Below, piece by piece: positions 1 through 64,000 of a stretch of DNA of 64,000 nt; position 1 is the first letter of the stretch; every line of letters begins with the position of its first letter. The translations under genes were made by a program, and so were the position numbers. Source of the DNA: a virus; the IMG/VR virus record IMGVR_UViG_3300042444_000045, positions 32,001 through 96,000 of that record; one strand, written 5' to 3'. The notes under the pieces are model-generated. The model was not told where the DNA came from and made no database searches. It saw only the letters and a list, made by a program, of their open reading frames with translations.

Positions 1-2405
1 CCGCCTACACTAAGAGTAACATTTTTAGCATCTCCTAGATCTTGTGATCTAATATTATTTAATACTTGACCATAATGATATGTACCCCAAGAGCTCTTAG
101 GATTGATTACAGTAAACTGTGCTTTACCAAACATACCTGAACCATCTGACATCTTTTCTAATCCTGGTATTGTTTTTCTACCAGTTATTTTAGATACCAC
201 ATTTGGATCACTTACTATTTGACTTGCTGCTGAAATTGCTTGTTTATAATAGTTACCATACATCTTAGATTCAATTACCTGGTCAAGCCAGTTACCTGGC
301 CCGAATCTATCAAGATTTGCAATTCCTTTTCCTATTAAAGCAAGTCCTTTATCTGTAATATCAAATGGAGTCATGCCACGTGTTGCAGCATCAATTGCAA
401 TGTTTCTTCCGGCTCTATTAGCAGCTTCTCTCTTAATTCTATTGATATTATCCATCTCTTCTTTGGATAACTGACCTGATTTCATGAGTGCTTCAAAGAA
501 TTGTTTTTCATTCCTCTTGTTACCCTTCTCATCATATAATAGATTGGCTCCTTTGATACCTTGTCTTGCAAGTTCTTTTTCTACACCAGTAGCAAGATCC
601 TTCTCAAATTTTTTACTCTCACCAAGGAACAGTAAGTAGTCATCAAACTTAGTAGATGTTGTAGCTAACTGATCCTGTACACTTTTGACACTAGATAGTT
701 CAGCATTCTCACTTACAAAAGTTTTAAATCTCGTGTTGATAGCTTTCATCCAATTAGTACCAACTTTATCTGTCAAAAATGAATTTGGATTAGTCTGGAT
801 TTGTTTTGCCCATCTATTTAGATCAGCATATTTATTTTCATTACCATTAATGATGAAGTTAATTTGTTTCTGAGTTAACTTCTTACCTGTATTAGGATCA
901 GTACCTTCAGTGAGCACTCTCATCATAGTGTTGAAATATGGTACAGCATAGTTCTGTGTATACCTTTGCTGAACCACCTCATTCTCTGCTCTTAAATTTG
1001 TTTTAGATGTTGCAGTACCTGCATCAAGTAGTTCTGTAAAGAAATGTGCTTGATCAAATTTTTCTACTAGCTCACCTTTCTCATTTAAGAAGTGTGTTCC
1101 AGCATCAAGTTTGTACTTTCTATCATCAAGTTTTTGTTTTAAACCTGCCTTATATTCAGCAAGTGCTTGCTCATTCTTATACTTCTGATTCATCAAAGAC
1201 AAGTTCTGAGCATACTTTTCATTATTTACTTGATATGGGTTTGCATCCATATCTTGGAAATAGTTTCTAAAAGCATACACGTGAGCTGCTTCACCAAGTT
1301 TTTTGGTCATTAAATTAGCTGCAACACCAGAGTCTACCTTGTATCTAAAAGACTTGATATCTCCATATGGATTATTCTGATCTGTACCTTGGTTACTATT
1401 AAAGAGATCATTTTCCTTCTTAACTCTTTCAAGTACTTGGTCATTGATTTCTTTATTCATCACATACTGGTCAAGAGCTTTTTTTAGTCTAGGGTCTTTA
1501 TTACCGGCATCTATCTGACCCTTAATGTCCGCTATCTTGTTATCATATACAGAACTCTGCTCTTGCATTTGTTTGTAAGCAGCTTGGTTTTGTATCTTCA
1601 TGATATTAAACTTATCTTGAAGATAACTCATCTCAGCAGCATTCTTATCACCATTAAATTGAGCAGCATTAACTTCAGCATAGTTCTTTCTTTCTACATA
1701 TGCTTGAGTTTTAAAATATGATTGTATAGAGGGATCACTACCTAGTCTAGCTTCAAATAACTTTTGTAAAGGTTCTTCAAGCTGTTCACCATTCTTAGTT
1801 TTGATTACCCATCTATTGTCTCCACTAATAGTTACAGATTGCACATCACCAAAGTCTTTAGCAATCTCATTAGCCCTACCCATAATATCAACATTTGGGG
1901 TATACTTTACATTGGCAAATGACATTGCTTCCTCATCAGTAGCATTTTTAAATTCCTCAGTTTTGTACATTATTTCTTGTACTCCCGGATCCCAGTACTT
2001 TTTATTCATCTCAGGATCCAATGAGTTTCTAAAACTTTCTGCACCAGCAATTTCAGTGTTTTTGGTTTTAGTCCAAGCCATATCCTTCATAAGATCTTTG
2101 TTCTCATAAAAAGGTCTAAATACCTGGGTAGCTTGTCTTACATTCTGTTCAAGAGAAAGATCTAATTGTGATATTCTTTTTAGATTAAACTGAGCATCTT
2201 TAATAAAAGAATCTCTTGAAGCAACATTTTTATCACGGGTAAGCTCTGCATAATAGTACTTACTGTACATATTGTTGAGAGCCTTCCAGTTGTTGTCATA
2301 CTGAGTCTGCTTTGTTTGTAAAACATTACCATAGAAATTAAGGTCAGGCTGAAAAGGCTGAAACTGTGGTATGAAATCTGTAACTCCCTGTAAGTAGGTT
2401 GCCAT
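1..2405 (-). CDS. Large putative ejected/cargo virion protein (partial; runs off the left edge)
   Basis: Not in the ORF track, presumably because it has no stop in the window. ATG at 2405-2403 reads MATYLQGVTDFIPQFQPFQPDLNFYGNVLQTKQTQYDNNW. It lies downstream of the muzzle gene, where crAss-like phages encode cargo proteins. Confidence 0.75.
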   Translation of the reverse strand, partial: MATYLQGVTDFIPQFQPFQPDLNFYGNVLQTKQTQYDNNWKALNNMYSKYYYAELTRDKNVASRDSFIKDAQFNLKRISQLDLSLEQNVRQATQVFRPFYENKDLMKDMAWTKTKNTEIAGAESFRNSLDPEMNKKYWDPGVQEIMYKTEEFKNATDEEAMSFANVKYTPNVDIMGRANEIAKDFGDVQSVTISGDNRWVIKTKNGEQLEEPLQKLFEARLGSDPSIQSYFKTQAYVERKNYAEVNAAQFNGDKNAAEMSYLQDKFNIMKIQNQAAYKQMQEQSSVYDNKIADIKGQIDAGNKDPRLKKALDQYVMNKEINDQVLERVKKENDLFNSNQGTDQNNPYGDIKSFRYKVDSGVAANLMTKKLGEAAHVYAFRNYFQDMDANPYQVNNEKYAQNLSLMNQKYKNEQALAEYKAGLKQKLDDRKYKLDAGTHFLNEKGELVEKFDQAHFFTELLDAGTATSKTNLRAENEVVQQRYTQNYAVPYFNTMMRVLTEGTDPNTGKKLTQKQINFIINGNENKYADLNRWAKQIQTNPNSFLTDKVGTNWMKAINTRFKTFVSENAELSSVKSVQDQLATTSTKFDDYLLFLGESKKFEKDLATGVEKELARQGIKGANLLYDEKGNKRNEKQFFEALMKSGQLSKEEMDNINRIKREAANRAGRNIAIDAATRGMTPFDITDKGLALIGKGIANLDRFGPGNWLDQVIESKMYGNYYKQAISAASQIVSDPNVVSKITGRKTIPGLEKMSDGSGMFGKAQFTVINPKSSWGTYHYGQVLNNIRSQDLGDAKNVTLSVG

Positions 2406-2438
2406 ATGTAATTCTTTATATTATAAAAATATCAAAAT

Positions 2439-2468
2439 TTTTTAAGTTTAATAAACTTAAAAAGTTTA
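2439..2468. promoter_or_regulatory. Overlapping palindromes TTTTTAAGTTTA-A-TAAACTTAAAAA and TAAACTT-AAA-AAGTTTA (operator-like)
   Basis: Perfect inverted repeats in the intergenic gap upstream of the gene starting at 2405. The same core recurs at 9428-9444. Confidence 0.5.
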
Positions 2469-2471
2469 AGA

Positions 2472-4772
2472 CTAGAGACTTATGGCTGGAAACACAGTGT
2501 AGATAAAGCCTCCATCACGGAATGTTGTTCCTCCACCAAATCTTTTACCATACTTTATTTTGACAGCTTCTCTAAGCAAATCTTTGTCCATACCCTTATT
2601 AGCTTCAATGTACTCTTCCATTGTCATCTCTGGTTTAGTTGCAGTAGGATCTTTAGCACCCGGAGCCGCATAGACTCTACCACCAGAAGAAGGTGATACT
2701 TGATAGTCTGGATACATTTGGTTAAGAGCATCAGTCTTCCACTTATTAGTAACTGCCGTATTGTAGGCTTGAGCCATATTTGCTCTACCAGCTCTCTTAG
2801 CATTTTGAAACTGCTGATCTGCAATTACATTTTTGTCATAGACTCTGTTAGCCATTTGTTGGTTCATCAACTGTTCTTGGTTTCTAATACCAACTTGTTG
2901 TCCTTCAAACTGATTAGCAATACCAACATTCTGATTGTTAATTCTAGACAGAGTATCTGCAGCAGCTGCAGCCCCCTTACCTTGAATAGCAGACAGTCTA
3001 GAACCAAGAGCTTGTGGTCCGGCAAATTGTGCAGAAGCTTGAGCAGCAATATTAGCTTGTTCAGATTGTGCAGCAAGTTCTCTTGTGGGATCTAAGAATG
3101 TAGGTCTTGGTTCTTCAAGATCAACTCTTGCTTCCCACGGCATCCTTTTTCTAATACCCATAAGATCACCAAAAGCACCCGCAGCATTTACTGTATCCTG
3201 TAACCACCATTCAGCTTCTCTTACTGGGGTTGTTTCAATTGACATACTGCTGTCACCTTCAGTTGTTTCTTCTTCACACTTTAAACAGTTACCATTAGCA
3301 TCTTTACCAACTGTATATGTACTCTTATCAGATTTTGTACAAATACATTCTTCAAGACATGGTTTACAGTCACCCTTTTCATCTTTCTGTGCAAACTTTC
3401 CGGGTATTTCTTTACCATCTTTATCTGTACATGGACATTCTTTTACTGGTGGCTTCTCTTCTGTATAAATTGCTTCTTCTTTTACAACCTCACCTTTTTG
3501 TTCACATGCACCAAGTGTAACTAAGTGTTGATTATATAATTTTGTACCTGGTTGATAACCAGCATATGCAAGAACTTCAGCAGCTGTCTTACCGTAGTGT
3601 CTGCTACCCTTGGTCTTCATGTTTCTACATAGATCAGAGATAAGATTAGGATTTGAACCACCCGATGGTGCTTGCTGTCTTTCATATTCTTTTCTACCTT
3701 CTACTTGTCCTCTTGTTTGATTGTACTTATATTCACCTTGAGCATCTTTTCTAGTTTCCCAAGTACTCTTCTTATAATCCTCTGGGTTTACTTTTGTAAC
3801 TGTTTTTGGTCTAGGAGTACCATCGTTAGCAACTGGTAGATCTCCACCCGTAGCATACATTCTTCTTCTATTTCCCATATAGTTTTGAGACATGCCTGTA
3901 CCCATTGGCATACCATATTCTGCTTCCGGTAGATCATAGAATGGCATATCATAACCACCCATAGACATACCATATTGAGCCATTGGTGCCATACCAGGTT
4001 CTGGCATTTGTTGTGGCATTTGTTGAGGCATTGGTTGTGGTTGGGCAATAGGTTGTCCATCAGGCATTGTTTCTGGAAACTCTGCTTGTGCTTCTTGCAT
4101 CTCTGCCTCAGGCATTTGCTGTTCCTGTTGCATTGCAAGCTCTGGTATAAGATCTTCATCTCTTAACCCCATAGCTTCCATGTAAGGTCTAGCAATTATT
4201 GGAATACCTTGTGGAAATGCTTTTCTAGATTCTTGTGCTAGAGCAAGAGCTCCTAGCTTCATTACATAGTTCTTGATCATAATCTCAGCAGTAGTTCTAG
4301 CTATCTTATCTGAGTTAGGATCTTGAAGTATTTTTCTATAGTTGTTTATATCATATTTCTTAGATAGTTCTGCTGGAGTATAACCACCTTTCTTAGGTTT
4401 TACACCAAACATATCTAGTACTTTAGGATCTGAAATCTTCATAGATTTAGTATCACTATAGATAAAACTATCTTCAGGCAGTAATAATGGTACACCACCA
4501 TTAGAGTGTCTTGGACCCTTAATAGTTTTGAATGATGGCATCTTACTACCATCTAAATTACCTACTACAGTCTCACCACCTTCTGCTTCTAAGTTAGCAG
4601 CTGATCTAGGAACAGCAGTTAGAGTTTTAGAAACCTGTGGTTTATGTGCTCCTATATAGGCATTGTAATCTGCCCCACCGAATGCAGGTACATCATTAGC
4701 AAGAGAACCTTGTACTTGGTACCCGGTTCTTGCTTTTGGAACAGACTTGATTATTCTTACTTTTCTTAACAT
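2472..4772 (-). CDS. Putative cargo/internal virion protein (766 aa)
   Basis: N-terminal NLEAEGGETVV...GPRHSNGGVP motif that I recall from crAss-like internal proteins; Q/P/M-rich linker; two short Cys repeats; Gln/Ala-rich helical C-terminal half. Confidence 0.6.
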   Translation of the reverse strand: MLRKVRIIKSVPKARTGYQVQGSLANDVPAFGGADYNAYIGAHKPQVSKTLTAVPRSAANLEAEGGETVVGNLDGSKMPSFKTIKGPRHSNGGVPLLLPEDSFIYSDTKSMKISDPKVLDMFGVKPKKGGYTPAELSKKYDINNYRKILQDPNSDKIARTTAEIMIKNYVMKLGALALAQESRKAFPQGIPIIARPYMEAMGLRDEDLIPELAMQQEQQMPEAEMQEAQAEFPETMPDGQPIAQPQPMPQQMPQQMPEPGMAPMAQYGMSMGGYDMPFYDLPEAEYGMPMGTGMSQNYMGNRRRMYATGGDLPVANDGTPRPKTVTKVNPEDYKKSTWETRKDAQGEYKYNQTRGQVEGRKEYERQQAPSGGSNPNLISDLCRNMKTKGSRHYGKTAAEVLAYAGYQPGTKLYNQHLVTLGACEQKGEVVKEEAIYTEEKPPVKECPCTDKDGKEIPGKFAQKDEKGDCKPCLEECICTKSDKSTYTVGKDANGNCLKCEEETTEGDSSMSIETTPVREAEWWLQDTVNAAGAFGDLMGIRKRMPWEARVDLEEPRPTFLDPTRELAAQSEQANIAAQASAQFAGPQALGSRLSAIQGKGAAAAADTLSRINNQNVGIANQFEGQQVGIRNQEQLMNQQMANRVYDKNVIADQQFQNAKRAGRANMAQAYNTAVTNKWKTDALNQMYPDYQVSPSSGGRVYAAPGAKDPTATKPEMTMEEYIEANKGMDKDLLREAVKIKYGKRFGGGTTFRDGGFIYTVFPAISL

Positions 4773-4781
4773 AATATAAAG

Positions 4782-7700
4782 TTAAATAAATTGTATTTGA
4801 CCACCGTTTGCCATGTACTCCTTGATCTCTTCATCTGTCATGTAAACTTCTTCTCCGTCTTCAAAGTCATCATCTACATAACCACCCATTTGTGCCGATC
4901 TACCATACCAAGTTTGACCTTGTTCATCTGGTCTGTATAGTCCAGACTCTGCATAGTCACCACGGTCTCTACTTGGATCAGAAGCATAAAGATTATCAGC
5001 AGTAAGGTTATCATAGAAACCTTCCATCTGTTTAGTATCATCTCTTCTATTTTTAAATCCTGCAACTCCACGCATTAATGAGTTACCTGCAATTAGTCTA
5101 GCCTCTCTTTCACCTTGTGAAAGTTTGTTCTTAACATCAATTGCTAAAGGTTCAGAGTATGTTTTGGCAACCTGGAATTCTTCTTGTTGCATTGGATCAA
5201 TCTTGATCTCTGGAGCCTGTGGACCTTTATAGGTTGCATCTACACCATAACTTACAGAACCATCATCATTCTTTTGATTAACTATGCCTTGTGATGACAT
5301 TGCTCCCCAGTTAACTTGTCCCTGAGCACCTTGAATTCCAGAGTTTAAGCTTATTAAGTCTAAGTCAGACTTACCTTGCATCATAGGATTATTAGTATAT
5401 GCTATAGGGCTTTCACCAGTAAATGGTTGGTTATTTCCACCACCTACAAATTTACTTAGTGCACCACCATATTTACGGCTGTTTGCAACTCTATCAATCT
5501 CATCCCATCTTTGTTCCATTTGTAGAACAACTTTTTCTCTAGCTTTATTTTTTTCAGCAGTTGATGCTGAACTATTCATAATTTGATTTATAGTTCTCTG
5601 AGCTTGATCTGCAACTTTAGCTTTTTCTTGTTCCGCTTGCTTTTGTTTAAAAATCCTACTAGCATTTTCAGCTTCTTGATTAGTTACAATACCATCTTTA
5701 CGTGCATTCTGCATTGCTCTAACATAATCAGGATCTTTTTTCATACCTGCCATATTAGGCTTAAATGTATAGTCTTTACCAGCATTAGGATTTCTTCTCT
5801 GTTGTGCTCTGAGTTGATCTAGACTTGGACCACTTGGTGCAGGTCTATTTGTAGGTTGATTATTTCTACTAGGCACAGGAGCTGTAGGTTGTGCAAATGG
5901 TGGATAGTAATACTCACCACCTCCTACAGGTAGTTCAAATGGATTTACACCAGGTTGAAGTATATCAGCAGGATAAGCAGTACCTGACCAAGCACCCATA
6001 TCAATCATTGGATTGAGTTCTTGAAGTCTAGCTTCATATGCAGCCTCTGGATTTTGAATAAAATTGTAATCAATCATTCCAGGAGTTACTAAGGCTTCAT
6101 CTGGATTATAAGGTTGTTGACCTACCATGTATTGTTCTTCAAATGGAACTATACTATCTGTTTCATTTGACATAGGACCAACAGTAGACATATAATCTTG
6201 GAATGCCATATCTGGATAATAAGATCCTTGGTCTAGAAGCTGACGTTCAAATTCCATTTCTGCAGCGCTATTAGGATCCATATCAATATCTTCTGGATTA
6301 GTAACTGGTACTTCAGGAAGAGCTGTAGGAATATTAGCAGCAGGAATATCAACTTTAGGTAAACTGCTATCACCTTCTTGAATAATATCATTTCCTTGAA
6401 CAACATCACTTTCTTCAGTAACATTATTTCCTTCAATAACATTTTCCTGAGTGGTGGCTGGACCCCTATTGAAACCCATCATCATTGGATTTCTTTGTAA
6501 GCTTTCTCTATTAATCTTTTCTTGTTCAGGAGAAGCAAAGAAAGATGGATCTGGAGCCATATCTCTTGACCTTTGATCTAATAATTCAGCTACCTTATCA
6601 TCTATTTGTTCAGGTGTAGGATCTGTCTTTAAAAACTCATCAAGATTTGTTTGGAGATCTGAATTAAGATCACCTCTAACATCTCCCCAAGAAGTAGTTA
6701 AATAATCTTGTGCAGATAATTCAGGCTTTGGTTGAGTATAATCAAAAGGGGCATTCTGATCAATTGCAGTAAACTCTACATTAGTAGGATCTTCCTCATA
6801 GAGTTTTTTAAGTTCTCTATCTCTTTTTCTTTCTCCCTGTCTAATAGCTCTCTTAGATTTACCTTTAAGACCAGTTACATCAGTTCTATCACCATAGCCA
6901 GCATTTTCTAATGCTTGTTGTTTTTGAGATCTTTGTGTTGATTTAGTATCCTTACCCTTTGCTCCATCAAGAGAGATTAAGTTCTCATATCTTGGATCAC
7001 CTTCAGAACCATAGTAAATGGTGTACTTCTTAGGTGTACCTGTAATACCACTCTTTCTTACATCAATAGCAGATAAATAATTACCAGCACCTGGACCACC
7101 TTGTCTAGTTTCACCAGTAACCGGATTGTATATTCTTTGAACTACATCATTCTGTCTACTTCTTGTAAGGTTAGCCGGAATAAAGTTTTTAATAAAACCA
7201 CCACCTTGCATATATGCATCAGTAACATCTTTAGAATCCATGTACTGAATCTGATTTTCAGAGAGATCATTAATAGATGGATCATATCCACCACCAACAA
7301 ATCTCTGTAGTGGCTCCATTGGATTATTAAAAGGATCTGTTACAAACCCACCTTGTTGTTTATAATTTAGAACAGTCGTTCCCTCATTCTCAAACCAATA
7401 TTTATTATCAAGATAGTTGTAACTCTTATCTTTCTTTGTAATATATGCTATAGGTCTAGTTGAAGAATTATGTTTCTTTGGGTCACCTTTATATTTTGCA
7501 AAGGAACCATCCATTCTCTTCCTATAATAGTATCCTGGTTTGTCTTTTATTGTAAAGGCATCAAGTGTTTTAGCATCTCCTTTATCTAATCTATCAATTA
7601 ATGATTGATCTTTTACATCTTTAAAGACAGTAGATTCACCATCCCCTGGTATATATTGCCATTTACCAAGTTGATTATTATATGCATAGTAATCACTGCT

Positions 7701-9383
7701 TCCCATTAAACCAACACCTGAATATCTTCTACTTTCTGGATAAAAGTTTTTAATATCATTTTGAATCTTAGTAACTCCTGGTGCCCAGTCCATTTCATTT
7801 GATGGAGTTGGTAATTGATATTGATTAGCTGGAGGTGTAACAGGAGGTACTACAGGTGGAACAACTGGTGGAATAACCGGTGCTGTAACTACAGGATTTG
7901 TTGCTACAGGAGCTTGAGTAGCTGCTGGAGTTGTTGGTCCTGATCCTACTTCTTCTTTAACTGTAGTAGCTTCATTTCCAGGTGTATTCTTATCTACTTC
8001 TTTAAGAGATTCCTTATTTACAGCATCTATTGCAAGATTAGTATATGTTTTAACAGCATCAAATGTTCTAGTTTTTTTCCTTGACGCAGTACTACTTGAA
8101 CCATAACCATACATTTCTGCAGACATTGGATTGCTGAGTTGTTGTAGTGGTGATGGATCAAAATACATTGTGTACTGTTTTGGACCAAAGAGTCCAGACT
8201 TTCTTACATCAACTTCTCTGAGGTTTGGAATGTTACCAAATCTCTTCATAGATCTTCTATAGAAGCCTCTAGGAAGATCATCTCCTACAATCATACCATT
8301 CCTAGCTTTTACTGTTTGATTCATTGGCTCACCAAAGATTCCACTAGTAGCTTGAGAGTATAATTGTAAGTGATGCATTGGATTCTCTACATCTTGCTCA
8401 GGCATAGGTACACCACCTTCTTGCATCATCTGATCATACTGTTGTTCAACCTGATTTTGCATTGCAGACATTTGGGCATCATTCTTTACAGTATCTGTAA
8501 ATAACTTTAATCTACCCTCTCTAAAGTTTGCTCCTGTTGGGTCACCTTGATTTGGATCTACATCACTTTCATTTGTTCCTCCCATTTGTTTTTTGAGAAG
8601 GCCCATAACAGAACTTACATACTTCTTCTTTGCTTTTTTATAAGCACCACCATTTTGTAGTCTAGAATAATCTACAGTTGTGTTAGCAAATTCTTTTTCA
8701 GCATAGGGTGAAGTTGACTCTTCATCAGAGTTCCATGCCATTTGTGAGACTAGATCATAACCCATCATTGGTTGTACTAAAGCTTCATAGTTCTCAGCAC
8801 TTGGTAGTGCAACATCATACTCTCCACCATCCTGATATCTTCTTCTTGTAGTACCACCGTATCTTTGTTCAGCAAGTGGGTCTAAGGCTTCATCAAGAAT
8901 ATCTGGACCTTGATCTGAATCTTCCATTACAATATCTGAACCTGTGTCATCAAATAGATCATAATCAATATCCTGTTCAGGGTTCTCTGTGATTATGGCA
9001 TCTTTTGTTAAAGGAGCTTCTTTCTGTCTTGGTTGACCTGTTTCCTGCTCATAGGTTCTATCATCTTCTTTCTCAATATCCTCTGTGAGTTTTTCAGCAA
9101 TTGTAACATACAATTCAGTAGCTGCATCAATAGGCACACCCATAATATTTACTAACTGGAAGAGCGTCTTTTCTTTTGCTACTTGGTTAGTAATATCATT
9201 AACAACAAACTGAATTAACTGATTAGTGTTATCTTGTTCTTGTGCTGGTTGTGCTCCTGGATATGCTAGCATAGATGGATCCGGAGTTCCTCCCATTTGT
9301 GCTTTAGCAAGGAACTGGGAAGTTTTATTTACATACTTACCGTTACCATCTGGAGCCTTATAAATTCTTACTTTTTTCTTCAT
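4782..9383 (-). CDS. Large low-complexity putative cargo protein (1533 aa) with many xxGG motifs
   Basis: Long ORF; acidic and Pro/Gln-rich; repeated AQMGG, YQDGG and FVGGG motifs; located in the cargo block. Confidence 0.6.
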   Translation of the reverse strand: MKKKVRIYKAPDGNGKYVNKTSQFLAKAQMGGTPDPSMLAYPGAQPAQEQDNTNQLIQFVVNDITNQVAKEKTLFQLVNIMGVPIDAATELYVTIAEKLTEDIEKEDDRTYEQETGQPRQKEAPLTKDAIITENPEQDIDYDLFDDTGSDIVMEDSDQGPDILDEALDPLAEQRYGGTTRRRYQDGGEYDVALPSAENYEALVQPMMGYDLVSQMAWNSDEESTSPYAEKEFANTTVDYSRLQNGGAYKKAKKKYVSSVMGLLKKQMGGTNESDVDPNQGDPTGANFREGRLKLFTDTVKNDAQMSAMQNQVEQQYDQMMQEGGVPMPEQDVENPMHHLQLYSQATSGIFGEPMNQTVKARNGMIVGDDLPRGFYRRSMKRFGNIPNLREVDVRKSGLFGPKQYTMYFDPSPLQQLSNPMSAEMYGYGSSSTASRKKTRTFDAVKTYTNLAIDAVNKESLKEVDKNTPGNEATTVKEEVGSGPTTPAATQAPVATNPVVTAPVIPPVVPPVVPPVTPPANQYQLPTPSNEMDWAPGVTKIQNDIKNFYPESRRYSGVGLMGSSDYYAYNNQLGKWQYIPGDGESTVFKDVKDQSLIDRLDKGDAKTLDAFTIKDKPGYYYRKRMDGSFAKYKGDPKKHNSSTRPIAYITKKDKSYNYLDNKYWFENEGTTVLNYKQQGGFVTDPFNNPMEPLQRFVGGGYDPSINDLSENQIQYMDSKDVTDAYMQGGGFIKNFIPANLTRSRQNDVVQRIYNPVTGETRQGGPGAGNYLSAIDVRKSGITGTPKKYTIYYGSEGDPRYENLISLDGAKGKDTKSTQRSQKQQALENAGYGDRTDVTGLKGKSKRAIRQGERKRDRELKKLYEEDPTNVEFTAIDQNAPFDYTQPKPELSAQDYLTTSWGDVRGDLNSDLQTNLDEFLKTDPTPEQIDDKVAELLDQRSRDMAPDPSFFASPEQEKINRESLQRNPMMMGFNRGPATTQENVIEGNNVTEESDVVQGNDIIQEGDSSLPKVDIPAANIPTALPEVPVTNPEDIDMDPNSAAEMEFERQLLDQGSYYPDMAFQDYMSTVGPMSNETDSIVPFEEQYMVGQQPYNPDEALVTPGMIDYNFIQNPEAAYEARLQELNPMIDMGAWSGTAYPADILQPGVNPFELPVGGGEYYYPPFAQPTAPVPSRNNQPTNRPAPSGPSLDQLRAQQRRNPNAGKDYTFKPNMAGMKKDPDYVRAMQNARKDGIVTNQEAENASRIFKQKQAEQEKAKVADQAQRTINQIMNSSASTAEKNKAREKVVLQMEQRWDEIDRVANSRKYGGALSKFVGGGNNQPFTGESPIAYTNNPMMQGKSDLDLISLNSGIQGAQGQVNWGAMSSQGIVNQKNDDGSVSYGVDATYKGPQAPEIKIDPMQQEEFQVAKTYSEPLAIDVKNKLSQGEREARLIAGNSLMRGVAGFKNRRDDTKQMEGFYDNLTADNLYASDPSRDRGDYAESGLYRPDEQGQTWYGRSAQMGGYVDDDFEDGEEVYMTDEEIKEYMANGGQIQFI

Positions 9384-9426
9384 TATACAGTGTATATACT
9401 AAATATAGTAAATTAAAATTTAAACA

Positions 9427-9445
9427 GTAAACTTATTAAGTTTAC
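9427..9445. promoter_or_regulatory. Palindrome GTAAACTT-ATT-AAGTTTAC (operator-like)
   Basis: Perfect 8-bp inverted repeat upstream of the gene starting at 9383; same core as 2452-2468. Confidence 0.5.
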
Positions 9446-12400
9446 ATCTCTTCTATAATCCAACCACCTTTTTTGTACTCTTTGATCTCAGCATCTGATA
9501 GTTCCATTATAATGCCACCATCAGAATAACCTTTCTTACCAAAATTAAAATTGCCAGTCTTTAATCTTTGAAGTTCATTGTATTGTCTTTCTGTTGCTAT
9601 ACCATTTTGTCTTTTTACACTAGCAATTAAATCTTTATAAAACTGTTTATTTGAATTAGATAAACGTCTACTATCATAAGTATTTAATAACTGAGTAAAG
9701 TAATCTGGATTTTTAATTTCATATTTAGACATATCCATACTACCTAAACTTGATTTAAAAGTCTTAGGAGATCCTGGTAATTCTTTAGATACCTCTTTAG
9801 GAATTTCATATCCAAACTTATCTTCTAATCTTTGCTTAACAGGTTTATCTAAATTATTCCAATCAAATTGACTTTTTGGATTATCTACATAATTAAGGTC
9901 TACAAGTTTATATGAATCAGTTGCCGGATCATACATCATATTATTTTGACCAAAATAATCTATACCAACTTTATTCTCATCTAAAAGTTCAACCATGTAT
10001 TGCAGTTCACGTTTAGCTTTATCTGAAGGTACACCAAAACCAAGAGGTTTATTTATTGGATTTTCTGCACTTAATGGATTACCTTTCCATGGCATAAATT
10101 GTACAGCTTCTGAATTTGACCTTATTACAGTATTACCTTTTACTTTAGGTATTTTTAATGTAAAAGCTTTTGTAGGAAATGCAACATTTTCCATAAGTGG
10201 CATTCCTTCTAAATCTTTACCAGTTTGAACTAAGTTAGCTAAGTCTTCTGAGCTTCCAGGAAAAGTTCCTATTTTAACTACCTCATCTGGATTTAAAGTA
10301 TTAACAAATATTCTACCTTGTCCTCCACCTAACTTTGTACCTTGTTCAGTTAATACCTGTTTTATAGGGAGTTTAGTTCTTCTAAGATTTCTTGCTTCTA
10401 TAGCTTTTTCTATTTCCAATCTTTTTAGTTGTTCTTCTTGTTGAAGAGGTATTCTAGTATTTCTATTTTCAAAACCAGGATACTTATCTAATAATGCATT
10501 TTCTCTTTTATATGAGCTTTTAATTTTAGCATCATCAACAAATTTATTTAATTTACCTACAGGGTCTTTCCAACTAGTTCTACCCATTGCAGAACTATAT
10601 AAACCAGGTGTTTCTAATATCTGTTCAGGTGTTTTAAACCATGCTTGTGGATTTGTTTTTGCAAGATCAACTCCTGCACTTCCAGCTTTATATGCACCCT
10701 TTGCTAAATTAATTCCAAGTTCTGGTATAGCCTCAAGTCCAGCATATGTCAATGGGTTAAGTGCAGTTACATCAGTATCTGTAACATTAGCCATTTTTTC
10801 TCCGCTATACCAACTAGGCATTTCTTTATAACTAGATCCAGTTGATAAGCCAGTATTTTTTAAATAGTTTGCAGGAATTGTTCCAGGTATTTCTAAAGCT
10901 GCAAATGATTCTAAACCTCCTATAGGAATAGAAAATGGCAGGTCAATATCTGTAAATGGAATCTTAGTCATTTTAGCATTTAAAATTTCTTGAGATTCTT
11001 TTTGAGTAAGTCCAGGCATATTACCTTTGTTCATTGCATCTCTTAGTTCAGGACTAAATTTTGATGCAAGCGTAGCTAATCCAGCAAGTGTTCTATCCCA
11101 ATAAGTAGGTTGCAATTTAGAACCATATTTAGATTCAGCAACAATCCCTCTCTGAGTATCATTAAGCTTATCTACATACTGAGTCCTTCTATTTGGATTC
11201 CATCCTTCTTGTCTACTTACTTTTTTTACTACAGCAGTATTTTTGTTATAGTCATATTCATTTTTAAAATTATCTACAAGATAATCTGGCCAGTTATAAC
11301 TAGAGATAGCATTTTTATTACCGTATCCTGTTTTGGTACCCCACTTATCTATAATAAGATTTTTATTATTTTTTAAGTACTGTTTTTTCTTTTTATTAAT
11401 AAATTCTTCTTCAGGGTGTCTTTTTTTATAATCTCTTGCAGCTTTACCCCAATTAGTAAGTTTACCTTGAACAACAACTTCTTGTTCATCTAGTATGTAA
11501 CCTGCAGTTTCATTTGGATCATATGTTCCCGGTTGAAACTGTGTTTTCTTACGCTTAGGTTCTCCACCTTCTTGTTTATAATCTATAAAGTTATTAGATA
11601 TTATATCTTGTAACTTTTTTCTGTACTCTCCTTCATTAAACAATTGATCAGCAGCTAATCCTCTTGCTCCCCATTTATAAGCAGCCTCTGCATATTGTTG
11701 AGCATTAGCATATTTTAAACCTTCTTCTAAATTATCCGGATCTAGTTTTCTATAGTTATTGCTTAAGAATTTTTTTCTATAAACATTTAAATCTTCAAGA
11801 GGAACATTTTTAATAGACCTACCTGTAACTTTATCAAATGGTGCTACACCATAATTATCTGTTCCAGCAACTCTTGATGACCAGGTGTAATTAGAATTAT
11901 CAGGCTTTAACTCAACTGCAAATAAACCTTTATAATTTTCATCAGGTTTTTTTCCCATTCCAAAAAATGGTGTATCCACTGTTAATCCTGATTTCATTCT
12001 CATTGGTGCAGGAGCTTGTGCCCCACCTTTGTTAATTAAATCTTGTAATCCAGCTTTATTGCCAATTTTTCTATATTTTAAATTTTTATTAGGAATACTT
12101 GTTAATTCATTTTTAGTAAAAGGAGTTAATGGTCTAGTTAAAAAGTTTCTATCAAAACCAGATTTTAAAATTTCATCTGATGAATTTGGAGATCCTGGTA
12201 ATTCTCTTGGAACTTCTGGATATCCTTTTAACCAATGTGGTTTGTTGCTTATATTTTCTTGTAATCTAAATTCATCTAGATACTTTAATGGTATTGATAA
12301 TTTATCAGGATCTGTCAAATCTTCTCCAAAATATCTAGGGCTATCAATTATAGCCTGAGGTTGAGTATCTGTTCTTTTTATAAAAAATCTAGAATCATTA

Positions 12401-14304
12401 TTAAGTTCATGCCATCTACTTGTATTTTGAGCTGCTATATATGGTAAATTATCTGGATCAGCTTTTAAATGAAAATAATCTACTTTATTTGATAAATTTT
12501 CTATTTTGTTATATTGATTAGGAATAAATGGATGTTTTATAAGTTCTCCTTCTTTTGGTAAATTTAAAAAAGGAATTTTATTTGCAAATGGATTTACTTT
12601 ATAAGCATTAGAAAGTAATCCTTCTTTTGTACCTATAAATCTTCCAAGTTCAGATGCTGTAGTTTTTGTTCCTTGATATAAAGGACTTAACATATTAGCT
12701 CCCCATAAATCTAATACACCTGTTGCCACATCTGCAGCGGCTTCACCATATTTACCTTCTTGTATTTTTCCTGGAGCAGGAAGTAATCTATTTACTATTG
12801 CATCTCCTGCAAAACCAGAAGCCAGGGCATTACCATAGGTAGCTCCTGCTATTCCACTCATACCAGGTAATGAAGTATTAAATGCAGTTTGAAGATACGG
12901 TAATGCTGCACTACCAACTGTTTCAGCAGCAGTCCATGCTCCAGGCGCAACTGTAGGCCCAAAAGCAGCAACTTGCCATAACCAATCCATCATATCTAAT
13001 GGTTGTTCATGCTGCATATTTTGAGTCATTTGATTTTCATAGGCAGCTATACTAGCGGCCTTTTGAGATTCTATTTTTTTTGCTAATTCTTGATCAGCAA
13101 GTACAACAGAATTTTTTAATCCTTGTAATTGTTTTTCTCTAGCAATTGCATTTTTCTGACTTGTACCTGCTGCATTTTCCCAAACAGTTTGATTAATTAC
13201 TGGTTTAGGTGCACCTTGAACTGGTCTTATTTCTTCAACTGGTTTTGGTTGTCCAGGAAAAAGAGCAACAGCATTCTTATTTAATTCAGCTGCTCTTTTA
13301 CCCTCAGGATCATTTATTGGTATAAAATTATTGCCTGTGCTCTTATTACTAATATACCATTGATTACCTATCTTTTTATATGAAGCATTTGGATTTCCAG
13401 CATATGTATAAATTTGCCCACCATCAGGATATTCATCAATAATAAAACCACCTTTTCTATACTCCTCTATTTCTTCTTCTGTAAGCTCTGCTTCTATATA
13501 GTCTTCTTCTGGATTTTCTTTTCTATAAGACTCATCTGGAGTTATCTGTTTATAATTTTCTGCAAAGTACATTGCATCTTCAGGATTGTCAAATCTTATA
13601 GCTTCTGCAGACTCTGGACCAAAATCACCAAGCATAAGTTGACCATTAACATCTTGTATTAATGGTACTGCATAGTTATCCATAGATGCCATAAAATGAG
13701 TTCCTATCATACCGTCACCAAAGTCATAAGGTTGGTCCGGTGCAACTACCATTCTCTGAGCAGCAGGATTATCATGCATTTGAGCATATGCCAATCTTGC
13801 TTTCATCATAGCATTATTAGCAGCATCTATTTCTTCTTGGGACATTACACCACCATCTTGGTACTGAGCATTAGGATCAAATACTTTTCTTTTCTTAGAC
13901 TTGGGTTTTGAAAATAGTGGGTTCTCAGTAAATAATCTATTAGTAGCTTCCAGACTCCTTGAAAATTTTTTAGATGCTAGACCTTTTTTACTTGGCTTTG
14001 GCATTTTAACCAAACTCTTAGGTGTACCACCCTTCTTAAGTTCAGGATACTCATCCACATAATCTGCACCTGGAAAAGTATACTCACCACCAGGATACAT
14101 CATCTGTGGTTCTCCCATATTAGGGTATGCCATAACAGGATATGGTACACCCTGCATTGTAATTTTGTCAGATGGAATTCTTGTTATCTCACCCGGGTGT
14201 GCCCATTGTCCTCTTGGATCTTCAATAATATTTTTAGGTGTAGCAAATCTCTTAGTCTTATTTAACTCTCTAGTAGCTTTGCTTAATACTTTTTTGTTAC
14301 CCAT
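9442..14304 (-). CDS. Modular putative ejected protein (1620 aa) with protein-kinase-like and possible ADP-ribosyltransferase-like cassettes
   Basis: Kinase-like motifs LGGGQGRIF..VVKIG...IDYFGQNNMMYD..KLVDL; a YRKIG..GLQDL..GG...PFF segment; repeated ELPGSP linker; directly follows the muzzle gene. Confidence 0.6.
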   Translation of the reverse strand: MGNKKVLSKATRELNKTKRFATPKNIIEDPRGQWAHPGEITRIPSDKITMQGVPYPVMAYPNMGEPQMMYPGGEYTFPGADYVDEYPELKKGGTPKSLVKMPKPSKKGLASKKFSRSLEATNRLFTENPLFSKPKSKKRKVFDPNAQYQDGGVMSQEEIDAANNAMMKARLAYAQMHDNPAAQRMVVAPDQPYDFGDGMIGTHFMASMDNYAVPLIQDVNGQLMLGDFGPESAEAIRFDNPEDAMYFAENYKQITPDESYRKENPEEDYIEAELTEEEIEEYRKGGFIIDEYPDGGQIYTYAGNPNASYKKIGNQWYISNKSTGNNFIPINDPEGKRAAELNKNAVALFPGQPKPVEEIRPVQGAPKPVINQTVWENAAGTSQKNAIAREKQLQGLKNSVVLADQELAKKIESQKAASIAAYENQMTQNMQHEQPLDMMDWLWQVAAFGPTVAPGAWTAAETVGSAALPYLQTAFNTSLPGMSGIAGATYGNALASGFAGDAIVNRLLPAPGKIQEGKYGEAAADVATGVLDLWGANMLSPLYQGTKTTASELGRFIGTKEGLLSNAYKVNPFANKIPFLNLPKEGELIKHPFIPNQYNKIENLSNKVDYFHLKADPDNLPYIAAQNTSRWHELNNDSRFFIKRTDTQPQAIIDSPRYFGEDLTDPDKLSIPLKYLDEFRLQENISNKPHWLKGYPEVPRELPGSPNSSDEILKSGFDRNFLTRPLTPFTKNELTSIPNKNLKYRKIGNKAGLQDLINKGGAQAPAPMRMKSGLTVDTPFFGMGKKPDENYKGLFAVELKPDNSNYTWSSRVAGTDNYGVAPFDKVTGRSIKNVPLEDLNVYRKKFLSNNYRKLDPDNLEEGLKYANAQQYAEAAYKWGARGLAADQLFNEGEYRKKLQDIISNNFIDYKQEGGEPKRKKTQFQPGTYDPNETAGYILDEQEVVVQGKLTNWGKAARDYKKRHPEEEFINKKKKQYLKNNKNLIIDKWGTKTGYGNKNAISSYNWPDYLVDNFKNEYDYNKNTAVVKKVSRQEGWNPNRRTQYVDKLNDTQRGIVAESKYGSKLQPTYWDRTLAGLATLASKFSPELRDAMNKGNMPGLTQKESQEILNAKMTKIPFTDIDLPFSIPIGGLESFAALEIPGTIPANYLKNTGLSTGSSYKEMPSWYSGEKMANVTDTDVTALNPLTYAGLEAIPELGINLAKGAYKAGSAGVDLAKTNPQAWFKTPEQILETPGLYSSAMGRTSWKDPVGKLNKFVDDAKIKSSYKRENALLDKYPGFENRNTRIPLQQEEQLKRLEIEKAIEARNLRRTKLPIKQVLTEQGTKLGGGQGRIFVNTLNPDEVVKIGTFPGSSEDLANLVQTGKDLEGMPLMENVAFPTKAFTLKIPKVKGNTVIRSNSEAVQFMPWKGNPLSAENPINKPLGFGVPSDKAKRELQYMVELLDENKVGIDYFGQNNMMYDPATDSYKLVDLNYVDNPKSQFDWNNLDKPVKQRLEDKFGYEIPKEVSKELPGSPKTFKSSLGSMDMSKYEIKNPDYFTQLLNTYDSRRLSNSNKQFYKDLIASVKRQNGIATERQYNELQRLKTGNFNFGKKGYSDGGIIMELSDAEIKEYKKGGWIIEEM

Positions 14305-17300
14305 TATCTGAGAGATATTTGATTTTTACTATTTACAATTTTTAAGATCATGTTAGTATCTGAACTGTCTTCTCTAATTAAAGTTAAGTAATTTAAGTAA
14401 TGTCTAAACTTCTTTCTTTGTAATTCAGATTTATTGTAATCCAAGTTTGTTGGATTAAGAGTTCTCTTATAACCATTGGATTCAGTAAACCAAATATTTC
14501 TATCTGCATAGTTACCTTGTAGTACAGTTGTATCTGGAATCACCGGTCCTGTTGGTGGATAGTCTGATCCTACTGGAAACTCTGATCTATCTTTTGTAAT
14601 ATCCCAGAACTGGTTAAATCTATACTTGTTCTCTTCTTTACTAAATAAGATATCAAAAGAAGATAAGTTAGATTGATTTACCTTAGGATAAGTCTCACTT
14701 AAGGTTACATTGTTCTTAGGAAAGATATTAAGATTTAAATATCCTGACACCTGTTCAGAATTATAGACTACAGCCTTATCAAAGTTATAATCTAAGACAT
14801 GGAACTGATCAATACAGTTTTGTGGTCTTCTTCTATAACATTCTAGTATATATTCAATAGACTTAACCGTAGTAACTGTTTGACCAGTGATGATTGGCAT
14901 TTCTATTTCAAAAGGATACTGATCACCATAGAAGTTACAGAAGCTTGTACAGCCTTCATTATGTTTCCAGATACCATTTTTCTTGGTAGTTAGGAATACA
15001 TCTTTCGTGCCCATATTTAAATCAGGATGCCAGTCATGGAATGAAATCCAGAATTCATTTTTAGGGTCATAACTTATTGTCCAAGATGCATCTTCAAATA
15101 ATAATGGGTTACCAAGTTGATATATACCAGGTTGTACAGTACCATTAGCATTTTTTATTTGGAAATAATCACCCTGACCTTTTTGAGGCCCTGAAGTAAT
15201 TAGAGGCACATATATAATTGTACCTGTAAAACTTGGAGACTTCCATTTTTCTAGTAGTTGGTAATCTCTTTTAGAAAAATATAAGATACTGTTTTCATTA
15301 TCATATATAGACTGACAACCAATACCAGATACAGGATTGTCCTGATATGGGTAATCTGGAAAATCATTGGTAAGCTTATATGGAAGGAAGTTATTAAACC
15401 ACCACTTAAGACCAATTTGAGAGATCTCTTTTAGATTGCCCCCAAGTGAGAATATCTTAGCTTGGTTTTGTGAGATATAATAAATACCAGCTGGAGTAGA
15501 AATTACAGATAGTCTATTCTGTGATGAACCATATTCAAAAGATTGATCTGCATTAATCACAGACTGTCCCGGTTGACTAAATAGACCGCCATCTCCAATA
15601 GTAATCTTAGTACCAAGATCTGTTTGTAGGGTATCTACACCCTGAAACATTAACGGACTATTGTTCTTAAATGTAATTACAATACCATTTTTATTAATTG
15701 ACTTAACACCTGAAATCTGAGACTGGAATTCTTTGTAATTATTTACTAAGAATACAAACCAGCTATCTTTAATTGCTTCCTGTTGTTGTGGAAGAGAATA
15801 GATAATTCTATCAGGAAAATAAGTATAACACAGTTTGGCTATGTTAGGATTGTAGTATCTGCTCTGTAAGTTACCTGCAGAAAAGTACTGACTAAATGCT
15901 TTTGTAATACTTAATGAGTAATCATATCTGTATTCATTACCTCTAGTAATAATCTGCGGATCCATATTAAACATACTAATAAGATCAGTATATCCATATG
16001 GGTCATAGTATTTTTCGGACTCTGTAATACCCTGTATTCTAAAGTCTACAAGCACCTCAGACTCAACAAAGAAATCTCTTACTGAAGAAACAGCCAAGTA
16101 GAAGTAACAATCCTTTGGTCTAAAAATACCAGGATAGTTTCCAGCTGTATTGTTTCTATAATTAAAACCATCAAAGTCCATTGAATAGAACTGAGTAGGT
16201 TTCCAACCAGTTCCCGGAGGGTTACCACCACCAAAATATTGAGTAAGGATATTTGAAAAATCAGATATATCATACTTAATAGAGTTAACCCAGAACTTAG
16301 GTTCTGGTATCATCTGTCTTAGTATATAGTTAAATTCAAAACCATCAGGTTGACCATATAACCAGTCATAGAAAAAGAACATTGAGTTCTTCTCAGTATA
16401 TCTGTTTACAAAAGTATCCCCACCAAAGAATATTGGGGTAAGTGTAATTTTATTTATAGTGTATTGAATACCTGTTGAACACGTGTATTGCTCTGGCCAT
16501 ATATGATTTACATAGTAACTATCATCTAGTTTCTGCTCACATGGTGTTATTGCTATCTGTTTTACAGATTCAAGTTGACCATACTGATTTCTCTTTCTAA
16601 CTTTAATAGCACCATAGTGACTTGCAATTGGAAGAGAGAAGGGTGTTGAAATACTTCTATCATCAAAAGATGGCCCAGAAATATTACCCCAGGCATTACC
16701 TTGACTAGAAGCATTATTTTCAAAATATGACATTGTCACAAGTGACTTATCATAGTACCCATTAGCACTATTTAAAATAAACTTAGGACCCAGATCTACA
16801 CCATTAGGATATGCCGGTTGGAAGTATGGACCACTCATAGTTCTTAATACAACTGAGTCAGATCTTTTAAGATTGTTAATTGAGTATCTTCTATTTACAA
16901 CAGCAGGCCATTGAGATTGATAATAGGGAACCTCTTGTATATTACCTCTAATATAAAAAGCATCATCTATCTTTAATCTAGTAACATAGGGCTGGGAAGC
17001 TCTTTGAATAAAACTAGGTGGTAAAAAACTATCATACAATCCGTGTGATATCATTTGGAGTGCATACTGATCAAATGGTATGAATGCATAGATTACTCCA
17101 AGTGTTGCATCTGCACCTTCTGAGAAGTAATAGAAAAATTTATTGAGAGCACCTAGAACATTACTTACAGCACTAAAAAAGGATACGTTACCAGCAGATT
17201 CCAAATATGTTGCCGCAGATAATTCTACATCAATATCTGGTGCAGTAAATGTACCTCCAACTTTAAAACCAGTTTTATAATTAAAGCCTTCAAAGATTTC

Positions 17301-19919
17301 TTCTAGAGTAGCTCCGGTTCCAAGACCAAATACATTAGTAATAATATTTCCACCACTAAAATAGTTTTTTAATCTTGTAAAAAATGGAGCAACTTGACCC
17401 GGTAGTGGCAAGGATGCTCCAGTAGGATTACCTACATCTAAGTTCTGAATTGAAGCTTGTGCAATTTGACCAGGAGCCTCATAAAAAGGATCTGCAGGAT
17501 TTGTTATACTAACTCCAGGTCCAGTACTTATTATATTTAAAACAGGTTGTGTAGTAAAACTAGCACCCGGTTGTCTCATTACTTTTTTACCTGTAAGTGA
17601 AACAAGTGCTTCTGCAAAACCTATTAGTAATGCTAGACCCATAGCAGCATCACTTATCAACTTAAACTTAGGATGCTCATCCGGATACTTAAATGATTGA
17701 AATGAATAGCCACTAAGTGCACCATATAGTTTTAGTTCAGTCCCTTCTAAGAAAGGAGTTCTAAACATTGTATCTGGAGAATGAAAAGTATTTATTTCAA
17801 TAGGTACAGTTTGACTATAGCCAGTATCTAGTTTGATATATGGATCATTAAACTGATAGTTTGCTTGAGATGAGTTCCCAGTATTCATTGGAGACTGAAT
17901 ACAGTTGAATGGATAGTTAGGATATAATCCAGTTCTATTTCTAGCAACATCTCCTTTGATCTTATAGGTTCTCATGTTATTGAGCATACCCTTTGCAATA
18001 ATTGATCTGTTACCTTCTCTTGAACCTCTTAAGATTTCATACCCTACAATACCTGGAATATCATTTCCATCATTATCTTTAGGCAATGCTATGTTCTCAA
18101 ATACTACACCCATCAATCTAATATTTAGATTGTTAGAGTCTCCTGGTACAGAAGCTGTACTTGGTCTATAGTGTAGAGTATTAGCATTTAAATGATTATC
18201 TGGAAACTTATGATGTCTAATATTAAGACCACATAGATCATTAATGTAAATAGTATTTCCTTGTGGATCAGTATAACTAGCATGTCCATCTGAACCAGTC
18301 CAGCAGTGATCAGTAGAATTCCATATCTCGGGTTGTCTATCTGGATATATCTCAGATGATTCCCAGTAACCCATTTCTCCAGAAGCAATTACAGTACCAC
18401 CATCATTTGTAGTTGTACCAAGAATAGATGCAACACCATTAGTATTAGCAGTATTATACATCTCAAATAGTTGATCACTATTTGTTAAAGTATTTACATC
18501 ATTGATACTATCTGTTCTTTCATTACCTGATATTGTAGTATTTGTTCCTGTAAGAATATAACTATAATCTTGAGGAGGTCTTCCTGGAATGTGATAAGAT
18601 GCCGATTTATCCCCGGTATTATAAACCCAACGAATAAAGAAAGCATATACCTCATCTCTTAAGTAACTTCCTTTATTACCACCTTTAGTATAATAGTCTG
18701 CAGGATATTCTACAGATACCCACTTAGCTCTAATTATGTTTGCTAATGGTTGGTAATTAAAATCAAATCTTGTTCTTGGACCAACTCTAAGTAAGTAACT
18801 ATTTACATCTGTAATCTGATCAGATGTTTCATAAATTGGATTAGTAACTGGAAGAAATTCTAGTGGGACAGTTATTAGGTCATCTTTTATTTGATCTAAC
18901 TCAATAACATTAGTCTTTGTAGAATATGTACCAATTTGTTTTGCAACAGTACCCTGGTTAATATTCTGTACAACTACTAAAACAAACTCATCAAAGTTTT
19001 CTTGATCTGCTTCTACATTAATTGTAATAGCTCCTTGTAGATCATCAGGAAAATATATTGGTTGAGTATTACTTGGAGAGTAATAGTCAGTTACTCTTTG
19101 ACCTTTAATAAGATAAGCTATAGTTGCAAAGTATGTTCCATTCCTGAGTGTTCCACCGGACTCACCCCTTTGAACAGAAAGACATGGTGTTTGTACAAGT
19201 CTTGCAAGTCTGATGCGATCACAATCTAGTTCATTAGTATCATCACAGGTTGTGCAGTTCACATTAGTAGAACAATCTTGTACCCATGCTACACCAGGCC
19301 ATAGTGTTAAATCACCTGTAGAGTTTACATACTGGTTTACTGCTGTATTATAAACAGCTGGAGTAGGGTTAGTAATAGTATTAAGCTGCCACTGATAGTC
19401 ATTAGATGGCCAAGTTTGTGGATCTCCTACATTTAAAAATCTATCTGGATTTAAACCATCAGCCCAATATACCTGCCATGAGCAATCTTCTTTTTCTCTA
19501 GATGACCCCGATATAAGAAATCTTTTATCAAAACCTAAACATTCATCTTGAACAATAGGTCTGTAAATACATCTCTCTTCTTCTAATAGACCAATCTCTG
19601 ACATAACAGGCTTGCCGTTTAGAGCATGACCTGCAGAATAGATAATCCACTTATCTGAGTAGAGATGAATTGCTCCTATTATATAAACATCTGTTACTCC
19701 ATTTGCACCAGTTGTAGGCATAGTAGCTCCAGCTGTAGCACATAATATATTAGATGCTTCATTTGATAGAGTACCTAGATTACCTTCTGATGTATTATTA
19801 GTTGCATTGCGGGCATGTATCCACATGCCTTCTGATACAAATGAAGGATCTGAATCTTTATTAAGACCTTTTACAAATGTGTGTGTAACACTCTGAGATG
19901 TATCTTGAAGTTTTGCCAT
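14304..19919 (-). CDS. Tail stabilization/muzzle protein (crAss-like; P22 gp10-like position)
   Basis: 1871 aa; N-terminal TFVKGLNKDSDP..WIHARN; YWADGLNPDRFLN; C-terminal WTISYD..WISFHDWHP. Follows two ring-protein genes, as in crAss-like tail modules. Confidence 0.75.
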   Translation of the reverse strand: MAKLQDTSQSVTHTFVKGLNKDSDPSFVSEGMWIHARNATNNTSEGNLGTLSNEASNILCATAGATMPTTGANGVTDVYIIGAIHLYSDKWIIYSAGHALNGKPVMSEIGLLEEERCIYRPIVQDECLGFDKRFLISGSSREKEDCSWQVYWADGLNPDRFLNVGDPQTWPSNDYQWQLNTITNPTPAVYNTAVNQYVNSTGDLTLWPGVAWVQDCSTNVNCTTCDDTNELDCDRIRLARLVQTPCLSVQRGESGGTLRNGTYFATIAYLIKGQRVTDYYSPSNTQPIYFPDDLQGAITINVEADQENFDEFVLVVVQNINQGTVAKQIGTYSTKTNVIELDQIKDDLITVPLEFLPVTNPIYETSDQITDVNSYLLRVGPRTRFDFNYQPLANIIRAKWVSVEYPADYYTKGGNKGSYLRDEVYAFFIRWVYNTGDKSASYHIPGRPPQDYSYILTGTNTTISGNERTDSINDVNTLTNSDQLFEMYNTANTNGVASILGTTTNDGGTVIASGEMGYWESSEIYPDRQPEIWNSTDHCWTGSDGHASYTDPQGNTIYINDLCGLNIRHHKFPDNHLNANTLHYRPSTASVPGDSNNLNIRLMGVVFENIALPKDNDGNDIPGIVGYEILRGSREGNRSIIAKGMLNNMRTYKIKGDVARNRTGLYPNYPFNCIQSPMNTGNSSQANYQFNDPYIKLDTGYSQTVPIEINTFHSPDTMFRTPFLEGTELKLYGALSGYSFQSFKYPDEHPKFKLISDAAMGLALLIGFAEALVSLTGKKVMRQPGASFTTQPVLNIISTGPGVSITNPADPFYEAPGQIAQASIQNLDVGNPTGASLPLPGQVAPFFTRLKNYFSGGNIITNVFGLGTGATLEEIFEGFNYKTGFKVGGTFTAPDIDVELSAATYLESAGNVSFFSAVSNVLGALNKFFYYFSEGADATLGVIYAFIPFDQYALQMISHGLYDSFLPPSFIQRASQPYVTRLKIDDAFYIRGNIQEVPYYQSQWPAVVNRRYSINNLKRSDSVVLRTMSGPYFQPAYPNGVDLGPKFILNSANGYYDKSLVTMSYFENNASSQGNAWGNISGPSFDDRSISTPFSLPIASHYGAIKVRKRNQYGQLESVKQIAITPCEQKLDDSYYVNHIWPEQYTCSTGIQYTINKITLTPIFFGGDTFVNRYTEKNSMFFFYDWLYGQPDGFEFNYILRQMIPEPKFWVNSIKYDISDFSNILTQYFGGGNPPGTGWKPTQFYSMDFDGFNYRNNTAGNYPGIFRPKDCYFYLAVSSVRDFFVESEVLVDFRIQGITESEKYYDPYGYTDLISMFNMDPQIITRGNEYRYDYSLSITKAFSQYFSAGNLQSRYYNPNIAKLCYTYFPDRIIYSLPQQQEAIKDSWFVFLVNNYKEFQSQISGVKSINKNGIVITFKNNSPLMFQGVDTLQTDLGTKITIGDGGLFSQPGQSVINADQSFEYGSSQNRLSVISTPAGIYYISQNQAKIFSLGGNLKEISQIGLKWWFNNFLPYKLTNDFPDYPYQDNPVSGIGCQSIYDNENSILYFSKRDYQLLEKWKSPSFTGTIIYVPLITSGPQKGQGDYFQIKNANGTVQPGIYQLGNPLLFEDASWTISYDPKNEFWISFHDWHPDLNMGTKDVFLTTKKNGIWKHNEGCTSFCNFYGDQYPFEIEMPIITGQTVTTVKSIEYILECYRRRPQNCIDQFHVLDYNFDKAVVYNSEQVSGYLNLNIFPKNNVTLSETYPKVNQSNLSSFDILFSKEENKYRFNQFWDITKDRSEFPVGSDYPPTGPVIPDTTVLQGNYADRNIWFTESNGYKRTLNPTNLDYNKSELQRKKFRHYLNYLTLIREDSSDTNMILKIVNSKNQISLR

Positions 19920-20998
19920 TACATGTATCTTCTATTGGTAGCATTACCACCATTGTAACCATTATTTCTATAGTATCTATTATCTGGAGAATAACTCTCA
20001 AACATATAATAATATTTACCGTACATGGCTTTTCTATTAGCCCACCACATATCAGCCATCTCTCTAAAGTTTGGAGTATTGACAAGACTTAGTGCAGCAT
20101 TTCTAGCAACTCTTAGTCTCTGTTCAATGAGTTGCATTCTTTGTGCTACATCTTCTCCATTTAGATAAAGGTTTTCCATGATTCTTGCTTTTAATGCATA
20201 CTCATAGTATTCATTAATTAGATCATGATCTGGTACTAATAGGTTACCATCTTCATCTTCCATTTGACCTTGATAATTAAGATATACTTTACCAGTATCA
20301 AATGTTGTAAACAGGAACCCACCTTTGATCCAACCTTCATTTGGAGTATTCCAGTATAGATTAGGACAGTCACATTCTATGTTCTGACTAGTCTTCATTC
20401 TTAGTGGAAACAATTGTGTATAGACTCTTGTAGATCCAGGGTTACTAATTACTTGAACAAGTTCATATTTATCACCCTTACAGTTCATAAAGACCCTTGG
20501 TCTTGTACAAACATCACCATAAGGTGCAAGTGGGTTGTATGCATCAGGAATTACAGATGGAGTGCATGTAGTAGGACATGTATTACCTGGACATGCTGCA
20601 GTATGATTACATGGATTTGCATTACATACAGAACAGTTAACTGTAGCTGGTGCACATACATCTACATTAGCTGGAGTTTCAACATATGGTACTTCTTGAA
20701 TATTAGTACCACCAACCCATCCGTCATAGCCTACATGCTCAGTAAACTGACCACATATAAATGCAAAGTTAAATGTATAGAAATCATCTGGTAGTTTTAC
20801 CTTACCATGACACACATCAAGAATTACTTCTTTTTGCTGATTGATTCTCAAACCAAGATCATAGTTTAATTTCTTCACCAGTTTAATTAACTGCTGTGGC
20901 TCTATCATATTTTCTAGAGCAAATGTATTTAAATCAACTGTGACATCTTCTAACAGTTGATTAAATGTTCTGTACCTGAGTGTGTAATTAAAGTCCAT
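19919..20998 (-). CDS. Tail ring/tubular protein with a Cys-rich insertion
   Basis: GKVKLPDDF and GKVYLNY...DEDGNLLVPD..EYYEYALK motifs typical of tail tubular/ring proteins; synteny. Confidence 0.65.
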   Translation of the reverse strand: MDFNYTLRYRTFNQLLEDVTVDLNTFALENMIEPQQLIKLVKKLNYDLGLRINQQKEVILDVCHGKVKLPDDFYTFNFAFICGQFTEHVGYDGWVGGTNIQEVPYVETPANVDVCAPATVNCSVCNANPCNHTAACPGNTCPTTCTPSVIPDAYNPLAPYGDVCTRPRVFMNCKGDKYELVQVISNPGSTRVYTQLFPLRMKTSQNIECDCPNLYWNTPNEGWIKGGFLFTTFDTGKVYLNYQGQMEDEDGNLLVPDHDLINEYYEYALKARIMENLYLNGEDVAQRMQLIEQRLRVARNAALSLVNTPNFREMADMWWANRKAMYGKYYYMFESYSPDNRYYRNNGYNGGNATNRRYM

Positions 20999-21660
20999 TA
21001 TCTAAGAGAGTTTTGGCTATCATCTATGTTATCTGAAAAAGCCTGTAATGATATGGTTAGTTCTTTAACAGTATACTGTTCAATTTCAGAGAACAGATAT
21101 TCTGGAAAGGGTAGGGGTTGATTTTGTCTTATTAAACAATCATCTGTTGTACATGTGTCTGCCTGACCTTCAAAGATTGCTTCTATTCTAACAGCATCCC
21201 AATCTACATTTGGAAAATATACATAACCGTTTAAGTACCAGAAGTAAATACTTCTATTATACTTAAAGGTTGTAGTTTTAGTCATAGAGACCCATGTACC
21301 AGGATCTGTACGAAACAACTCTATTGTACCATCTATTGAAGATACTGTACGTATAATAGGACCAAATACACCACTTAGAATAGTTGGTAGTTTTTCTTTT
21401 GATCTCTTGAAGTAACAACCTGAGTATACACCAATACAACCAGCTTCTACCTTATCTACATCAATAAGTTCAACATAGGGTAGTACTTGAAAGATAGAAC
21501 TAATCTTCATTAGTCTAAACTGATTGTCTTCTCTCTTGAGCAATGTTTGCCCATACTTAATTAGTAGAAAGTATATGTTCCTATCAGTTAAGAAAGCATC
21601 TTCCTTTACTGCTTTGAGTGTATTTCTAACTCTTGAGATTGCTTCTCCAATTGTGGTCAT
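20998..21660 (-). CDS. Tail ring protein
   Basis: 220 aa; YFWYLNGYVY, VRIEAIFE and LPFPEYL motifs; lies between the IHF-like gene and the tubular protein gene. Confidence 0.55.
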   Translation of the reverse strand: MTTIGEAISRVRNTLKAVKEDAFLTDRNIYFLLIKYGQTLLKREDNQFRLMKISSIFQVLPYVELIDVDKVEAGCIGVYSGCYFKRSKEKLPTILSGVFGPIIRTVSSIDGTIELFRTDPGTWVSMTKTTTFKYNRSIYFWYLNGYVYFPNVDWDAVRIEAIFEGQADTCTTDDCLIRQNQPLPFPEYLFSEIEQYTVKELTISLQAFSDNIDDSQNSLR

Positions 21661-22238
21661 AGATCAAATTCATTATAGTCTTTTAAACCATCTTGTTGTT
21701 GCTTTAAAAGAACATTTTTATAATACTGTTTTCTAGTTTCTAGTCTTAGTTTTTTTGTAGGGTCAACTACAATATAAGTATTCCAGTTCTCAGGATAGGC
21801 TTTAGCAACAGATCTCTTGAAGTCTCTATTAGCAACAAACTTCCATAACTCTCTATTCTTCATCTTGTGTTTTATTGCAAAACTGGTAAAGAATATTTTA
21901 GCTAGTTTACCATCTGTTTCCCAATTCTTGTTTGTAACTTTTACACCATACTTTTTGGATTTAGCATAATCAATATTTTCTTTCTTACTATTTTCACACG
22001 TACCAATAAAGATCCAACCTACAGAGTTTGGTAATTGCATACCATCTCTTGTATCTATTACTTTTGTCCAAACACTTTTATTAAAAGATCTAATAATCTT
22101 TTTTAGTGTGTCATTATCCACATCTTTGTATCTGGGATACTTTTTTCTAAAACTATCAAAGAACTCTTTGTTCAACATAGTATGGACTTTAGGTCTATAT
22201 CTTGGACCTGTTAAATCCGGGGTTTTAAATTCCTTCAA
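21657..22238 (-). CDS. IHF/HU-like basic DNA-binding protein (crAss tail-module type)
   Basis: Basic 193 aa protein with a TTG start; IIRSFNK..VID...MQLPNSVGWIFI resembles the HU/IHF core; conserved position before the ring genes. Confidence 0.45.
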   Translation of the reverse strand: MKEFKTPDLTGPRYRPKVHTMLNKEFFDSFRKKYPRYKDVDNDTLKKIIRSFNKSVWTKVIDTRDGMQLPNSVGWIFIGTCENSKKENIDYAKSKKYGVKVTNKNWETDGKLAKIFFTSFAIKHKMKNRELWKFVANRDFKRSVAKAYPENWNTYIVVDPTKKLRLETRKQYYKNVLLKQQQDGLKDYNEFDL

Positions 22239-22249
22239 ACTATATAGAT

Positions 22250-22284
22250 TAATATACTAAAAATTATGCACTTTAGCAAATATA
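22250..22284 (-). promoter_or_regulatory. Tandem promoter elements TATATTTG (22277-22284) and GTATATTA (22250-22257)
   Basis: TATATTTG matches the Bacteroidetes -7 consensus TAnnTTTG; GTATATTA is the variant recurring in this window. Both sit just after a terminator and before a gene start. Confidence 0.6.
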
Positions 22285-22286
22285 CT

Positions 22287-22313
22287 AAAAAACAAAACCC
22301 CGCAAGTGCGGGG
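22287..22313 (-). terminator. Rho-independent terminator
   Basis: CCCCGC-ACTT-GCGGGG hairpin followed by TTTTGTTTTTT on the minus strand. Confidence 0.85.
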
Positions 22314-22367
22314 CTTTGCCTTGTTGTCACAGAAACCAACAACTGTAACGTCTTGTAAATTTTTTAA
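22287..22367 (-). ncRNA. Candidate 3'UTR-derived antisense sRNA (seed-loop hairpin plus terminator)
   Basis: Minus-strand RNA GUUACAG-UUGUUGGUUU-CUGUGAC forms a 7-bp stem with one U-G pair. Its loop is complementary to AAACCAACA(A), found at the start regions of five genes. Confidence 0.45.
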
Positions 22368-23231
22368 TTAACCAACTCTTCGGATTGCCCAATCAATATT
22401 ATCACCTGATATACCAGTATAATTTATTCCAGTCATATTCTGATGTCTTAAAACAAGTTGTTCACCTGCAGTTAAAGCTTTACCTTGAATACCACCTGTT
22501 AAATAAAGCCTTGTATAATACAAACCTTTTGTTATTGTAAAAGTATCTGCACAGTAAACTGTAGTTCCTGTACCTGGATTTGTTACTGCAATGCTATAGG
22601 TTCCTCCAGTAGTGGCTGTATTACCCCAACCAAATCCTGTTTGATCAGGACATGTTAAATATACATTGTAGTTAATATCATATTTACCAGTTTCGGGACA
22701 AGTCCAAATTCCAGTGCTAGAGTTGTACTGTGTTGTTGTAGTACCATTTACTATTTGATATTCAACGTCACCTGTAGGAAACAAAATTATTACACCACTA
22801 GAAATGTTACTGTTTGCAAGACTTGCTGTAACAGTATTTAAATTTATTGTAGGTTCAAATGCTACTCTAAATGCTGTGTCAAATAAACCTTGAGCAGCTT
22901 GTAAATTTGAAATGTTAGTATTAATGGTTGAGATGCTACCATTAATAGATGTAATACTTGCGTTAATAGTTGTTAGACTACCATTAATAGTTTGTATACT
23001 ACTGCAGAAATAAGAAATAATATCATCTAGTGCATCAGCAATAACAGTATTACTTGCAACAACTGTAGTACTACCACAAACAATATTTGCACCTGTATAC
23101 ACTGTACATTGAGCATCAGTAACCGTATAACATGGTTCTGGATCAGGACATGCTGCTGGTGTAGGACACGGTGCAGGACTAGTTAAAAAACTATCCTCAC
23201 AACCACAATTTGAACATCTATTTATTGACAT
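22368..23231 (-). CDS. Short tail fibre/spike (Cys-rich N-terminal attachment domain, coiled coil, C1q-like C-terminal domain)
   Basis: N-terminal CSNCGC..CPTPAACP..CTVYTGANI is shared with the collagen fibre; heptad stretch; YNSSTGIWTCPETGKYDINYNV resembles C1q/TNF. Confidence 0.65.
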   Translation of the reverse strand: MSINRCSNCGCEDSFLTSPAPCPTPAACPDPEPCYTVTDAQCTVYTGANIVCGSTTVVASNTVIADALDDIISYFCSSIQTINGSLTTINASITSINGSISTINTNISNLQAAQGLFDTAFRVAFEPTINLNTVTASLANSNISSGVIILFPTGDVEYQIVNGTTTTQYNSSTGIWTCPETGKYDINYNVYLTCPDQTGFGWGNTATTGGTYSIAVTNPGTGTTVYCADTFTITKGLYYTRLYLTGGIQGKALTAGEQLVLRHQNMTGINYTGISGDNIDWAIRRVG

Positions 23232-23242
23232 AGCTTATATTA

Positions 23243-24907
23243 TTAAGGGCAAGTTGTTGAAAAACCTGTTTCAGTATTACATGGATCTACATAAGCTACT
23301 AAACCATCAATTACAAAATAAAACCCACCTATCTCATTTTCATCTCCTGCATCACAACTAAATGGCCATGTAAGATTAAATGTATCTGATTTTAAATCAA
23401 AGTTAGCATTGCTTGGAGCATTATGAATATCTGTTCCAGTACCAATATAGTTTGGAAGATATTCTCCTGCTCTTACATTACTTGTAACTAATCTTAATGG
23501 TGAATTACCTTGTACTCCAGCACCTCTTGTAGTTGAGATCTCAATGTCATGAACTAATTGAACTGTTAATCCTTTTGTTGCAGTAATGGAAACTCTAATA
23601 GCAGAGGTTAAACAAGTACCATAAGTTGGATCAACATCAATTGGTCTAAGTGCTACATCCCAAGCTTTAAAATAAGTATTATCTAAATTTCCAGCAGTTA
23701 CTGACGGTGGAATAACAGAACCACCATTATTAAATGAAATTGCACCATTAGCATTAATACTACAACCACCTACACCACTCCATGTTGTGCAACCTGATAT
23801 TGCATTGTATGCAGAAGTTGAACTTAACACAACTACTGAACCTGGAGAAGATGGATTTTCTAATGGAACAAATACTGTTCCTCTCAAGTGAATTTGATTA
23901 CCAATTCTTCTACATTGTGGTTTATCTACTCCTGAGTAATATGTAAAACCCAGAAGATCTACCCAACCAGTATCCGTAATATTTGCTGTAATAACATTAC
24001 CTGTATTATCTAAGTTTACAGTTGCTGTGTCAGCTACTGTAATTGAAAATGTACTTACATAGTTATATACATCACAGATTGCAATCCATAGGTTATTAAT
24101 TGCCTCTGCTGCTGTATTTAAATTAGATGACGTTACCCAGGTACCTGCATATGCAACAGAAAATGCTGTGCCAAATACAAGTGATAAATCTGCATCACTA
24201 ATACACTGTGATAATACTGCTGCCGTTATTGCAGAGGCTTCTCCAGTTGCTGCTTTCAGTGCACAATAACCATAAGTGTTATCATTTATTAAAGCATTAA
24301 GAACTGTATCAATTGGGTAATTACCAGGAGATACTACTGTCCCACTTAATGTACAATCTACTGGAATATTTGGTAATGTAAATGTAGGAGCTGGTGCAGA
24401 CTCTAATGCTGTAACTCTAACATCTAAACTTGTTATGCTAGCTTCAATTGTTGCAATTTCTGTAACTAATGCACATACTCTAGTTCCAATAGCTTGAGCA
24501 TATTCTGAAACTGTCATTACAGTAACCCCATTTATTACAAAACAAGATGCTACTGTAACTAATGCATCAGCTCCTGTAGATTTAGTAGTATTTGTAATTG
24601 GACTTGTAGCTGGATCAGATACAATAGTTACTTCATTTTGCAATGCACAAATCTGTTCAATTAAAAACTGAATAAGTGCTTGAAAATCATTTGGACCACA
24701 AGCAGTTAAGTTGAAACATGAAAGATCATAATTAGTTACATTTAGTGTATCTAATACTGTACATAATTCTGTTGCAAGTTTAAATATAACATCTGAAATT
24801 GTATCCCCTGCACACAGTTTGATACAAGGAATATCTGGTCCTTGCCAAATTACACAATTGCTTGAGATTGGACTACAGGGTGAGTTATCATAATTTAGTG
24901 GCTTCAT
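23243..24907 (-). CDS. Tail fibre protein
   Basis: SSNCVIWQGPDIPC N-terminal motif; coiled coil; C-terminal DTGWVDL..CRRIGNQIHLRG typical of fibre tips. Confidence 0.65.
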   Translation of the reverse strand: MKPLNYDNSPCSPISSNCVIWQGPDIPCIKLCAGDTISDVIFKLATELCTVLDTLNVTNYDLSCFNLTACGPNDFQALIQFLIEQICALQNEVTIVSDPATSPITNTTKSTGADALVTVASCFVINGVTVMTVSEYAQAIGTRVCALVTEIATIEASITSLDVRVTALESAPAPTFTLPNIPVDCTLSGTVVSPGNYPIDTVLNALINDNTYGYCALKAATGEASAITAAVLSQCISDADLSLVFGTAFSVAYAGTWVTSSNLNTAAEAINNLWIAICDVYNYVSTFSITVADTATVNLDNTGNVITANITDTGWVDLLGFTYYSGVDKPQCRRIGNQIHLRGTVFVPLENPSSPGSVVVLSSTSAYNAISGCTTWSGVGGCSINANGAISFNNGGSVIPPSVTAGNLDNTYFKAWDVALRPIDVDPTYGTCLTSAIRVSITATKGLTVQLVHDIEISTTRGAGVQGNSPLRLVTSNVRAGEYLPNYIGTGTDIHNAPSNANFDLKSDTFNLTWPFSCDAGDENEIGGFYFVIDGLVAYVDPCNTETGFSTTCP

Positions 24908-24923
24908 ATTTCTTCTATTACTA

Positions 24924-24931
24924 TAATATAC
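24924..24931 (-). promoter_or_regulatory. Recurrent GTATATTA promoter-like element
   Basis: TTTTT-GTATATTA-TAG, 16 nt upstream of the ATG at 24907; identical core at five other intergenic sites. Confidence 0.6.
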
Positions 24932-24940
24932 AAAAATTAA

Positions 24941-26875
24941 TTAAGAATGGCAAGTACTACAACTACCACCGCAAGATCCATTACAACCACATCCTGTATT
25001 ACAACCACATCCTGTATTGCATCCACATGATGGAGTTGCACATACATAGTCTGGATTAACTAATGCTTTTAAATCTATTAGTTGTTTTTGAATAAGATAT
25101 TGTTGATCATCTTCTGGACAACAATTACTAATTCCATATCTGAGTTCCAGTACTTGTTTATATAATGCTTCTGCTGCTTTACATGAAATCTCTTCATATT
25201 TCCAAGTAGAACAATATGGTGTATTGTATCCTGGTTTTAAAGATCTTCTTGGATATACAGGAGGAGGACAAGTATGCACATCATCAACTAGTGTACAGTT
25301 TCCAAAATATTCTACATAATCTGTAGGATAGGATGTAAGCCAATGAGCCATACATATTCTATCAGATCTTTGACCAGCAAGTAATGTAATTGTTTGTACA
25401 TCACCTTCACAGTCTAAGTAATCATAATTATGAGATACTGTATCATGGTTCTTGATTCTTGAACATACACACGGAAAACTTGTAAGACAGTCTTCACATG
25501 TTTCAAATGAATCTGCTATGCCTCCAAGAATCCCTGCTCCAACACTTGTCGTTGCAACACTAACTCTCCAGCATGTGGTTGGACACCACTCAAGAACAAT
25601 TATCTCTGTTACATATTCTGAAAGATCAGTAGATGTAATTATACTGGTTTCAATACCATTACAATCTGTAAGCTCATAGTAAGTTGTTTTACAAGCTTCA
25701 CAATCATCAAATGCATCTTGCACAACTACTGTGACATCAGATGGAATTGGATTTGGATATTCTTCTATAATCCAGCACCCAGGACAATCTGTTTCAATAT
25801 TAATTACCTGTCCTACATATGCACTAAGATCAGATGATGAATAAATAATTGTACCTAAATCATCACAGTTAGTTAGTAAATAATTTGGTGCAGGATTACA
25901 TTCTTCACATGTATCAAATGCTTGTAGTACAACTACATCAATAGCACAATCACAGTCTACAACACTATTAACTATCCAACAATTATCATAACCATCTATT
26001 TGTACTACTTGACCTAGAATAGCATATTGACCAAGAGACTGTGCTGTTGTATAAATAGGGTCCAATAAATCATCACAATCAGTTAATTCATAACATGGAG
26101 TTGGACATTCACCATCCACACATTCACCACCATCAGTTACAGTATAGGTAGAAGGTACTTGTGGATATACTAAAGAACATCCTTTCCAATAACCACTAAT
26201 TGTAATAGCTACTACTACACCATTACAGTCAATATAGTATAGCTTACCTGAACCTACAATTTCATAACAAGTACACTCACATGAACATGGTTCATCTCCA
26301 TCTACTGTAACTGTTATTGGATTACTAGGATCTAAGTTAGTTTCAACAGACCAATTAACTACATAGTAGCAATCAAATGGTCCATCTGCATCTACTTGAA
26401 TTGTGGCATAATCATTTACATATGCTGATAAATCTGTATCAGTTACTGTAGGTACAAGTGATTCATCACATGGCCAAACAACATATAATGGAGTTGGGCA
26501 TGTAGGACATGTAATTACTTCATCTCCACAAGGAGTTTCATATGTGGTAGTACTATCCCATGTATAAACACCGCTTCCTGGAAAATTAGTAGGAACAACA
26601 TTAAGGCTAAGATAGTTAGCTCCAGTAATTGGACTACTTGGATCTGACGTAGTACCTCTAAAAATTCTATAACATTGATTACTTAATCCTACATAACTAT
26701 CTGTTATAGGATCATAACCAACACCAGAAATTCCATTGTAAATATTTATACCTGGTGTAGGTGGATTAGTCGTACCATTAACACTAAAATATAAAATGTT
26801 TCCACCACAACATGGTTCAAATCCAATCCATGAATTTGATGCGGGTGGTGTAAATGTTGTTTTTGGTACTGACAT
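24941..26875 (-). CDS. Cys-rich repeat virion protein (probably tail hub/fibre associated)
   Basis: 644 aa; 3-4 repeats of about 68 aa (YELTDC..DLS.YV..CW.V..F..CE.C); C-terminal CGCNTG repeats. Confidence 0.55.
   Translation of the reverse strand: MSVPKTTFTPPASNSWIGFEPCCGGNILYFSVNGTTNPPTPGINIYNGISGVGYDPITDSYVGLSNQCYRIFRGTTSDPSSPITGANYLSLNVVPTNFPGSGVYTWDSTTTYETPCGDEVITCPTCPTPLYVVWPCDESLVPTVTDTDLSAYVNDYATIQVDADGPFDCYYVVNWSVETNLDPSNPITVTVDGDEPCSCECTCYEIVGSGKLYYIDCNGVVVAITISGYWKGCSLVYPQVPSTYTVTDGGECVDGECPTPCYELTDCDDLLDPIYTTAQSLGQYAILGQVVQIDGYDNCWIVNSVVDCDCAIDVVVLQAFDTCEECNPAPNYLLTNCDDLGTIIYSSSDLSAYVGQVINIETDCPGCWIIEEYPNPIPSDVTVVVQDAFDDCEACKTTYYELTDCNGIETSIITSTDLSEYVTEIIVLEWCPTTCWRVSVATTSVGAGILGGIADSFETCEDCLTSFPCVCSRIKNHDTVSHNYDYLDCEGDVQTITLLAGQRSDRICMAHWLTSYPTDYVEYFGNCTLVDDVHTCPPPVYPRRSLKPGYNTPYCSTWKYEEISCKAAEALYKQVLELRYGISNCCPEDDQQYLIQKQLIDLKALVNPDYVCATPSCGCNTGCGCNTGCGCNGSCGGSCSTCHS
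24980..25015. repeat. 18-bp tandem repeat (ATTACAACCACATCCTGT x2) encoding TGCGCN units
   Basis: Directly visible; followed by a degenerate third copy. Confidence 0.85.
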
Positions 26876-26882
26876 TATTTAG

Positions 26883-27065
26883 TTATTTATATCTATCTTT
26901 TCCCCAGGTTTGATTTGTCTGAGATACTGTTGCTAATGTTTTTCTCTGTTTTAATCCTGCCTCATAAGTGGTAATACATTTTGAACATACTGATTTACCA
27001 TCGGATGCTGCTCTTTTCTGGCATCCACAGGACATTTTAGTTTTGCAGTTTGAACAAGTTGCCAT
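26883..27065 (-). CDS. Small Cys-rich (Zn-binding?) protein
   Basis: 60 aa; CSNC..SCGC..CSKC; fits the gene spacing. Confidence 0.65.
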   Translation of the reverse strand: MATCSNCKTKMSCGCQKRAASDGKSVCSKCITTYEAGLKQRKTLATVSQTNQTWGKDRYK

Positions 27066-27086
27066 AAGTTGTTGGTTTTTAAGTTT

Positions 27087-27629
27087 TTAACAATTAATAC
27101 AATCCATTTTATTGAGCAGCTTCCAAGCATAATTATAGAGTGACATACCTTTCTGAGGCTCATGACAAAACTCTACTTTAGACTTAGCAGCTTCTAAATA
27201 CATTCGGATTAGACCAAGCTCTTCTAATCTTTGCTTAATCTTAAATGGCGGATCACAATCTGCCACATCTAATCTACAAAGAATATTGTAGTATCTATTT
27301 AATGCTTTTGTAATTCTCATATGATTGTATTCTACATACACTACATCATTGGGAGAAACACTGTATTTAATAATATAAATACCATCTGGAATATCTACAT
27401 ATTCTGTCCCACAGTTTGATGTTTGCAGATTAAGATCACATGCTGTGATGTTTTCAATAAATCCTGCACTTACATCTAACTGTACAGAGTGTTGAAAACC
27501 AGGAACAGTAATGTTTAACTGCTCACAAACTACAGGAATTAGATCTGTGTAAACACTAGTATCCATCACTGTCAGGATACAAGGATTCATTACTGTAGGA
27601 ACTTCTAAACTTAATACGTGATTAGCCAT
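27087..27629 (-). CDS. Putative tail hub/structural protein
   Basis: 180 aa; DIPDGIYIIKYSV motif; follows the auxiliary capsid-like gene, as in crAss-like phages. Confidence 0.5.
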   Translation of the reverse strand: MANHVLSLEVPTVMNPCILTVMDTSVYTDLIPVVCEQLNITVPGFQHSVQLDVSAGFIENITACDLNLQTSNCGTEYVDIPDGIYIIKYSVSPNDVVYVEYNHMRITKALNRYYNILCRLDVADCDPPFKIKQRLEELGLIRMYLEAAKSKVEFCHEPQKGMSLYNYAWKLLNKMDCINC

Positions 27630-27640
27630 AGGTATTTAAT

Positions 27641-27678
27641 AAAAAAGGGGATAGGAGTTTGAAACTCTTCTCCCCTTT
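27641..27678 (-). terminator. Rho-independent terminator
   Basis: GGGGA..GAGTTT/AAACTC..TCCCC hairpin with a T6 tail on the minus strand, after the gene ending at 27703. Confidence 0.8.
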
Positions 27679-27702
27679 AGATTTTTATTTTTTGTTACTT
27701 GC

Positions 27703-29337
27703 TTAGTTGCAAGAAACTACATTATAAGGGTTGTATAATGGAAGATCAGGGAAGTTCACTGGAACATCACATGCAGTCTCACAAGCAAATGCTTCAATGT
27801 TACATTGAGTATCACAACCAGTTAACCAGTTAGTAATATCAGTAACAAATGTTGACATAGCTGCAGTAGAGAAGATAGTCAATGCATACTGATCATTATC
27901 AAACACACCAGTTGGATTATTGAAACGTGGTACATTGTGAATTAGTACGTATCTGTAGTACAAAGCAGAACGGTTAATAGCACTAACAATTTGATTTCCT
28001 TGAGTGATCTCACGGATACGGAAGTCAGTAGCTAAGAAGTTTTGTCTGTAAGATTCAGAAAGAGTAAGTTCTCTAAGAACTGTCTCACCAAGACCTTGTA
28101 CTTGAAGACCAGCACACTCAGTAACAACACAAAGAGTTGTAAATGCACATGGGTCACCGTTAAGATCTACTTCAGAAGCATAAAGTTTAACTGGCTCTTT
28201 TTCATAGAAGTCAGAAACTTGGAACGTACAGTCACCAAATCTTGTATCTACATAAGCACCATTCAAGATTAAACCTGCACACTCACCATCTGTATGTCCT
28301 GCAGATACATAGTTATCCCAAGTATCAGCATCGTTTGCAGTTAAGAAAGAAGCTGCAGTTCCCGGAGCATACCAAAGAGTACCGTCTTCAGCTTGAACAA
28401 CTGGTTGAATAAATGGAGCAATGATTGGGTTATTTACAATTGCATTAGCCCAAGCAATCATTACAGTAGTTGAATCAACTGCAACTGGAGCAATAGCACC
28501 ATCTGGGCAACATCCTGTGTAAGCATCAACAGTAGCATATGCATTGTGATTTAAGAATCTCAAAGCTGGAGAACCTTTTACATCTAAACGTAAGTAGTAA
28601 GTTTCACCACATAGAAACTCTTTGCAACACTCAGCTACAGTACCACAACCTGTTTGTGGATGAGCATCAGTTACAGTAAGAACATCAAATGTTGCATCAT
28701 CATTACCAGCATCAATTGTAAGTGTGTCACCTACTGTATATCCTTTACCAGGATTAACAATAACAATTGAATCAACAGTACCACCACCAGCAACATAAGA
28801 AACAACCATACCTGTACCAGTACCACCAGTTACAGCAGCAATACCTGTTGCAGGATAACCTGTACCAGCTACTAATGTGTCAGTTGTTAATACACCACCA
28901 CCTGCAGTCCAGTAAGTAGAACCTACGTGGATTACATTGTTCTGTGGAGAACATGGAGCAACTGAATAGAAACGTGATACATACTTAGGGTTGATCATTT
29001 TAGACTTGTTAGTCTCTTGGTAACCACCCGCCAATGGACCAATTTTGTCATTGTCATAAATTGCAGATCCTGCAATGTATGCATTACAACAAGTGTCTGG
29101 TGTAATTGTCAAGTTAGTACTTGGACTAAAAATACCAAAGTAACCATTAGCTGTTTCAGAAGCAGCTGATGCTTTCAATTGGTTCAAACCATAAGTAGGT
29201 ACACCGTCAGTAGTAACATAACCTAAGTTAGTACTAGTAGAAACAGTAGTGCCATCTAATTTAGTTACAGCAACACTTGAACGTGTAGCACCTGTACCTA
29301 AAAATGCTTTTTCAAAAGCGTGATTAAAATAAGCCAT
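27703..29337 (-). CDS. Major structural protein (auxiliary capsid protein-like) with a GTGY/GKGY insertion
   Basis: 544 aa; has its own promoter-like element and terminator; CGETYYLRLDVKGS motif; synteny with the crAss head-tail module. Confidence 0.55.
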   Translation of the reverse strand: MAYFNHAFEKAFLGTGATRSSVAVTKLDGTTVSTSTNLGYVTTDGVPTYGLNQLKASAASETANGYFGIFSPSTNLTITPDTCCNAYIAGSAIYDNDKIGPLAGGYQETNKSKMINPKYVSRFYSVAPCSPQNNVIHVGSTYWTAGGGVLTTDTLVAGTGYPATGIAAVTGGTGTGMVVSYVAGGGTVDSIVIVNPGKGYTVGDTLTIDAGNDDATFDVLTVTDAHPQTGCGTVAECCKEFLCGETYYLRLDVKGSPALRFLNHNAYATVDAYTGCCPDGAIAPVAVDSTTVMIAWANAIVNNPIIAPFIQPVVQAEDGTLWYAPGTAASFLTANDADTWDNYVSAGHTDGECAGLILNGAYVDTRFGDCTFQVSDFYEKEPVKLYASEVDLNGDPCAFTTLCVVTECAGLQVQGLGETVLRELTLSESYRQNFLATDFRIREITQGNQIVSAINRSALYYRYVLIHNVPRFNNPTGVFDNDQYALTIFSTAAMSTFVTDITNWLTGCDTQCNIEAFACETACDVPVNFPDLPLYNPYNVVSCN

Positions 29338-29401
29338 TTTTTCTAAGTTTTAATTTATAAATATATACTATAATATAGTGAAAGTTTTTGAACTTTCAAA
29401 A

Positions 29402-29920
29402 TTATTTTAGGAAAAGTAATTTGTACTTTGCTGAGTTAATTGAATCCTTAACAAGATCTAGATTGTTTACTATCTCTGAGTAAGGCATCATACCCTGGAG
29501 CTTGTTCACTATGTTATATAAATCTCTAAGATATGCTACAGCATCTGCAGTAGTATCTAGAGTTCTAATAGGCATATTAGTGTAAGTAAGAAGCTTCTCT
29601 GATACTCCTTGGTATCCTTCTATAAGTGTATCAGCTTTATCATGTAAGCCTTCATAGAATGCACCTAATGCTTTATGGGCTGCATAGGAACCCTCGCCTT
29701 TAACTTGTAAATGTAGTCTATGAAAACTAACTGCAGCATTCATCATCTCTGTTGCACATGCTGCTGTCATTGTATCAAGTGAACTTCCACCAACACCAGC
29801 ATCTGGAGTAGGTTCTGGTTTAGCAGGTTCACTCTTAGGTTGAGTAACAATAGGCTGTGGTCTGCTAAGTGTTCTAGCTGACTCTGGATTTCTCTTTAGT
29901 AGTCTTGTTTTATTTTCCAT
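29402..29920 (-). CDS. Ferritin/Dps-like protein (phage DUF5856-like)
   Basis: FHRLHLQV..SYAAHKALGAFYEGL..KADTLIEGYQG four-helix-bundle motif. Confidence 0.75.
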   Translation of the reverse strand: MENKTRLLKRNPESARTLSRPQPIVTQPKSEPAKPEPTPDAGVGGSSLDTMTAACATEMMNAAVSFHRLHLQVKGEGSYAAHKALGAFYEGLHDKADTLIEGYQGVSEKLLTYTNMPIRTLDTTADAVAYLRDLYNIVNKLQGMMPYSEIVNNLDLVKDSINSAKYKLLFLK

Positions 29921-29922
29921 GA

Positions 29923-30621
29923 TTAATTGTTACGTTCTGCTGTTTCTGTACCTCTAGAGAACTGGTTACCTGATTCAATATCTCCAGCAATAATACTTAC
30001 TGCCTCATCTATTATTACTTCTACTATATCATCTTTAAACTCACATTCTACATTCTGTATAGACTGCACACTTGTGTATGGATCTACACAACCTTGAATC
30101 TGAATCTTAATAGGTTGTCTATAGTAAATTAAATCTGCACTCTGAATTTCAAATTCATTGTTAGTATAAATATGAGTAGTATTACCAATGAGAGTAGCAA
30201 ATGTTTCACCCCACTCAAAGTTTGGCTGTTTGCCTTTGTCTCTTAGAAGAACATTAAGATCTCCTTCTTGAGCAAGATAAACTGTCATTCTTCTTTTCTC
30301 ACAGCATTCTTGTTTAGCAAAAACATCTACTCTTTTCCACTGTAAATAGTCTTCAGGAAGATTGCCAAAATAGTAGTATTCTTTATTTGACAATATAAGT
30401 GGGTCTCTATTAAGTAGTACTTGTAGATCATCTTTTCTACGAGTAGAACCCTCATCACCTTCTTTAACTAAGTTAATTCCATGCAATTGTCTTCTAGCCC
30501 ACTCAACCTGTGCTTTATTAAATGCCTCAACTATTTGCCAACATTCAATGTTGTCATAGTCCTGGCTATCTAATTTATTTAGCCGTTGCTTGATCTTTAT
30601 TTCAATTGTGCTATTTAACAT
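29923..30621 (-). CDS. Head-tail ring/adaptor protein (crAss gene-74-like)
   Basis: RLNKLDSQDY..FNKAQ..RRKDDLQ.L, LPEDYL and YYRQP..CE...IIDEAV motifs. Confidence 0.65.
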   Translation of the reverse strand: MLNSTIEIKIKQRLNKLDSQDYDNIECWQIVEAFNKAQVEWARRQLHGINLVKEGDEGSTRRKDDLQVLLNRDPLILSNKEYYYFGNLPEDYLQWKRVDVFAKQECCEKRRMTVYLAQEGDLNVLLRDKGKQPNFEWGETFATLIGNTTHIYTNNEFEIQSADLIYYRQPIKIQIQGCVDPYTSVQSIQNVECEFKDDIVEVIIDEAVSIIAGDIESGNQFSRGTETAERNN

Positions 30622-30624
30622 TTC

Positions 30625-30984
30625 TTATCTTTTTTTAGCCATCTTTTTTAAAGTCATGGCAAGGGCTTTTCTCTTGGGTGTACAAGTTGGTTTTGACATC
30701 GGAGTACAATAACCCTTGTGTGCAGGATTAATTGCTTTCTGAATCCACTTTTTATCACCAGTAGATCCACCTTTTTTTGCATATCTTAGAGGTTCTTCTT
30801 GAATTAATGGAGCTGTACCAGAACTAGGCTTTGCAACTTTATTAATTACACCTTTAACAGTTCTTGTTTCTTTAACTGTTTCTGGTGCACCATATCTTTT
30901 CTTAACTGTTGTTTTATAATTACCATCAGGTGAATAAAACTTTTGTTTAGACTCTCTTGGTGAAGTACTCTTTTTAACAGGCAT
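30625..30984 (-). CDS. Small Lys-rich protein
   Basis: 119 aa; YAKKGG; C-terminal KWIQKAI...KRKALAMTLKKM motif common in aquatic phages. Confidence 0.7.
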   Translation of the reverse strand: MPVKKSTSPRESKQKFYSPDGNYKTTVKKRYGAPETVKETRTVKGVINKVAKPSSGTAPLIQEEPLRYAKKGGSTGDKKWIQKAINPAHKGYCTPMSKPTCTPKRKALAMTLKKMAKKR

Positions 30985-30986
30985 GA

Positions 30987-31349
30987 CTATTTCTTTTTAA
31001 TGGCAGTACGTTTTTTAACTGGACTCATTTTTTTAATAGCAGCAATTTTTTTAACCATACCACCTTTTTTCATTACATTACTTGTAATTTTTTTAGCTGT
31101 ATCATCAATTTTCTTTTTTGCTTCTTTTTCTTTTTTCTTGGCATCTCTTTTACCGGCACTTAAATATGTGCCAATAGCTGCACCAGCACCACCTAAAATA
31201 GCACCTGCTACTTTAACACTTGGTCCAGAAAATGTACCTGGTGATTTTTTTTGTGGTAAACATGTTCCGCCAGGTCCACAATAGTATCCATCAGGGCAAT
31301 CTCCCCCTGTCATACAATTTTGTTTTGATCCAGTTTTCTTAATAGCCAT
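30987..31349 (-). CDS. Small Lys-rich protein with a Cys cluster and a Gly/Ala hydrophobic helix
   Basis: CMTGGDCPDGYYCGPGGTC; VAGAILGGAGAAIGTYL; MKKGG. Confidence 0.65.
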   Translation of the reverse strand: MAIKKTGSKQNCMTGGDCPDGYYCGPGGTCLPQKKSPGTFSGPSVKVAGAILGGAGAAIGTYLSAGKRDAKKKEKEAKKKIDDTAKKITSNVMKKGGMVKKIAAIKKMSPVKKRTAIKKK

Positions 31350-31351
31350 GG

Positions 31352-31672
31352 TTATTTCTTTTTAATAGTTCCACCCATTTTCTTTTTGTTCATCTTTGCA
31401 CCAGCAATTCTATCAGCAGCAGTAGGTTTAGGATTCTTATCAATACCTGCTTTAACAGATAACATTCCAAAAGTAGAACCACCTTTAGCCATTTTTTTCT
31501 TAACCATACCACCACGTTTCATTGTATCGATACCCTGGTAATTAGGACCTGTTGGACCTGTTTGAGGAATACCATACATCTGACCACCTTGAGCCATCTT
31601 CTTTACTTTCTTAACAGCTCCACCGGATTTCATTTTACCGCAACCAGTCTTGCAAGTTTTTAATGTTTTCAT
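31352..31672 (-). CDS. Small Lys-rich protein with five xxGG motifs
   Basis: MKSGG, MAQGG, MKRGG, MAKGG and KKMGG in 106 aa. Confidence 0.7.
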   Translation of the reverse strand: MKTLKTCKTGCGKMKSGGAVKKVKKMAQGGQMYGIPQTGPTGPNYQGIDTMKRGGMVKKKMAKGGSTFGMLSVKAGIDKNPKPTAADRIAGAKMNKKKMGGTIKKK

Positions 31673-31684
31673 CTTATATAATTT

Positions 31685-31966
31685 TTAACAGTTCCACTTT
31701 CTTAAAGACTTATTGATCCTTGAGTTAGGATCATTAGCTGTCTTAGAGCTTGTTAGTTTTTTCTTCATACCAGACATTCTAGCACAAAATGATTTTCTCC
31801 TATTAGCATCTTTACTATCTGGAGCAAGCTTTGAGGGTTTAGTTGTTACCGCAGTTTTTAATTTACTACCTGGATTAGCTTTTCTATATGATGCAACACC
31901 TTTAGCATTAAGACCTCCTGCTGGATTCTTACCTTCTTTTCTTTGCCATGCTGGAGACTTTGCCAT
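31685..31966 (-). CDS. Conserved basic phage protein (DUF6321-like)
   Basis: AWQRKEGKNPAGGLNAKG...RRKSFCARM..SLRKWNC, a recognisable widespread family. Confidence 0.75.
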   Translation of the reverse strand: MAKSPAWQRKEGKNPAGGLNAKGVASYRKANPGSKLKTAVTTKPSKLAPDSKDANRRKSFCARMSGMKKKLTSSKTANDPNSRINKSLRKWNC

Positions 31967-31968
31967 AA

Positions 31969-32151
31969 TTATGCTTTTACACAGTTATTAACTACTTTAC
32001 CATTTAGTACCTTAGTACCCTTTTTAATATAACCAGGCCAACAATTTTTACTAGAACCACCAAGTTGTGCTTTTGGAATAGATTTAGGTTTCTTTCCAGC
32101 TTTCTTCATTGAGATAGCAATAGCTGCTTGTTGAGCTCTAGTCTTAGCCAT
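31969..32151 (-). CDS. Small basic protein
   Basis: AQQAAIAISMKKAGKKPK, AQLGG and CWPGY..G.K...VNNCVK motifs. Confidence 0.7.
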   Translation of the reverse strand: MAKTRAQQAAIAISMKKAGKKPKSIPKAQLGGSSKNCWPGYIKKGTKVLNGKVVNNCVKA

Positions 32152-32153
32152 AA

Positions 32154-32378
32154 TTACTTACTGAATGTTTTAAGAACACTCATTTGTTGTTGAGCAAGTT
32201 TCTTAACATCATTCATCATCTTAGTATCCTTACGAATTTCATCTGCTCTTTTAAGAGTACTAAGTGCTGATTCAATTTCCCACTTTCTCATTTCTGCTTT
32301 TGGAGTAGCAACATTAGTCATACTTGTTGATGCTCTCTTTACAGGAGTTTTTTTAGTTGTTGTTTTTTTAATTGCCAT
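32154..32378 (-). CDS. Small basic protein (start re-assigned to MAIKK)
   Basis: ATG at 32378 directly follows the stop of the upstream gene; KWEIESALSTLKRADEI motif. Confidence 0.65.
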   Translation of the reverse strand: MAIKKTTTKKTPVKRASTSMTNVATPKAEMRKWEIESALSTLKRADEIRKDTKMMNDVKKLAQQQMSVLKTFSK

Positions 32379-32379
32379 C

Positions 32380-32646
32380 TTATCTAAATCTTGATGCCTT
32401 CTTTGCAATATTCTTAGGCTGTTTAACAAATTGTTTTCCTTTACTATTACCTGCAGCTTTTGCTTTATTAGTAGCTGCTTTTTCTCCTGCAGATAATGCT
32501 GACCAAGCTGCCTCGGGCAAGTATCTTTTCTTGCCCTTGGACTTAACTTCTTTGGAAGATCCCTTCTTTTTATTAGCCGCAGTTCCAGAGGTCATCCACT
32601 TTTGTGCACCCCAATCTCTAAGACTTTGTTGAGGATCTTTTGCCAT
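32380..32646 (-). CDS. DUF5872-like protein, C-terminal half
   Basis: QQSLRDW..QKW.T..RYLPEAAW..LS..EK..TN..K...G..QFV.QPK. Confidence 0.65.
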   Translation of the reverse strand: MAKDPQQSLRDWGAQKWMTSGTAANKKKGSSKEVKSKGKKRYLPEAAWSALSAGEKAATNKAKAAGNSKGKQFVKQPKNIAKKASRFR

Positions 32647-32843
32647 TACTTCTTCGTTTTATAGCCACCACCTTTAGCCTTGTATTCCTTGGCCATTAGT
32701 TGTGCTTTTCTAGCTGACCACTCTCCAGGATCTCCACCTTTAGTACCGGCTTTAATTCTCTTGAATATAGTCTCACGCATACCAGGCTTAGTGTAGACAC
32801 CAGCCTGGTTTACTTTGCTTTTAGTTGTTTTCTTAACAGCCAT
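32646..32843 (-). CDS. DUF5872-like protein, N-terminal half
   Basis: YTKPGMRE.IF..IKAGTKGG.PGEWSARKAQL.AKEYK..GGGY. Confidence 0.7.
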   Translation of the reverse strand: MAVKKTTKSKVNQAGVYTKPGMRETIFKRIKAGTKGGDPGEWSARKAQLMAKEYKAKGGGYKTKK

Positions 32844-33727
32844 TATTTCTTACGCATTACCATACCATACTTAGCTTTAGGTACAGCAGTCTTAGGAGCA
32901 GAACTTGTTCCACCAACTCTACCTCTAGCAACTTTAGATGCGGCAGCTTTAGGATTAACACCAGATTTAACACCATGTGACCCAGCAGATTTTAATGCAG
33001 AAACTTTTGCATTAGAATTTACCATACCACCAGTTTTCATTTTAACCTTTCTTACAGGTTTTAAATTATAAACTTCTGTTCCTCCTGTTTCTTTAACTTC
33101 TTTTTTACCAGCTTTAGTATAAGGAACATATAGACCAGTATCTGTTCCACGTGCAGCTCCAGATACATACATACCTTTGCCTTTTTCAGCTTTTCTTTCA
33201 GCAGCTTTTTTATTCATGGTACGTCCACCATCTTGCATTTTTTTAACCATACCCCCAGTCTTCATAATTTTTCTAGATGGTTTCATTTCATTTGAAGAAA
33301 CCATTCCTGTTTCTTTTGCATCTTTTTTACCAGCTCTAGTAAATGGAACATAGGTACCTTTATTATTCTCACTACCAGGAGCATCTTTAGTACCCATTTT
33401 ATAACTAGTAAAGCCTTTACCTTTTGCAGATTTTCTTTCAGCAGCTTTTGCACTAATTGCACGGCCACCGTCTTGATATTTTTTAACAGCACCACCTTTT
33501 TTCATGCCTGGTCCACCCATACCTGATCTAGCATCTCTAACTGCACTAGCAACTTGAGCTGCACTTGCTGCAGTTTTAGCTACATTGCCTGTAATGTTAG
33601 ATACTTTGTCATATGTAGAGGGTTCAGTACCAGCTTCAATTCTTTTAAGTTTAGCTGCTTTTTTAGCATTTCTAATATCTGCACCGGTTACTTTACCACC
33701 GTCATCATATTTCTTTTTAGTTTTCAT
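32843..33727 (-). CDS. Lys/Gly-rich protein with an internal tandem duplication bounded by xxGG motifs
   Basis: Two units of about 75 aa: QDGGR..KAAERK..KGKG..YVP.T.AGKK..KETG..KP.RK..MKTGGMV. Confidence 0.7.
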   Translation of the reverse strand: MKTKKKYDDGGKVTGADIRNAKKAAKLKRIEAGTEPSTYDKVSNITGNVAKTAASAAQVASAVRDARSGMGGPGMKKGGAVKKYQDGGRAISAKAAERKSAKGKGFTSYKMGTKDAPGSENNKGTYVPFTRAGKKDAKETGMVSSNEMKPSRKIMKTGGMVKKMQDGGRTMNKKAAERKAEKGKGMYVSGAARGTDTGLYVPYTKAGKKEVKETGGTEVYNLKPVRKVKMKTGGMVNSNAKVSALKSAGSHGVKSGVNPKAAASKVARGRVGGTSSAPKTAVPKAKYGMVMRKK

Positions 33728-33739
33728 TTTATTTTAAGT

Positions 33740-34756
33740 TTAAGAATTCCAAAATTTCTCACAGGCTTTGTTGAGATCAATTAAAACATCCTCATTAAGT
33801 GGGTTCTTCAAGTACTCAATTACATCTGAAACATTTCTTCCTAACATTGAATTAGTTTTAGAATGATAGATGTAACCATCTGCCTTATTAATAATATACT
33901 TAAAAAATATGGAATCTCTTACAATTGATTTGATTTTAAGTGTTTCCATATCCATATTTACAGCTTCAAGGAAAGACTTAGCTGCTCTTTCTTTGTTGTT
34001 CTCAACACCTTCACCATTAATGTACAAGTCCATGTTCTCATACATAACATCATTAGGTGTTGATTTTCTATATTGTGTACTGTTACCATCTACTACTTTA
34101 GCTACATAGAATAGTTTAGTACTGTTTTTGTCAAATAATTTCTGAAGTTCAGAAAGTGCTTTGTTACGCATTTTCTTGTATTCAGTTCTTGCAATAACTG
34201 TCTGCTCTTGTTTGTCTAAGTAAAACTTAGGTGGAACAGCTCTTGATCTTGCATCATCAAAGCTTTTTGCTACAATAGAAAAACCTCCAGCTTCAATAGC
34301 ATATAGTTTAATTCTATCATATGGATCTGTAGGATCTAAGAATAAAGGATCATTACCACATGCAATATGAATTCTATTCCAGAAATCTTTATTGTCAGGC
34401 TTAAGTAACTTTACTTTGTTCCAGAACTGTGGATCATCAATCTCTATAACATTAGCTGCTAACTCTGTCTCAAGTTCAGCAATAGCTGTTCTAATTTCTT
34501 TTACTCTTGCTTCTTTATCATTACCTTTTAGAAGTTTAATCTCTGGTGCAAATTCATTTAGACCAGTAAGATATCTAATAACTCCGTTTTGCTCTAAGCA
34601 AGCAAGTTGTTCAAAATGCTTAACTCCGTCATACAGAGATAAGCCATAATTTTCTAGTCCCATATTAGAGACTGCATTGTCAAAGAACGGTCTTACAGCA
34701 ATTGCTGTTTTCTTTACGGTACCATTGCCCGTTTCTACCATTGTGAAATTTTCCAT
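33740..34756 (-). CDS. Conserved head-module protein downstream of the major capsid gene (crAss gene-75-like)
   Basis: 338 aa; YLTGL..FWN..LFLDP.DP.D.IK..PKFYL motifs; synteny. Confidence 0.6.
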   Translation of the reverse strand: MENFTMVETGNGTVKKTAIAVRPFFDNAVSNMGLENYGLSLYDGVKHFEQLACLEQNGVIRYLTGLNEFAPEIKLLKGNDKEARVKEIRTAIAELETELAANVIEIDDPQFWNKVKLLKPDNKDFWNRIHIACGNDPLFLDPTDPYDRIKLYAIEAGGFSIVAKSFDDARSRAVPPKFYLDKQEQTVIARTEYKKMRNKALSELQKLFDKNSTKLFYVAKVVDGNSTQYRKSTPNDVMYENMDLYINGEGVENNKERAAKSFLEAVNMDMETLKIKSIVRDSIFFKYIINKADGYIYHSKTNSMLGRNVSDVIEYLKNPLNEDVLIDLNKACEKFWNS

Positions 34757-34795
34757 GTTTTGTTGGTTTTATTTTTGTGTTGGTTAAATATAAAG

Positions 34796-34822
34796 AAAAA
34801 AAGGGAGGAGTTTCCCCCTCCC
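34796..34822 (-). terminator. Rho-independent terminator after the major capsid gene
   Basis: GGGAGG...CCTCCC stem followed by T7 on the minus strand. Confidence 0.75.
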
Positions 34823-34840
34823 TCTCCTTTCTAGTTTAGA

Positions 34841-36457
34841 TTAGAATGATCCACCTGTTACAGGGTTTCTCATAACAATTTTTAAAACTTTAGTTGGGTC
34901 TTTAACCCAGATAGCTGGCATTGTTTGGCTCATCATTACACGGTAACCATTGAACTGACCAGAAGACTGGAAGCCTTGGCTACGTCCCATGTAGTCCATA
35001 GTACCATTTTGATACCACCATTTCAATTGGTTATCCCAAGACAATTTCAACAAGAAGATGTTGTCATTAGTATTGTCAGTGATATCAAAGATAATGAATG
35101 AGTAAGAAGATAATGGGAAACCATCAATGATTGGGTTCTCAATATCATTTGTATGAACATTGTCAAATGCTGGGTTAAGAACAAACTTAACATTTGCCAA
35201 GAATGGGATTACATATGAAGTATATGCAAAACCAAAGTTCAAGTCCATACCTTTACCAGTGATTGCACCGATATCAGCAGCCTGGATAAGAAGACCAGAA
35301 GAGATAGCCTCTTGTTTGATAGCCTCATTAACCATTCTCATACCACCCATACCAGTTTGTACAACTAGGCTACGTTTTGGATCTGGACCTTGGAATTCAA
35401 CTTTACCATTGAAGAAGTTGTAGATCTCAGAACGGAACAAGTCAAGTGTGAAGTTGTTTTTGTTGTATACTCTTTTGAATGAGTTATCCAACTGCTTCCA
35501 AAGACCCACAGACAATCTAACATCATCTGGACCATCTTGACGAACTCTACCACCATGTCCCCACATTAAGTAAGTCTCAATGTCAGTTGCAATTTTGCTC
35601 AAGTGAGCTGCTTCCATGTTTGTTAAGAAAGTACGTGACAAGTTACCGTTGTCAAATGCTTTTTTAACAGAGTCTTTACCCATTACTTTAACCATGTCTT
35701 CCAAAGAAGAAATTGATGGATCCATAGTTTTGTCATATGATCTCCAGATCTCAGTTACAGGAACTGAACCATCTGCATTCATTCCACCTTTGATCATCAA
35801 GTCAGCACGGCTAGAGATAGAGTAGTGAACGTGAGCTTCTGCACCACCTACGTAGTTGTAGAATTCACGGAAACCTGCATTAGTAATGATGTCAGAGAAT
35901 CTCTCACCATACTCACCACGTGCAGAACCTTTACGGAATACTTTAGTACCGTTAGCTAAATACTTGTCATCAAGATATTTATAGTTGTCGTTGTTTACTA
36001 ACTGAACAGTATAGATGTAACCATCACCTAAAGGAAGAATATCTTCTTGTGTAATGTACATCTCAACACCATTGTATTTGTCATAAGTGATGATATCACC
36101 ATGTCCAAATTCTCTTTTGTTAAGTTTGATACGGAATGTAGTACCATCAACACCTTTGAAGTTGTTGTCTGGTTCAATATCCTCAACAATGTAAGGAAGG
36201 TCAATAGAAACCGGAGTTTGCCATCTGTATTCCCCACGTGCGTTATCTACCATGATAACATTTTTGCCACCAAATGAAGACATCTGATAAAGAGGCATTT
36301 CAACTTTTTGAGCCATAGCCCATAGATCCACTGGACCAAGGTCCATTGGCTCTGCATCTTTCAGCATATTCACCAAGTGGTAAGAATCCACATGGGAACT
36401 TGCATTGTAAGCGGTATCCCTGAGGAATATACCATTGTTCATTACTGGAGTTGCCAT
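34841..36457 (-). CDS. Major capsid protein (crAss-like, HK97 fold)
   Basis: 538 aa after portal and scaffold; EYRWQ, LMWG.GG, GLWKQL, VQTGMGGM, FGFAYTSY and NPAFD segments fit crAss-like capsid proteins; followed by a terminator. Confidence 0.85.
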   Translation of the reverse strand: MATPVMNNGIFLRDTAYNASSHVDSYHLVNMLKDAEPMDLGPVDLWAMAQKVEMPLYQMSSFGGKNVIMVDNARGEYRWQTPVSIDLPYIVEDIEPDNNFKGVDGTTFRIKLNKREFGHGDIITYDKYNGVEMYITQEDILPLGDGYIYTVQLVNNDNYKYLDDKYLANGTKVFRKGSARGEYGERFSDIITNAGFREFYNYVGGAEAHVHYSISSRADLMIKGGMNADGSVPVTEIWRSYDKTMDPSISSLEDMVKVMGKDSVKKAFDNGNLSRTFLTNMEAAHLSKIATDIETYLMWGHGGRVRQDGPDDVRLSVGLWKQLDNSFKRVYNKNNFTLDLFRSEIYNFFNGKVEFQGPDPKRSLVVQTGMGGMRMVNEAIKQEAISSGLLIQAADIGAITGKGMDLNFGFAYTSYVIPFLANVKFVLNPAFDNVHTNDIENPIIDGFPLSSYSFIIFDITDNTNDNIFLLKLSWDNQLKWWYQNGTMDYMGRSQGFQSSGQFNGYRVMMSQTMPAIWVKDPTKVLKIVMRNPVTGGSF

Positions 36458-36485
36458 TGTATATATTAATTTAAATTGTTACTAA

Positions 36486-37748
36486 TTAAAATCTCTTGAA
36501 CAAATTATTTGGTCTTGAGAGTGTTCTTTGCGGTTTATTACCCGCTCTTCTTGGTTCATCAGACTCTTGTATTGAAGAAGAAGTAATTTTTCTTGCCTCT
36601 TCTGTTTTAAGTTGTCTAACTGTTTTCTCTACAGCAGCCTTAGAACCTTGTTCTTTAATCTTGCCTTTGTATCCTTCTGGATCAGAAAGTAACCAAAGAG
36701 CTTCTGAAATAAGATCATGTCTTGGTTCTACAAACTGATACTTTTCTAAAAGATGTCCTAATAAGTTAGTTTGTCTTCCAGAGATAGATGGATAACTTGG
36801 TTGTACTAATCCTGAGTATAACATACTCTGGGTTTTCTTATCAAGTTTAATTCCATTTAAGTCACCTGCAACAAGTGTGTTATACACATTCTCTGTGTAT
36901 ACTCTTGCTTGTTGAGCTTGTTGTTCTTTTTTGTGCTCTTGTTCTGCAAGTTTTCTAGCTACTACTTCTTCTTGCATTCTGTCTAACTGTGGTTTAAACT
37001 GTTGAGCTTTTGCTTCTAGTTTACCCATATCGGCCCAGTCATTGATTTCAGCTTCAATCTCTTCTGGAGAGCCAAATCTTTTAGCATATAAGTATTGTCT
37101 TGCAATCTCTGCTTGATCATACTCATTACTTGGATCTAGATCAATTACTTCTTCTACCTCTGCAAGAGTTCTAAAGAGAGCTTTTAAATCTGTACCACCA
37201 TCAGCTACATATTTAGCTGCTACTTGAAGTTCTTCAGGAAGAGATTGAAAGAACTCTCTTGGAGTATCTTGTCTGATCTTATTCTCTCTTTCTTGGAAGT
37301 TAGCTTCAAATAATTCTCTGAAGTCTTTAGTAGTATATTCCTCTAATGGTTTGTCATCATCAAAGGGAATAAGTGTACCTTCTTCAATCATCTTTAGGGC
37401 TAGCTCAGAAAGACCGGACTTATCTACTTTAGGTCTTCCTTTGTTACCAGTTTCTTCTTCTTGACTAATCATGTCATCAAGTTGAGCTATTGCTTCATCA
37501 ACTTGCTTTGCTGATACTGGTGCTGCTGGATCAGGATTATCATCTTTCTTGTCAAGGAACGTGGTGTCTAAATCCTGTGTTTTTGAGAACACAGACTTTG
37601 GACTGTCATTTGAACTATCAGTATCTGAGGGTAACATTACATTCTCTGCCCCAGGCATTCCAAATAGTTCATCAATGTTTACATCTACCTGACCTACCGT
37701 TGTAGAGTCTTGTACCTGATCTTCAGGCTTTTTGTTGGTTTCTTCCAT
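36486..37748 (-). CDS. Putative scaffold protein
   Basis: Acidic, disordered N-terminus and helical core; located between portal and major capsid genes. Confidence 0.65.
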   Translation of the reverse strand: MEETNKKPEDQVQDSTTVGQVDVNIDELFGMPGAENVMLPSDTDSSNDSPKSVFSKTQDLDTTFLDKKDDNPDPAAPVSAKQVDEAIAQLDDMISQEEETGNKGRPKVDKSGLSELALKMIEEGTLIPFDDDKPLEEYTTKDFRELFEANFQERENKIRQDTPREFFQSLPEELQVAAKYVADGGTDLKALFRTLAEVEEVIDLDPSNEYDQAEIARQYLYAKRFGSPEEIEAEINDWADMGKLEAKAQQFKPQLDRMQEEVVARKLAEQEHKKEQQAQQARVYTENVYNTLVAGDLNGIKLDKKTQSMLYSGLVQPSYPSISGRQTNLLGHLLEKYQFVEPRHDLISEALWLLSDPEGYKGKIKEQGSKAAVEKTVRQLKTEEARKITSSSIQESDEPRRAGNKPQRTLSRPNNLFKRF

Positions 37749-37771
37749 TACTGTTGGTTTTGGTTATAATT

Positions 37772-37779
37772 TAATATAC
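37772..37779 (-). promoter_or_regulatory. GTATATTA promoter-like element for the scaffold-capsid operon
   Basis: Same core as the other late-gene leaders; a degenerate TAAACTT-N3-ATATTTA palindrome lies next to it (37784-37800). Confidence 0.6.
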
Positions 37780-37843
37780 AAAATAAACTTCAAATATTTA
37801 AAATAGGAATGATAATTTTTTGGACTATATAGCTAGCCATTAT

Positions 37844-40588
37844 CTATTTCTTCTCAGAAGATTTTTTATCAAATCTATTTTTATTTTCTCTAGCTACTTG
37901 TAGTTGTTTATCTGCTATTTCTCTCTGAGTTTGTAACTTCTGTCTTTCAAGATCCATCTTCTGAGATTGTCTCATGTTTTCATTAGTTTGTTTCTCTCTT
38001 TGAAGATCTGTTTGTTGTTGATACTGCTCTGTTTGTCTAATATCTTTCATGGCATCCATATAGTCAGATTCCATGTTTTTATTTACATCAGTCATAGCAC
38101 CCATACCGGCAGCTCTAATTTCAGCAACTAGAATATCTCTTTGTCTATCTTTCTCTTTCTCAGCAGCAACAGAATCAATTTTCATTTTCTCAATTTGTTG
38201 TTGAGACTGAATTTGTTGTTGCTGCATTTCTTGCTGCTGTTGCATTTCTTGTTGTTTCTGAGCTTGTTGTTTTTCTTCAGAATCTTTAAGTGCTGTACTA
38301 AGTTCAGCTACAGATTCAGATTGAACAACTTTACCTAGATCATAGATAGATGCACCAGTAGTATTATTTTGCATAGCCATTTGCTTTAACTGTTCAAGAA
38401 CAGCTCTATGGTTTGCAGTGGTACTACAGAATATGTTAAGGTCTCTCATTAGGAGATCTGTACCATTAATCTCAAAATTTACTTTTTCATCTGCTCCACT
38501 AATATAACTTAGTCTTGCAGATGGTTTAGTTGAGTTATAGTATTGTGCTAGGTCTGTACGCATTTGATGTACTCTAGGCATTAGATAATCACAGTGTTGG
38601 ATAAAGAATATCTCTGTCTGTGCATAAGAAGCCGCAGCTGCTTGTTCTACACCTGTAGCAGTCATCTGAGATAACTGTTGTCCCATTCTCTGTGGATTGA
38701 CACCAATTACTTCATATGCTTGTTGCTTAAAGTGATTAGCCAATTGAATTCTTGACATTAATCTTTCTGTCTGAGCTAGATCTAATTTTTGGAAATGGTT
38801 AAAGTTTAATGCATTCTCTGTATTTGTAATAGATGTATCAAGAGGAAGAATTTGGAAGTTCTTCATTGCTACATATGCATTAGCATAATTACCCTTACCC
38901 CAGTCTTCACCAAGTGAGTGCTTGGGTAAACTATTTTGGTCAAGCATAATTACTGTACCAAGTTCATCTACTAAGATATCTGCAATCTGATTATTTACAA
39001 TGTTGTATCCAATCTGGTATGGTTTCATTAAATCAATAAGTGCAGTAGACTTAGTATTTCTATCTGAGAATACGGAGCCTTCTACTGGCAACTTACAACC
39101 ATACAAACTATTGTCTCCCTTAAATTGAAACTTAAGTGGAGCAATATGGTTATTCTGTATACCAATATAAATTGGAGAAAACCCACCAGGGTTATTCATA
39201 CCCCAGAAAGAAGGTAAGTTAGGACCAATCTTAATACCACCCCAAACTTCATTTACCCAGATCCAGTCAATATGCTCTCCAAAGATTACGTTATCTCTTG
39301 TCTTGTTCTTAAAGAGTCTTGTATCATATACAGGTTTATCTGTTACCTTATAGTCTTCTGTAATAATTTCAGTAAGTACTTCTCCGGTATCAGTTACTTT
39401 AGTTAGATGACCTACTTTTCTTTGAGACTTCCAGTAACCGGTAGTTACTCTAAGTAAGAATGCTGTACCCTGATCAAAGTAGTCTTCTCCTTGTGATAAG
39501 ATTTGATTTATAATATCTCCACCATTGTATACAGAACCTGCTACAGCAGAAGTATATTGTCTATATGCAAGTGATGGCATATTAGTATTCCAGTCATGAG
39601 TTTTAGTAGCATCATAGAATGAACCATCATTCTGTAGTCCACCAATATTATAACCTGCAGATCTGATAGGATAAATTGCTTCAAGAGCCTCAAGTTGCTC
39701 TTCTGTCATGATATAACCAAACTTATCAATAACATCAGATACAGTAAGCATGTCAATTTTACCTACCCAGTTACCTTGAGAAATATATCTTGCATCTGGA
39801 GATTTATGGTAGAATGTAACTGCAGGATTCCAGAGCTCTACTTCATAATCATCTTCCATCATATGAAAATGCCAAAACTCTCTATCTGTAATAAGCATGT
39901 CACGGAAACCTCTTTCTTCAAGTTCTTCCATTCTAAATCTCTCAACATCTACTTTATGTTGATGAGTTGCCCATTCTTCCACCATTGATCTATAACTCTT
40001 TTTAAAGAATTGTTCAATTTCGGGAAGTGTTTTGAGTTTGTCTGGAGAAAGTTCTTCTTGTGCTTCTGCAGATTCTGGATCTAGACCTTGTTCAATGAGA
40101 GAAGTAACAATCTTCATCTGAGCATCAGCCATAAGAGTCTCTTCTACCATTGCTCTTTTTTGCTCAAGCATTTCATTATATGAATGCTCATCAATAGCTC
40201 TGTATGTAAGTTTAGTAGATCTCTTAGCAAATTCAGCTACAAGAACATTAACAACATTTGGAATAATAGGATAGAACTTTAGTTCTAGTACTGAGGGGTC
40301 ATCTTTGGTAAGTAGTTCTACAACATCTTTGTACTCATTGTTCTCTTCTATAATATAGTCAGTTCTATCAATGATACCTTTTGCAAGTTTGTAGTTCTTC
40401 ATTAACTTGCGGGCATTTCTACGGATTTGTTTTAGACCATTCCATTCTAACCAGTCTAAGTTCCAGGCAGCCCACTCATCATCCTTCTCTTTCTCAGGTA
40501 CGAACTGAAGTGGTTGCATAACACTACCAAGTCTGTTTTGCTCAACCTTAGCACCCTTTTTTAATTGTAAAGCATTATATACCTGCAT
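37844..40588 (-). CDS. Portal protein
   Basis: 914 aa after the terminase; NYKLAKGIID, FYPIIP.V.NVL..E, LIDLMKPYQ..YNI..NQI and GV..QR.GQ motifs; Gln-rich coiled-coil C-terminus. Confidence 0.85.
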   Translation of the reverse strand: MQVYNALQLKKGAKVEQNRLGSVMQPLQFVPEKEKDDEWAAWNLDWLEWNGLKQIRRNARKLMKNYKLAKGIIDRTDYIIEENNEYKDVVELLTKDDPSVLELKFYPIIPNVVNVLVAEFAKRSTKLTYRAIDEHSYNEMLEQKRAMVEETLMADAQMKIVTSLIEQGLDPESAEAQEELSPDKLKTLPEIEQFFKKSYRSMVEEWATHQHKVDVERFRMEELEERGFRDMLITDREFWHFHMMEDDYEVELWNPAVTFYHKSPDARYISQGNWVGKIDMLTVSDVIDKFGYIMTEEQLEALEAIYPIRSAGYNIGGLQNDGSFYDATKTHDWNTNMPSLAYRQYTSAVAGSVYNGGDIINQILSQGEDYFDQGTAFLLRVTTGYWKSQRKVGHLTKVTDTGEVLTEIITEDYKVTDKPVYDTRLFKNKTRDNVIFGEHIDWIWVNEVWGGIKIGPNLPSFWGMNNPGGFSPIYIGIQNNHIAPLKFQFKGDNSLYGCKLPVEGSVFSDRNTKSTALIDLMKPYQIGYNIVNNQIADILVDELGTVIMLDQNSLPKHSLGEDWGKGNYANAYVAMKNFQILPLDTSITNTENALNFNHFQKLDLAQTERLMSRIQLANHFKQQAYEVIGVNPQRMGQQLSQMTATGVEQAAAASYAQTEIFFIQHCDYLMPRVHQMRTDLAQYYNSTKPSARLSYISGADEKVNFEINGTDLLMRDLNIFCSTTANHRAVLEQLKQMAMQNNTTGASIYDLGKVVQSESVAELSTALKDSEEKQQAQKQQEMQQQQEMQQQQIQSQQQIEKMKIDSVAAEKEKDRQRDILVAEIRAAGMGAMTDVNKNMESDYMDAMKDIRQTEQYQQQTDLQREKQTNENMRQSQKMDLERQKLQTQREIADKQLQVARENKNRFDKKSSEKK

Positions 40589-40593
40589 ATCTA

Positions 40594-42801
40594 CTATTTA
40601 AAGTTTTTAAAAGCTGACCTATTAAAAACTTGCCCATTAATAACTTTAGACCCCTGTCCCATATGACGGAACGGGGTTCTATTTAATTTAAACAAATTAT
40701 TTGACTTTTGCAAGTTTTTAGAAGCATCATCCATGATAACTCTCTTAGAGTAACCTCTGTTAGCTTGCTGTATTCTCATGAAAGCAACTAAGGCTGCAAA
40801 TGAAACAAGTCTATCCACGTTGACACCATCTGCATATTCTTGCATTTCTTTAAGTAACATAGGATCTGGAATACGTTCTATTCCATATTTGGTTCTTACA
40901 ATAGTACCATCTGTTTTAGTTTCTACATCTAGTTCCTCTTTACAGTACTCAATGGTATAACTTAACAAGTGTGCTTTAAATAATGTACCTGTGTTTTTCC
41001 AACCATACTCCTGGAATACGTTAGCATTTGCACCCAGATCTTTCAAGAACATGATCTGACTCTTAGGTACAAGATATCTTTGTTTCTTTTTAGATATCAT
41101 GTATTGGATAAATAGTGAAATGTTGTTCTCAATTACTGTCCAAGCATTGTACCATTCAATAATTAACTCTAGTCTCTGATGAGTTTTGTTGATATCATCA
41201 AACCTACCACACCATGCAGCTACAATCTTATCTGGTTCTATGTATGTTTCAGTTTCTCCCATAGTAACTTTAGTTACTTCTACAGGAGCTTTCATAATAT
41301 AAATAGAACAGAGTGATTCTGATGTTGTTGTTTTACCTTCTGACACGGGGTCAATAGATGCATAGTATTGTCCAAAGGTTGGATCTTTAATAGGTCTTTC
41401 CCATACAACAAGTACTCCTGTTTTGTCTTCTAATTTCTTGGATACTGGAAACTCTTTAATAGGTTGCTTATCTGTAGATCTTACAGTAATTTTACCCATG
41501 TCATCAGTAAAGATATCTAAGAACTCATAAGCATATTCTTTCTCCTCAATTCTTCTTTGCTGTGCAGCAACCAAGTGTGTAGGAAATAAAGATACTGATC
41601 TATGTGCAAATGCTTCTCTAATATTTCTTGGGTGCTGAGATATCCTAAGCTGATAGTCTTCTGGATTAAGTTCTTTCTTCCACTGCTCAAACTGTCTATC
41701 TAAAGCTTCTAGAGCTTCAGTTACAAGAGAGTTACCAAAGTCATCAATATAGGGAGGCATTGACCATTGCTCAGGAATAAACAATCCTGACAAACCAGTA
41801 GTACCTTTTTCATCAATAAGATCAGTTTCAACTGCATAAATATCTTTTGAAAGTGGATTCAAGATCATGTCTCTTAGTGGTTCACACTGGGACAAGTCAC
41901 CCACAGATCCTGCTGCAATGAACATACCTGTAGTAACCATACCTGATCTCATGGCTGGGCGCATATACTCATATGTCTGATCCATCTTTGGAGCAATACC
42001 TGCCTCCTCATGGAAGAAGTATTTTACCGGACCCCCTACACCATTTGTTGGATCTTTCTCAAATGACATACCTTGTATAGTACCCTTGAGACCAACTTCT
42101 GTTTTTCTATCTCCTTTTCTAACTTCAATCTTCTGTTGCCACATCATTACCTTGTCTGGAGACATAGGTCTATACCATGCTGTATGCTCATTTAAAAATG
42201 CTGCATACTCCTGTAAGAATTTCCAGGAACCTTTCTCATTTATATAATCCTTAAGTGATGCACCAATCTTAAGAGTAACCCCGGGCTCAAACCATTGCTG
42301 ATTTATAAGTTTACCCATGTGGTAGTATGAAGATGCAATCTGACGTTTCTTTAGAATACCTACATGTTTATAGTTTAACTCTGCTAGTAGTTCATAAAGA
42401 GCCATGTGATACTGAGCATCTCGAATCTTAGCAAATCCAAACTTCTGTAGTTCTTTATCAAAGATTGGTAAAAAATTTAACCACATGTAGTACTCTCTTG
42501 CAAGAAACCATGTGTTAGTACTATCTTTTACAATAATACCTTTTCTACATTTTTGCTTTTGGTCATCCCAATAGTTTACAAAGTCCTTAGACTTAAAGGG
42601 GGCTGTGCAATATACTCCATCACTTCTAAACTTGTTTGACTCTGATATAAATATCTGATTAGTAGTGTCGTTGAAGCCGTACTTACCAGGTTCCTTGAAA
42701 ACTCCAAATATGAAGTTGTTGAAGTCCTCTCTGGAGTCAAAGTTTGTGGTTGTCCATTGTCCGTTATCATAGGTTGGTATGTCTTGATAGATTTCACTCA
42801 T
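40594..42801 (-). CDS. terL: Terminase large subunit
   Basis: ILKKRQIASSY (Walker A variant), YFFHEEAG (Walker B), YASIDPV nuclease motif, C-terminal NVDRLVS. Confidence 0.9.
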   Translation of the reverse strand: MSEIYQDIPTYDNGQWTTTNFDSREDFNNFIFGVFKEPGKYGFNDTTNQIFISESNKFRSDGVYCTAPFKSKDFVNYWDDQKQKCRKGIIVKDSTNTWFLAREYYMWLNFLPIFDKELQKFGFAKIRDAQYHMALYELLAELNYKHVGILKKRQIASSYYHMGKLINQQWFEPGVTLKIGASLKDYINEKGSWKFLQEYAAFLNEHTAWYRPMSPDKVMMWQQKIEVRKGDRKTEVGLKGTIQGMSFEKDPTNGVGGPVKYFFHEEAGIAPKMDQTYEYMRPAMRSGMVTTGMFIAAGSVGDLSQCEPLRDMILNPLSKDIYAVETDLIDEKGTTGLSGLFIPEQWSMPPYIDDFGNSLVTEALEALDRQFEQWKKELNPEDYQLRISQHPRNIREAFAHRSVSLFPTHLVAAQQRRIEEKEYAYEFLDIFTDDMGKITVRSTDKQPIKEFPVSKKLEDKTGVLVVWERPIKDPTFGQYYASIDPVSEGKTTTSESLCSIYIMKAPVEVTKVTMGETETYIEPDKIVAAWCGRFDDINKTHQRLELIIEWYNAWTVIENNISLFIQYMISKKKQRYLVPKSQIMFLKDLGANANVFQEYGWKNTGTLFKAHLLSYTIEYCKEELDVETKTDGTIVRTKYGIERIPDPMLLKEMQEYADGVNVDRLVSFAALVAFMRIQQANRGYSKRVIMDDASKNLQKSNNLFKLNRTPFRHMGQGSKVINGQVFNRSAFKNFK

Positions 42802-42803
42802 AG

Positions 42804-43319
42804 TTACTGGTCATATGCCATTCCGATTCCACCTCTTACTTTACTAGATTGCTCATCTTGAAGATCTTTATATACTCCTTTAAATGATGCTCTAATCTGG
42901 TCAAAGTTTTTTGCTGCTGCTACAAGAGAGTTAATATTACCATCTCTACCTGCAGTAATCTGCGTAGTCTCCATATATCTAGCTAATCTATCTAACATAG
43001 ATGCCATACCTTTGTATGCTCTAGATGTAGGAGTCTCATACATTCTCTGGCAGAATAAGAGAGCTGTATGTATATCATCATCCTCTGTAGAGAATTCTGC
43101 TTCTATCTCTTTTAATATAATATGTTCTTTATCTACTTCTGGAGTATGAAAAAAAGGATTCATATCCGGGTTAGGACATGTCATATAGAAGAGATATAGA
43201 TATACTTTAAGATAATCATCTGGATAGTTATCCATGACATCTTTAAGTGCTTTAAGTGTATAACAATGTTCTGTAGGAATTACTTTACCATTCTGAACAT
43301 CAAATAGTCTTACAATCAT
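42804..43319 (-). CDS. Conserved protein upstream of terL (possible terminase small subunit)
   Basis: 171 aa, helical; ends KVRGGIGMAYD; adjacent to terL. Confidence 0.5.
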   Translation of the reverse strand: MIVRLFDVQNGKVIPTEHCYTLKALKDVMDNYPDDYLKVYLYLFYMTCPNPDMNPFFHTPEVDKEHIILKEIEAEFSTEDDDIHTALLFCQRMYETPTSRAYKGMASMLDRLARYMETTQITAGRDGNINSLVAAAKNFDQIRASFKGVYKDLQDEQSSKVRGGIGMAYDQ

Positions 43320-44152
43320 TTCTTTTTAATTAAGTGTGGGAACTCTTTCATAAAGTTAATTATTGAAATGACTTCATCATATAAATAAGGTACCGGCATC
43401 TGAATAACTTCTTTAACAATAGGTTCACCATTTACATCTAGTTTAGATATTGGATAACCATATTTGTCTTCACCATCTACTTCAAATGTAATATGATGTA
43501 TAAATATCTTTCCAGCCTGTAATTTAGGGTTATGCTTTAATATAATATACATATAAACACTGAGTTGTAATGCATAGTGATTAAAGTTGCAATCATCTAA
43601 ATGCTGTACTGGATCAAGCATTTTTTCTGACATGCCCTCCCAGTTCTTAAAAGATTCTGTTTTAATCTCCTTATTAGTTTTGTAGTCAATAATATTAACT
43701 CTACCATTGACTACTTCAACTAAATCTGATTGGCCACATAAACCTGCTGACTTAAGATAGACCATATGTTCAGGATATATACCTGGATCTAGTTTTTGTA
43801 GAGGTGCTATTTTTAAACCATTCTCTCCTTCATAAGGTTTAAATACTGGAACTGTTACCCCTTCTCTTTCTATAGAAGCCAATGAACATAAGTCAGATTC
43901 TCTTTGGTTATGATAGAATGTACCAAGTGTTGTAGCTCTAGTAGCTTCATTATCCCATATCTGTACAATGAGTTTGGGTTCTACACCATACCATTTTGAT
44001 CTCTTGCTCTTAGTTACTCTCTCTGCTACTTTTTTTGCATCAAAAGGTTTCTTTAAACAAGATATCAATGTTGTTACACTAGTCCATTTGATCTGATCAT
44101 TTGGATCTACACTAACATAACTGTGGTCATCTGCATTAAATACTATGCTCAT
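43316..44152 (-). CDS. PD-(D/E)XK nuclease
   Basis: SVTTLI, GTFYH, EHMVY..LCGQSDL..IIDYKT and YALQLSVY motifs. Confidence 0.85.
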   Translation of the reverse strand: MSIVFNADDHSYVSVDPNDQIKWTSVTTLISCLKKPFDAKKVAERVTKSKRSKWYGVEPKLIVQIWDNEATRATTLGTFYHNQRESDLCSLASIEREGVTVPVFKPYEGENGLKIAPLQKLDPGIYPEHMVYLKSAGLCGQSDLVEVVNGRVNIIDYKTNKEIKTESFKNWEGMSEKMLDPVQHLDDCNFNHYALQLSVYMYIILKHNPKLQAGKIFIHHITFEVDGEDKYGYPISKLDVNGEPIVKEVIQMPVPYLYDEVISIINFMKEFPHLIKKK

Positions 44153-44442
44153 AATTGTTCTAGTTTATCTTCTTCCTCTTCTGTAGCAATTGCTTGCCAT
44201 TTACCAAGAGGACATTCTGAAGAAAGAGATCTTGTCTTAAAAGTTAATGAGCATCCACATTCATTACAACATGGTGCTGTACCCTTTACTGCACATTTCT
44301 TTCCCTTACTTGGGCATTCATCACAGACATCATATCTCATGCGGGCAACATCTTCTACAAACTCATCTCTAATAACTGAGTTCTTAATGCCTTCAATGAT
44401 CTTAGTCTTGTTCTCCCAAATTGCTCTGAGTGCTGCTTTCAT
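44149..44442 (-). CDS. Small Zn-binding protein (start re-assigned to MKAAL)
   Basis: R..VCDECP..C..CCNECGC.L..KTRS..SECPLGKW. Confidence 0.7.
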   Translation of the reverse strand: MKAALRAIWENKTKIIEGIKNSVIRDEFVEDVARMRYDVCDECPSKGKKCAVKGTAPCCNECGCSLTFKTRSLSSECPLGKWQAIATEEEEDKLEQL

Positions 44443-44800
44443 TATTTTTGTTTTTAGTAAATTCTTCTTTTCTCTTTTTTTCCTGTTCAATCTTTACAGA
44501 CACATCATTTAATAACTGAAGCTTTTCTTGCATAGCTTTTTTATTATGGTATGCTCTAAAGGTTGATACGTCATGAGTAGGAAGCATTTTAGTTAACTTT
44601 GATATGTAAACTTCTGCTAGTTTTTGTTTTATAACAAACTGGCCTAAACCTTCTACATTTATTCTTGGATGCTTAAGACTACTTAACTGACTTCTAAGAT
44701 CTTTATAATAAAACTCTACCATATCACCGACAAGGCTTTCTAAAACATTTAGTTCTTCTGCAACTTCCTTGTATAGAGTACTAGATTTTTTAGGATTCAT
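44402..44800 (-). CDS. HU/IHF-like DNA-binding protein
   Basis: LYKEVAEELN...RINVEGLGQFVIK matches the HU/IHF core pattern. Confidence 0.6.
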   Translation of the reverse strand: MNPKKSSTLYKEVAEELNVLESLVGDMVEFYYKDLRSQLSSLKHPRINVEGLGQFVIKQKLAEVYISKLTKMLPTHDVSTFRAYHNKKAMQEKLQLLNDVSVKIEQEKKRKEEFTKNKNNESSTQSNLGEQD

Positions 44801-45181
44801 CTATTCAGCTTCTTGAGAATCAGTACCTAAGAACTTAAAATCTAATAAAACTGTACCCTCTGTTTGCACCATCATATTTGGATTTAATATTATAGACTTT
44901 TTATTATCATCACTTCTTATAACAAGCCCTATCTTCTCTGCTTTATTTATAGAATTCCTTACAGTCTGTGGGGATTTAAAGATCCAACCTTCTTCTGAAG
45001 AAGCATCATAACAGAAGTCTGTTAGTTCAACTGGTTGATTAAAGCTTAATAGTGTTAAACAGTTCAAGTCAGATTCACTTAGAGAAAGTTTATTAATGTA
45101 ACAATGCGTTAGGATCTGATACTTGACCAGATCCCATTTAGGCATTTTTACTCTTTTCTGTACTTGATTAACTATAGCCAT
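44801..45181 (-). CDS. Putative winged-HTH DNA-binding protein
   Basis: LSESDL.CL..L...SPQTVRNSINKAEKIGLV..IILNP. Confidence 0.55.
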   Translation of the reverse strand: MAIVNQVQKRVKMPKWDLVKYQILTHCYINKLSLSESDLNCLTLLSFNQPVELTDFCYDASSEEGWIFKSPQTVRNSINKAEKIGLVIRSDDNKKSIILNPNMMVQTEGTVLLDFKFLGTDSQEAE

Positions 45182-45183
45182 GA

Positions 45184-45495
45184 CTATCCTTTTCTGAGCT
45201 TTCTTTTACTCTGCTCAGGCATAGAAGGTTCTTTATCAATATCATTATCAGAACCTCTTTCTTCTAACTCATCTTCTGGTTCTAATTCTTGTTCTTGTTG
45301 AGATTGAGCCATCATAGCATACTGCATTTGAATGTGCGTTCTCTTATATCTTACCTCATCAATCTTCATAAGAACTTCTTCATACTTGAGTTGTGCTTCT
45401 AAGTAGGGCAAGGAATCAGTATAGAATTGAAGCATTTGTTCTTTTTGAGCAGCCAACTCTTCAGCTGTAAACTCTCTTTCTTGTTGGTTTTCCAT
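45184..45495 (-). CDS. Hypothetical protein, first gene of the packaging operon
   Basis: 103 aa with a coiled coil; preceded by TATATTTG and a terminator. Confidence 0.7.
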   Translation of the reverse strand: MENQQEREFTAEELAAQKEQMLQFYTDSLPYLEAQLKYEEVLMKIDEVRYKRTHIQMQYAMMAQSQQEQELEPEDELEERGSDNDIDKEPSMPEQSKRKLRKG

Positions 45496-45518
45496 AATAA
45501 TTAATTTTTGGTTTAGAA

Positions 45519-45526
45519 CAAATATA
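45519..45526 (-). promoter_or_regulatory. Bacteroidetes-type -7 promoter element TATATTTG
   Basis: Matches TAnnTTTG; 23 nt upstream of the ATG at 45495. Confidence 0.65.
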
Positions 45527-45557
45527 CAAAATAAGTTTAAATGTATATTGTTTAAAT

Positions 45558-45587
45558 AAAAAATCCAGGCACAGAAAGTACCTGGAT
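45558..45587 (-). terminator. Rho-independent terminator ending the lysis operon
   Basis: ATCCAGG...CCTGGAT stem followed by a T-run on the minus strand. Confidence 0.75.
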
Positions 45588-45606
45588 CATAGTAGTTTAA
45601 GTAATG

Positions 45607-45912
45607 TTACTTTTTCTTAGCAGTTCTTTTTACAGTACCACCTTTTTTCATACCTAATTTTTCTTTAATAGCATCACGGTTTTTATAAACTAAAGCACCA
45701 GCAACTCCTGTTGCTAAAGCACCTACAGCTTTTTTAACTCCTTCAGGAATACTACGTTTTCCATATTTAGTTACTTTACCACAACCACTTTTGCGTCTTC
45801 TTCTTCTTTTACCGTCAGCACCTGTATATTCTTCCATACAAGAATCATCAGAAGCACCACCTGTTTGGTAACTCTTCATAGAACGGATCATTTGATTTTT
45901 ACTATCTATCAT
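45607..45912 (-). CDS. Small basic protein with xxGG motifs and a Gly/Ala helix
   Basis: SYQTGG, RRRRRK, AVGALATGVAGALVY, MKKGG. Confidence 0.65.
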   Translation of the reverse strand: MIDSKNQMIRSMKSYQTGGASDDSCMEEYTGADGKRRRRRKSGCGKVTKYGKRSIPEGVKKAVGALATGVAGALVYKNRDAIKEKLGMKKGGTVKRTAKKK

Positions 45913-45914
45913 GA

Positions 45915-46073
45915 TTATCTGTTTTTAATTGTAAAGTTTAAGATAGTAAGTAAGTAAAAGCTTCTAGAGATATCAATTTCAACAGAGAGTACATCAATAA
46001 AAGATACTCTTAACTTAATTGCAAACTTATCCCATTGCTTTGTATAACTATCCCAGCCGTTTCTAAACTTCAT
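45915..46073 (-). CDS. Hypothetical 52-aa protein (below the ORF-track cutoff)
   Basis: MKFRNGWDSYTKQWDKFAIKLRVSFIDVLSVEIDISRSFYLLTILNFTIKNR; fills the gap between its neighbours. Confidence 0.65.
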   Translation of the reverse strand: MKFRNGWDSYTKQWDKFAIKLRVSFIDVLSVEIDISRSFYLLTILNFTIKNR

Positions 46074-46079
46074 AAGTTA

Positions 46080-46547
46080 TTATTTAAGTGGAAGATATTT
46101 AGTAGCACTACCTGCCTTAACAGCTTTAAGGATTTGCTTACGTTGTGCACCATCTGAGTTGTAAGATACATGCACCCAGTCAGGATTAGTATCTGTACCA
46201 AATTCCCAGATAAGTTGATCAAAATTAACATTTGCTTTGATAAAGTCAAATACCATTTTATTAGTTACACCATTTGAACTACCATCCATATCAATGTCAA
46301 TAGCTTCTCCTTTACAATGTTGTGATGAAGATGCGCCACCCACAGCCTTATTCAAAGCAGCGGAACGGTATCCTGAGCTTAAATGGATAGGAACACCAAA
46401 GTGTTCACGGATTGGTTGAAATACATTTTCAGCCAATTTCTTGAAGTTCTCAATATGCTCTGGTGTAGGCATATTACTAATTCCTCTTCTTTTTGCAGTC
46501 TCACTTCTTGTTACTTCTGCAAGTGCTAAATTTTTACTTAATTGCAT
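46080..46547 (-). CDS. Endolysin, peptidase M15 family
   Basis: SSGYRS..LNKAVGGA.SSQHCKGEAIDI...DQLIWE..WVHVSY Zn-peptidase motifs. Confidence 0.9.
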   Translation of the reverse strand: MQLSKNLALAEVTRSETAKRRGISNMPTPEHIENFKKLAENVFQPIREHFGVPIHLSSGYRSAALNKAVGGASSSQHCKGEAIDIDMDGSSNGVTNKMVFDFIKANVNFDQLIWEFGTDTNPDWVHVSYNSDGAQRKQILKAVKAGSATKYLPLK

Positions 46548-46566
46548 TGTGTTTTGTTTTATATGA

Positions 46567-46842
46567 TTAATCTACTACTTCTTCTGAAGTCTCTTCTTGT
46601 TTCTTTGCTTTATTCTTTAAAGCCATAATGCGTCCGGCAGTTGTAATACCAAATGCACCTAAGGTAAGTAACATAAATCCATCAAAGATAAATTCTTTGA
46701 TGATTAGTTCATTACCAATAATACCTGTAATTACATCTACAAATAGTACAAATACCATTGCAAAGAATGATATTACCCCTACAAATGCTTGCTCATTAAT
46801 TTGATTATCATCACTGATCAGTTCTCTAAATAATTTTCTCAT
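46567..46842 (-). CDS. Putative holin (two TM helices)
   Basis: Two hydrophobic segments and a charged C-terminal tail; adjacent to the endolysin. Confidence 0.55.
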   Translation of the reverse strand: MRKLFRELISDDNQINEQAFVGVISFFAMVFVLFVDVITGIIGNELIIKEFIFDGFMLLTLGAFGITTAGRIMALKNKAKKQEETSEEVVD

Positions 46843-46845
46843 AAC

Positions 46846-47394
46846 TTATAATTTAATTGGAACCTTAGTTACCTTAGGTCTCTCTGGTTTAATAATTGCT
46901 CTTTCCCATCCTTTGAGGGGATTTTCCTTTTTCTCATAAGGATCAAAAGGATCTGGACACTTATAAAAATATAAATCTCCATTCATATTATCCTTTTGTA
47001 CATAATATTGGCTCAAGTCTACAGCATACATTGTGCTGTCATCCCATGAGTAATATATCCATACATTATTAATTGATGCATCTAATAACCAAGCTTCAAG
47101 CATATCCAGCCTTTGTGCTATCTCATCATCAAATACATGCTCAATTATTACTCTTTCCTTCTCAAGAATTATTGTATCTAATATTGCAATAATACTATCT
47201 TTAGTAATCAGATCTTTTTTAAATGCTGCAATCTTTGCTTTCTGACTTTCAAATATATTATTAATGTCATCAGCTTGTTGAACAGTTAAGATTACTACAC
47301 TATCCCCTTTAATTACCGTCTTCAGTGGGTAGTTTGATTGGCTGAAAATCAAACTGGTCACCAGTAGACTGCTTAACATTAACATCCTTTTCAT
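46846..47394 (-). CDS. Secreted coiled-coil protein (spanin-like position)
   Basis: Signal peptide MKRMLMLSSLLVTSLIFS followed by Q; overlaps the upstream TM/coiled-coil gene by 86 nt. Confidence 0.5.
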   Translation of the reverse strand: MKRMLMLSSLLVTSLIFSQSNYPLKTVIKGDSVVILTVQQADDINNIFESQKAKIAAFKKDLITKDSIIAILDTIILEKERVIIEHVFDDEIAQRLDMLEAWLLDASINNVWIYYSWDDSTMYAVDLSQYYVQKDNMNGDLYFYKCPDPFDPYEKKENPLKGWERAIIKPERPKVTKVPIKL

Positions 47395-47689
47395 GTGCTA
47401 GTTCTTTTTTAATGTCTTTAACTATAGACTTTGTACTATCTAAATCTCCTATTACTTCTGCCACCATATTCTCAAGATTAGCTTTATCTGTTACTAATTC
47501 TTGGTTCTCAGCCTTTAGTTGATTAACACTATTGGTAAGTTTCTTATTTGCTGTAGTAAGCTGTTTGTTTTCTCCGGTAAGTTGTATATTATCTTCTACA
47601 ACAACAACGTGTTCTGTACCGCTAGAAAATATTTGTATTACCACAATTGTGATAAACAATGCTCCAACTATAAGAAGTTTCTTTTTCAT
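47309..47689 (-). CDS. i-spanin-like protein (N-terminal TM helix plus coiled coil)
   Basis: MKKKLLIVGALFITIVVIQIF followed by long heptad repeats; lies in the lysis cassette. Confidence 0.55.
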   Translation of the reverse strand: MKKKLLIVGALFITIVVIQIFSSGTEHVVVVEDNIQLTGENKQLTTANKKLTNSVNQLKAENQELVTDKANLENMVAEVIGDLDSTKSIVKDIKKELAHEKDVNVKQSTGDQFDFQPIKLPTEDGN

Positions 47690-47934
47690 TTTTTTGTTTT
47701 ACCAAATAGCATCAACACAGTTTCTTTTAGACTTTTTGAGCTCTCAGTGCTTTCATCTAGTTTCTTTTCTAGATCATCTCTGTAATCACCTTCTAGCTCC
47801 TCTACTCTTGCTTTTAACTCTTCCTCACTCTTGAGTAGTTTGTTTAAAAACATCCAGCATAAATAACCCAGTGCTAAAACAGCAAAGCCTAATACTCCGT
47901 ACTGTGTTAATACTTCAAAGGGACCGAATGACAT
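47686..47934 (-). CDS. Small membrane protein, holin-like
   Basis: QYGVLGFAVLALGYLCWMFL TM helix plus coiled coil; paralogous to the next gene. Confidence 0.55.
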   Translation of the reverse strand: MSFGPFEVLTQYGVLGFAVLALGYLCWMFLNKLLKSEEELKARVEELEGDYRDDLEKKLDESTESSKSLKETVLMLFGKTKK

Positions 47935-48134
47935 TACTTCTTAGTTTTTCTCTTTACTACTTTCTTTTCTTCAAGCTCTTCTTTCATCTTCTTGTTATCA
48001 TCAAGGTATCTCTTGATAAATAACCAAGCAACATATCCAAGAGCCAATACTGCTAAACCTAGCGGACCGTAGTCTGCTAGTTGTCCAAATACACCAAAAT
48101 CTGGTGCAGTTGTTTCTACTGCTGTTGTATCCAT
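47934..48134 (-). CDS. Small membrane protein, holin-like (paralog)
   Basis: DYGPLGLAVLALGYVAWLFI TM helix plus a basic tail. Confidence 0.55.
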   Translation of the reverse strand: MDTTAVETTAPDFGVFGQLADYGPLGLAVLALGYVAWLFIKRYLDDNKKMKEELEEKKVVKRKTKK

Positions 48135-48397
48135 TATCTTTGTAATATTAATTGTTTAACTGCATCAGATAGCTCACCTACAGTTCTTGCTAGGTTCTTA
48201 ATTTCTAACTGAGTTTGTTCTTGAATTGCTTGATACTTAAGTCTTGATTCTTGTTCTACCAATTCAATTTTACCTTTAAGTTTACCTAGGCTTTCTGTGT
48301 TATTTCTAACATCTGTGTGGATCATTCTTAAAAAGTAACCAAGTACTCCTGTTACTGCAATAAGTCCCCATTGAACTAACTGTGCTATTTCCATCAT
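48134..48397 (-). CDS. Small TM plus coiled-coil protein
   Basis: N-terminal TM helix LVQWGLIAVTGVLGYFL followed by heptads. Confidence 0.6.
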   Translation of the reverse strand: MMEIAQLVQWGLIAVTGVLGYFLRMIHTDVRNNTESLGKLKGKIELVEQESRLKYQAIQEQTQLEIKNLARTVGELSDAVKQLILQR

Positions 48398-48900
48398 TTT
48401 ATAATTAATCCTGTTGTTAATAATCCATTCAGTAGAATGGAAATGTTTCTTTGCCTCTTTATTCTCTTTAAATCAAAGTCTTTAGTTGCTATAATAGTAT
48501 CCTTAGCATTGATAATGTATCTCTGCGCTTGGATAATAGTATCCTGGGCTGCTATAATAACATCCTTTTCTTTATCTCTACGGTATAGTACATGGATCAT
48601 TGTGTCCTGAATCTGGACAATGTTGAAGGTATCTTTAGAGTTTCTTACGTTATCTAACTGAGAATGTAAGTCTAATAAGCCAGCATTAAGTTCTGCAATA
48701 AACTCTTTACTATTGTCTATTACTTGCCCTTGCTCTTTTATTAGAGTCTCTTTACCTTCAATTCTTTTCTCAATTACTTTTTGCTTACTGACCGGATAAA
48801 CCTGAGTAGGTTTTCTTAAAAGCAAAAACAGGCACATCACTATAAGACATACCTGTAATATGGTTGAAAGATTAATACGTGATATATGTATGTTCCTCAT
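48394..48900 (-). CDS. Membrane-anchored coiled-coil protein (start re-assigned to ATG 48900)
   Basis: N- and C-terminal hydrophobic segments; repeated QDT.I / KDT.I units; GTATATTA element just upstream. Confidence 0.6.
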   Translation of the reverse strand: MRNIHISRINLSTILQVCLIVMCLFLLLRKPTQVYPVSKQKVIEKRIEGKETLIKEQGQVIDNSKEFIAELNAGLLDLHSQLDNVRNSKDTFNIVQIQDTMIHVLYRRDKEKDVIIAAQDTIIQAQRYIINAKDTIIATKDFDLKRIKRQRNISILLNGLLTTGLIIK

Positions 48901-48905
48901 ACATA

Positions 48906-48913
48906 TAATATAC
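48906..48913 (-). promoter_or_regulatory. GTATATTA promoter-like element of the lysis operon
   Basis: TTTTTT-GTATATTA-TATGT-ATG. Confidence 0.55.
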
Positions 48914-48920
48914 AAAAAAT

Positions 48921-51140
48921 TTATAACTTACCAAGCATATATTTCTCTGCATTTTTAGTTGTATCATCTGCTGCAAGCATTACCTTAATGATTTCTGCAT
49001 CAACATGTTTAGGATGTACCCACCAGTCTTCATAAGGACAATCATCATTAGGAGAGATATTACTTGCAATAAGCATATAACCTTTACTTAGTAAGAAATT
49101 TCTAGACTTTGTTCTAAAAGATTTTGTTACATCTGTATAGTAATCATGTTCATATGTAATTACTCCAAAAGTACACTGATCCCAAGGTAACATTGTAAGG
49201 ATCTCATAAGTAGTTCCTGGTGGTTCACAGTCAACTTGCAAGTAGTCAATATGACCTTTAAGTATAGAGTAATCAAACTTTGTAGCGTCACATAGTATAA
49301 TCTCATTCTTTCTCTGTTGTTTAAACTTGGTAACCTCATGTTCTAAGATTTCTAATGATGTACCAGTCCAACCCAATTTTTCTAGTAATGCTGTATTACT
49401 ACCATGGAATGGATCTGCAGCACCAATTTCAAAATACTTACCGTCTTTTTTACCATTAAGCATACTAAGAGTAAACATATCCTGGTAAGTTTGGGAGAAG
49501 TTTTTCATAATGGTTTCTGATCCAGAAAACTTATATCTCAATTGATCATGCAAACCTTTATGATATCTTAAGAATGGATCTGGTCCAGTACCCAATGAAG
49601 TTATATTAGTCTGTACTAGTTTTCTATATTTATCAGATAGATTATCTGCATTTGCAACCAATTCTAAGAAAATTTCTCTAGCTTCTTTTCCTCTACCAAT
49701 CCACCATGCAGCAACAGCTTTTTGAAAGCCAAGTTGATAACCACCTTCATATGCTAGATTAGCAGTCATAGGTTTTGCATAAATATGATTTCTTAAACCC
49801 ATTACAGCATAACTATACATTTGGTGATAGTTCTTTTGCTTTTCATAATACTCACTTAAGAATAAATATGCTTCTGGTCTACCTGGTTCAAGATTTAATG
49901 CATTTAACCAAAGACCAAGTTCAGTAACAGGTCTTCTAGTAAGTGTACATAAAGACTTAGCAACCATTAATACTGCTTCATATGTTCTATCAGAATTTTG
50001 AGAATACTCAGCAGTTCTTAGATAATAAGACATTGCTGATGCATAATGTCCTTGTGTAAAATAGAATTCTGCAAGTTCAAATGTTTTATCAGCATTGTAT
50101 GGGTCATTGATAAATGACTCTAGTTTATATGGAGTTGCTCCTTTAGAGTTTACTTTATCAACTCTATCAGTAAAATTGCATACATCTTCAATTACATCTG
50201 CAGGAACTTTTAAGATATAAGCTGTTGAATCTTGAAATCCAAATGGAATAATAAAGTTTTTACCATCAAATGCTAAACCACATGAGAATTCAATAGCACC
50301 TGTCATAAACTTAAACTCATCAGAGTAGTGTACTATTTTCCAATCTTTATCCCATACAATAAATCTGTGATAATAATGAGCATCTTTTCTTCCTTGTTCA
50401 TTATACCAAAGATCTACTTCATGAGTAAGTGCAATATACATACCGCGATAGGAAATAACTTGTGATCCACCTCTTATATCTCTTGGAAATATTATGTCTT
50501 GTTCTACTAAATGAATAGTTTCTGAAGTGCCTTTCTCAGGATCTACTTTTACTACTTCAGTAGGATTTGACCATTTCACATAATGATATGGCATATCAAT
50601 AATTGGCATCCAATTCTTTTCACAATATGATCCTTTACCTGGTGGTTCAATTCTTACTCTCTTGGTCTCTGTAGCTTCTTTTTCTATTGTAGAAAGCTCC
50701 ATTCTACCTTCACCATTAGTTGTAGTATCTCTACGTACTCCTGTAAGATATAATGTATCATCCCAGTAAACTACTCTAGCATCTTCAAGTCCTATAAATT
50801 CCCAAATAGGTTTTACATCTAGTTTAGATGTATCTACTCTTTGAAATTTATCTATAGAAAGTGTATTAGGATCTATCTGACATAGATAGTTAGTTGTTCT
50901 AAGAGTAACGTCATCCTCTGGATTAAGATATGCTAATGGTCCCCAGGGAGTTTGATATTTCTGTTCTCCTTCACTATGATATAGTGCGTATTGAACATGT
51001 CTTAGATTCAAAAGATAATATCCATCTACTATAAGTAGAGAAGGGTTAGTTAGTCCTAACCCTTCTGTAAGATTTGATGGTATTGTTAAGTAGTTTACAG
51101 ATCCTCCATTTTGGAGGGCAAGTTGACATAAGTTATTCAT
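48921..51140 (-). CDS. Multidomain glyco-enzyme: beta-propeller (GH43/GH130-like) + TPR + FkbM-like methyltransferase
   Basis: NPS, GLEDARV, EKNWMP, RGGSQ and IEFSCGL propeller motifs; TPR-like helices; FSQ..QD, FEIGA.DP..GSNT, IDYLQVDCE and ITYEHD methyltransferase motifs. Confidence 0.7.
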   Translation of the reverse strand: MNNLCQLALQNGGSVNYLTIPSNLTEGLGLTNPSLLIVDGYYLLNLRHVQYALYHSEGEQKYQTPWGPLAYLNPEDDVTLRTTNYLCQIDPNTLSIDKFQRVDTSKLDVKPIWEFIGLEDARVVYWDDTLYLTGVRRDTTTNGEGRMELSTIEKEATETKRVRIEPPGKGSYCEKNWMPIIDMPYHYVKWSNPTEVVKVDPEKGTSETIHLVEQDIIFPRDIRGGSQVISYRGMYIALTHEVDLWYNEQGRKDAHYYHRFIVWDKDWKIVHYSDEFKFMTGAIEFSCGLAFDGKNFIIPFGFQDSTAYILKVPADVIEDVCNFTDRVDKVNSKGATPYKLESFINDPYNADKTFELAEFYFTQGHYASAMSYYLRTAEYSQNSDRTYEAVLMVAKSLCTLTRRPVTELGLWLNALNLEPGRPEAYLFLSEYYEKQKNYHQMYSYAVMGLRNHIYAKPMTANLAYEGGYQLGFQKAVAAWWIGRGKEAREIFLELVANADNLSDKYRKLVQTNITSLGTGPDPFLRYHKGLHDQLRYKFSGSETIMKNFSQTYQDMFTLSMLNGKKDGKYFEIGAADPFHGSNTALLEKLGWTGTSLEILEHEVTKFKQQRKNEIILCDATKFDYSILKGHIDYLQVDCEPPGTTYEILTMLPWDQCTFGVITYEHDYYTDVTKSFRTKSRNFLLSKGYMLIASNISPNDDCPYEDWWVHPKHVDAEIIKVMLAADDTTKNAEKYMLGKL

Positions 51141-51158
51141 CTGCTGTTGGTTTTACAA

Positions 51159-51166
51159 CAAATATA
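51159..51166 (-). promoter_or_regulatory. Bacteroidetes-type -7 element TATATTTG
   Basis: 18 nt upstream of the ATG at 51140. Confidence 0.6.
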
Positions 51167-51186
51167 ATATAATTTTTCAACTCATA

Positions 51187-54100
51187 CTATACACAACTTC
51201 TTTGTACACTTAATGTCCAAGTAAGTTTTACTTGAAAATCTGGATCTGAAGCAGAAGAACCTGTAACATTATGACCTACTGTCATAAATGTATCACATGC
51301 ATCATAAGCATCAGATAATGGAACTTCTAAAGTATAACAAACATATTGATCAGTTATACTAAAACCTGTTGAACCATTAGCTAAAGATGTTTGTGGAAAT
51401 ACATTAGTAATAGGATTCCATGTACTACATTGAATGTACCCAATATAATACTCAATAGCAGTTGGCGGATCTACTGTATAGTTATTTTGAATCCATGCCA
51501 TTCCACATAGTGTAACAACATCACCAGATTGTAAATCATGAGGAAGAGCAATTCCACAATTAAGATTTTGAGTAAGAATTGGGTCTGTTCTTTCTCTACT
51601 AACTGTACTAACAACATTTAAGTCACAACCATTCCATCCACAATCTGCCTCACCAATATAATATTTACCAGATCCTAAGTTTGTATCATCTGTATATGAA
51701 GTAGAGTTTGAAGCAATTATCCAGTTTTCAACAGTACAACCTCCACCTCCACCACCGGAAGGACCTTGAACACCCTGAGTTCCTTGAGTACCAGTACCAA
51801 TAATACCTTGAATACCTTGCGCACCAGTACTACCCGTAGCACCTGTGGTTCCTTGTGCTCCTGTTCCACCAGTAGCACCGGTTGCTCCTTGAGCTCCAGT
51901 TGCTCCTTGATTTCCTTGTGGTCCAGTAGATCCAACAATACCTTGAATACCCTGTGCTCCAGTAGACCCAGTACTTCCCACAATACCTTGTATACCTTGA
52001 GCTCCGGTTGATCCTACTGATCCCTGTGATCCTGTAGTACCCTGACTTCCAGTTCCTCCAGTTGCACCTGTTGTTCCTTGTGTACCCTGAGCTCCTGTAT
52101 TACCTGTAGTTCCTGTAGTACCTTGTCTACCCTGGATTCCTTGAATACCCTGTAAACCTGTTGCACCAGTAGCTCCTTGTGCACCGGTACCTCCAGTTCC
52201 ACCAACAGCACCTTGAGTACCAGTGGTTCCTTGATTACCAGTTGCACCAATTGCTCCTTGACTACCAATAACACCTTGAGAACCTGTACTACCAATAGCT
52301 CCCTGAGCTCCTGTTGCACCTGTCGTACCTTGAGAGCCTACAGTTCCTTGAGCTCCTGTAGCTCCGGTTGTTCCTTGTGAGCCTGTTGCTCCTACAGTAC
52401 CCTGAGTTCCAGTGGTACCCTGTGAACCAGTACTTCCTATTGCACCTTGTGCACCCGTAGCTCCTGTTGGTCCTGTATTACCTACAATACCCTGGATACC
52501 TTGAGAACCTGTGGCACCGGTTGAACCTGTGGTTCCTTGTGCACCTGTATTTCCAACAAAGCCTTGAATACCTTGACTTCCTGTTGCACCAGTTGCACCC
52601 GTAGTACCTTGACTACCTACAGCTCCTTGCGCTCCAGTAGATCCAGTTGTACCAACAGCACCCTGTGCTCCAATTGCACCTTGTGCTCCTGTGTTACCAG
52701 TTGCTCCAGTACTGCCTTGTGAACCAATTGCACCTTGTGTACCAGTACTACCTGTAGAGCCTTGTGAGCCCGTAGCACCAATAGCACCCTGTGTTCCAGT
52801 AACACCTTGTCGGCCTTGTATACCTTGAATACCTTGTAATCCAGTAGCACCAGTATTACCTGTAATACCTTGTATACCTTGTGTTCCTTGTGACCCAGTG
52901 GCACCAGTCGCTCCAGTTGTACCTTGACTTCCAGTTGTTCCCTGAGAACCAGTAGAACCAGTTGAACCCTGACTACCAGTAGCTCCTGTTGTACCCTGTG
53001 TTCCCACAGCTCCTTGAGATCCTGTAGATCCAATTGCTCCTTGGGCACCGGTTGCACCAGTTTGTCCTTGAAGACCTGTTAATCCTTGAAGACCTGTTGT
53101 ACCTTGAGCTCCCGTAGCACCAGTAGTACCTGTAGTTCCTTGAGCCCCGGTAGTGCCTTGACTACCTATAGCACCCTGAGAACCGGTTGCTCCAGTTGTT
53201 CCTGTAGCTCCTTGAGTTCCAGTGGTACCTTGTGCCCCTGTTGCGCCAGTAGTACCCTGTGATCCAGTTGTTCCCTGAGCTCCGGTATTTCCTGTAGCAC
53301 CAGTAGATCCTTGAGAACCTGTTGTTCCTTGAGATCCTGTACTACCAGTACTTCCTTGTGATCCAGTTGCTCCGGTTGTACCTTGTGCACCAACAGGGCC
53401 TATTACACCTTGAGTACCTTGAGTACCAGTTACACCTTGAATTCCTAATGTTCCTTGTACACCTTGGATACCTAAAGTTCCTTGAGTTCCTTGAGCTCCA
53501 GTTAAACCTGTAGTACCTTGTGTGCCGGTAGTACCTTGAGATCCTGTTGAACCAGTAGCACCTTGACTTCCTGTATTACCAGTAGTTCCTTGACTACCTA
53601 CTGCGCCTTGTGTTCCTGTTGCACCAGTACTTCCCTGCGCGCCTGTAGCACCTGTGGTACCTTGGCTACCAGTTAATCCTTGTAAACCTGTTGCACCCGT
53701 TGTTCCAGTTGTCCCTTGTGTACCAGTGGTACCCTGAGTTCCGGTTGTCCCTTGGGCTCCAGTAGTTCCTTGTGCTCCAGTATTACCTAAAGTTCCTTGG
53801 ATTCCTTGAATACCTTGAAGTCCTGTTGTACCTGTAGTCCCTTGTGAACCAGTTGTGCCTTGGGCTCCAGTCGCGCCAGTGGTGCCCTGTGAGCCAGTAG
53901 CTCCGGTAGAACCTTGAGAACCTATAGCTCCTTGGCTACCAGTAGAACCTGTACTACCCTGAGATCCAGTAGCACCAACAGTACCTTGTAATCCTATTAC
54001 ACCCTGTATACCTTGAATACCTAATAATCCTTGAATACCCTGTGTACCAGTAGTTCCTTGGGATCCAGTTATACCTTGAGTCCCTTGTGCACCAATAGCA

Positions 54101-57100
54101 CCTTCACGTCCTTGAATACCCTGTACTCCTTGTAATCCTGTAGTTCCTTGCGCACCTGTTGCCCCAGTAGTTCCTTGAGAACCAGTAGCACCTACAGTGC
54201 CTTGTGCACCTACGGTACCTTGGGCTCCAGTACTTCCGGTAGCTCCTTGTGACCCAGTTAAACCAGTTGTTCCTTGTGAACCTACAGCACCCTGAGTACC
54301 TGTTGTTCCTGTTGAACCTTGAGATCCTGTGGCTCCTGTAGTACCTTGAGAACCGGTAGTTCCCTGAACTCCATTAGTACCCTGTGTACCAGTTAAACCT
54401 TGTAATCCTTGTATTCCTTGTAAACCCTGTAAACCTACAGCACCTTGTGTACCTATTGCTCCCTGAGTTCCTGTAATTCCTTGAGAACCAGTAGTTCCTT
54501 GAGGCCCATATGCATATAATGCAGCATCTAACCAAGTACCAGTTCCTGCTCCATTAATATCTTGAGAAGTTGGATTACCTGTAAATGCAGTTAATTCAAT
54601 ATAATCAGTAGTACCATTGAAATAAAGAATAGTATTAATTGACTGGAAATAACCAATTGTTGTATTTGCAATTGGATTTTGAGCAATTGCTACTTGTGTA
54701 GAACCATTTTTTCTTAATTGTATATTGTTCTGATCATTATTGACTGATCCTGCATTCCACCATACTTGAGCATTAACTAAATAATATCCTGCTGTAGTAG
54801 GTTTAAATTGATTTGATGTAAACCAGTTATTAGGATCAAAATCATCAACTAAAGTTACTACGGTATCAGTACCATTTGGTATGGTTTGAGCTGTTCCATT
54901 TTTAACAGCTTTACCTACATAAGATCCTGGTGTTAATAAACCACCATCAAATCCTTGAATACCTTGTATTCCCTGAGTACCTTGAGTTCCCTGAGATCCA
55001 GTAGTTCCGGTGGTTCCTTGACTTCCTGTTGTACCTTGGCTACCTGTACTACCAGTTGATCCTTGGCTTCCTGTAGCACCTATAGTACCTTGCGTACCAA
55101 TTTGCCCTTGAGTACCTTGAATACCTAATAGACCTTGGATTCCTTGAGTTCCTTGCACACCTTGTAATCCAGTTGTACCTTGAATTCCTTGAATTCCCTG
55201 TGTACCAACTAAACCTTGAATACCTTGGATACCAGTTATACCTTGTAGTCCTTGGATTCCAGTTGTTCCTTGTACCCCTTGTGGACCTGTTACATTACCA
55301 ACATCATCCCATTCAGTACCATCCCAAACCCATAAATGTCCAGTATCAGTAGTAATATAACCATCACCAATATTTCCTGTGTATGAGTTAGGCCATCCAG
55401 GTAATGATGTTGAGGTACTCACACTACCGATAATAGTAATTGAGTTACCTGATGTACCTTGAGAACCTAATTGTCCTTGCACACCTTGTATGCCTTGAAT
55501 ACCTTGTAAACCTTGAGTACCAGTTGTACCTTGAACACCTGTTTGTCCTTGAATACCTGTAGTACCTTGCACACCTTGAACTCCAAGTATACCTTGGGTA
55601 CCCTGTGCACCAGTATTACCGGTTGTCCCTTGTGTTCCTTGAGATCCATTTAATCCAGATGTACCTTGTGAACCAGTTGAACCCTGTGATCCTGTAGATC
55701 CAGTGCTACCTTGTGATCCAGTAACACCTGTTGTTCCCTGATTACCAATAGTTCCCTGAGCACCAATAGTTCCTTGTGTTCCAACTTGACCTTGAACACC
55801 AACTTGACCTTGTACTCCAAGTTGTCCTTGTATACCTTGAGTACCCTGAACTCCCTGTACACCAAGAGTACCTTGTACTCCTTGAATACCTTGAGTTCCA
55901 ACTGTACCCTGAGCACCAATAGTACCTTGATTACCCAATGTTCCTTGAATACCTTGAGAGCCTGTTGCTCCTTGTAAACCAATTAAACCTTGAGAACCAG
56001 TAGATCCTGTGGTACCTTGAGAACCTGTATCACCAGTAATACCTTGCAATCCTGTACTTCCTTGTGCTCCCGTACTTCCTGTAGAACCTTGGCTTCCAGT
56101 ATTTCCTGTTGTACCCTGTACGCCAATTTGACCTTGAACACCTTGAATACCTTGAACTCCCTGAGGCCCAAATGTTCCCTGTGTTCCTTGAGTACCTAAA
56201 GCACCTTGGGTACCAGTAGCACCTTGTGGACCAAGTTGAGTATAAGTAACTTGGAATGTATTAATAATTACAGAAGGAATTGCAGGATAAGGAGCTGATG
56301 CTGGATCATATTCTAATCTAATATTAGTATTATTAACAGCCCATGCAATTTCATAGTAATCTCCGGCATCTACTGTAAATATAAAATCTAATGATGATAC
56401 ATTATAAGCAAGATTAGAAGGTACAAGATATTTAGTAGCTGAATCAGCTACGGAAGTTCCATTCTTTTTTAACCAAACATCAACTACATCACCTGAACCC
56501 CCTCCACCAGTATAATGGAACTGAACTGAAAAATTAAAAGCATATGTACCTGCAGCTGAATATGTTACTTGAGTACCTCCTACAACAGATACTCCATTAG
56601 AGTAAGAAGTTGTATTGACAGTCATTATATATTCTGTATTGATAGCTGCAGCAGTTTGATCAACTGTAGAATACCATGAACCATAATACGCTACAGTACC
56701 TCCAGCACCTGTTGTACCGGTAAGACCTTGTACTCCCTGTATACCCTGAAGTCCTAAAGATCCCTGTATACCTTGAACTCCTTGTGTTCCAGTTAGACCT
56801 GTAACACCTTGTAAACCAATAGATCCTTGCGCGCCTGTACTACCAATTGCACCCTGACTTCCGGTATTTCCAGTTGCACCTTGACTTCCTTCTAGACCTT
56901 GTGCTCCTATACCGCCTTGTAAGCCAACAGAACCTTGTGTACCAGTAGTACCTTGACTACCAGTAATTCCTTGAATTCCTTGGCTACCTTGAACTCCAAT
57001 AGGACCAATTTGTCCTTGAACTCCTTGCGTTCCTTGAGAACCTAAGATACCTTGTGTACCAGTTTCTCCCTGTACACCTACATTTCCTTGAATACCTTGA

Positions 57101-58869
57101 CTACCAGTTGAGCCTTGTGTTCCAGTTATACCCTGACTACCTGTTGATCCAGTTGTTCCTTGACTACCTGTATCTCCAGTTAAACCTTGTAAGCCAACCG
57201 CACCCTGAGACCCTGTACTTCCTGTAGATCCTTGAGAACCTGTATTACCAAGTGTTCCTTGTGTACCTTGTAAACCAATACTTCCTTGAATACCTTCAGT
57301 TCCTTGAGTCCCAATTGCACCCTGGCTACCAGTTGTACCTTGTACACCAAGAGATCCTTGGGTTCCTTGTGCACCTTGAGTACCTGTAAATCCAGTAGAA
57401 CCCTGTGTACCTGTTGTACCCTGACTACCGGTAGAACCTGTAGAACCTTGACTGCCGGTGTTACCAGTAGAACCTTGGCTACCAACAGAACCTTGTAATC
57501 CTTCTAAACCTTGTAAACCTGTATTTCCTTGTACACCAATAGAACCTTGAGTACCTAAGATACCTTGAGTTCCTTGGGAACCTACTGTTCCCTGTACACC
57601 TTGTTGTCCTAATGTGCCTTGAACTCCCTGGATTCCTTGTGTTCCAGTAGAACCTTGCAAACCAGTTGATCCTTGTGCACCATCATTACCTGTAGTTCCC
57701 TGTGGACCAGAAGTACCCTGAACACCTTGAGAACCAAGAGCTCCCTGTGAACCTGTAGTACCAGTTGATCCCTGCGTACCTACTGTACCTTGTGAACCTG
57801 TGCTACCAGTACTACCCTGAGAACCAGTGTTACCAGTAGTTCCTTGAATGCCCTGAGTACCTATACTACCTTGTGTTCCTGATGAACCTTGTGTACCATC
57901 TGTTCCTTGAGATCCTGTGGTACCTTGTACTCCTAATGAGCCTTGAATACCCTGTGAACCTTGTAAACCTGTAAATCCTGTTGATCCTTGTGTACCAACA
58001 GCACCTTGTGAGCCAGTAGATCCTGTAGATCCCTGACTACCAGTATTTCCTACAGTACCCTGTGGACCGATTACACCTTGCAATCCTATGATACCCTGAG
58101 TACCAATTTGCCCTTGGGTTCCTGTAGTACCCTGTTGTCCTAAACTTCCTTGGACACCTTGAGTTCCTATTTGACCTTGAATTCCCTGAATACCTTGAGC
58201 TCCAAGGTCACCTCTCTCACCTTGTATTCCTTGAGATCCCTGAAGACCTGTAATACCTTGTGAACCAGTATTTCCAGTTGTTCCTTGTGGTCCTGTAGTT
58301 CCTTGTACACCCTGAGATCCTAATGCACCTTGAGAACCAGTAGTTCCGGTTTGTCCTTGAGCACCAATTCCTCCTTGTGCTCCTGTAGAACCTACGGCTC
58401 CTTGAGAACCAGTGTCTCCCTTAAGACCTTGAGCACCAACCGTACCTTGAGCACCGGTTGATCCAATAGCACCTTGAGATCCTGTTACACCAATTTGTCC
58501 TTGTGCACCAGTTAAACCTTGTATGCCTTGAATCCCAGTAGAACCTTGACTTCCGCGGATACCTTGAATACCTTGGCTTCCTACAGCTCCACCACCATCT
58601 ACCCAGTTTACTATATCTTGTAAACTTTGAGATACTGTTGAATCTGTAGCAATAACTGTTTGGGATCCAGCTGTAATATTTGCACCTGTATATATTACGC
58701 AATCTGCATTGGTTACTTCTGCACACTGTTCTTCTTCAGGACAAGCATCAGGAGTAGGACAAGCTGGTGGAGTTGTTAAACCAGTTGTACACACAGCACA
58801 TTTCCCACAATTATTACAACCTGTGTTAGTAAAAATACTTTCTAACTGACCGGATCTTTTAGGTATCAT
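51187..58869 (-). CDS. Giant collagen-like tail fibre (2560 aa)
   Basis: About 1900 aa of Gly-X-Y in four blocks; Cys-rich N-terminal attachment domain; two C1q/BclA-CTD-like inserts; a [12 protein letters not shown] insert; globular C-terminal domain. Confidence 0.9.
51760..58590 (-). repeat. Coding 9/18-bp periodic repeats (G-x-Q-G-x-x collagen triplets)
   Basis: Plus-strand CCTTG/CCCTG recurs every 9-18 bp; boundaries are approximate. Confidence 0.9.
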
Positions 58870-59099
58870 TATATCTCTTCTTCTAAGTTAACATCAAATT
58901 CAATTGGCTCTCCTAATATAGGTAAGAGAGATTCATCAAATAAGATGAAATAAATATTATCATTCTGTGAGTATTCAAAACCTGCCCAATGTTGTGTAAC
59001 ATCATCAGGGCTTTTTGGAATACTATAATATGTATCGCATTGTTGTACAGCAGCTTCTGCATCTGCAACATTAATATATGTATAGCCTCTAAAAACCAT
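58869..59099 (-). CDS. Small acidic hypothetical protein (possible fibre chaperone)
   Basis: 76 aa; translationally coupled to the collagen gene. Confidence 0.6.
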
Positions 59100-59976
59100 A
59101 GTAGTTTCTTATGTTTTGTTCAATTGCTGCTCTTGTAGTTGTTTGGTCTAAAGGATACATTACTACTTCTGACATTAATCCTGCTAATGCTTCTGTAGCT
59201 CTTCTACCAACATATACTGTAGCTGCTGCATTAAATATAGGAGTTCCTGTAGTTGCTACAGAACCACCAGTAGTACCATTTACATAACTCTGTACATTTG
59301 CAGGTCTTCTAATTGAAGTATATACGTAAGGTACTGAGTTAGTAACAGTGGTACCATTACTTGTAAAATTATTTTGTGCTGTATTAAAAGTAATAGATTG
59401 ACTTATTCCTGAACTAAATCTAGCCCATTGTCCAATACGAGAATTAACTGTTTGATCTTGATGCAAGAATACAGCTGTACTTAATGTTGACATTGCAGCT
59501 AGTGCAACAGTAAATGTACTTACTACACCAGCATTTGTTGGATCAAATCCAGCATTAACCAATCTATCATTTATACCATCTAGTCTTAGATAAGGTGCTC
59601 CGTTAAAAATAACGGGTCCACTAGCATATACTAGTGGTTGTTCTATGGCTGTAGCATTAATCAAATTTCTTCCGTTACCACTTTGATCATACCAAATACT
59701 TACTGCACCAGCATTAACACCAAGAAAAGTAGTTAATGCAGTTAAGTCAAGTACATTGTTTACAAAACCAATATCTTGAGTTGCATTATCTGTGGTTCTT
59801 CTTACTTGAATTGCAGATCCTGCATATGTTGTGTCTAGCTTTCTAAGTGAGTATGCTGCTGATGCACCGGGAAATAAATTCAAGAGCAAAGGTGGGACAT
59901 TAACATTCTGGGTAGAAATATAATTTCCACCATTGAAACCAATGTTCTTTTTGTTTAAAAATATTTTCGTTGGCAT
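59089..59976 (-). CDS. Concanavalin A/LamG-like (arabinofuranosidase-B catalytic-like) virion protein
   Basis: AYSLRKL..YAG.AIQVRR..DN..QDIGF..VSIWYDQSGNG...MSEVVMY..R..IE.NI..YYG. Confidence 0.7.
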   Translation of the reverse strand: MPTKIFLNKKNIGFNGGNYISTQNVNVPPLLLNLFPGASAAYSLRKLDTTYAGSAIQVRRTTDNATQDIGFVNNVLDLTALTTFLGVNAGAVSIWYDQSGNGRNLINATAIEQPLVYASGPVIFNGAPYLRLDGINDRLVNAGFDPTNAGVVSTFTVALAAMSTLSTAVFLHQDQTVNSRIGQWARFSSGISQSITFNTAQNNFTSNGTTVTNSVPYVYTSIRRPANVQSYVNGTTGGSVATTGTPIFNAAATVYVGRRATEALAGLMSEVVMYPLDQTTTRAAIEQNIRNYYGF

Positions 59977-59977
59977 A

Positions 59978-60322
59978 CTATGAAATAAAAATAATCAATA
60001 ACTCACCACCTGTTGCATCATATGCAATAGCATCCAGTGTGTTATTAATTGCTCCTGCATCAAAGTTAACAGTTTCTCCTGGCTTAAGTATTACACCTTT
60101 AATTGTAACATCCGCTGTACCTACATTAGAAAAAGATGCTGATCTTTTACCTGCAGTAATAGTACCACTTGTAGTAGGTCTTAAGATATTTGTGGTTCTT
60201 GAAGCCCCAGCAGTAACACCAGTTAATGAGTTAATTACATCTGTAATACCCTGTAATACTTTAAGTTGAAAGGGAAAGTTATTTCCTTTATTTCCGTATG
60301 TCTTTAAATTTCCTATTGACAT
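59978..60322 (-). CDS. Putative virion decoration protein
   Basis: 114 aa, beta-rich; N-terminal MSIGNLKTYGNKGNNFPFQ. Confidence 0.55.
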   Translation of the reverse strand: MSIGNLKTYGNKGNNFPFQLKVLQGITDVINSLTGVTAGASRTTNILRPTTSGTITAGKRSASFSNVGTADVTIKGVILKPGETVNFDAGAINNTLDAIAYDATGGELLIIFIS

Positions 60323-60376
60323 TTTAAATAAGTTTAAGTGAATACAATAACTGGGATATCACTACCCCAGTATGTA

Positions 60377-60850
60377 TTAATTAAGAATAATATAGTGTAC
60401 TTTAACTATATTGTTTAATGCAGCTGAACCAGCACCATTACTAAGAACTACTTTGAAAGAACCTGCTGCAATGTCTGCTACTCCCAATACTGGAATACCA
60501 GTTGCTGCTTCATCATATTCTGCAGATACTAAAATTCTTGATCCTGCAGCAACCAAAGCGTTGTTTACAGTAAAAGAAGTTTTAGCATTAGCTGCTAATG
60601 TAGATGATACAGTTGTAATAACACCGTTAAGTGCTTCTACAGTAACTGCAGTGGTAATACTAGTACCTTGAGTTACATTAGCTGTACGGTACAATGTCTG
60701 CAAAGGAGCAGCATTAACAGCAAGTGAAAGATACTGATCATCACGAGATGGATCTTTTGCACCTACTGCAATTAAGTTAGTAACGTCTGTTGGAAGAGTG
60801 GCTCTATAATTCCCAGCCTTAATCCAAGAAATAAAATTTAAAATGTCCAT
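60377..60850 (-). CDS. Putative virion structural protein (start re-assigned to MDILNF)
   Basis: Thr/Ala/Val-rich beta protein (VTQGTSITTAVTV..GVITT); GTATATTA element 27 nt upstream of ATG 60850. Confidence 0.6.
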   Translation of the reverse strand: MDILNFISWIKAGNYRATLPTDVTNLIAVGAKDPSRDDQYLSLAVNAAPLQTLYRTANVTQGTSITTAVTVEALNGVITTVSSTLAANAKTSFTVNNALVAAGSRILVSAEYDEAATGIPVLGVADIAAGSFKVVLSNGAGSAALNNIVKVHYIILN

Positions 60851-60877
60851 GGTTATAAATATTAAATGTATACAGTA

Positions 60878-60885
60878 TAATATAC
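60878..60885 (-). promoter_or_regulatory. GTATATTA promoter-like element
   Basis: T8-GTATATTA-TAC between a terminator and a gene start. Confidence 0.6.
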
Positions 60886-60905
60886 AAAAAAAATCTTTAA
60901 TAAAC

Positions 60906-60930
60906 AAAAATCCCCAGTATAAACCGGGGA
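60906..60930 (-). terminator. Rho-independent terminator
   Basis: TCCCC..GGGGA stem with a T5 tail on the minus strand. Confidence 0.7.
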
Positions 60931-60957
60931 CTTTCTTGACAGGGTAGGAAACTTGCC

Positions 60958-61161
60958 TTATCCAAGCATATATCCAAGTAGAAAAGAAACTATTATAAGG
61001 GCTGCTATAGTATAGTTTGCTATTGCACGACCTTTCTCATCCTCTATATACATATTGTACATTTTGTTATAAATAGGTCTTGTCATAGCATTTATAACAA
61101 TCCAAAACATTGCAATACATCCTACTGCAAAAGCTGCTAATAATATTTTCAACCAGATCAT
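60958..61161 (-). CDS. Small two-TM membrane protein
   Basis: 67 aa with two hydrophobic helices. Confidence 0.6.
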   Translation of the reverse strand: MIWLKILLAAFAVGCIAMFWIVINAMTRPIYNKMYNMYIEDEKGRAIANYTIAALIIVSFLLGYMLG

Positions 61162-61475
61162 AGTGTGTCTATTCTTCTTTGTAAATATACTAAAGCTTTT
61201 TGTAAATCTTCTTTTTCAGTAGTTCTACTTTTCTTTCCGGCTCTAGCCACATACTTAATTACGTTACCAAGATAGAAATCTTTATCTAATCCCCAAGCTT
61301 CTAGTACATTAAATACTTCATATACAGAATCTTTACCGCCATAATGACTTGGCCTAGTAGCATCATTAACAATAATGATACGGCCAGAAACATCAACCGG
61401 GGAACCAGAGATCTCCTCTTTAGAGCAAATAACTTTTTCATACGGTTGCTCTAACTTTTTATTAAAAGTTACCAT
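61158..61475 (-). CDS. DUF3310 family protein (T7 gp1.7-like nucleotide kinase domain)
   Basis: PSHYGG..YEVF..FYLGNVIKYVARAGKK..EDLQKA..YL. Confidence 0.8.
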   Translation of the reverse strand: MVTFNKKLEQPYEKVICSKEEISGSPVDVSGRIIIVNDATRPSHYGGKDSVYEVFNVLEAWGLDKDFYLGNVIKYVARAGKKSRTTEKEDLQKALVYLQRRIDTL

Positions 61476-61744
61476 GTAATAGCAATATCATGCTCTCGCA
61501 CCATAAGCTTGAGAGCTCCATCAATATCTACTACTTCTGAAGTATTTAGAGCATTCATCTGAAGATATACTTTATCTCCTACTGCAAATCTTTCTACTTC
61601 ATCACCTACTGCAAACACATCAAGTGCTGTCCATTTAGTTCTCATGTCTGCTTCTAGTAATGCTTTATCTTTCTCAGACAATTCAAATGCTGATTCCTTT
61701 ACTTCAGGTTTATTTACTAGTATTCTTTTTCCGTGTAATTTCAT
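61469..61744 (-). CDS. GroES-like co-chaperonin
   Basis: KLHGKRILV..VFAVG..V...VGDKVY...DG..LMVREHDI. Confidence 0.75.
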   Translation of the reverse strand: MKLHGKRILVNKPEVKESAFELSEKDKALLEADMRTKWTALDVFAVGDEVERFAVGDKVYLQMNALNTSEVVDIDGALKLMVREHDIAITW

Positions 61745-61748
61745 TGGT

Positions 61749-62096
61749 TTATTTTAGTGTTATAACTTTTACTACTGCCATTTGAGCATTCAGTATCTCA
61801 CCTACTGCATGATCAAACAACAAACTTTTTACTGGAGTCTTTTCATCCACAGAGTATCTACGTTTAAGAATCTCAGCCATCTCTGCTGCTAATTCTTTTA
61901 CTCTATGTACATCCTCGTCACCGCTTGGGTTAAAACTTAGACCTACTAACTGTTCTCCAAAACTTGGTAATCTTACTTCCTGAATACCGGTTTGTACTTG
62001 CTCTTCCATATACTTATCAAATTTAATCCTTGCTTCTAGGTTGGTTTCTGACTCAGCTGTCAGCTTCTGCCATATGTCCAACTGATGTTGGGTCAT
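61749..62096 (-). CDS. Acb2/Tad1-like putative nucleotide-signal sponge (anti-CBASS/Thoeris)
   Basis: GE.LVG.SFNPSG...V..VK..AA...A...I.NAQM.VVK.IT helical-hairpin pattern, recalled from Acb2-like proteins. Confidence 0.55.
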   Translation of the reverse strand: MTQHQLDIWQKLTAESETNLEARIKFDKYMEEQVQTGIQEVRLPSFGEQLVGLSFNPSGDEDVHRVKELAAEMAEILKRRYSVDEKTPVKSLLFDHAVGEILNAQMAVVKVITLK

Positions 62097-62344
62097 ACAT
62101 TCTCATATGTAAGAGCAAAGATTTCTGGCTTGCATGCGTAGAATTCTCCGGCTACTCCTTTGATAATGTAATCATCAACATTGGCTAACATGTCTCCTTC
62201 TAAGGTATCAATGTATAGATCTTTCACTACACCATGGCTTGTGAAGTAACATGTCTTGCAAAAGTTTAAAACCTCAAATTGATTCTTGCCGTCCCACTGA
62301 ACTGCTTCAATTACCACTGGTTTCTTTTTAAACTTCTGTGCCAT
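62093..62344 (-). CDS. Widespread conserved phage protein (KKPVVIEA...TLEG..DYII.G..GEFY.CKP.IF..TYE)
   Basis: Recognisable family of unknown function; start re-assigned to ATG 62344. Confidence 0.75.
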   Translation of the reverse strand: MAQKFKKKPVVIEAVQWDGKNQFEVLNFCKTCYFTSHGVVKDLYIDTLEGDMLANVDDYIIKGVAGEFYACKPEIFALTYENV

Positions 62345-62371
62345 GTACAAATATAAAAAACTTTTCTAAAT

Positions 62372-62403
62372 AAAAAAGCCCAGACTTTTGATCTGAGCTT
62401 TTT
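62372..62403. terminator. Bidirectional-type terminator
   Basis: AAAAAAGCCCAGA-CTTTTGA-TCTGAGCTTTTT. Confidence 0.8.
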
Positions 62404-62470
62404 CATAGTTTTTAACTTTTAAACACAAACATTATGAACAAATGTGTAAACAAATATATAAAATATTTTA

Positions 62471-62608
62471 TTACCTACCTTGTGCCCTATAACTTTTTTT
62501 GTAGTTCTTGCTTTTTTTCAACTTGCTTGTCTTTGCTTTAGCATGAACACCTGGCCTGGACACTCTTACCTTAGCCAACTTTGTAGTACCTTCTTTTATC
62601 TTTGCCAT
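62471..62608 (-). CDS. 45-aa Lys-rich protein ending KNYKKSYRAQGR (below the ORF-track cutoff)
   Basis: MAKIKEGTTKLAKVRVSRPGVHAKAKTSKLKKSKNYKKSYRAQGR; GTATATTA element at 62628-62635 upstream; a YRxQGR C-terminus is common in small phage proteins. Confidence 0.75.
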   Translation of the reverse strand: MAKIKEGTTKLAKVRVSRPGVHAKAKTSKLKKSKNYKKSYRAQGR

Positions 62609-62640
62609 TGTTATTAATTTATAAGACTAATATACTAAAA

Positions 62641-63021
62641 TTATATATACTCATCTTTATATTCATTAAAGTCATCATCAAATTCAGAATAATTTGAAAA
62701 CAATTCTTCTCCGGGTTCAATGTCTCTAAGTGCAATTGTAACATCTGTAATGTTATCAAGGTTGTTTTGATAACTGTGATTAATAAAATTATTTATATCA
62801 CATGAAGCCAAATAGTATTCTCCTTCTATCCAGCCATATCTGTTAAAATATTCTTGCTGGACTACAGACATTTCTTTTACTTTAGCTATAGGAACTTTAA
62901 TATCTACACCCTCTATAAACTCCCATACTATAGAACCCTTAGGAATAAATTCTGTAGCAAATAAACCTAAGCCCATTCTTGGGTCCGTAGCCACTTTAAC
63001 CTCTGCTCTAAATAGAAACAT
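62641..63021 (-). CDS. SET-domain lysine methyltransferase
   Basis: GLGLFA...IPKG, FINHS..NN and ALRDI.PGEEL..NY SET signature motifs. Confidence 0.85.
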   Translation of the reverse strand: MFLFRAEVKVATDPRMGLGLFATEFIPKGSIVWEFIEGVDIKVPIAKVKEMSVVQQEYFNRYGWIEGEYYLASCDINNFINHSYQNNLDNITDVTIALRDIEPGEELFSNYSEFDDDFNEYKDEYI

Positions 63022-63023
63022 AA

Positions 63024-63656
63024 TTATTCTGTATCATAGAACATTCTGTCAGAATCTTCTGTATGCCACTTATCAAATCCTTCGCAATTATAACTATCTG
63101 TATTGACTAGATAATCTGGTTTCTCTGGAAAAGGTTTAGTAACAAAGCTAGGCTCAGACCATTTAATTCTGTTATTAGGTTGCAACGCTATCTGTCCGTT
63201 ATCAAGTAAAATGATATGATGGCTTTTATGCTCTAGTGGATCTTCTGCTAATGATAAGTCTGTATTTAAATCATTGGCTCCCCAGTTAATGGTAGCATAG
63301 TAACTACCAGGATAGAACTTGTGATCCTTCATGTATACTTCAACTTTTGTATCATACACGTAAGACAAATGCAGTAAAGTAAAGTTATAAGAGAAACAGT
63401 TCCATATCTGCAAGAAGTGAAATGGTAGATCTGTGTCCGGTAGCTTAGGTTCATGCAGTAAAGCATGGGATGGTAACTTGTCCCGCATAACTCCATTCTC
63501 CAAGAGTACTTGAAATAATGCTGCTTGTCCCGGCATACACCTTACTGACATTATAACCCCCGGGGTCAATTCTCCATGACCTTTCTTATGTTGGTACATG
63601 TACTCATTTCTAACAAATACCTTAAGGGGAAAAAAGTTGTGTTCTATATATGCCAT
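63024..63656 (-). CDS. Conserved hypothetical phage protein
   Basis: FVRNEY.Y..GHGE, QIWNCFSY and EHKSHH...LDNGQ.A.QPNNR motifs of a widespread aquatic phage family. Confidence 0.75.
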   Translation of the reverse strand: MAYIEHNFFPLKVFVRNEYMYQHKKGHGELTPGVIMSVRCMPGQAALFQVLLENGVMRDKLPSHALLHEPKLPDTDLPFHFLQIWNCFSYNFTLLHLSYVYDTKVEVYMKDHKFYPGSYYATINWGANDLNTDLSLAEDPLEHKSHHIILLDNGQIALQPNNRIKWSEPSFVTKPFPEKPDYLVNTDSYNCEGFDKWHTEDSDRMFYDTE

Positions 63657-63912
63657 ATGTAAATTATTATAAGACTACCCAGGGGTAAACGAATGAAGAA
63701 TAAACCCCCCGGGCAATCTGTTTCATCTGTAGCATGGTAAAGGTAGAAAGTCTGAAGGAAATATACAACTACGGGGAGGGGTTTTTTACCATACAAGAGT
63801 ATGTGGTGGGGCATTGCTACAACACCCCCCGGCCCCTGGCGGAGAGGTGGCCACCCCCCTTTGTTTCAGAGAACATCTTACTACACAGGTTACTAACACT
63901 AAATTTTTTACC

Positions 63913-64000
63913 ATGGAAAAAGTTTTTCACCCAGACTGCAGCTGCGGTCAACCTGTACTGTATCATATTGATCAGATACCTGTGTTTGAGAACAATGTTC
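63913..64000 (+). CDS. Partial plus-strand ORF (start of an oppositely transcribed module)
   Basis: ATG at 63913 after an AT-rich leader; MEKVFHPDCSCGQPVLYHIDQIPVFENNV is open to the window end. Confidence 0.45.
   Translation, partial: MEKVFHPDCSCGQPVLYHIDQIPVFENNV

Follow-up and report, generated by a model that had tools for sequence, protein, structure and literature searches.

The crAss-like phages rank with the most abundant of known viruses and pose the question of how megadaltons of protein enter the head and are delivered from it. Here we asked what is signalled by a short peptide ending in Gly-Gly that recurs in cargo-position proteins of an uncultured crAss-like phage. The window that we analysed (G000:C1:32001-96000; 64,000 nucleotides) belongs to a 117,768-base virus record rated 99% complete. 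A sequence-only reading of the window had proposed [K/R/E]-(M/Y/F/A/L)-x-x-G-G as a processing or packaging code; all motif genes and their modules located below lie on the minus strand, at the coordinates given. We find that the motif is a real, lineage-specific, unexplained signal.

Every pentapeptide listed in the sequence-only reading was found in the protein named. The 1533-aa protein carries AQMGG (twice), QRYGG, YQDGG, LQNGG, KQMGG, MQEGG, KQQGG, FVGGG (twice), MQGGG, RKYGG and MANGG; the 1620-aa protein LKKGG, YQDGG, YRKGG, YPDGG, KQEGG, YSDGG and YKKGG; and the 766-aa protein YATGG, KRFGG and FRDGG. In the small Lys-rich proteins, all 11 were present (AKKGG, MKKGG, MKSGG, MAQGG, MKRGG, MAKGG, AQLGG, YDDGG, MKTGG, MQDGG and YQTGG). 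The proposal was open to the objection that such peptides might be no commoner than in composition-matched sequence. They clearly are: with 2,000 composition-preserving shuffles of each of 127 ORFs and no pre-chosen protein sets, [M/Y]-x-x-G-G occurs 39 times in the 117.8-kb genome, compared with 14.2 ± 3.7 in shuffled sequence and 28 in the highest shuffle. Per-ORF shuffles showed enrichment in five proteins taken alone, those of 1620 aa (6 versus 0.69, P = 0.0005), 294 aa (6 versus 0.50, P = 0.0005), 106 aa (4 versus 0.37, P = 0.001), 1533 aa (5 versus 0.89, P = 0.0025) and 101 aa (2 versus 0.17, P = 0.0095). In the 766-aa protein the core motif was not significant (2 versus 0.55, P = 0.10) and GG alone was in excess (11 versus 5.95, P = 0.03).

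The signal extends beyond the Gly-Gly itself. Met or Tyr stands three residues before the first Gly at 25 of 61 GG sites in the eleven proteins singled out by the sequence-only reading (background 8.1%, binomial P = 2.6e-12), compared with 10 of 96 sites in the rest of the proteome (P = 0.18); a Fisher test between the two sets, the first picked post hoc and the second without the 2560-aa collagen-like protein, gave P = 1.1e-5. Restriction to internal proteins, as proposed, is nearly complete: TerL has no copy and the giant RNAP-related proteins have 0–1, but the major capsid protein (MCP) and portal have one each and the muzzle three (P = 0.04). Likewise, the broad pattern has a non-random core but is looser than the statistics support, which favour K-[M/Y]-[K/Q/A]-x-G-G, then a small residue, then V/I. 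Orthologues as distant as about 35% identity keep the motif positions. Set in indel-rich sequence, the motif forms a conserved island and is under protein-level selection; it sits at N termini, 4–8 residues before C termini and, in polyvalent proteins, on the borders of cassettes that can be swapped.

The gene order places the large motif proteins among candidates for cargo. The muzzle gene (crAss_MUZ, 14304-19919) is followed by the 1620-aa, 1533-aa, 766-aa and 1008-aa genes and then by relatives of gp47, gp50 and gp49, so that the three large motif proteins sit right after the muzzle gene, which is the place of the cargo genes in crAss001, and show the C1/C2-type placement of Crassvirales, after the muzzle and before the RNAP-related giants. 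None of the three had a blastp match to crAss001 gp45 or gp46 at E ≤ 0.01; the 1008-aa protein gave the sole, weak match to gp45 (0.002). No relative of the 1533-aa or 1620-aa protein was found among GenBank phages. We infer that the three large proteins and the small Lys-rich proteins are probably packed in the head and ejected from it, and that the motif is probably read by another protein. Between portal and MCP lies a 420-aa protein that is predicted to be all-helical (mean pLDDT 60) and looks scaffold-like.

The 1620-aa protein (9442..14304), encoded directly after the muzzle gene, has 12 GG sites, six of them [MY]xxGG. The protein itself had no Pfam, PHROG or PDB sequence match; its family numbers at least 700 proteins with swapping domains, and its relatives carry Amidase_2, Phage_lysozyme, SET, NLPC_P60 (NlpC/P60), YkuD, ART-PolyVal and PG_binding_1 in varying orders. 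In the 120 listed of these at least 700 members, [MY]xxGG occurs 585 times, compared with 86.7 ± 9.3 in shuffled sequence and 118 in the highest shuffle. Across 976 contexts in the cargo family, Tyr occupies position -3 in 29%, and the information lies mainly upstream of Gly-Gly.

Within this protein, copies of the motif coincide with the edges of homology. The conserved N-domain (residues 26-93, 14026..14229), with near-invariant columns in 40 aligned relatives, is closed by P-E-L-K-K-G-G, and residues 92-94, the L-K-K-G-G site, account for 39 of 82 internal tblastn HSP ends. An internal helix-GG-strand module (residues 274-291, 13417..13485) has YPDGG (292-296) directly after it, and the homology blocks of relatives stop at residue 291. 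The C-terminal module (residues 1593-1620, 9445..9528) runs from YSDGG through a strand-helix to YKKGG and a last strand, its Gly-Gly falling between the helix-like and the strand-like pattern; by a strict pattern it is terminal in 78 of the 120 listed family members and internal in others. Terminal modules tolerate replacement of the first Gly, and internal copies retain GG. In relatives, inserted cassettes are flanked by a motif copy on either side, for example, a 65-aa insert between P-Q-M-Q-D-G-G and P-Q-M-K-R-G-G, a SET-like insert between L-K-K-G-G and F-K-K-G-G, and a zinc-ribbon insert between Y-A-K-G-G and A-Q-K-G-G. Overall, 1,001 of 4,937 homology breakpoints have a GG no more than 8 residues away, compared with 623 ± 23 for random positions.

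Conserved stretches also occur in the other two large proteins. The 1533-aa protein (4782..9383) has 19 GG dipeptides, forming 15 separate sites, where shuffles give 9.9 (P = 0.0015). Among eight orthologues, mean identity is 0.64 in motif columns versus 0.49 in the flanks and is higher at 12 of the 15 sites. Its C-terminal module (4785..4841; M-T-D-E-E-I-..-Y-M-A-N-G-G-Q-I-Q-F-I, then stop) is kept in 20 of 20 relatives with invariant Gly-Gly, even where identity across the final 60 residues falls to 24%. In the 766-aa protein (2472..4772), the first 80 residues are conserved and have GG at 32-33 and 65-66, and the C terminus carries an F-R-D-G-G-F-I-Y... module; mean column identity across 20 relatives is 65%.

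Nine small Lys-rich ORFs (60-294 aa; 30625..33727), six of them with the GG motif, lie between the AUX-position gene and a 232-aa virion gene and adjoin a DUF5856 gene in the head module. One ORF alone (31685-31966) has a Pfam family, DUF6321. The block is hypervariable, spanning 1.9-4.7 kb and 5-10 ORFs across 24 loci, while the MCP remains 90-99% identical. Its 325 distinct contexts yield the logo K-M-K-K-G-G-[S/A/T]-V-K-K, with Met in 39% at -3, Lys in 50% at -4, 44% at -2, 39% at -1 and 41% at +4, and a small residue directly after Gly-Gly in 53%. In 38 of the 325, the motif stands 4-8 residues before the C terminus; in none does it stand at 0-3. The 106-aa protein (31352..31672) has five copies (MKSGG, MAQGG, MKRGG, MAKGG and KKMGG), which are its conserved columns across 20 relatives of 36-84% identity. 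The 294-aa protein (32843..33727) has nine GG sites, including the pair M-K-x-G-G-x-V-K-K-[Y/M]-Q-D-G-G twice, and its residues 1-11 form a short N-terminal leader that ends in the motif, as do 12-residue leaders in distant relatives. Outside the block, adjoining the lysis genes, a 101-aa Lys/Arg-rich protein with a Gly/Ala-rich hydrophobic stretch (45607..45912) has YQTGG near its N terminus and MKKGG nine residues before its C terminus. Otherwise unrelated proteins have only the motif peptide in common.

If the motif is cut, a protease would be needed. The sequence-only reading had recognised none in the window, and for the window this was correct. Six-frame searches of the whole 117.8-kb record gave no match at E ≤ 10 to clan CE peptidases, the group of adenain, ASFV pS273R, poxvirus I7 and Ulp/SENP (PF00770, PF02902 and PF03290), C39 peptidases (PF03412) or prohead serine proteases of the S77 (gp21-type, PF03420) or HK97-type S78 (PF04586) families, and no Clp-type protease was found. 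Clan CE families were also absent from Pfam scans of 119 proteins (among the families listed, 25 of 35) and of the large proteins. Extending the search to the rest of the genome produced neither a clan CE nor a C39 enzyme, but it did produce a candidate of another kind, an invariant HExxH...E signature in a 4070-aa cargo protein encoded 7.3-19.5 kb before the window.

The signature consists of Y-H-E-A-W-H and E-E-M-L-A-E-D-F and shows no variation among relatives (30 of 30), and the domain is common to the crAss001 virion protein gp47 (E = 2e-9) and 23 crAss-like GenBank records. A zincin-like peptidase domain of polyvalent proteins has HExxH on one helix and a Glu on the next, preceded by a three-stranded sheet; here both segments are predicted as helices (pLDDT 67-90), and the sheet region has pLDDT below 50. 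The domain matched no Pfam peptidase model, including MPTase-PolyVal (PF18818); in hhalign, overlap with the N4 domain was limited to the motif (probability 0.47%). Fold searches were not significant (best Foldseek E-value 0.78; best VIA Z 5.4), and metalloprotease rows in VIA (Z 4.4-4.7) were level with unrelated helical proteins. The available part of a preprint on the phi14:2 RNA polymerase (10.1101/2020.03.07.982082) describes a zincin-like domain and a likely cleaved polyprotein among crAss-like virion proteins, and zincin-like peptidases are proposed, in the available part of PMC5512222, as processors of polyvalent proteins. The signature, taken with the zincin-like description, therefore supplies a candidate enzyme. 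It is the sole candidate cutter that we saw, with a putative fold and target.

The motif marks the ends and joints of probable cargo proteins, and may serve there for cutting or for loading. What held of the proposed processing-or-packaging code is that the motif is non-random, is limited to cargo-position and small basic head-module proteins and marks module borders, whereas cutting and docking themselves are hypothetical. We tentatively prefer, as possible rather than probable, a processing site. Polyvalent cargo proteins would be cut at their joints into separate effectors, with wall hydrolases bound for the periplasm and SET or ART enzymes for the cytoplasm; cutting of the Lys-rich precursors would give short basic peptides travelling with the DNA. 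The cutter would be a virion-packed protease, for which the HExxH...E domain of the neighbouring 4070-aa protein is the candidate. We count for processing the enrichment, the conservation amid variable surroundings, the position at joints, the information before Gly-Gly, the N-terminal leaders, the HExxH candidate and the published zincin-like descriptions. Counted against it are the conserved residues after Gly-Gly in terminal modules, where the first Gly is replaceable; the cassette-built giant proteins that would carry the protease and are without the motif; the lack of a dedicated prohead, clan CE, C39 or Clp protease in our searches; the absence, for the HExxH domain, of a Pfam peptidase match, of an N4 alignment beyond the motif and of a significant fold match; and crAss001 virion gel bands of 150, 270 and >300 kDa, which are compatible with uncut giant proteins. 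In crAss001, moreover, a modelled gp45 piece (425-552) spans an A-F-G-G-W copy uninterrupted, and the available portion of the structural paper's main text mentions neither proteolysis nor a scaffold (PMC10172136).

Copies 4-8 residues from the C terminus, with none at 0-3, make little sense as mere cut sites. They would suit an uncut loading or docking handle, somewhat unlikely in our judgement, in which the motif and its flanks form an address peptide that binds the scaffold, the inner capsid face, the portal or other cargo and so brings unrelated proteins into the procapsid. Except that nothing would be removed, it might be likened to the capsid-targeting sequence of T4 or the cargo-loading peptides of encapsulins. 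The K-M-K-K-G-G-x-V-K-K-K tails would be such addresses, as would the N-terminal leaders and the helix-GG-strand module at the C terminus. End positions (38 of 325 contexts), a C-terminal module in 78 of 120 listed family members and in each of 20 relatives of the 1533-aa protein, conserved residues before as well as after Gly-Gly, a peptide that is all that otherwise unrelated proteins share, and the absence of a known maturation-type protease from our searches all argue for a handle. So does crAss001, in which C1 (gp45) lies inside the virion by cryo-EM and mass spectrometry and binds portal, rings and muzzle through short segments, according to the available part of PMC10172136; A-[Y/F]-G-G copies stand on either side of its resolved pieces and the tail reads K-K-A-K-G-G-K-V-R-T-K-K-K-K.... 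However, a handle need not stand on both flanks of every inserted cassette, no receptor was identified, and cargo-family information lies mostly upstream of Gly-Gly. GG is retained in internal copies but relaxed in terminal modules, which suggests a requirement peculiar to internal joints.

In a third account, a passive joint, Gly-Gly would give the chain a flexible hinge or turn, so that each cassette could fold and thread through the tail on its own, and the peptide would persist through linker-cassette shuffling. The coincidence with cassette borders and homology breakpoints, the helix-to-strand position of the C-terminal Gly-Gly and the narrow constrictions that cargo must pass partly unfolded (PMC10172136, available part) are consistent with this passive role, but a hinge needs no Met or Tyr at -3, K/Q at -2 or V/I at +2, has nothing to hinge 11-17 residues from an N terminus or 4-8 from a C terminus, and leaves up to five copies in a 106-aa protein unexplained; we consider it improbable. 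A micro-motif that binds DNA, akin to SPKK or AT-hook peptides, in head proteins of histone or protamine type would fit the Lys runs around the motif in small proteins encoded beside the DUF5856 gene. In the large proteins, this core has acidic surroundings (Y-Q-D-G-G, Y-P-D-G-G and E-E-I-E-E-Y-R-K-G-G-F-I-I-D-E) and cannot bind DNA there in the same way, which makes this account very improbable. Finally, the small proteins are low-complexity, the broad pattern would often match randomly and the 766-aa protein is not significant alone, as expected of a compositional artefact of Gly-, Lys-, Met- and Tyr-rich sequence; yet shuffles never reached the observed counts (28 versus 39; 118 versus 585) and positions are kept in orthologues, leaving chance scarcely credible. 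Genome shuffles, family shuffles and motif-column conservation in the 1533-aa orthologues refute it.

Returning to processing, a fuller and more doubtful proposal is that this crAss-like lineage has an independently arisen Gly-Gly-directed code, in which a head-packed protease would cut polyvalent cargo and fast-evolving Lys-rich precursors at [M/Y]-x-x-G-G while end copies double as a loading address. The giant RNAP-linked protein, through its HExxH domain, is the candidate protease, unless an enzyme of unrecognised type does the cutting. With a cargo-labelling peptide, sequence alone would reveal which proteins uncultured relatives eject; the peptide would also mark where one effector cassette stops and the next starts, and offer a simple experimental handle through tagged reporters and site mutants. 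If the sites are cut, they would represent a maturation specificity new among tailed phages and would yield DNA-bound peptides, and a protease code would be an independently arisen functional parallel to adenovirus core-protein maturation; if uncut, a portable packaging tag with possible use in loading foreign proteins into phage heads.

We class the signal as a variant of known capsid-targeting or processing signals. In T4, the internal proteins IPI-III and Alt carry a capsid-targeting sequence that is removed by the prohead protease gp21. Both phages have a variable locus of small basic proteins, head-internal in T4 and probably so here, plus larger injected enzymes, with a short head-marking peptide as the common feature; in our phage, only the motif columns of that locus are conserved. 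The signal here is nevertheless another peptide, often multi-copy, at N termini, C termini and internal joints, and the S77 (gp21-type) protease gave no match (PF03420). Adenovirus adenain, acting on the pVII and pX precursors, and ASFV pS273R, acting on polyproteins, cleave after Gly-Gly in (M/I/L)-x-G-G. A hydrophobic residue before Gly-Gly, close-paired sites, and sites in small basic DNA-associated precursors and larger internal proteins are shared; however, the parallel drawn by the sequence-only reading to adenovirus, ASFV, SUMO and C39 proteases did not survive two tests: no clan CE or C39 peptidase was found, and [M/Y]-x-x-G-G places the hydrophobic residue one position further out than (M/I/L)-x-G-G does. 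Our phage is also tailed, with an HK97-type capsid. Encapsulin cargo-loading peptides are short terminal peptides shared by unrelated cargo of an HK97-fold shell, and polymorphic toxins have a conserved junction peptide at the border where variable cassettes are exchanged. Short conserved terminal or junction peptides exist here too, and docking on the MCP would be a hypothetical analogy; the peptide here is also internal and multi-copy, and we claim no sequence relation. Closer to home, crAss001 C1 (gp45; Bayfield et al. 2023, PMC10172136, available part) likewise has its gene behind that of the muzzle, and its Gly-rich chain holds 20 GG sites; its motif form is weaker and crAss001 is without the block of small Lys-rich motif proteins, but A-[Y/F]-G-G and F-A-x-G-G copies bracket two cryo-EM-resolved pieces and a basic K-G-G-K-V tail ends the chain. 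Polyvalent proteins (Iyer et al. 2017, PMC5512222) are large late-gene products that mix lysozyme, ART and other effectors in shifting orders. The available part of that paper describes no conserved joint peptide, and here the motif and HExxH are on different chains, with no match to Pfam MPTase-PolyVal; it does propose processing into single units, and our phage has a candidate HExxH...E domain of zincin type within the gene block that encodes the motif proteins. The relatives of the 1620-aa protein likewise combine many unrelated effector domains in variable arrangements.

The sequence-only reading had described a short peptide ending in Gly-Gly as a candidate code shared by cargo-position proteins and small Lys-rich proteins, and every pentapeptide that it listed was found in the translated proteins. 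The motif also exceeded shuffled proteins, with 39 copies of the core [MY]xxGG in 127 ORFs compared with 14.2 ± 3.7 expected (2000 shuffles, maximum 28); this test was made without a pre-chosen protein set, and chance is scarcely credible as the source of the motif. Five proteins were individually enriched: the 1620-aa (9442..14304) and 1533-aa (4782..9383) cargo-position proteins, the small Lys-rich 294-aa (32843..33727) and 106-aa (31352..31672) proteins, all four on the minus strand, and a 101-aa protein. The 766-aa cargo-position protein (2472..4772, minus strand), also named as a carrier, was significant for GG alone but not for [MY]xxGG; the muzzle protein held three copies (p 0.04). M or Y stood three residues before GG at 25 of the 61 sites in the proteins originally named, compared with 10/96 elsewhere, a set that leaves out the 2560-aa protein. 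Apart from the motif, no similarity was detected among the motif proteins.

The 2560-aa ORF (51187-58869, minus strand) consists of 27.8% Gly and 13.7% Gln. It has far fewer GG dipeptides than expected (19 compared with 197 by shuffling), suggesting a collagen-like G-x-y periodicity. It sits in a jump in GC content from about 0.33 to 0.42-0.50, and the adjoining gene (59089-59976) matches a PHROG of virion structural proteins.

The phage is crAss-like; its record comprises 117,768 bases and is rated 99% complete, the 64-kb window covering bases 32001-96000. Pfam identified the major capsid protein (34841-36457; Crass_capsid, 1.6e-31), the 1871-aa muzzle protein (14304-19919; crAss_MUZ, 1.4e-20) and ring proteins 1 (19919-20998) and 2 (20998-21660), and PHROG matches marked the portal (4e-90) and large terminase (5e-56). 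The 1620-, 1533-, 766- and 1008-aa genes lie past the muzzle gene and are followed, beyond the window, by proteins related to crAss001 gp47, gp50 and gp49. According to the available text of PMC10172136, the crAss001 genes past the muzzle gene encode cargo proteins located inside the virion; the 1620-, 1533- and 766-aa proteins are therefore presumed cargo because of their gene position. Between portal and capsid genes lies a 420-aa protein (36486-37748, minus strand) that matched no family. It is predicted to be all-helical (mean pLDDT 60), with 82 disordered residues at its start and a basic C-terminal tail; the helical prediction makes it scaffold-like rather than a protease, and it is likely to be a scaffolding protein; a scaffold goes unmentioned in the available main text of the crAss001 structural paper (PMC10172136).

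Elsewhere, the three proteins encoded at 23243-29337 (minus strand; 554, 644 and 544 aa) are probably fibres; they are rich in Cys and poor in Lys (1-2%), and one closes with a C-G-C-N-T-G repeat. The early genes, past the window end in the whole record, include Pfam SET, ClpS, spore photoproduct lyase, 4HBT, PRA-PH and UDG matches, and 63024-63656 matches the PHROG 'ferredoxin' (3e-65).

Searching with residues 1-330 of the 1620-aa protein recovered at least 700 proteins of 891-2835 residues, in which Amidase_2, lysozyme, SET, NlpC/P60, YkuD and ART-PolyVal domains occur in varying order. The 120 members listed of these 700, on which the motif, breakpoint and terminal-module counts of the family are based, contained 585 copies of [MY]xxGG compared with 86.7 ± 9.3 expected. 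The conserved N-domain of the 1620-aa protein (residues 26-88) closes with P-E-L-K-K-G-G, and 39/82 internal HSP ends fell at residues 92-94, with further ends at residues 152 and 291, both motif sites; the count covers ends lying more than 30 nt from any contig end and more than 5 residues from either query terminus. In an alignment of 40 relatives, a module of 65 aa, a domain resembling SET and a zinc ribbon were inserted at three distinct places, each precisely at a motif site and flanked by a motif copy on either side. Across the listed members, 1001/4937 homology breakpoints lay within 8 residues of GG compared with 623 ± 23 for random positions, making them 1.6 times commoner there, although these counts are not independent events because the loci and proteins are related (HSPs shorter than 40 residues were excluded, as were ends lying 20 residues or fewer from a terminus, and ends within 4 residues were merged). 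In four family members, some Pfam domain borders lay 3, 5, 10 or 15 residues from GG and others 40-450. Sequence searches with the 1620-, 1533- and 766-aa proteins returned no solved relative.

The ends of the cargo proteins are also patterned. A helix-G-[G/Y/W]-strand module closes 78 of the 120 listed 1620-aa family members under a strict pattern, and most of the remainder end in variants of it. The module also occurs internally, past the N-domain, where a further motif copy then follows. The first Gly of the terminal modules can be replaced by Q, L, D, K or S, and GG is kept in the internal copies inspected. In the 1533-aa family, all 20 relatives end in M-T-[D/E]-E-E-[I/L]-..-A-N-G-G-x-[I/V]-E-[F/Y]-[I/L]; across eight orthologues, mean identity was 0.64 in motif columns compared with 0.49 in the flanks, the motif scoring higher at 12/15 sites. 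The 766-aa protein, which has no PDB or Pfam relative, belongs to a family with a conserved N-terminal 80 residues that include 18 columns invariant among 20 relatives and an invariant V-P-R-x-x-A-N-L-E-A-E-G-G-E. Distant relatives have 12-residue N-terminal leaders closing in Y-x-x-G-G. For a possible head-to-tail docking of neighbouring cargo proteins, a complex model that paired the C-terminal 60 residues of the 1533-aa protein with the N-terminal 80 of the 766-aa protein scored 0.22 (mark 0.32), a value that speaks neither for binding nor against it.

The small Lys-rich proteins are encoded by a block of nine ORFs (30625..33727, minus strand). We kept 80 portal relatives from 583/598 candidate stretches, and in the 24 of these 80 loci that held both flanking genes the block was 1.9-4.7 kb long and contained 5-10 ORFs. 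Identity among relatives was 90-99% for the major capsid protein compared with 36-84% for the 106-aa protein, in whose family the conserved columns are the motif copies. The logo from 325 distinct GG contexts, with only distinct ones counted, read K-M-K-K-G-G-[S/A/T]-V-K-K, often with a further Gly-Gly 7 residues upstream. The motif lay 4-8 residues from the C terminus in 38/325 contexts and 0-3 residues in none. Two motif-bearing proteins (30987-31349 and 45607-45912, minus strand) combine a Cys-rich N-terminal part with a Gly/Ala-rich hydrophobic stretch resembling a membrane helix; the latter adjoins the endolysin (46080-46547, Peptidase_M15_3) and an Rz-like spanin (47309-47689). Among the Lys-rich genes, the head module also encodes DUF5856 (29402-29920, minus strand, 2.4e-14) and DUF6321 (31685-31966, minus strand, 1.1e-21).

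Pfam, PHROGs and six-frame profile searches found no clan CE, C39, Clp, S77 or S78 peptidase, and six-frame searches with PF00770, PF02902, PF04586, PF03420, PF03290, PF03412 and PF00574 returned no protease. Nor did Pfam for 119/127 ORFs, where the 25 families listed, of 35 matched, included no protease and the other ten were weak (the 2560-aa collagen-like protein lay outside the Pfam scans), Pfam for the 4070-, 2238-, 1871-, 1620-, 1533- and 766-aa proteins, an 801-aa part of the 1008-aa protein and 20 late proteins, or PHROGs for 22 proteins. A pattern scan for HExxH returned one hit in a 136-aa early protein and another in the 4070-aa protein (G000 12457-24669; L083:58-12270; minus strand), which is encoded 7.3-19.5 kb ahead of the window. 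In the latter, 30/30 relatives, at identities down to about 36%, keep Y-H-E-[A/S]-[W/F]-H and, further downstream, E-E-M-L-A-E-D-F without exception. Both segments are predicted to be helical (pLDDT 67-90) in an AF2 model whose mean pLDDT is 51. The HExxH segment aligns to residues 2155-2209 of crAss001 gp47 (E 2e-9) and matches 23 crAss-like GenBank records. The 4070-aa protein joins a part like crAss001 gp50 (RNAP, 5e-13) to the HExxH-bearing part of gp47, and ART, kinase/zeta, PIF1/RecD helicase, AlkB, YbiA and RNase H domains are exchanged among its relatives. The HExxH domain matched neither PF18818 nor PF18796, and no credible match came from searching Pfam and PDB by sequence and by profile. 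In the protein atlas it fell mostly among unnamed clusters, an LPD1 cluster (0.92, rank 29) serving as a lead only. Comparison with the N4 vRNAP C1 domain by hhalign gave a probability of 0.47%, Foldseek returned no match to the model at E <= 0.001, and the top Z of 5.4 in a VIA-wide fold search is in a range common for helical models.

We tentatively favour the motif being a processing site, with the cargo proteins cut at Gly-Gly. The inserted cassettes with a motif on each side, the short N-terminal leaders, sequence information that lies chiefly ahead of Gly-Gly, effector domains with differing destinations and a candidate enzyme in the HExxH domain all argue for cutting. A loading or docking handle that stays uncut is somewhat doubtful; it accords with end copies always at least 4 residues from the terminus, conservation of the residues past Gly-Gly, the crAss001 data, the failure to find a known maturation protease and the motif's absence in the giant proteins. 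Neither a hinge alone nor DNA binding alone agrees well with the residue preferences and the acidic copies, and we regard a passive joint as improbable and DNA binding as highly improbable. Some probability is reserved for explanations outside those named.

Zincin-like peptidases of polyvalent proteins, defined by the same HExxH...E signature and proposed to process those proteins, are described in the available text of PMC5512222, as is the N4 virion RNA polymerase, which is packed uncut. The accessible part of the phi14:2 preprint (10.1101/2020.03.07.982082) reports a crAss-like virion protein with a zincin-like domain, fused forms of which are likely cleaved; this preprint and the N4 paper were the only relevant literature found on HExxH or zincin domains in crAss-like phages. 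A cut in the T5 tape-measure protein is placed after R1127, and its likeness to the motif was not confirmed from the available text of PMC10038345. Cellulophaga phi4:1, whose virion proteins are annotated by mass spectrometry, and Flavobacterium Fpv3 lack the motif, and the Leptolyngbya Lbo-JY46 head-tail region has 4 copies compared with 4.3 expected. For crAss001, we found no paper on cleavage of the cargo proteins; gel bands of 150, 270 and >300 kDa, as given in the text available from PMC6235969, are consistent with uncut giant proteins. Its gp45 has 20 GG sites and ends in K-K-A-K-G-G-K-V-R-T-K-K-K-K..., with F-A-x-G-G or A-[Y/F]-G-G copies at 17-21, 206-210, 260-264, 329-333, 424-428 and 559-563. 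These copies bracket the pieces resolved by cryo-EM (214-245 and 425-552; PMC10172136); the modelled piece 425-552 spans one copy, so that bond is probably intact there.

What the first reader, a model, noticed from the sequence alone, without database searches (positions are those of the whole stretch)
22287..22367. Candidate trans-acting phage sRNA whose hairpin loop is antisense to the start regions of five late genes
Seen: the minus-strand 3' region after the 287-aa fibre gene reads GUUACAG-UUGUUGGUUU-CUGUGAC (22349-22326), then a strong terminator. The stem is fully paired only on the minus strand, because one pair is a U-G wobble. The complement of the loop, AAACCAACA(A), sits at six translation-start sites: 27067-27078 (12-nt match, leader of the 60-aa Cys protein), 34760-34769 (leader of the post-capsid gene, with a partial copy at 34778-34785), 37752-37760 (scaffold leader), 37732-37743 (12-nt match in scaffold codons 2-6), 45481-45490 (codons 2-5 of the first packaging-operon gene) and 51145-51153 (leader of the glyco-enzyme). 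By base composition I estimate under one chance copy of the 9-mer per strand in 64 kb; my scan was by eye, not exhaustive. Inference: a 3'UTR-derived sRNA with a loop-presented seed tunes translation of head, scaffold and packaging genes. I know of no such regulon described in crAss-like phages.
Basis: partly seen in the sequence, partly recalled or inferred. Interest (0 to 1): 0.88.

Follow-up and report, generated by a model that had tools for sequence, protein, structure and literature searches.

The report
Conserved anti-leader RNA hairpin in phage
At the end of a tail-fibre operon, this uncultured phage and many relatives keep an RNA hairpin whose loop mirrors a short tag at the start of several phage genes, so it probably controls their translation by base pairing, though no experiment has shown it.

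Summary
AAACCAACA occurs 8 times in the window against 1.14 expected. Seven of the 10 copies in the genome lie in mRNA sense at -13..-4 or in codons 2-5 of gene starts. Its complement forms the 10-nt loop of a 7-bp hairpin, followed by a strong terminator, after the 287-aa gene.

In 249 of 251 related IMG/VR loci a hairpin shows the same GUUGGU core in its loop; the other 2 are cut by contig ends. The stems have been replaced by more than a dozen unrelated but still pairing sequences. The leader tag is kept at orthologous starts in relatives.

My best reading (0.55) is a 3'-end RNA of the fibre operon that pairs with the ribosome-binding region of first cistrons. Four things are not shown:
- a discrete sRNA molecule;
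- any effect on translation;
- loop and target changing together (loop variants are not compensated);
- a promoter of its own.

This scan noted the same kind of element before on another genome (e1-5997994). Four full-text searches found no paper describing it.

The parts
22326..22349 (-). Seed hairpin: 5' arm GUUACAG (22349-22343), loop UUGUUGGUUU (22342-22333), 3' arm CUGUGAC (22332-22326)
   Evidence: Sequence. MFE fold and loop unpaired probability 0.87-0.98. In 66 distinct relatives 97.8% of helix cells pair, with changes that pass through G.U. 249 of 251 related loci have a hairpin with GUUGGU in its loop.
22289..22322 (-). Intrinsic terminator: 15-bp G+C-rich stem, ACUU loop, U-run
   Evidence: Fold. 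The stem covaries freely in relatives, e.g. pair 68:75 is GC 28 / AU 26 / GU 12.
22287..22367 (-). Whole 3'-untranslated element, from the stop codon of the 287-aa gene (22368-22370) to the terminator U-run
   Evidence: No Rfam family reaches its threshold.
27070..27078 (-). Leader motif AAACCAACA, 4 nt before the ATG of the 60-aa Cys-rich gene; the match to loop plus stem runs 12 nt (27067-27078)
   Evidence: The orthologous leader is kept in G002, G004, G005, G006-G009, G012-G015 and others.
34761..34769 (-). Leader motif 4 nt before the ATG of the 338-aa gene that follows the capsid gene
   Evidence: Kept in relatives, often as 2-3 tandem copies.
34778..34785 (-). Second, 8-nt copy (AACCAACA) in the same leader, just after a TATATTT box
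37752..37760 (-). Leader motif 3 nt before the ATG of the 420-aa gene upstream of the capsid gene (scaffold by position only)
   Evidence: Kept in relatives.
37733..37741 (-). Motif copy in codons 3-6 of the same 420-aa gene (12-nt match at 37732-37743)
45482..45490 (-). Motif copy in codons 2-5 of the 103-aa gene, in a different reading frame from the 37733 copy
   Evidence: The same placement is seen in G001, G005 and G007.
51145..51153 (-). Leader motif 4 nt before the ATG of the 739-aa gene, 5 nt after a TATATTTG box
   Evidence: Kept in G003, G004 and G005.
22251..22284 (-). Two promoter-like boxes after the terminator: TATATTTG (22284-22277) and TTTTTAGTATATT (22263-22251). They precede the conserved 193-aa gene (21657-22238, TTG start).
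   Evidence: TAnnTTTG lies within 130 nt downstream of the hairpin in 87 of 89 distinct contexts. They mark the element's boundary and are not part of its proposed action.

Best explanation
The stretch is the 3' end of the tail-fibre operon transcript. It holds a stable hairpin that displays UUGUUGGUUU in its loop, followed by an intrinsic terminator.

The loop pairs with AAACCAA(CA). The phage places this tag at -13..-4 from the start codon, or in codons 2-5, of the first gene of several transcription units: the 739-aa, 103-aa, 420-aa, 338-aa and 60-aa late genes and one early gene. In a host that does not use Shine-Dalgarno pairing, this is the A-rich stretch the ribosome needs. Pairing there should therefore block or tune initiation on all these messages together.

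Shown:
- the hairpin, on this strand;
- its deep conservation with replaced stems;
- the complementarity;
- the position and conservation of the tag.

Inferred:
- that the two actually pair;
- that the effect is repression;
- that the RNA acts in trans, either as a processed 3' fragment or as the tail of the full mRNA.
For: 1. Structure on the sense strand. Helix 1 pairs in 97.8% of cells across 66 distinct sequences. Changes pass through G.U (UG 30 / UA 23 / CG 9; GU 34 / AU 30 / GC 2). Slid controls pair in 41-57% of cells. From the same table, 76 of 460 helix cells are wobbles, which would be mismatches on the other strand.
2. Across five protein-anchored searches, 249 of 251 loci have a hairpin with GUUGGU in the loop followed by a T-run; the 2 misses are cut by contig ends. 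There are 52 arm/loop/arm combinations and at least 135 distinct 400-nt sequences. Arms include GUUACAG/CUGUGAC, UCCGUU/AACGGA, AUCACG/CGUGAU, GUUCUGUG/AUACAGAAC and GUAGUGG/CUACUAC. The neighbouring protein is down to about 38% identical in these relatives.
3. The tag was found independently as a joint-top 9-mer of start regions.
4. In 21 related records, 152 of 782 AAACCAA copies lie within -25..+20 of a same-strand start, against 1-3% expected from the share of sequence. AACCAACA starts at -13..-10 or +4..+8.
5. Start regions of this phage have no Shine-Dalgarno signal (7 of 123) and show A peaks at -13..-11 and -3. That is the pattern reported to promote initiation in Flavobacterium johnsoniae (PMC6847099, passages read).
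6. The two in-gene copies are in different reading frames, so the constraint is on nucleotides.
7. The invariant part of the loop (GUUGGUU) is the complement of the invariant part of the tag (AACCAAC / AAACCAA).
8. My own estimate, from the composition, for a 10-11-nt loop holding that 7-mer by chance is about 3 in 10,000.
Against: - No RNA data: no 5' end, no abundance, no small species (searches gave nothing usable).
- No compensatory change. Loops UUAGUUGGUUU (G012, G013)..GGUUA (G006)..GGUAUUUU (G007)..GGUGUU (L512) and ..GGU (L529) face unchanged leaders.
- In G020 and G021 most leaders read AAAACCAAA, which matches only the 3' half of the loop. Yet the 5' UUG of the loop is still kept, so something besides these leaders constrains the loop.
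- The energy-based enrichment at starts is only about 2.3-fold.
- A 9-12-bp duplex cannot form inside a 10-nt loop without opening the stem.
- The capsid gene, the most expressed late gene in a related model phage, lacks the tag.
Confidence: 0.55

Rival explanations
1. The hairpin is a binding or processing site for a phage or host RNA-binding protein (3'-end stability, termination, RNase entry). The start-site tag is a separate, good Bacteroidia-type initiation region. Their complementarity has no function.
For: - The loop is more conserved than pairing needs: the 5' UUG is kept where leaders read AAAACCAAA.
- Loop variants are not compensated.
- The AAA of the tag falls on the general A peak at -13..-11 seen in all genes of this phage.
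Against: - A chance match of the two invariant 7-mers is about 3 in 10,000 by my estimate.
- The CC..C part of the tag is not explained by A-richness.
- The tag also occurs after the start codon, in two reading frames.
- Both parts are kept together in every full record read.
Confidence: 0.2
2. The loop's main partner is a host RNA. The phage leaders either share the tag by mimicry or compete for the loop.
For: The loop is invariant across phages whose neighbouring protein is only about 38% identical. That is easier to explain if a slowly evolving outside partner fixes it. The incomplete match in G020/G021 fits this.
Against: - No host is known, so nothing could be tested.
- The tag's strict placement at phage starts is left unexplained.
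- A seed with many targets is expected to be frozen anyway.
Confidence: 0.1
3. The motif is a double-stranded DNA site for a phage transcription factor. It is used in one orientation at promoters and in the other orientation upstream of the 193-aa gene's promoter.
For: The same 9 bp occurs in both orientations near promoter-like boxes.
Against: - The distance to the ATG is fixed, while the distance to the promoter box varies from 0 to about 29 nt.
- The motif sits behind two different promoter types, including the early AACATCTTATTAC box.
- Copies lie inside coding sequence.
- The flanking arms keep pairing only as RNA or single strand of the sense strand, with G.U pairs and fully replaced arms.
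Confidence: 0.05
4. The tag pairs with host 16S rRNA as a private ribosome-binding site, and the hairpin loop mimics that rRNA segment.
For: It would explain why both sequences stay frozen.
Against: In 80 16S stretches from genome contigs, almost all Bacteroidota by record title, GTTGGTT was absent from the 16S body. The single hit lay at the 3' edge, in sequence unlike the conserved tail. GTTGGT occurs in 42 of 80, but only near position 250. 23S rRNA and the true host were not tested.
Confidence: 0.03

Closest known systems
3'UTR-derived base-pairing sRNAs of bacteria (CpxQ, SroC, DapZ type; recalled, not read here). The same class was annotated in Bacteroides thetaiotaomicron (PMC7366714, passages read).
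   Same: The element lies between a stop codon and the parental mRNA's own terminator, has no promoter of its own, and has a short conserved seed complementary to start regions of several mRNAs.
   Different: It is encoded by a lytic-type phage and aimed at the phage's own genes. The seed is in a hairpin loop, not a linear stretch. No processed species has been shown. The likely host phylum mostly lacks Hfq (recalled).
GibS sRNA of Bacteroides thetaiotaomicron (PMC7366714, passages read)
   Same: A Bacteroidota setting without Shine-Dalgarno use. A conserved single-stranded seed pairs across the start-codon region of target mRNAs and represses them.
   Different: GibS is a host intergenic gene with its own start site and a 30-50-nt linear 5' seed. 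Here the seed is a 10-nt loop at an operon's 3' end in a phage.
c4 antisense RNA of phages P1/P7 (as summarised in review PMC12197685, passage read)
   Same: A phage RNA whose complementary sequences probably sit in loops and pair around a ribosome-binding site of a phage mRNA to block translation.
   Different: c4 acts on one operon (ant) in immunity control of a temperate phage. Here one loop faces five or more start sites spread over 30 kb of a virulent-type genome.
Staphylococcus aureus RNAIII and alphaproteobacterial Cuckoo/CcsR RNAs (recalled, not read here)
   Same: Hairpin loops carry a short motif complementary to the ribosome-binding region of many mRNAs.
   Different: Their loops are C-rich anti-Shine-Dalgarno sequences. 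Here the target is a private A/C-rich tag in a system without Shine-Dalgarno use, and there is a single hairpin.

Membership tests
Trans-acting base-pairing sRNA (3'UTR-derived type) | A discrete, stable small transcript | not testable with these tools
   The only RNA run found is kept as assembled contigs. It shows no ends and nothing usable at the hairpin.
Trans-acting base-pairing sRNA (3'UTR-derived type) | Shares the terminator of the upstream gene and has no promoter of its own | tested here: met
   The hairpin starts 18 nt after the stop codon in the window and 3-15 nt after it in relatives. TAnnTTTG lies within 150 nt upstream in 11 of 89 contexts, against 87 of 89 downstream.
Trans-acting base-pairing sRNA (3'UTR-derived type) | A conserved, accessible seed | tested here: met
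   Loop unpaired probability is 0.87-0.98. The GUUGGU core is present in 249 of 251 loci although the stems are replaced.
Trans-acting base-pairing sRNA (3'UTR-derived type) | Complementarity to target mRNAs at or near start sites | tested here: met
   9-12-nt perfect matches at seven start sites of this genome. Duplex energies are -11.9 to -16.0 kcal/mol.
Trans-acting base-pairing sRNA (3'UTR-derived type) | Seed and targets change together in relatives | tested here: not met
   Loop variants in G006, G007, G012, G013, L512, L529 and L530 face unchanged leaders. At least 7-9 bp of pairing remains in each. This neither proves nor excludes pairing.
Trans-acting base-pairing sRNA (3'UTR-derived type) | Seed mutation changes target expression and a compensatory mutation restores it | not testable with these tools
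   Needs an experiment.
Any Rfam family | Score at or above the curated gathering threshold | tested here: not met
   0 matches in the window at gathering thresholds. At E up to 10 on 22150-22450, only matches far below threshold that span the hairpin-terminator region, e.g. Leu_leader 29.1 bits against 50.
Intrinsic (Rho-independent) terminator | G+C-rich stem-loop followed by a U-run on the transcribed strand | tested here: met
   A 15-bp stem at 22322-22289 running into UUUUGUUUUUU, covarying in relatives. This covers the second hairpin only, not the seed hairpin.

The most novel reading that the evidence does not exclude
A whole, abundant lineage of environmental phages that probably infect Bacteroidota runs a private translation code. 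An A/C-rich tag stands in for a ribosome-binding site on the first genes of head, packaging and fibre operons. A single master RNA hairpin, made as the tail of the fibre operon, reads that tag by base pairing, so that tail-fibre expression feeds back on head and packaging gene translation. The 193-aa neighbour gene alone has 1830 clusters at 90% identity. The loop has stayed fixed while every stem base was replaced, which would make it one of the most conserved seeds known in any phage.
Probability: 0.4. Interest if true: 0.8.

Novelty: new variant of a known kind. Interest (0 to 1): 0.7.

Why it matters
Post-transcriptional control in phages of Bacteroidota is almost unexplored, and these hosts start translation without Shine-Dalgarno pairing. 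If one short phage RNA addresses a shared tag on many phage messages, two things follow. It would be a compact way to coordinate head, packaging and fibre synthesis. It would also be a ready-made orthogonal tag-and-antitag pair for controlling translation in Flavobacteria and Bacteroides. The element is short, sharply defined and present in well over a hundred distinct environmental genomes, so reporter fusions and compensatory mutants can test the idea directly. Even if pairing is disproved, the hairpin remains a deeply conserved RNA motif with a sequence-specific partner still to be found.

Tried and rejected
- Known RNA families: none.
- Nucleotide search of GenBank phages with 21000-25000: no match. 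tblastn of the 193-aa protein against the same collection: no match.
- Family scans (PHROGs and Pfam) of the 287-, 193-, 60-, 338-, 420- and 103-aa proteins, and Pfam of the 554- and 644-aa proteins, found nothing. The 739-aa protein has only weak glycosyltransferase and TPR hits.
- Expression: one RNA run (X1, freshwater metatranscriptome, share 0.14) was laid. It is kept as contigs of related strains, shows no ends, and lists no piece across the hairpin. I draw nothing from it.
Only 14 were true hairpin contexts.
- Pseudoknot or alternative pairing of loop UUGUU(G) with the 3' flank (C)AACAA: considered. The flank is only moderately kept (AACAA, AACGG, AACUG, AAACAAG, AAGCAG) and the loop is predicted to be open. 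Not pursued.
- 5'-3' pairing within one operon (the 27070 leader with the hairpin): the 12-nt extension is not kept in G002 or G005. Not favoured as the main role.
- Search for loop and target changing together: every variant checked was negative.
- Very distant homologue P0233: no relative in viral contigs.
- My first two automatic hairpin counts were faulty (regex errors; too strict). replace them. In one search the script picked a wrong place in 5 loci (L161 and L514 groups, L533); the true hairpin of those contigs had been seen.
- Literature: 'crAss-like' + 'sRNA' gave 2 unrelated papers. 'crAss-like' + 'late promoter' gave 8 papers, 6 listed. 'crAss001' + 'RNA-seq' + 'non-coding' gave 5. 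'phage-encoded' + 'sRNA' + 'seed' + 'late genes' gave 5. By title and abstract start, none describes this element.
- The phi14:2 preprint (10.1101/2020.03.07.982082, passages read) reports host-polymerase middle/late promoters and two early long non-coding RNAs. In the passages I read there was no 3' hairpin or leader tag. Its Supplementary file 1 (126 promoters) could not be opened and may bear on the promoter boxes.

Full report
WHAT IS THERE

The window is part of a 117,768-bp virus record. Its late block lies on the minus strand and its early block on the plus strand.

After the stop codon of the 287-aa gene (22368-23231, minus strand) the transcript reads GUUACAG-UUGUUGGUUU-CUGUGAC (22349-22326). 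A 15-bp G+C-rich stem and a U-run follow at 22322-22289. The 91-nt stretch folds at -30.7 kcal/mol (z -4.65; 0 of 200 shuffles fold as well), and the loop is predicted to be open (0.87-0.98 unpaired).

No Rfam family matches.

After the terminator come two promoter-like boxes and a conserved 193-aa gene that starts with TTG in this genome.

THE MOTIF

AAACCAACA occurs 8 times in the window against 1.14 expected and 10 times in the whole record.
- Seven copies are in mRNA sense at starts. Five are leaders, ending 3-4 nt before the ATG of the 739-, 420-, 338- and 60-aa late genes and of a 67-aa early gene outside the window. Two are in-gene copies, in codons 3-6 of the 420-aa gene and codons 2-5 of the 103-aa gene, in different reading frames.
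- The other three are the loop itself, one antisense copy inside a large ORF, and one at the record's edge.

A blind k-mer scan of 123 start regions puts the motif joint first among 9-mers.

Five of the six tagged genes follow an intergenic gap of 46 nt or more that holds a promoter-like box. The tag therefore marks first cistrons. Its distance to the ATG is fixed, while its distance to the box varies. It also follows the different early box AACATCTTATTAC.

Start regions of this phage lack Shine-Dalgarno signals (7 of 123) and show A peaks at -13..-11 and -3. In Flavobacterium johnsoniae, adenines at -12, -13, -6 and -3 promote initiation, and the upstream A-tract lies near protein bS1 (PMC6847099, passages read). 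The AAA of the tag falls exactly on that peak.

This points to a Bacteroidota-type host. The reading of TAnnTTTG as a Bacteroidetes promoter element is from memory.

RELATIVES

The 287-aa protein found 8 IMG/VR loci. In 5 of them only the first 76-103 residues match, as expected of a fibre with a swapped tip. All 8 keep the hairpin right after the stop codon.

The 193-aa neighbour is a better anchor. It has 1830 clusters at 90% identity and 499 representatives at 50% identity.

Four more searches anchored on it or on distant homologues bring the total to 251 loci.
- 249 of the 251 loci have a hairpin with GUUGGU in the loop followed by a T-run. The other two are cut by contig ends.
- At least 135 distinct 400-nt versions exist.
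- In nine loci the hairpin is not directly upstream of the gene. In the three such records read in full (G020-G022) it lies 1.4-1.7 kb upstream, with an extra gene inserted between.

STRUCTURE EVIDENCE

On 66 distinct sequences the seed helix pairs in 97.8% of cells, against 41-57% when the partners are slid. Changes pass through G.U. Those wobbles would be mismatches on the opposite strand.

Over the wider set the arms are replaced outright, for example UCCGUU/AACGGA, AUCACG/CGUGAU, GUUCUGUG/AUACAGAAC, GUAGUGG/CUACUAC and AGUCUaGCUU/AAGCaAGACU. The loop stays (U)UUGUUGGUUU(U) throughout.

So selection keeps a sense-strand stem of any sequence and a loop of one sequence.

There is no conserved promoter upstream (11 of 89 contexts, against 87 of 89 downstream). 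The RNA is therefore the tail of the fibre-operon transcript.

ARE TAG AND LOOP LINKED?

In 21 related records read in full or nearly so, 152 of 782 AAACCAA copies lie within -25..+20 of a same-strand start, against 1-3% expected. Each record has the hairpin. G011 lacks the late-leader part of the genome.

The orthologous leaders carry the tag. These are the scaffold-position gene (419-438 aa), the post-capsid gene (334-339 aa) and the Cys-rich peptide (51-70 aa). The tag is often present in 2-3 tandem copies.

The invariant loop core GUUGGUU is the complement of the invariant tag core. I estimate a chance match at about 3 in 10,000.

AGAINST A SIMPLE STORY
- Rare loop variants (UUAGUUGGUUU..GGUUA..GGUAUUUU..GGUGUU..GGU) face unchanged leaders.
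- In G020 and G021 most leaders read AAAACCAAA, which matches only UUGGUUUU. Yet the 5' UUG of the loop persists.
- Energy alone enriches starts only about 2.3-fold.
- No RNA evidence exists.

RIVALS TESTED

A DNA-site reading is contradicted by three results:
- the tag's spacing is fixed relative to the ATG, not the promoter box;
- copies lie inside genes;
- the flanking arms pair only as RNA.

An rRNA-pairing reading found no GTTGGTT inside 80 16S stretches that are almost all Bacteroidota by title. 23S rRNA and the true host remain untested.

A protein-bound hairpin with a coincidental complement, and a host-RNA partner, remain open.

COMPARISON AND NOVELTY

The element works like a 3'UTR-derived, multi-target base-pairing RNA. 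Its seed is presented in a loop, as in P1 c4 (review PMC12197685, passage read) or RNAIII (recalled). It acts in the Shine-Dalgarno-free setting of GibS (PMC7366714, passages read).

It fails the covariation test, and its defining functional features could not be tested. I therefore file it as a new variant of a known kind, not as a proven sRNA.

Four full-text searches found no description of it.

Earlier notes of this scan describe the same kind of hairpin and AAACCAA tag on another genome (e1-5997994), and similar anti-leader RNAs in unrelated phages. These are AI notes, not independent evidence.

VERDICT

- Observation: confirmed.
- Interpretation: partly supported.
- The hairpin is a functional conserved RNA: about 0.95.
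- It acts by pairing with the tag: about 0.55-0.6.
- It is a discrete trans-acting repressor sRNA: about 0.4.

Noticed in passing
G000 96100-99000 (plus strand, mostly beyond the window's end; first copies near window 63900-64000): Early genes are each preceded by a near-invariant AACATCTT(T/A)TTAC box about 20-35 nt before the ATG, usually after a G+C-rich hairpin and T-run. It looks like an early promoter for a phage polymerase. One of these genes (G000 97054) also carries the AAACCAACA tag.
   Followed up: partly
window 24908-24940, 48901-48920, 60851-60900, 62609-62640, 22251-22263 (minus strand): A second box, TTTT(N)GTATATT(A/TG), recurs before late and middle genes both with and without the tag. 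This shows the tag is not part of the promoter.
   Followed up: partly
window 22368-23231 and loci L004-L008: The 287-aa gene is modular. Relatives share only the first 76-103 residues (66-72% identity) and then diverge completely, as expected of a receptor-binding fibre with an exchangeable tip. The hairpin follows whichever tip is present.
   Followed up: partly
window 21657-22238 (minus strand): The 193-aa protein downstream of the hairpin belongs to a very large family with no name (1830 clusters at 90% identity; 499 representatives at 50%). It has no Pfam or PHROG match and no hit in GenBank phages. In this genome it starts with TTG; the relatives seen use ATG.
   Followed up: partly
records G020, G021, G022 (loci L564-L583): In one sub-lineage an extra gene of about 1.4-1.7 kb is inserted between the hairpin-terminator and the 193-aa gene. 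The hairpin stays attached to the upstream operon, not to the downstream gene.
   Followed up: partly
G012 9492-9520, G013 19526-19555, G014 9210-9245 (late-strand coordinates of my re-oriented copies; locus sets L323-L336): The leader of the post-capsid gene carries three tandem AACCAAC copies in these relatives and two in most others. Copy number differs by gene and lineage.
   Followed up: no
window 34841-36457 (minus strand): The capsid protein's nearest cultured match is Leptolyngbya phage Lbo-JY46 (28.5% identity over 99% of the protein), ahead of gut crAss-like phages (22-24%). This lineage is only loosely crAss-like.
   Followed up: no
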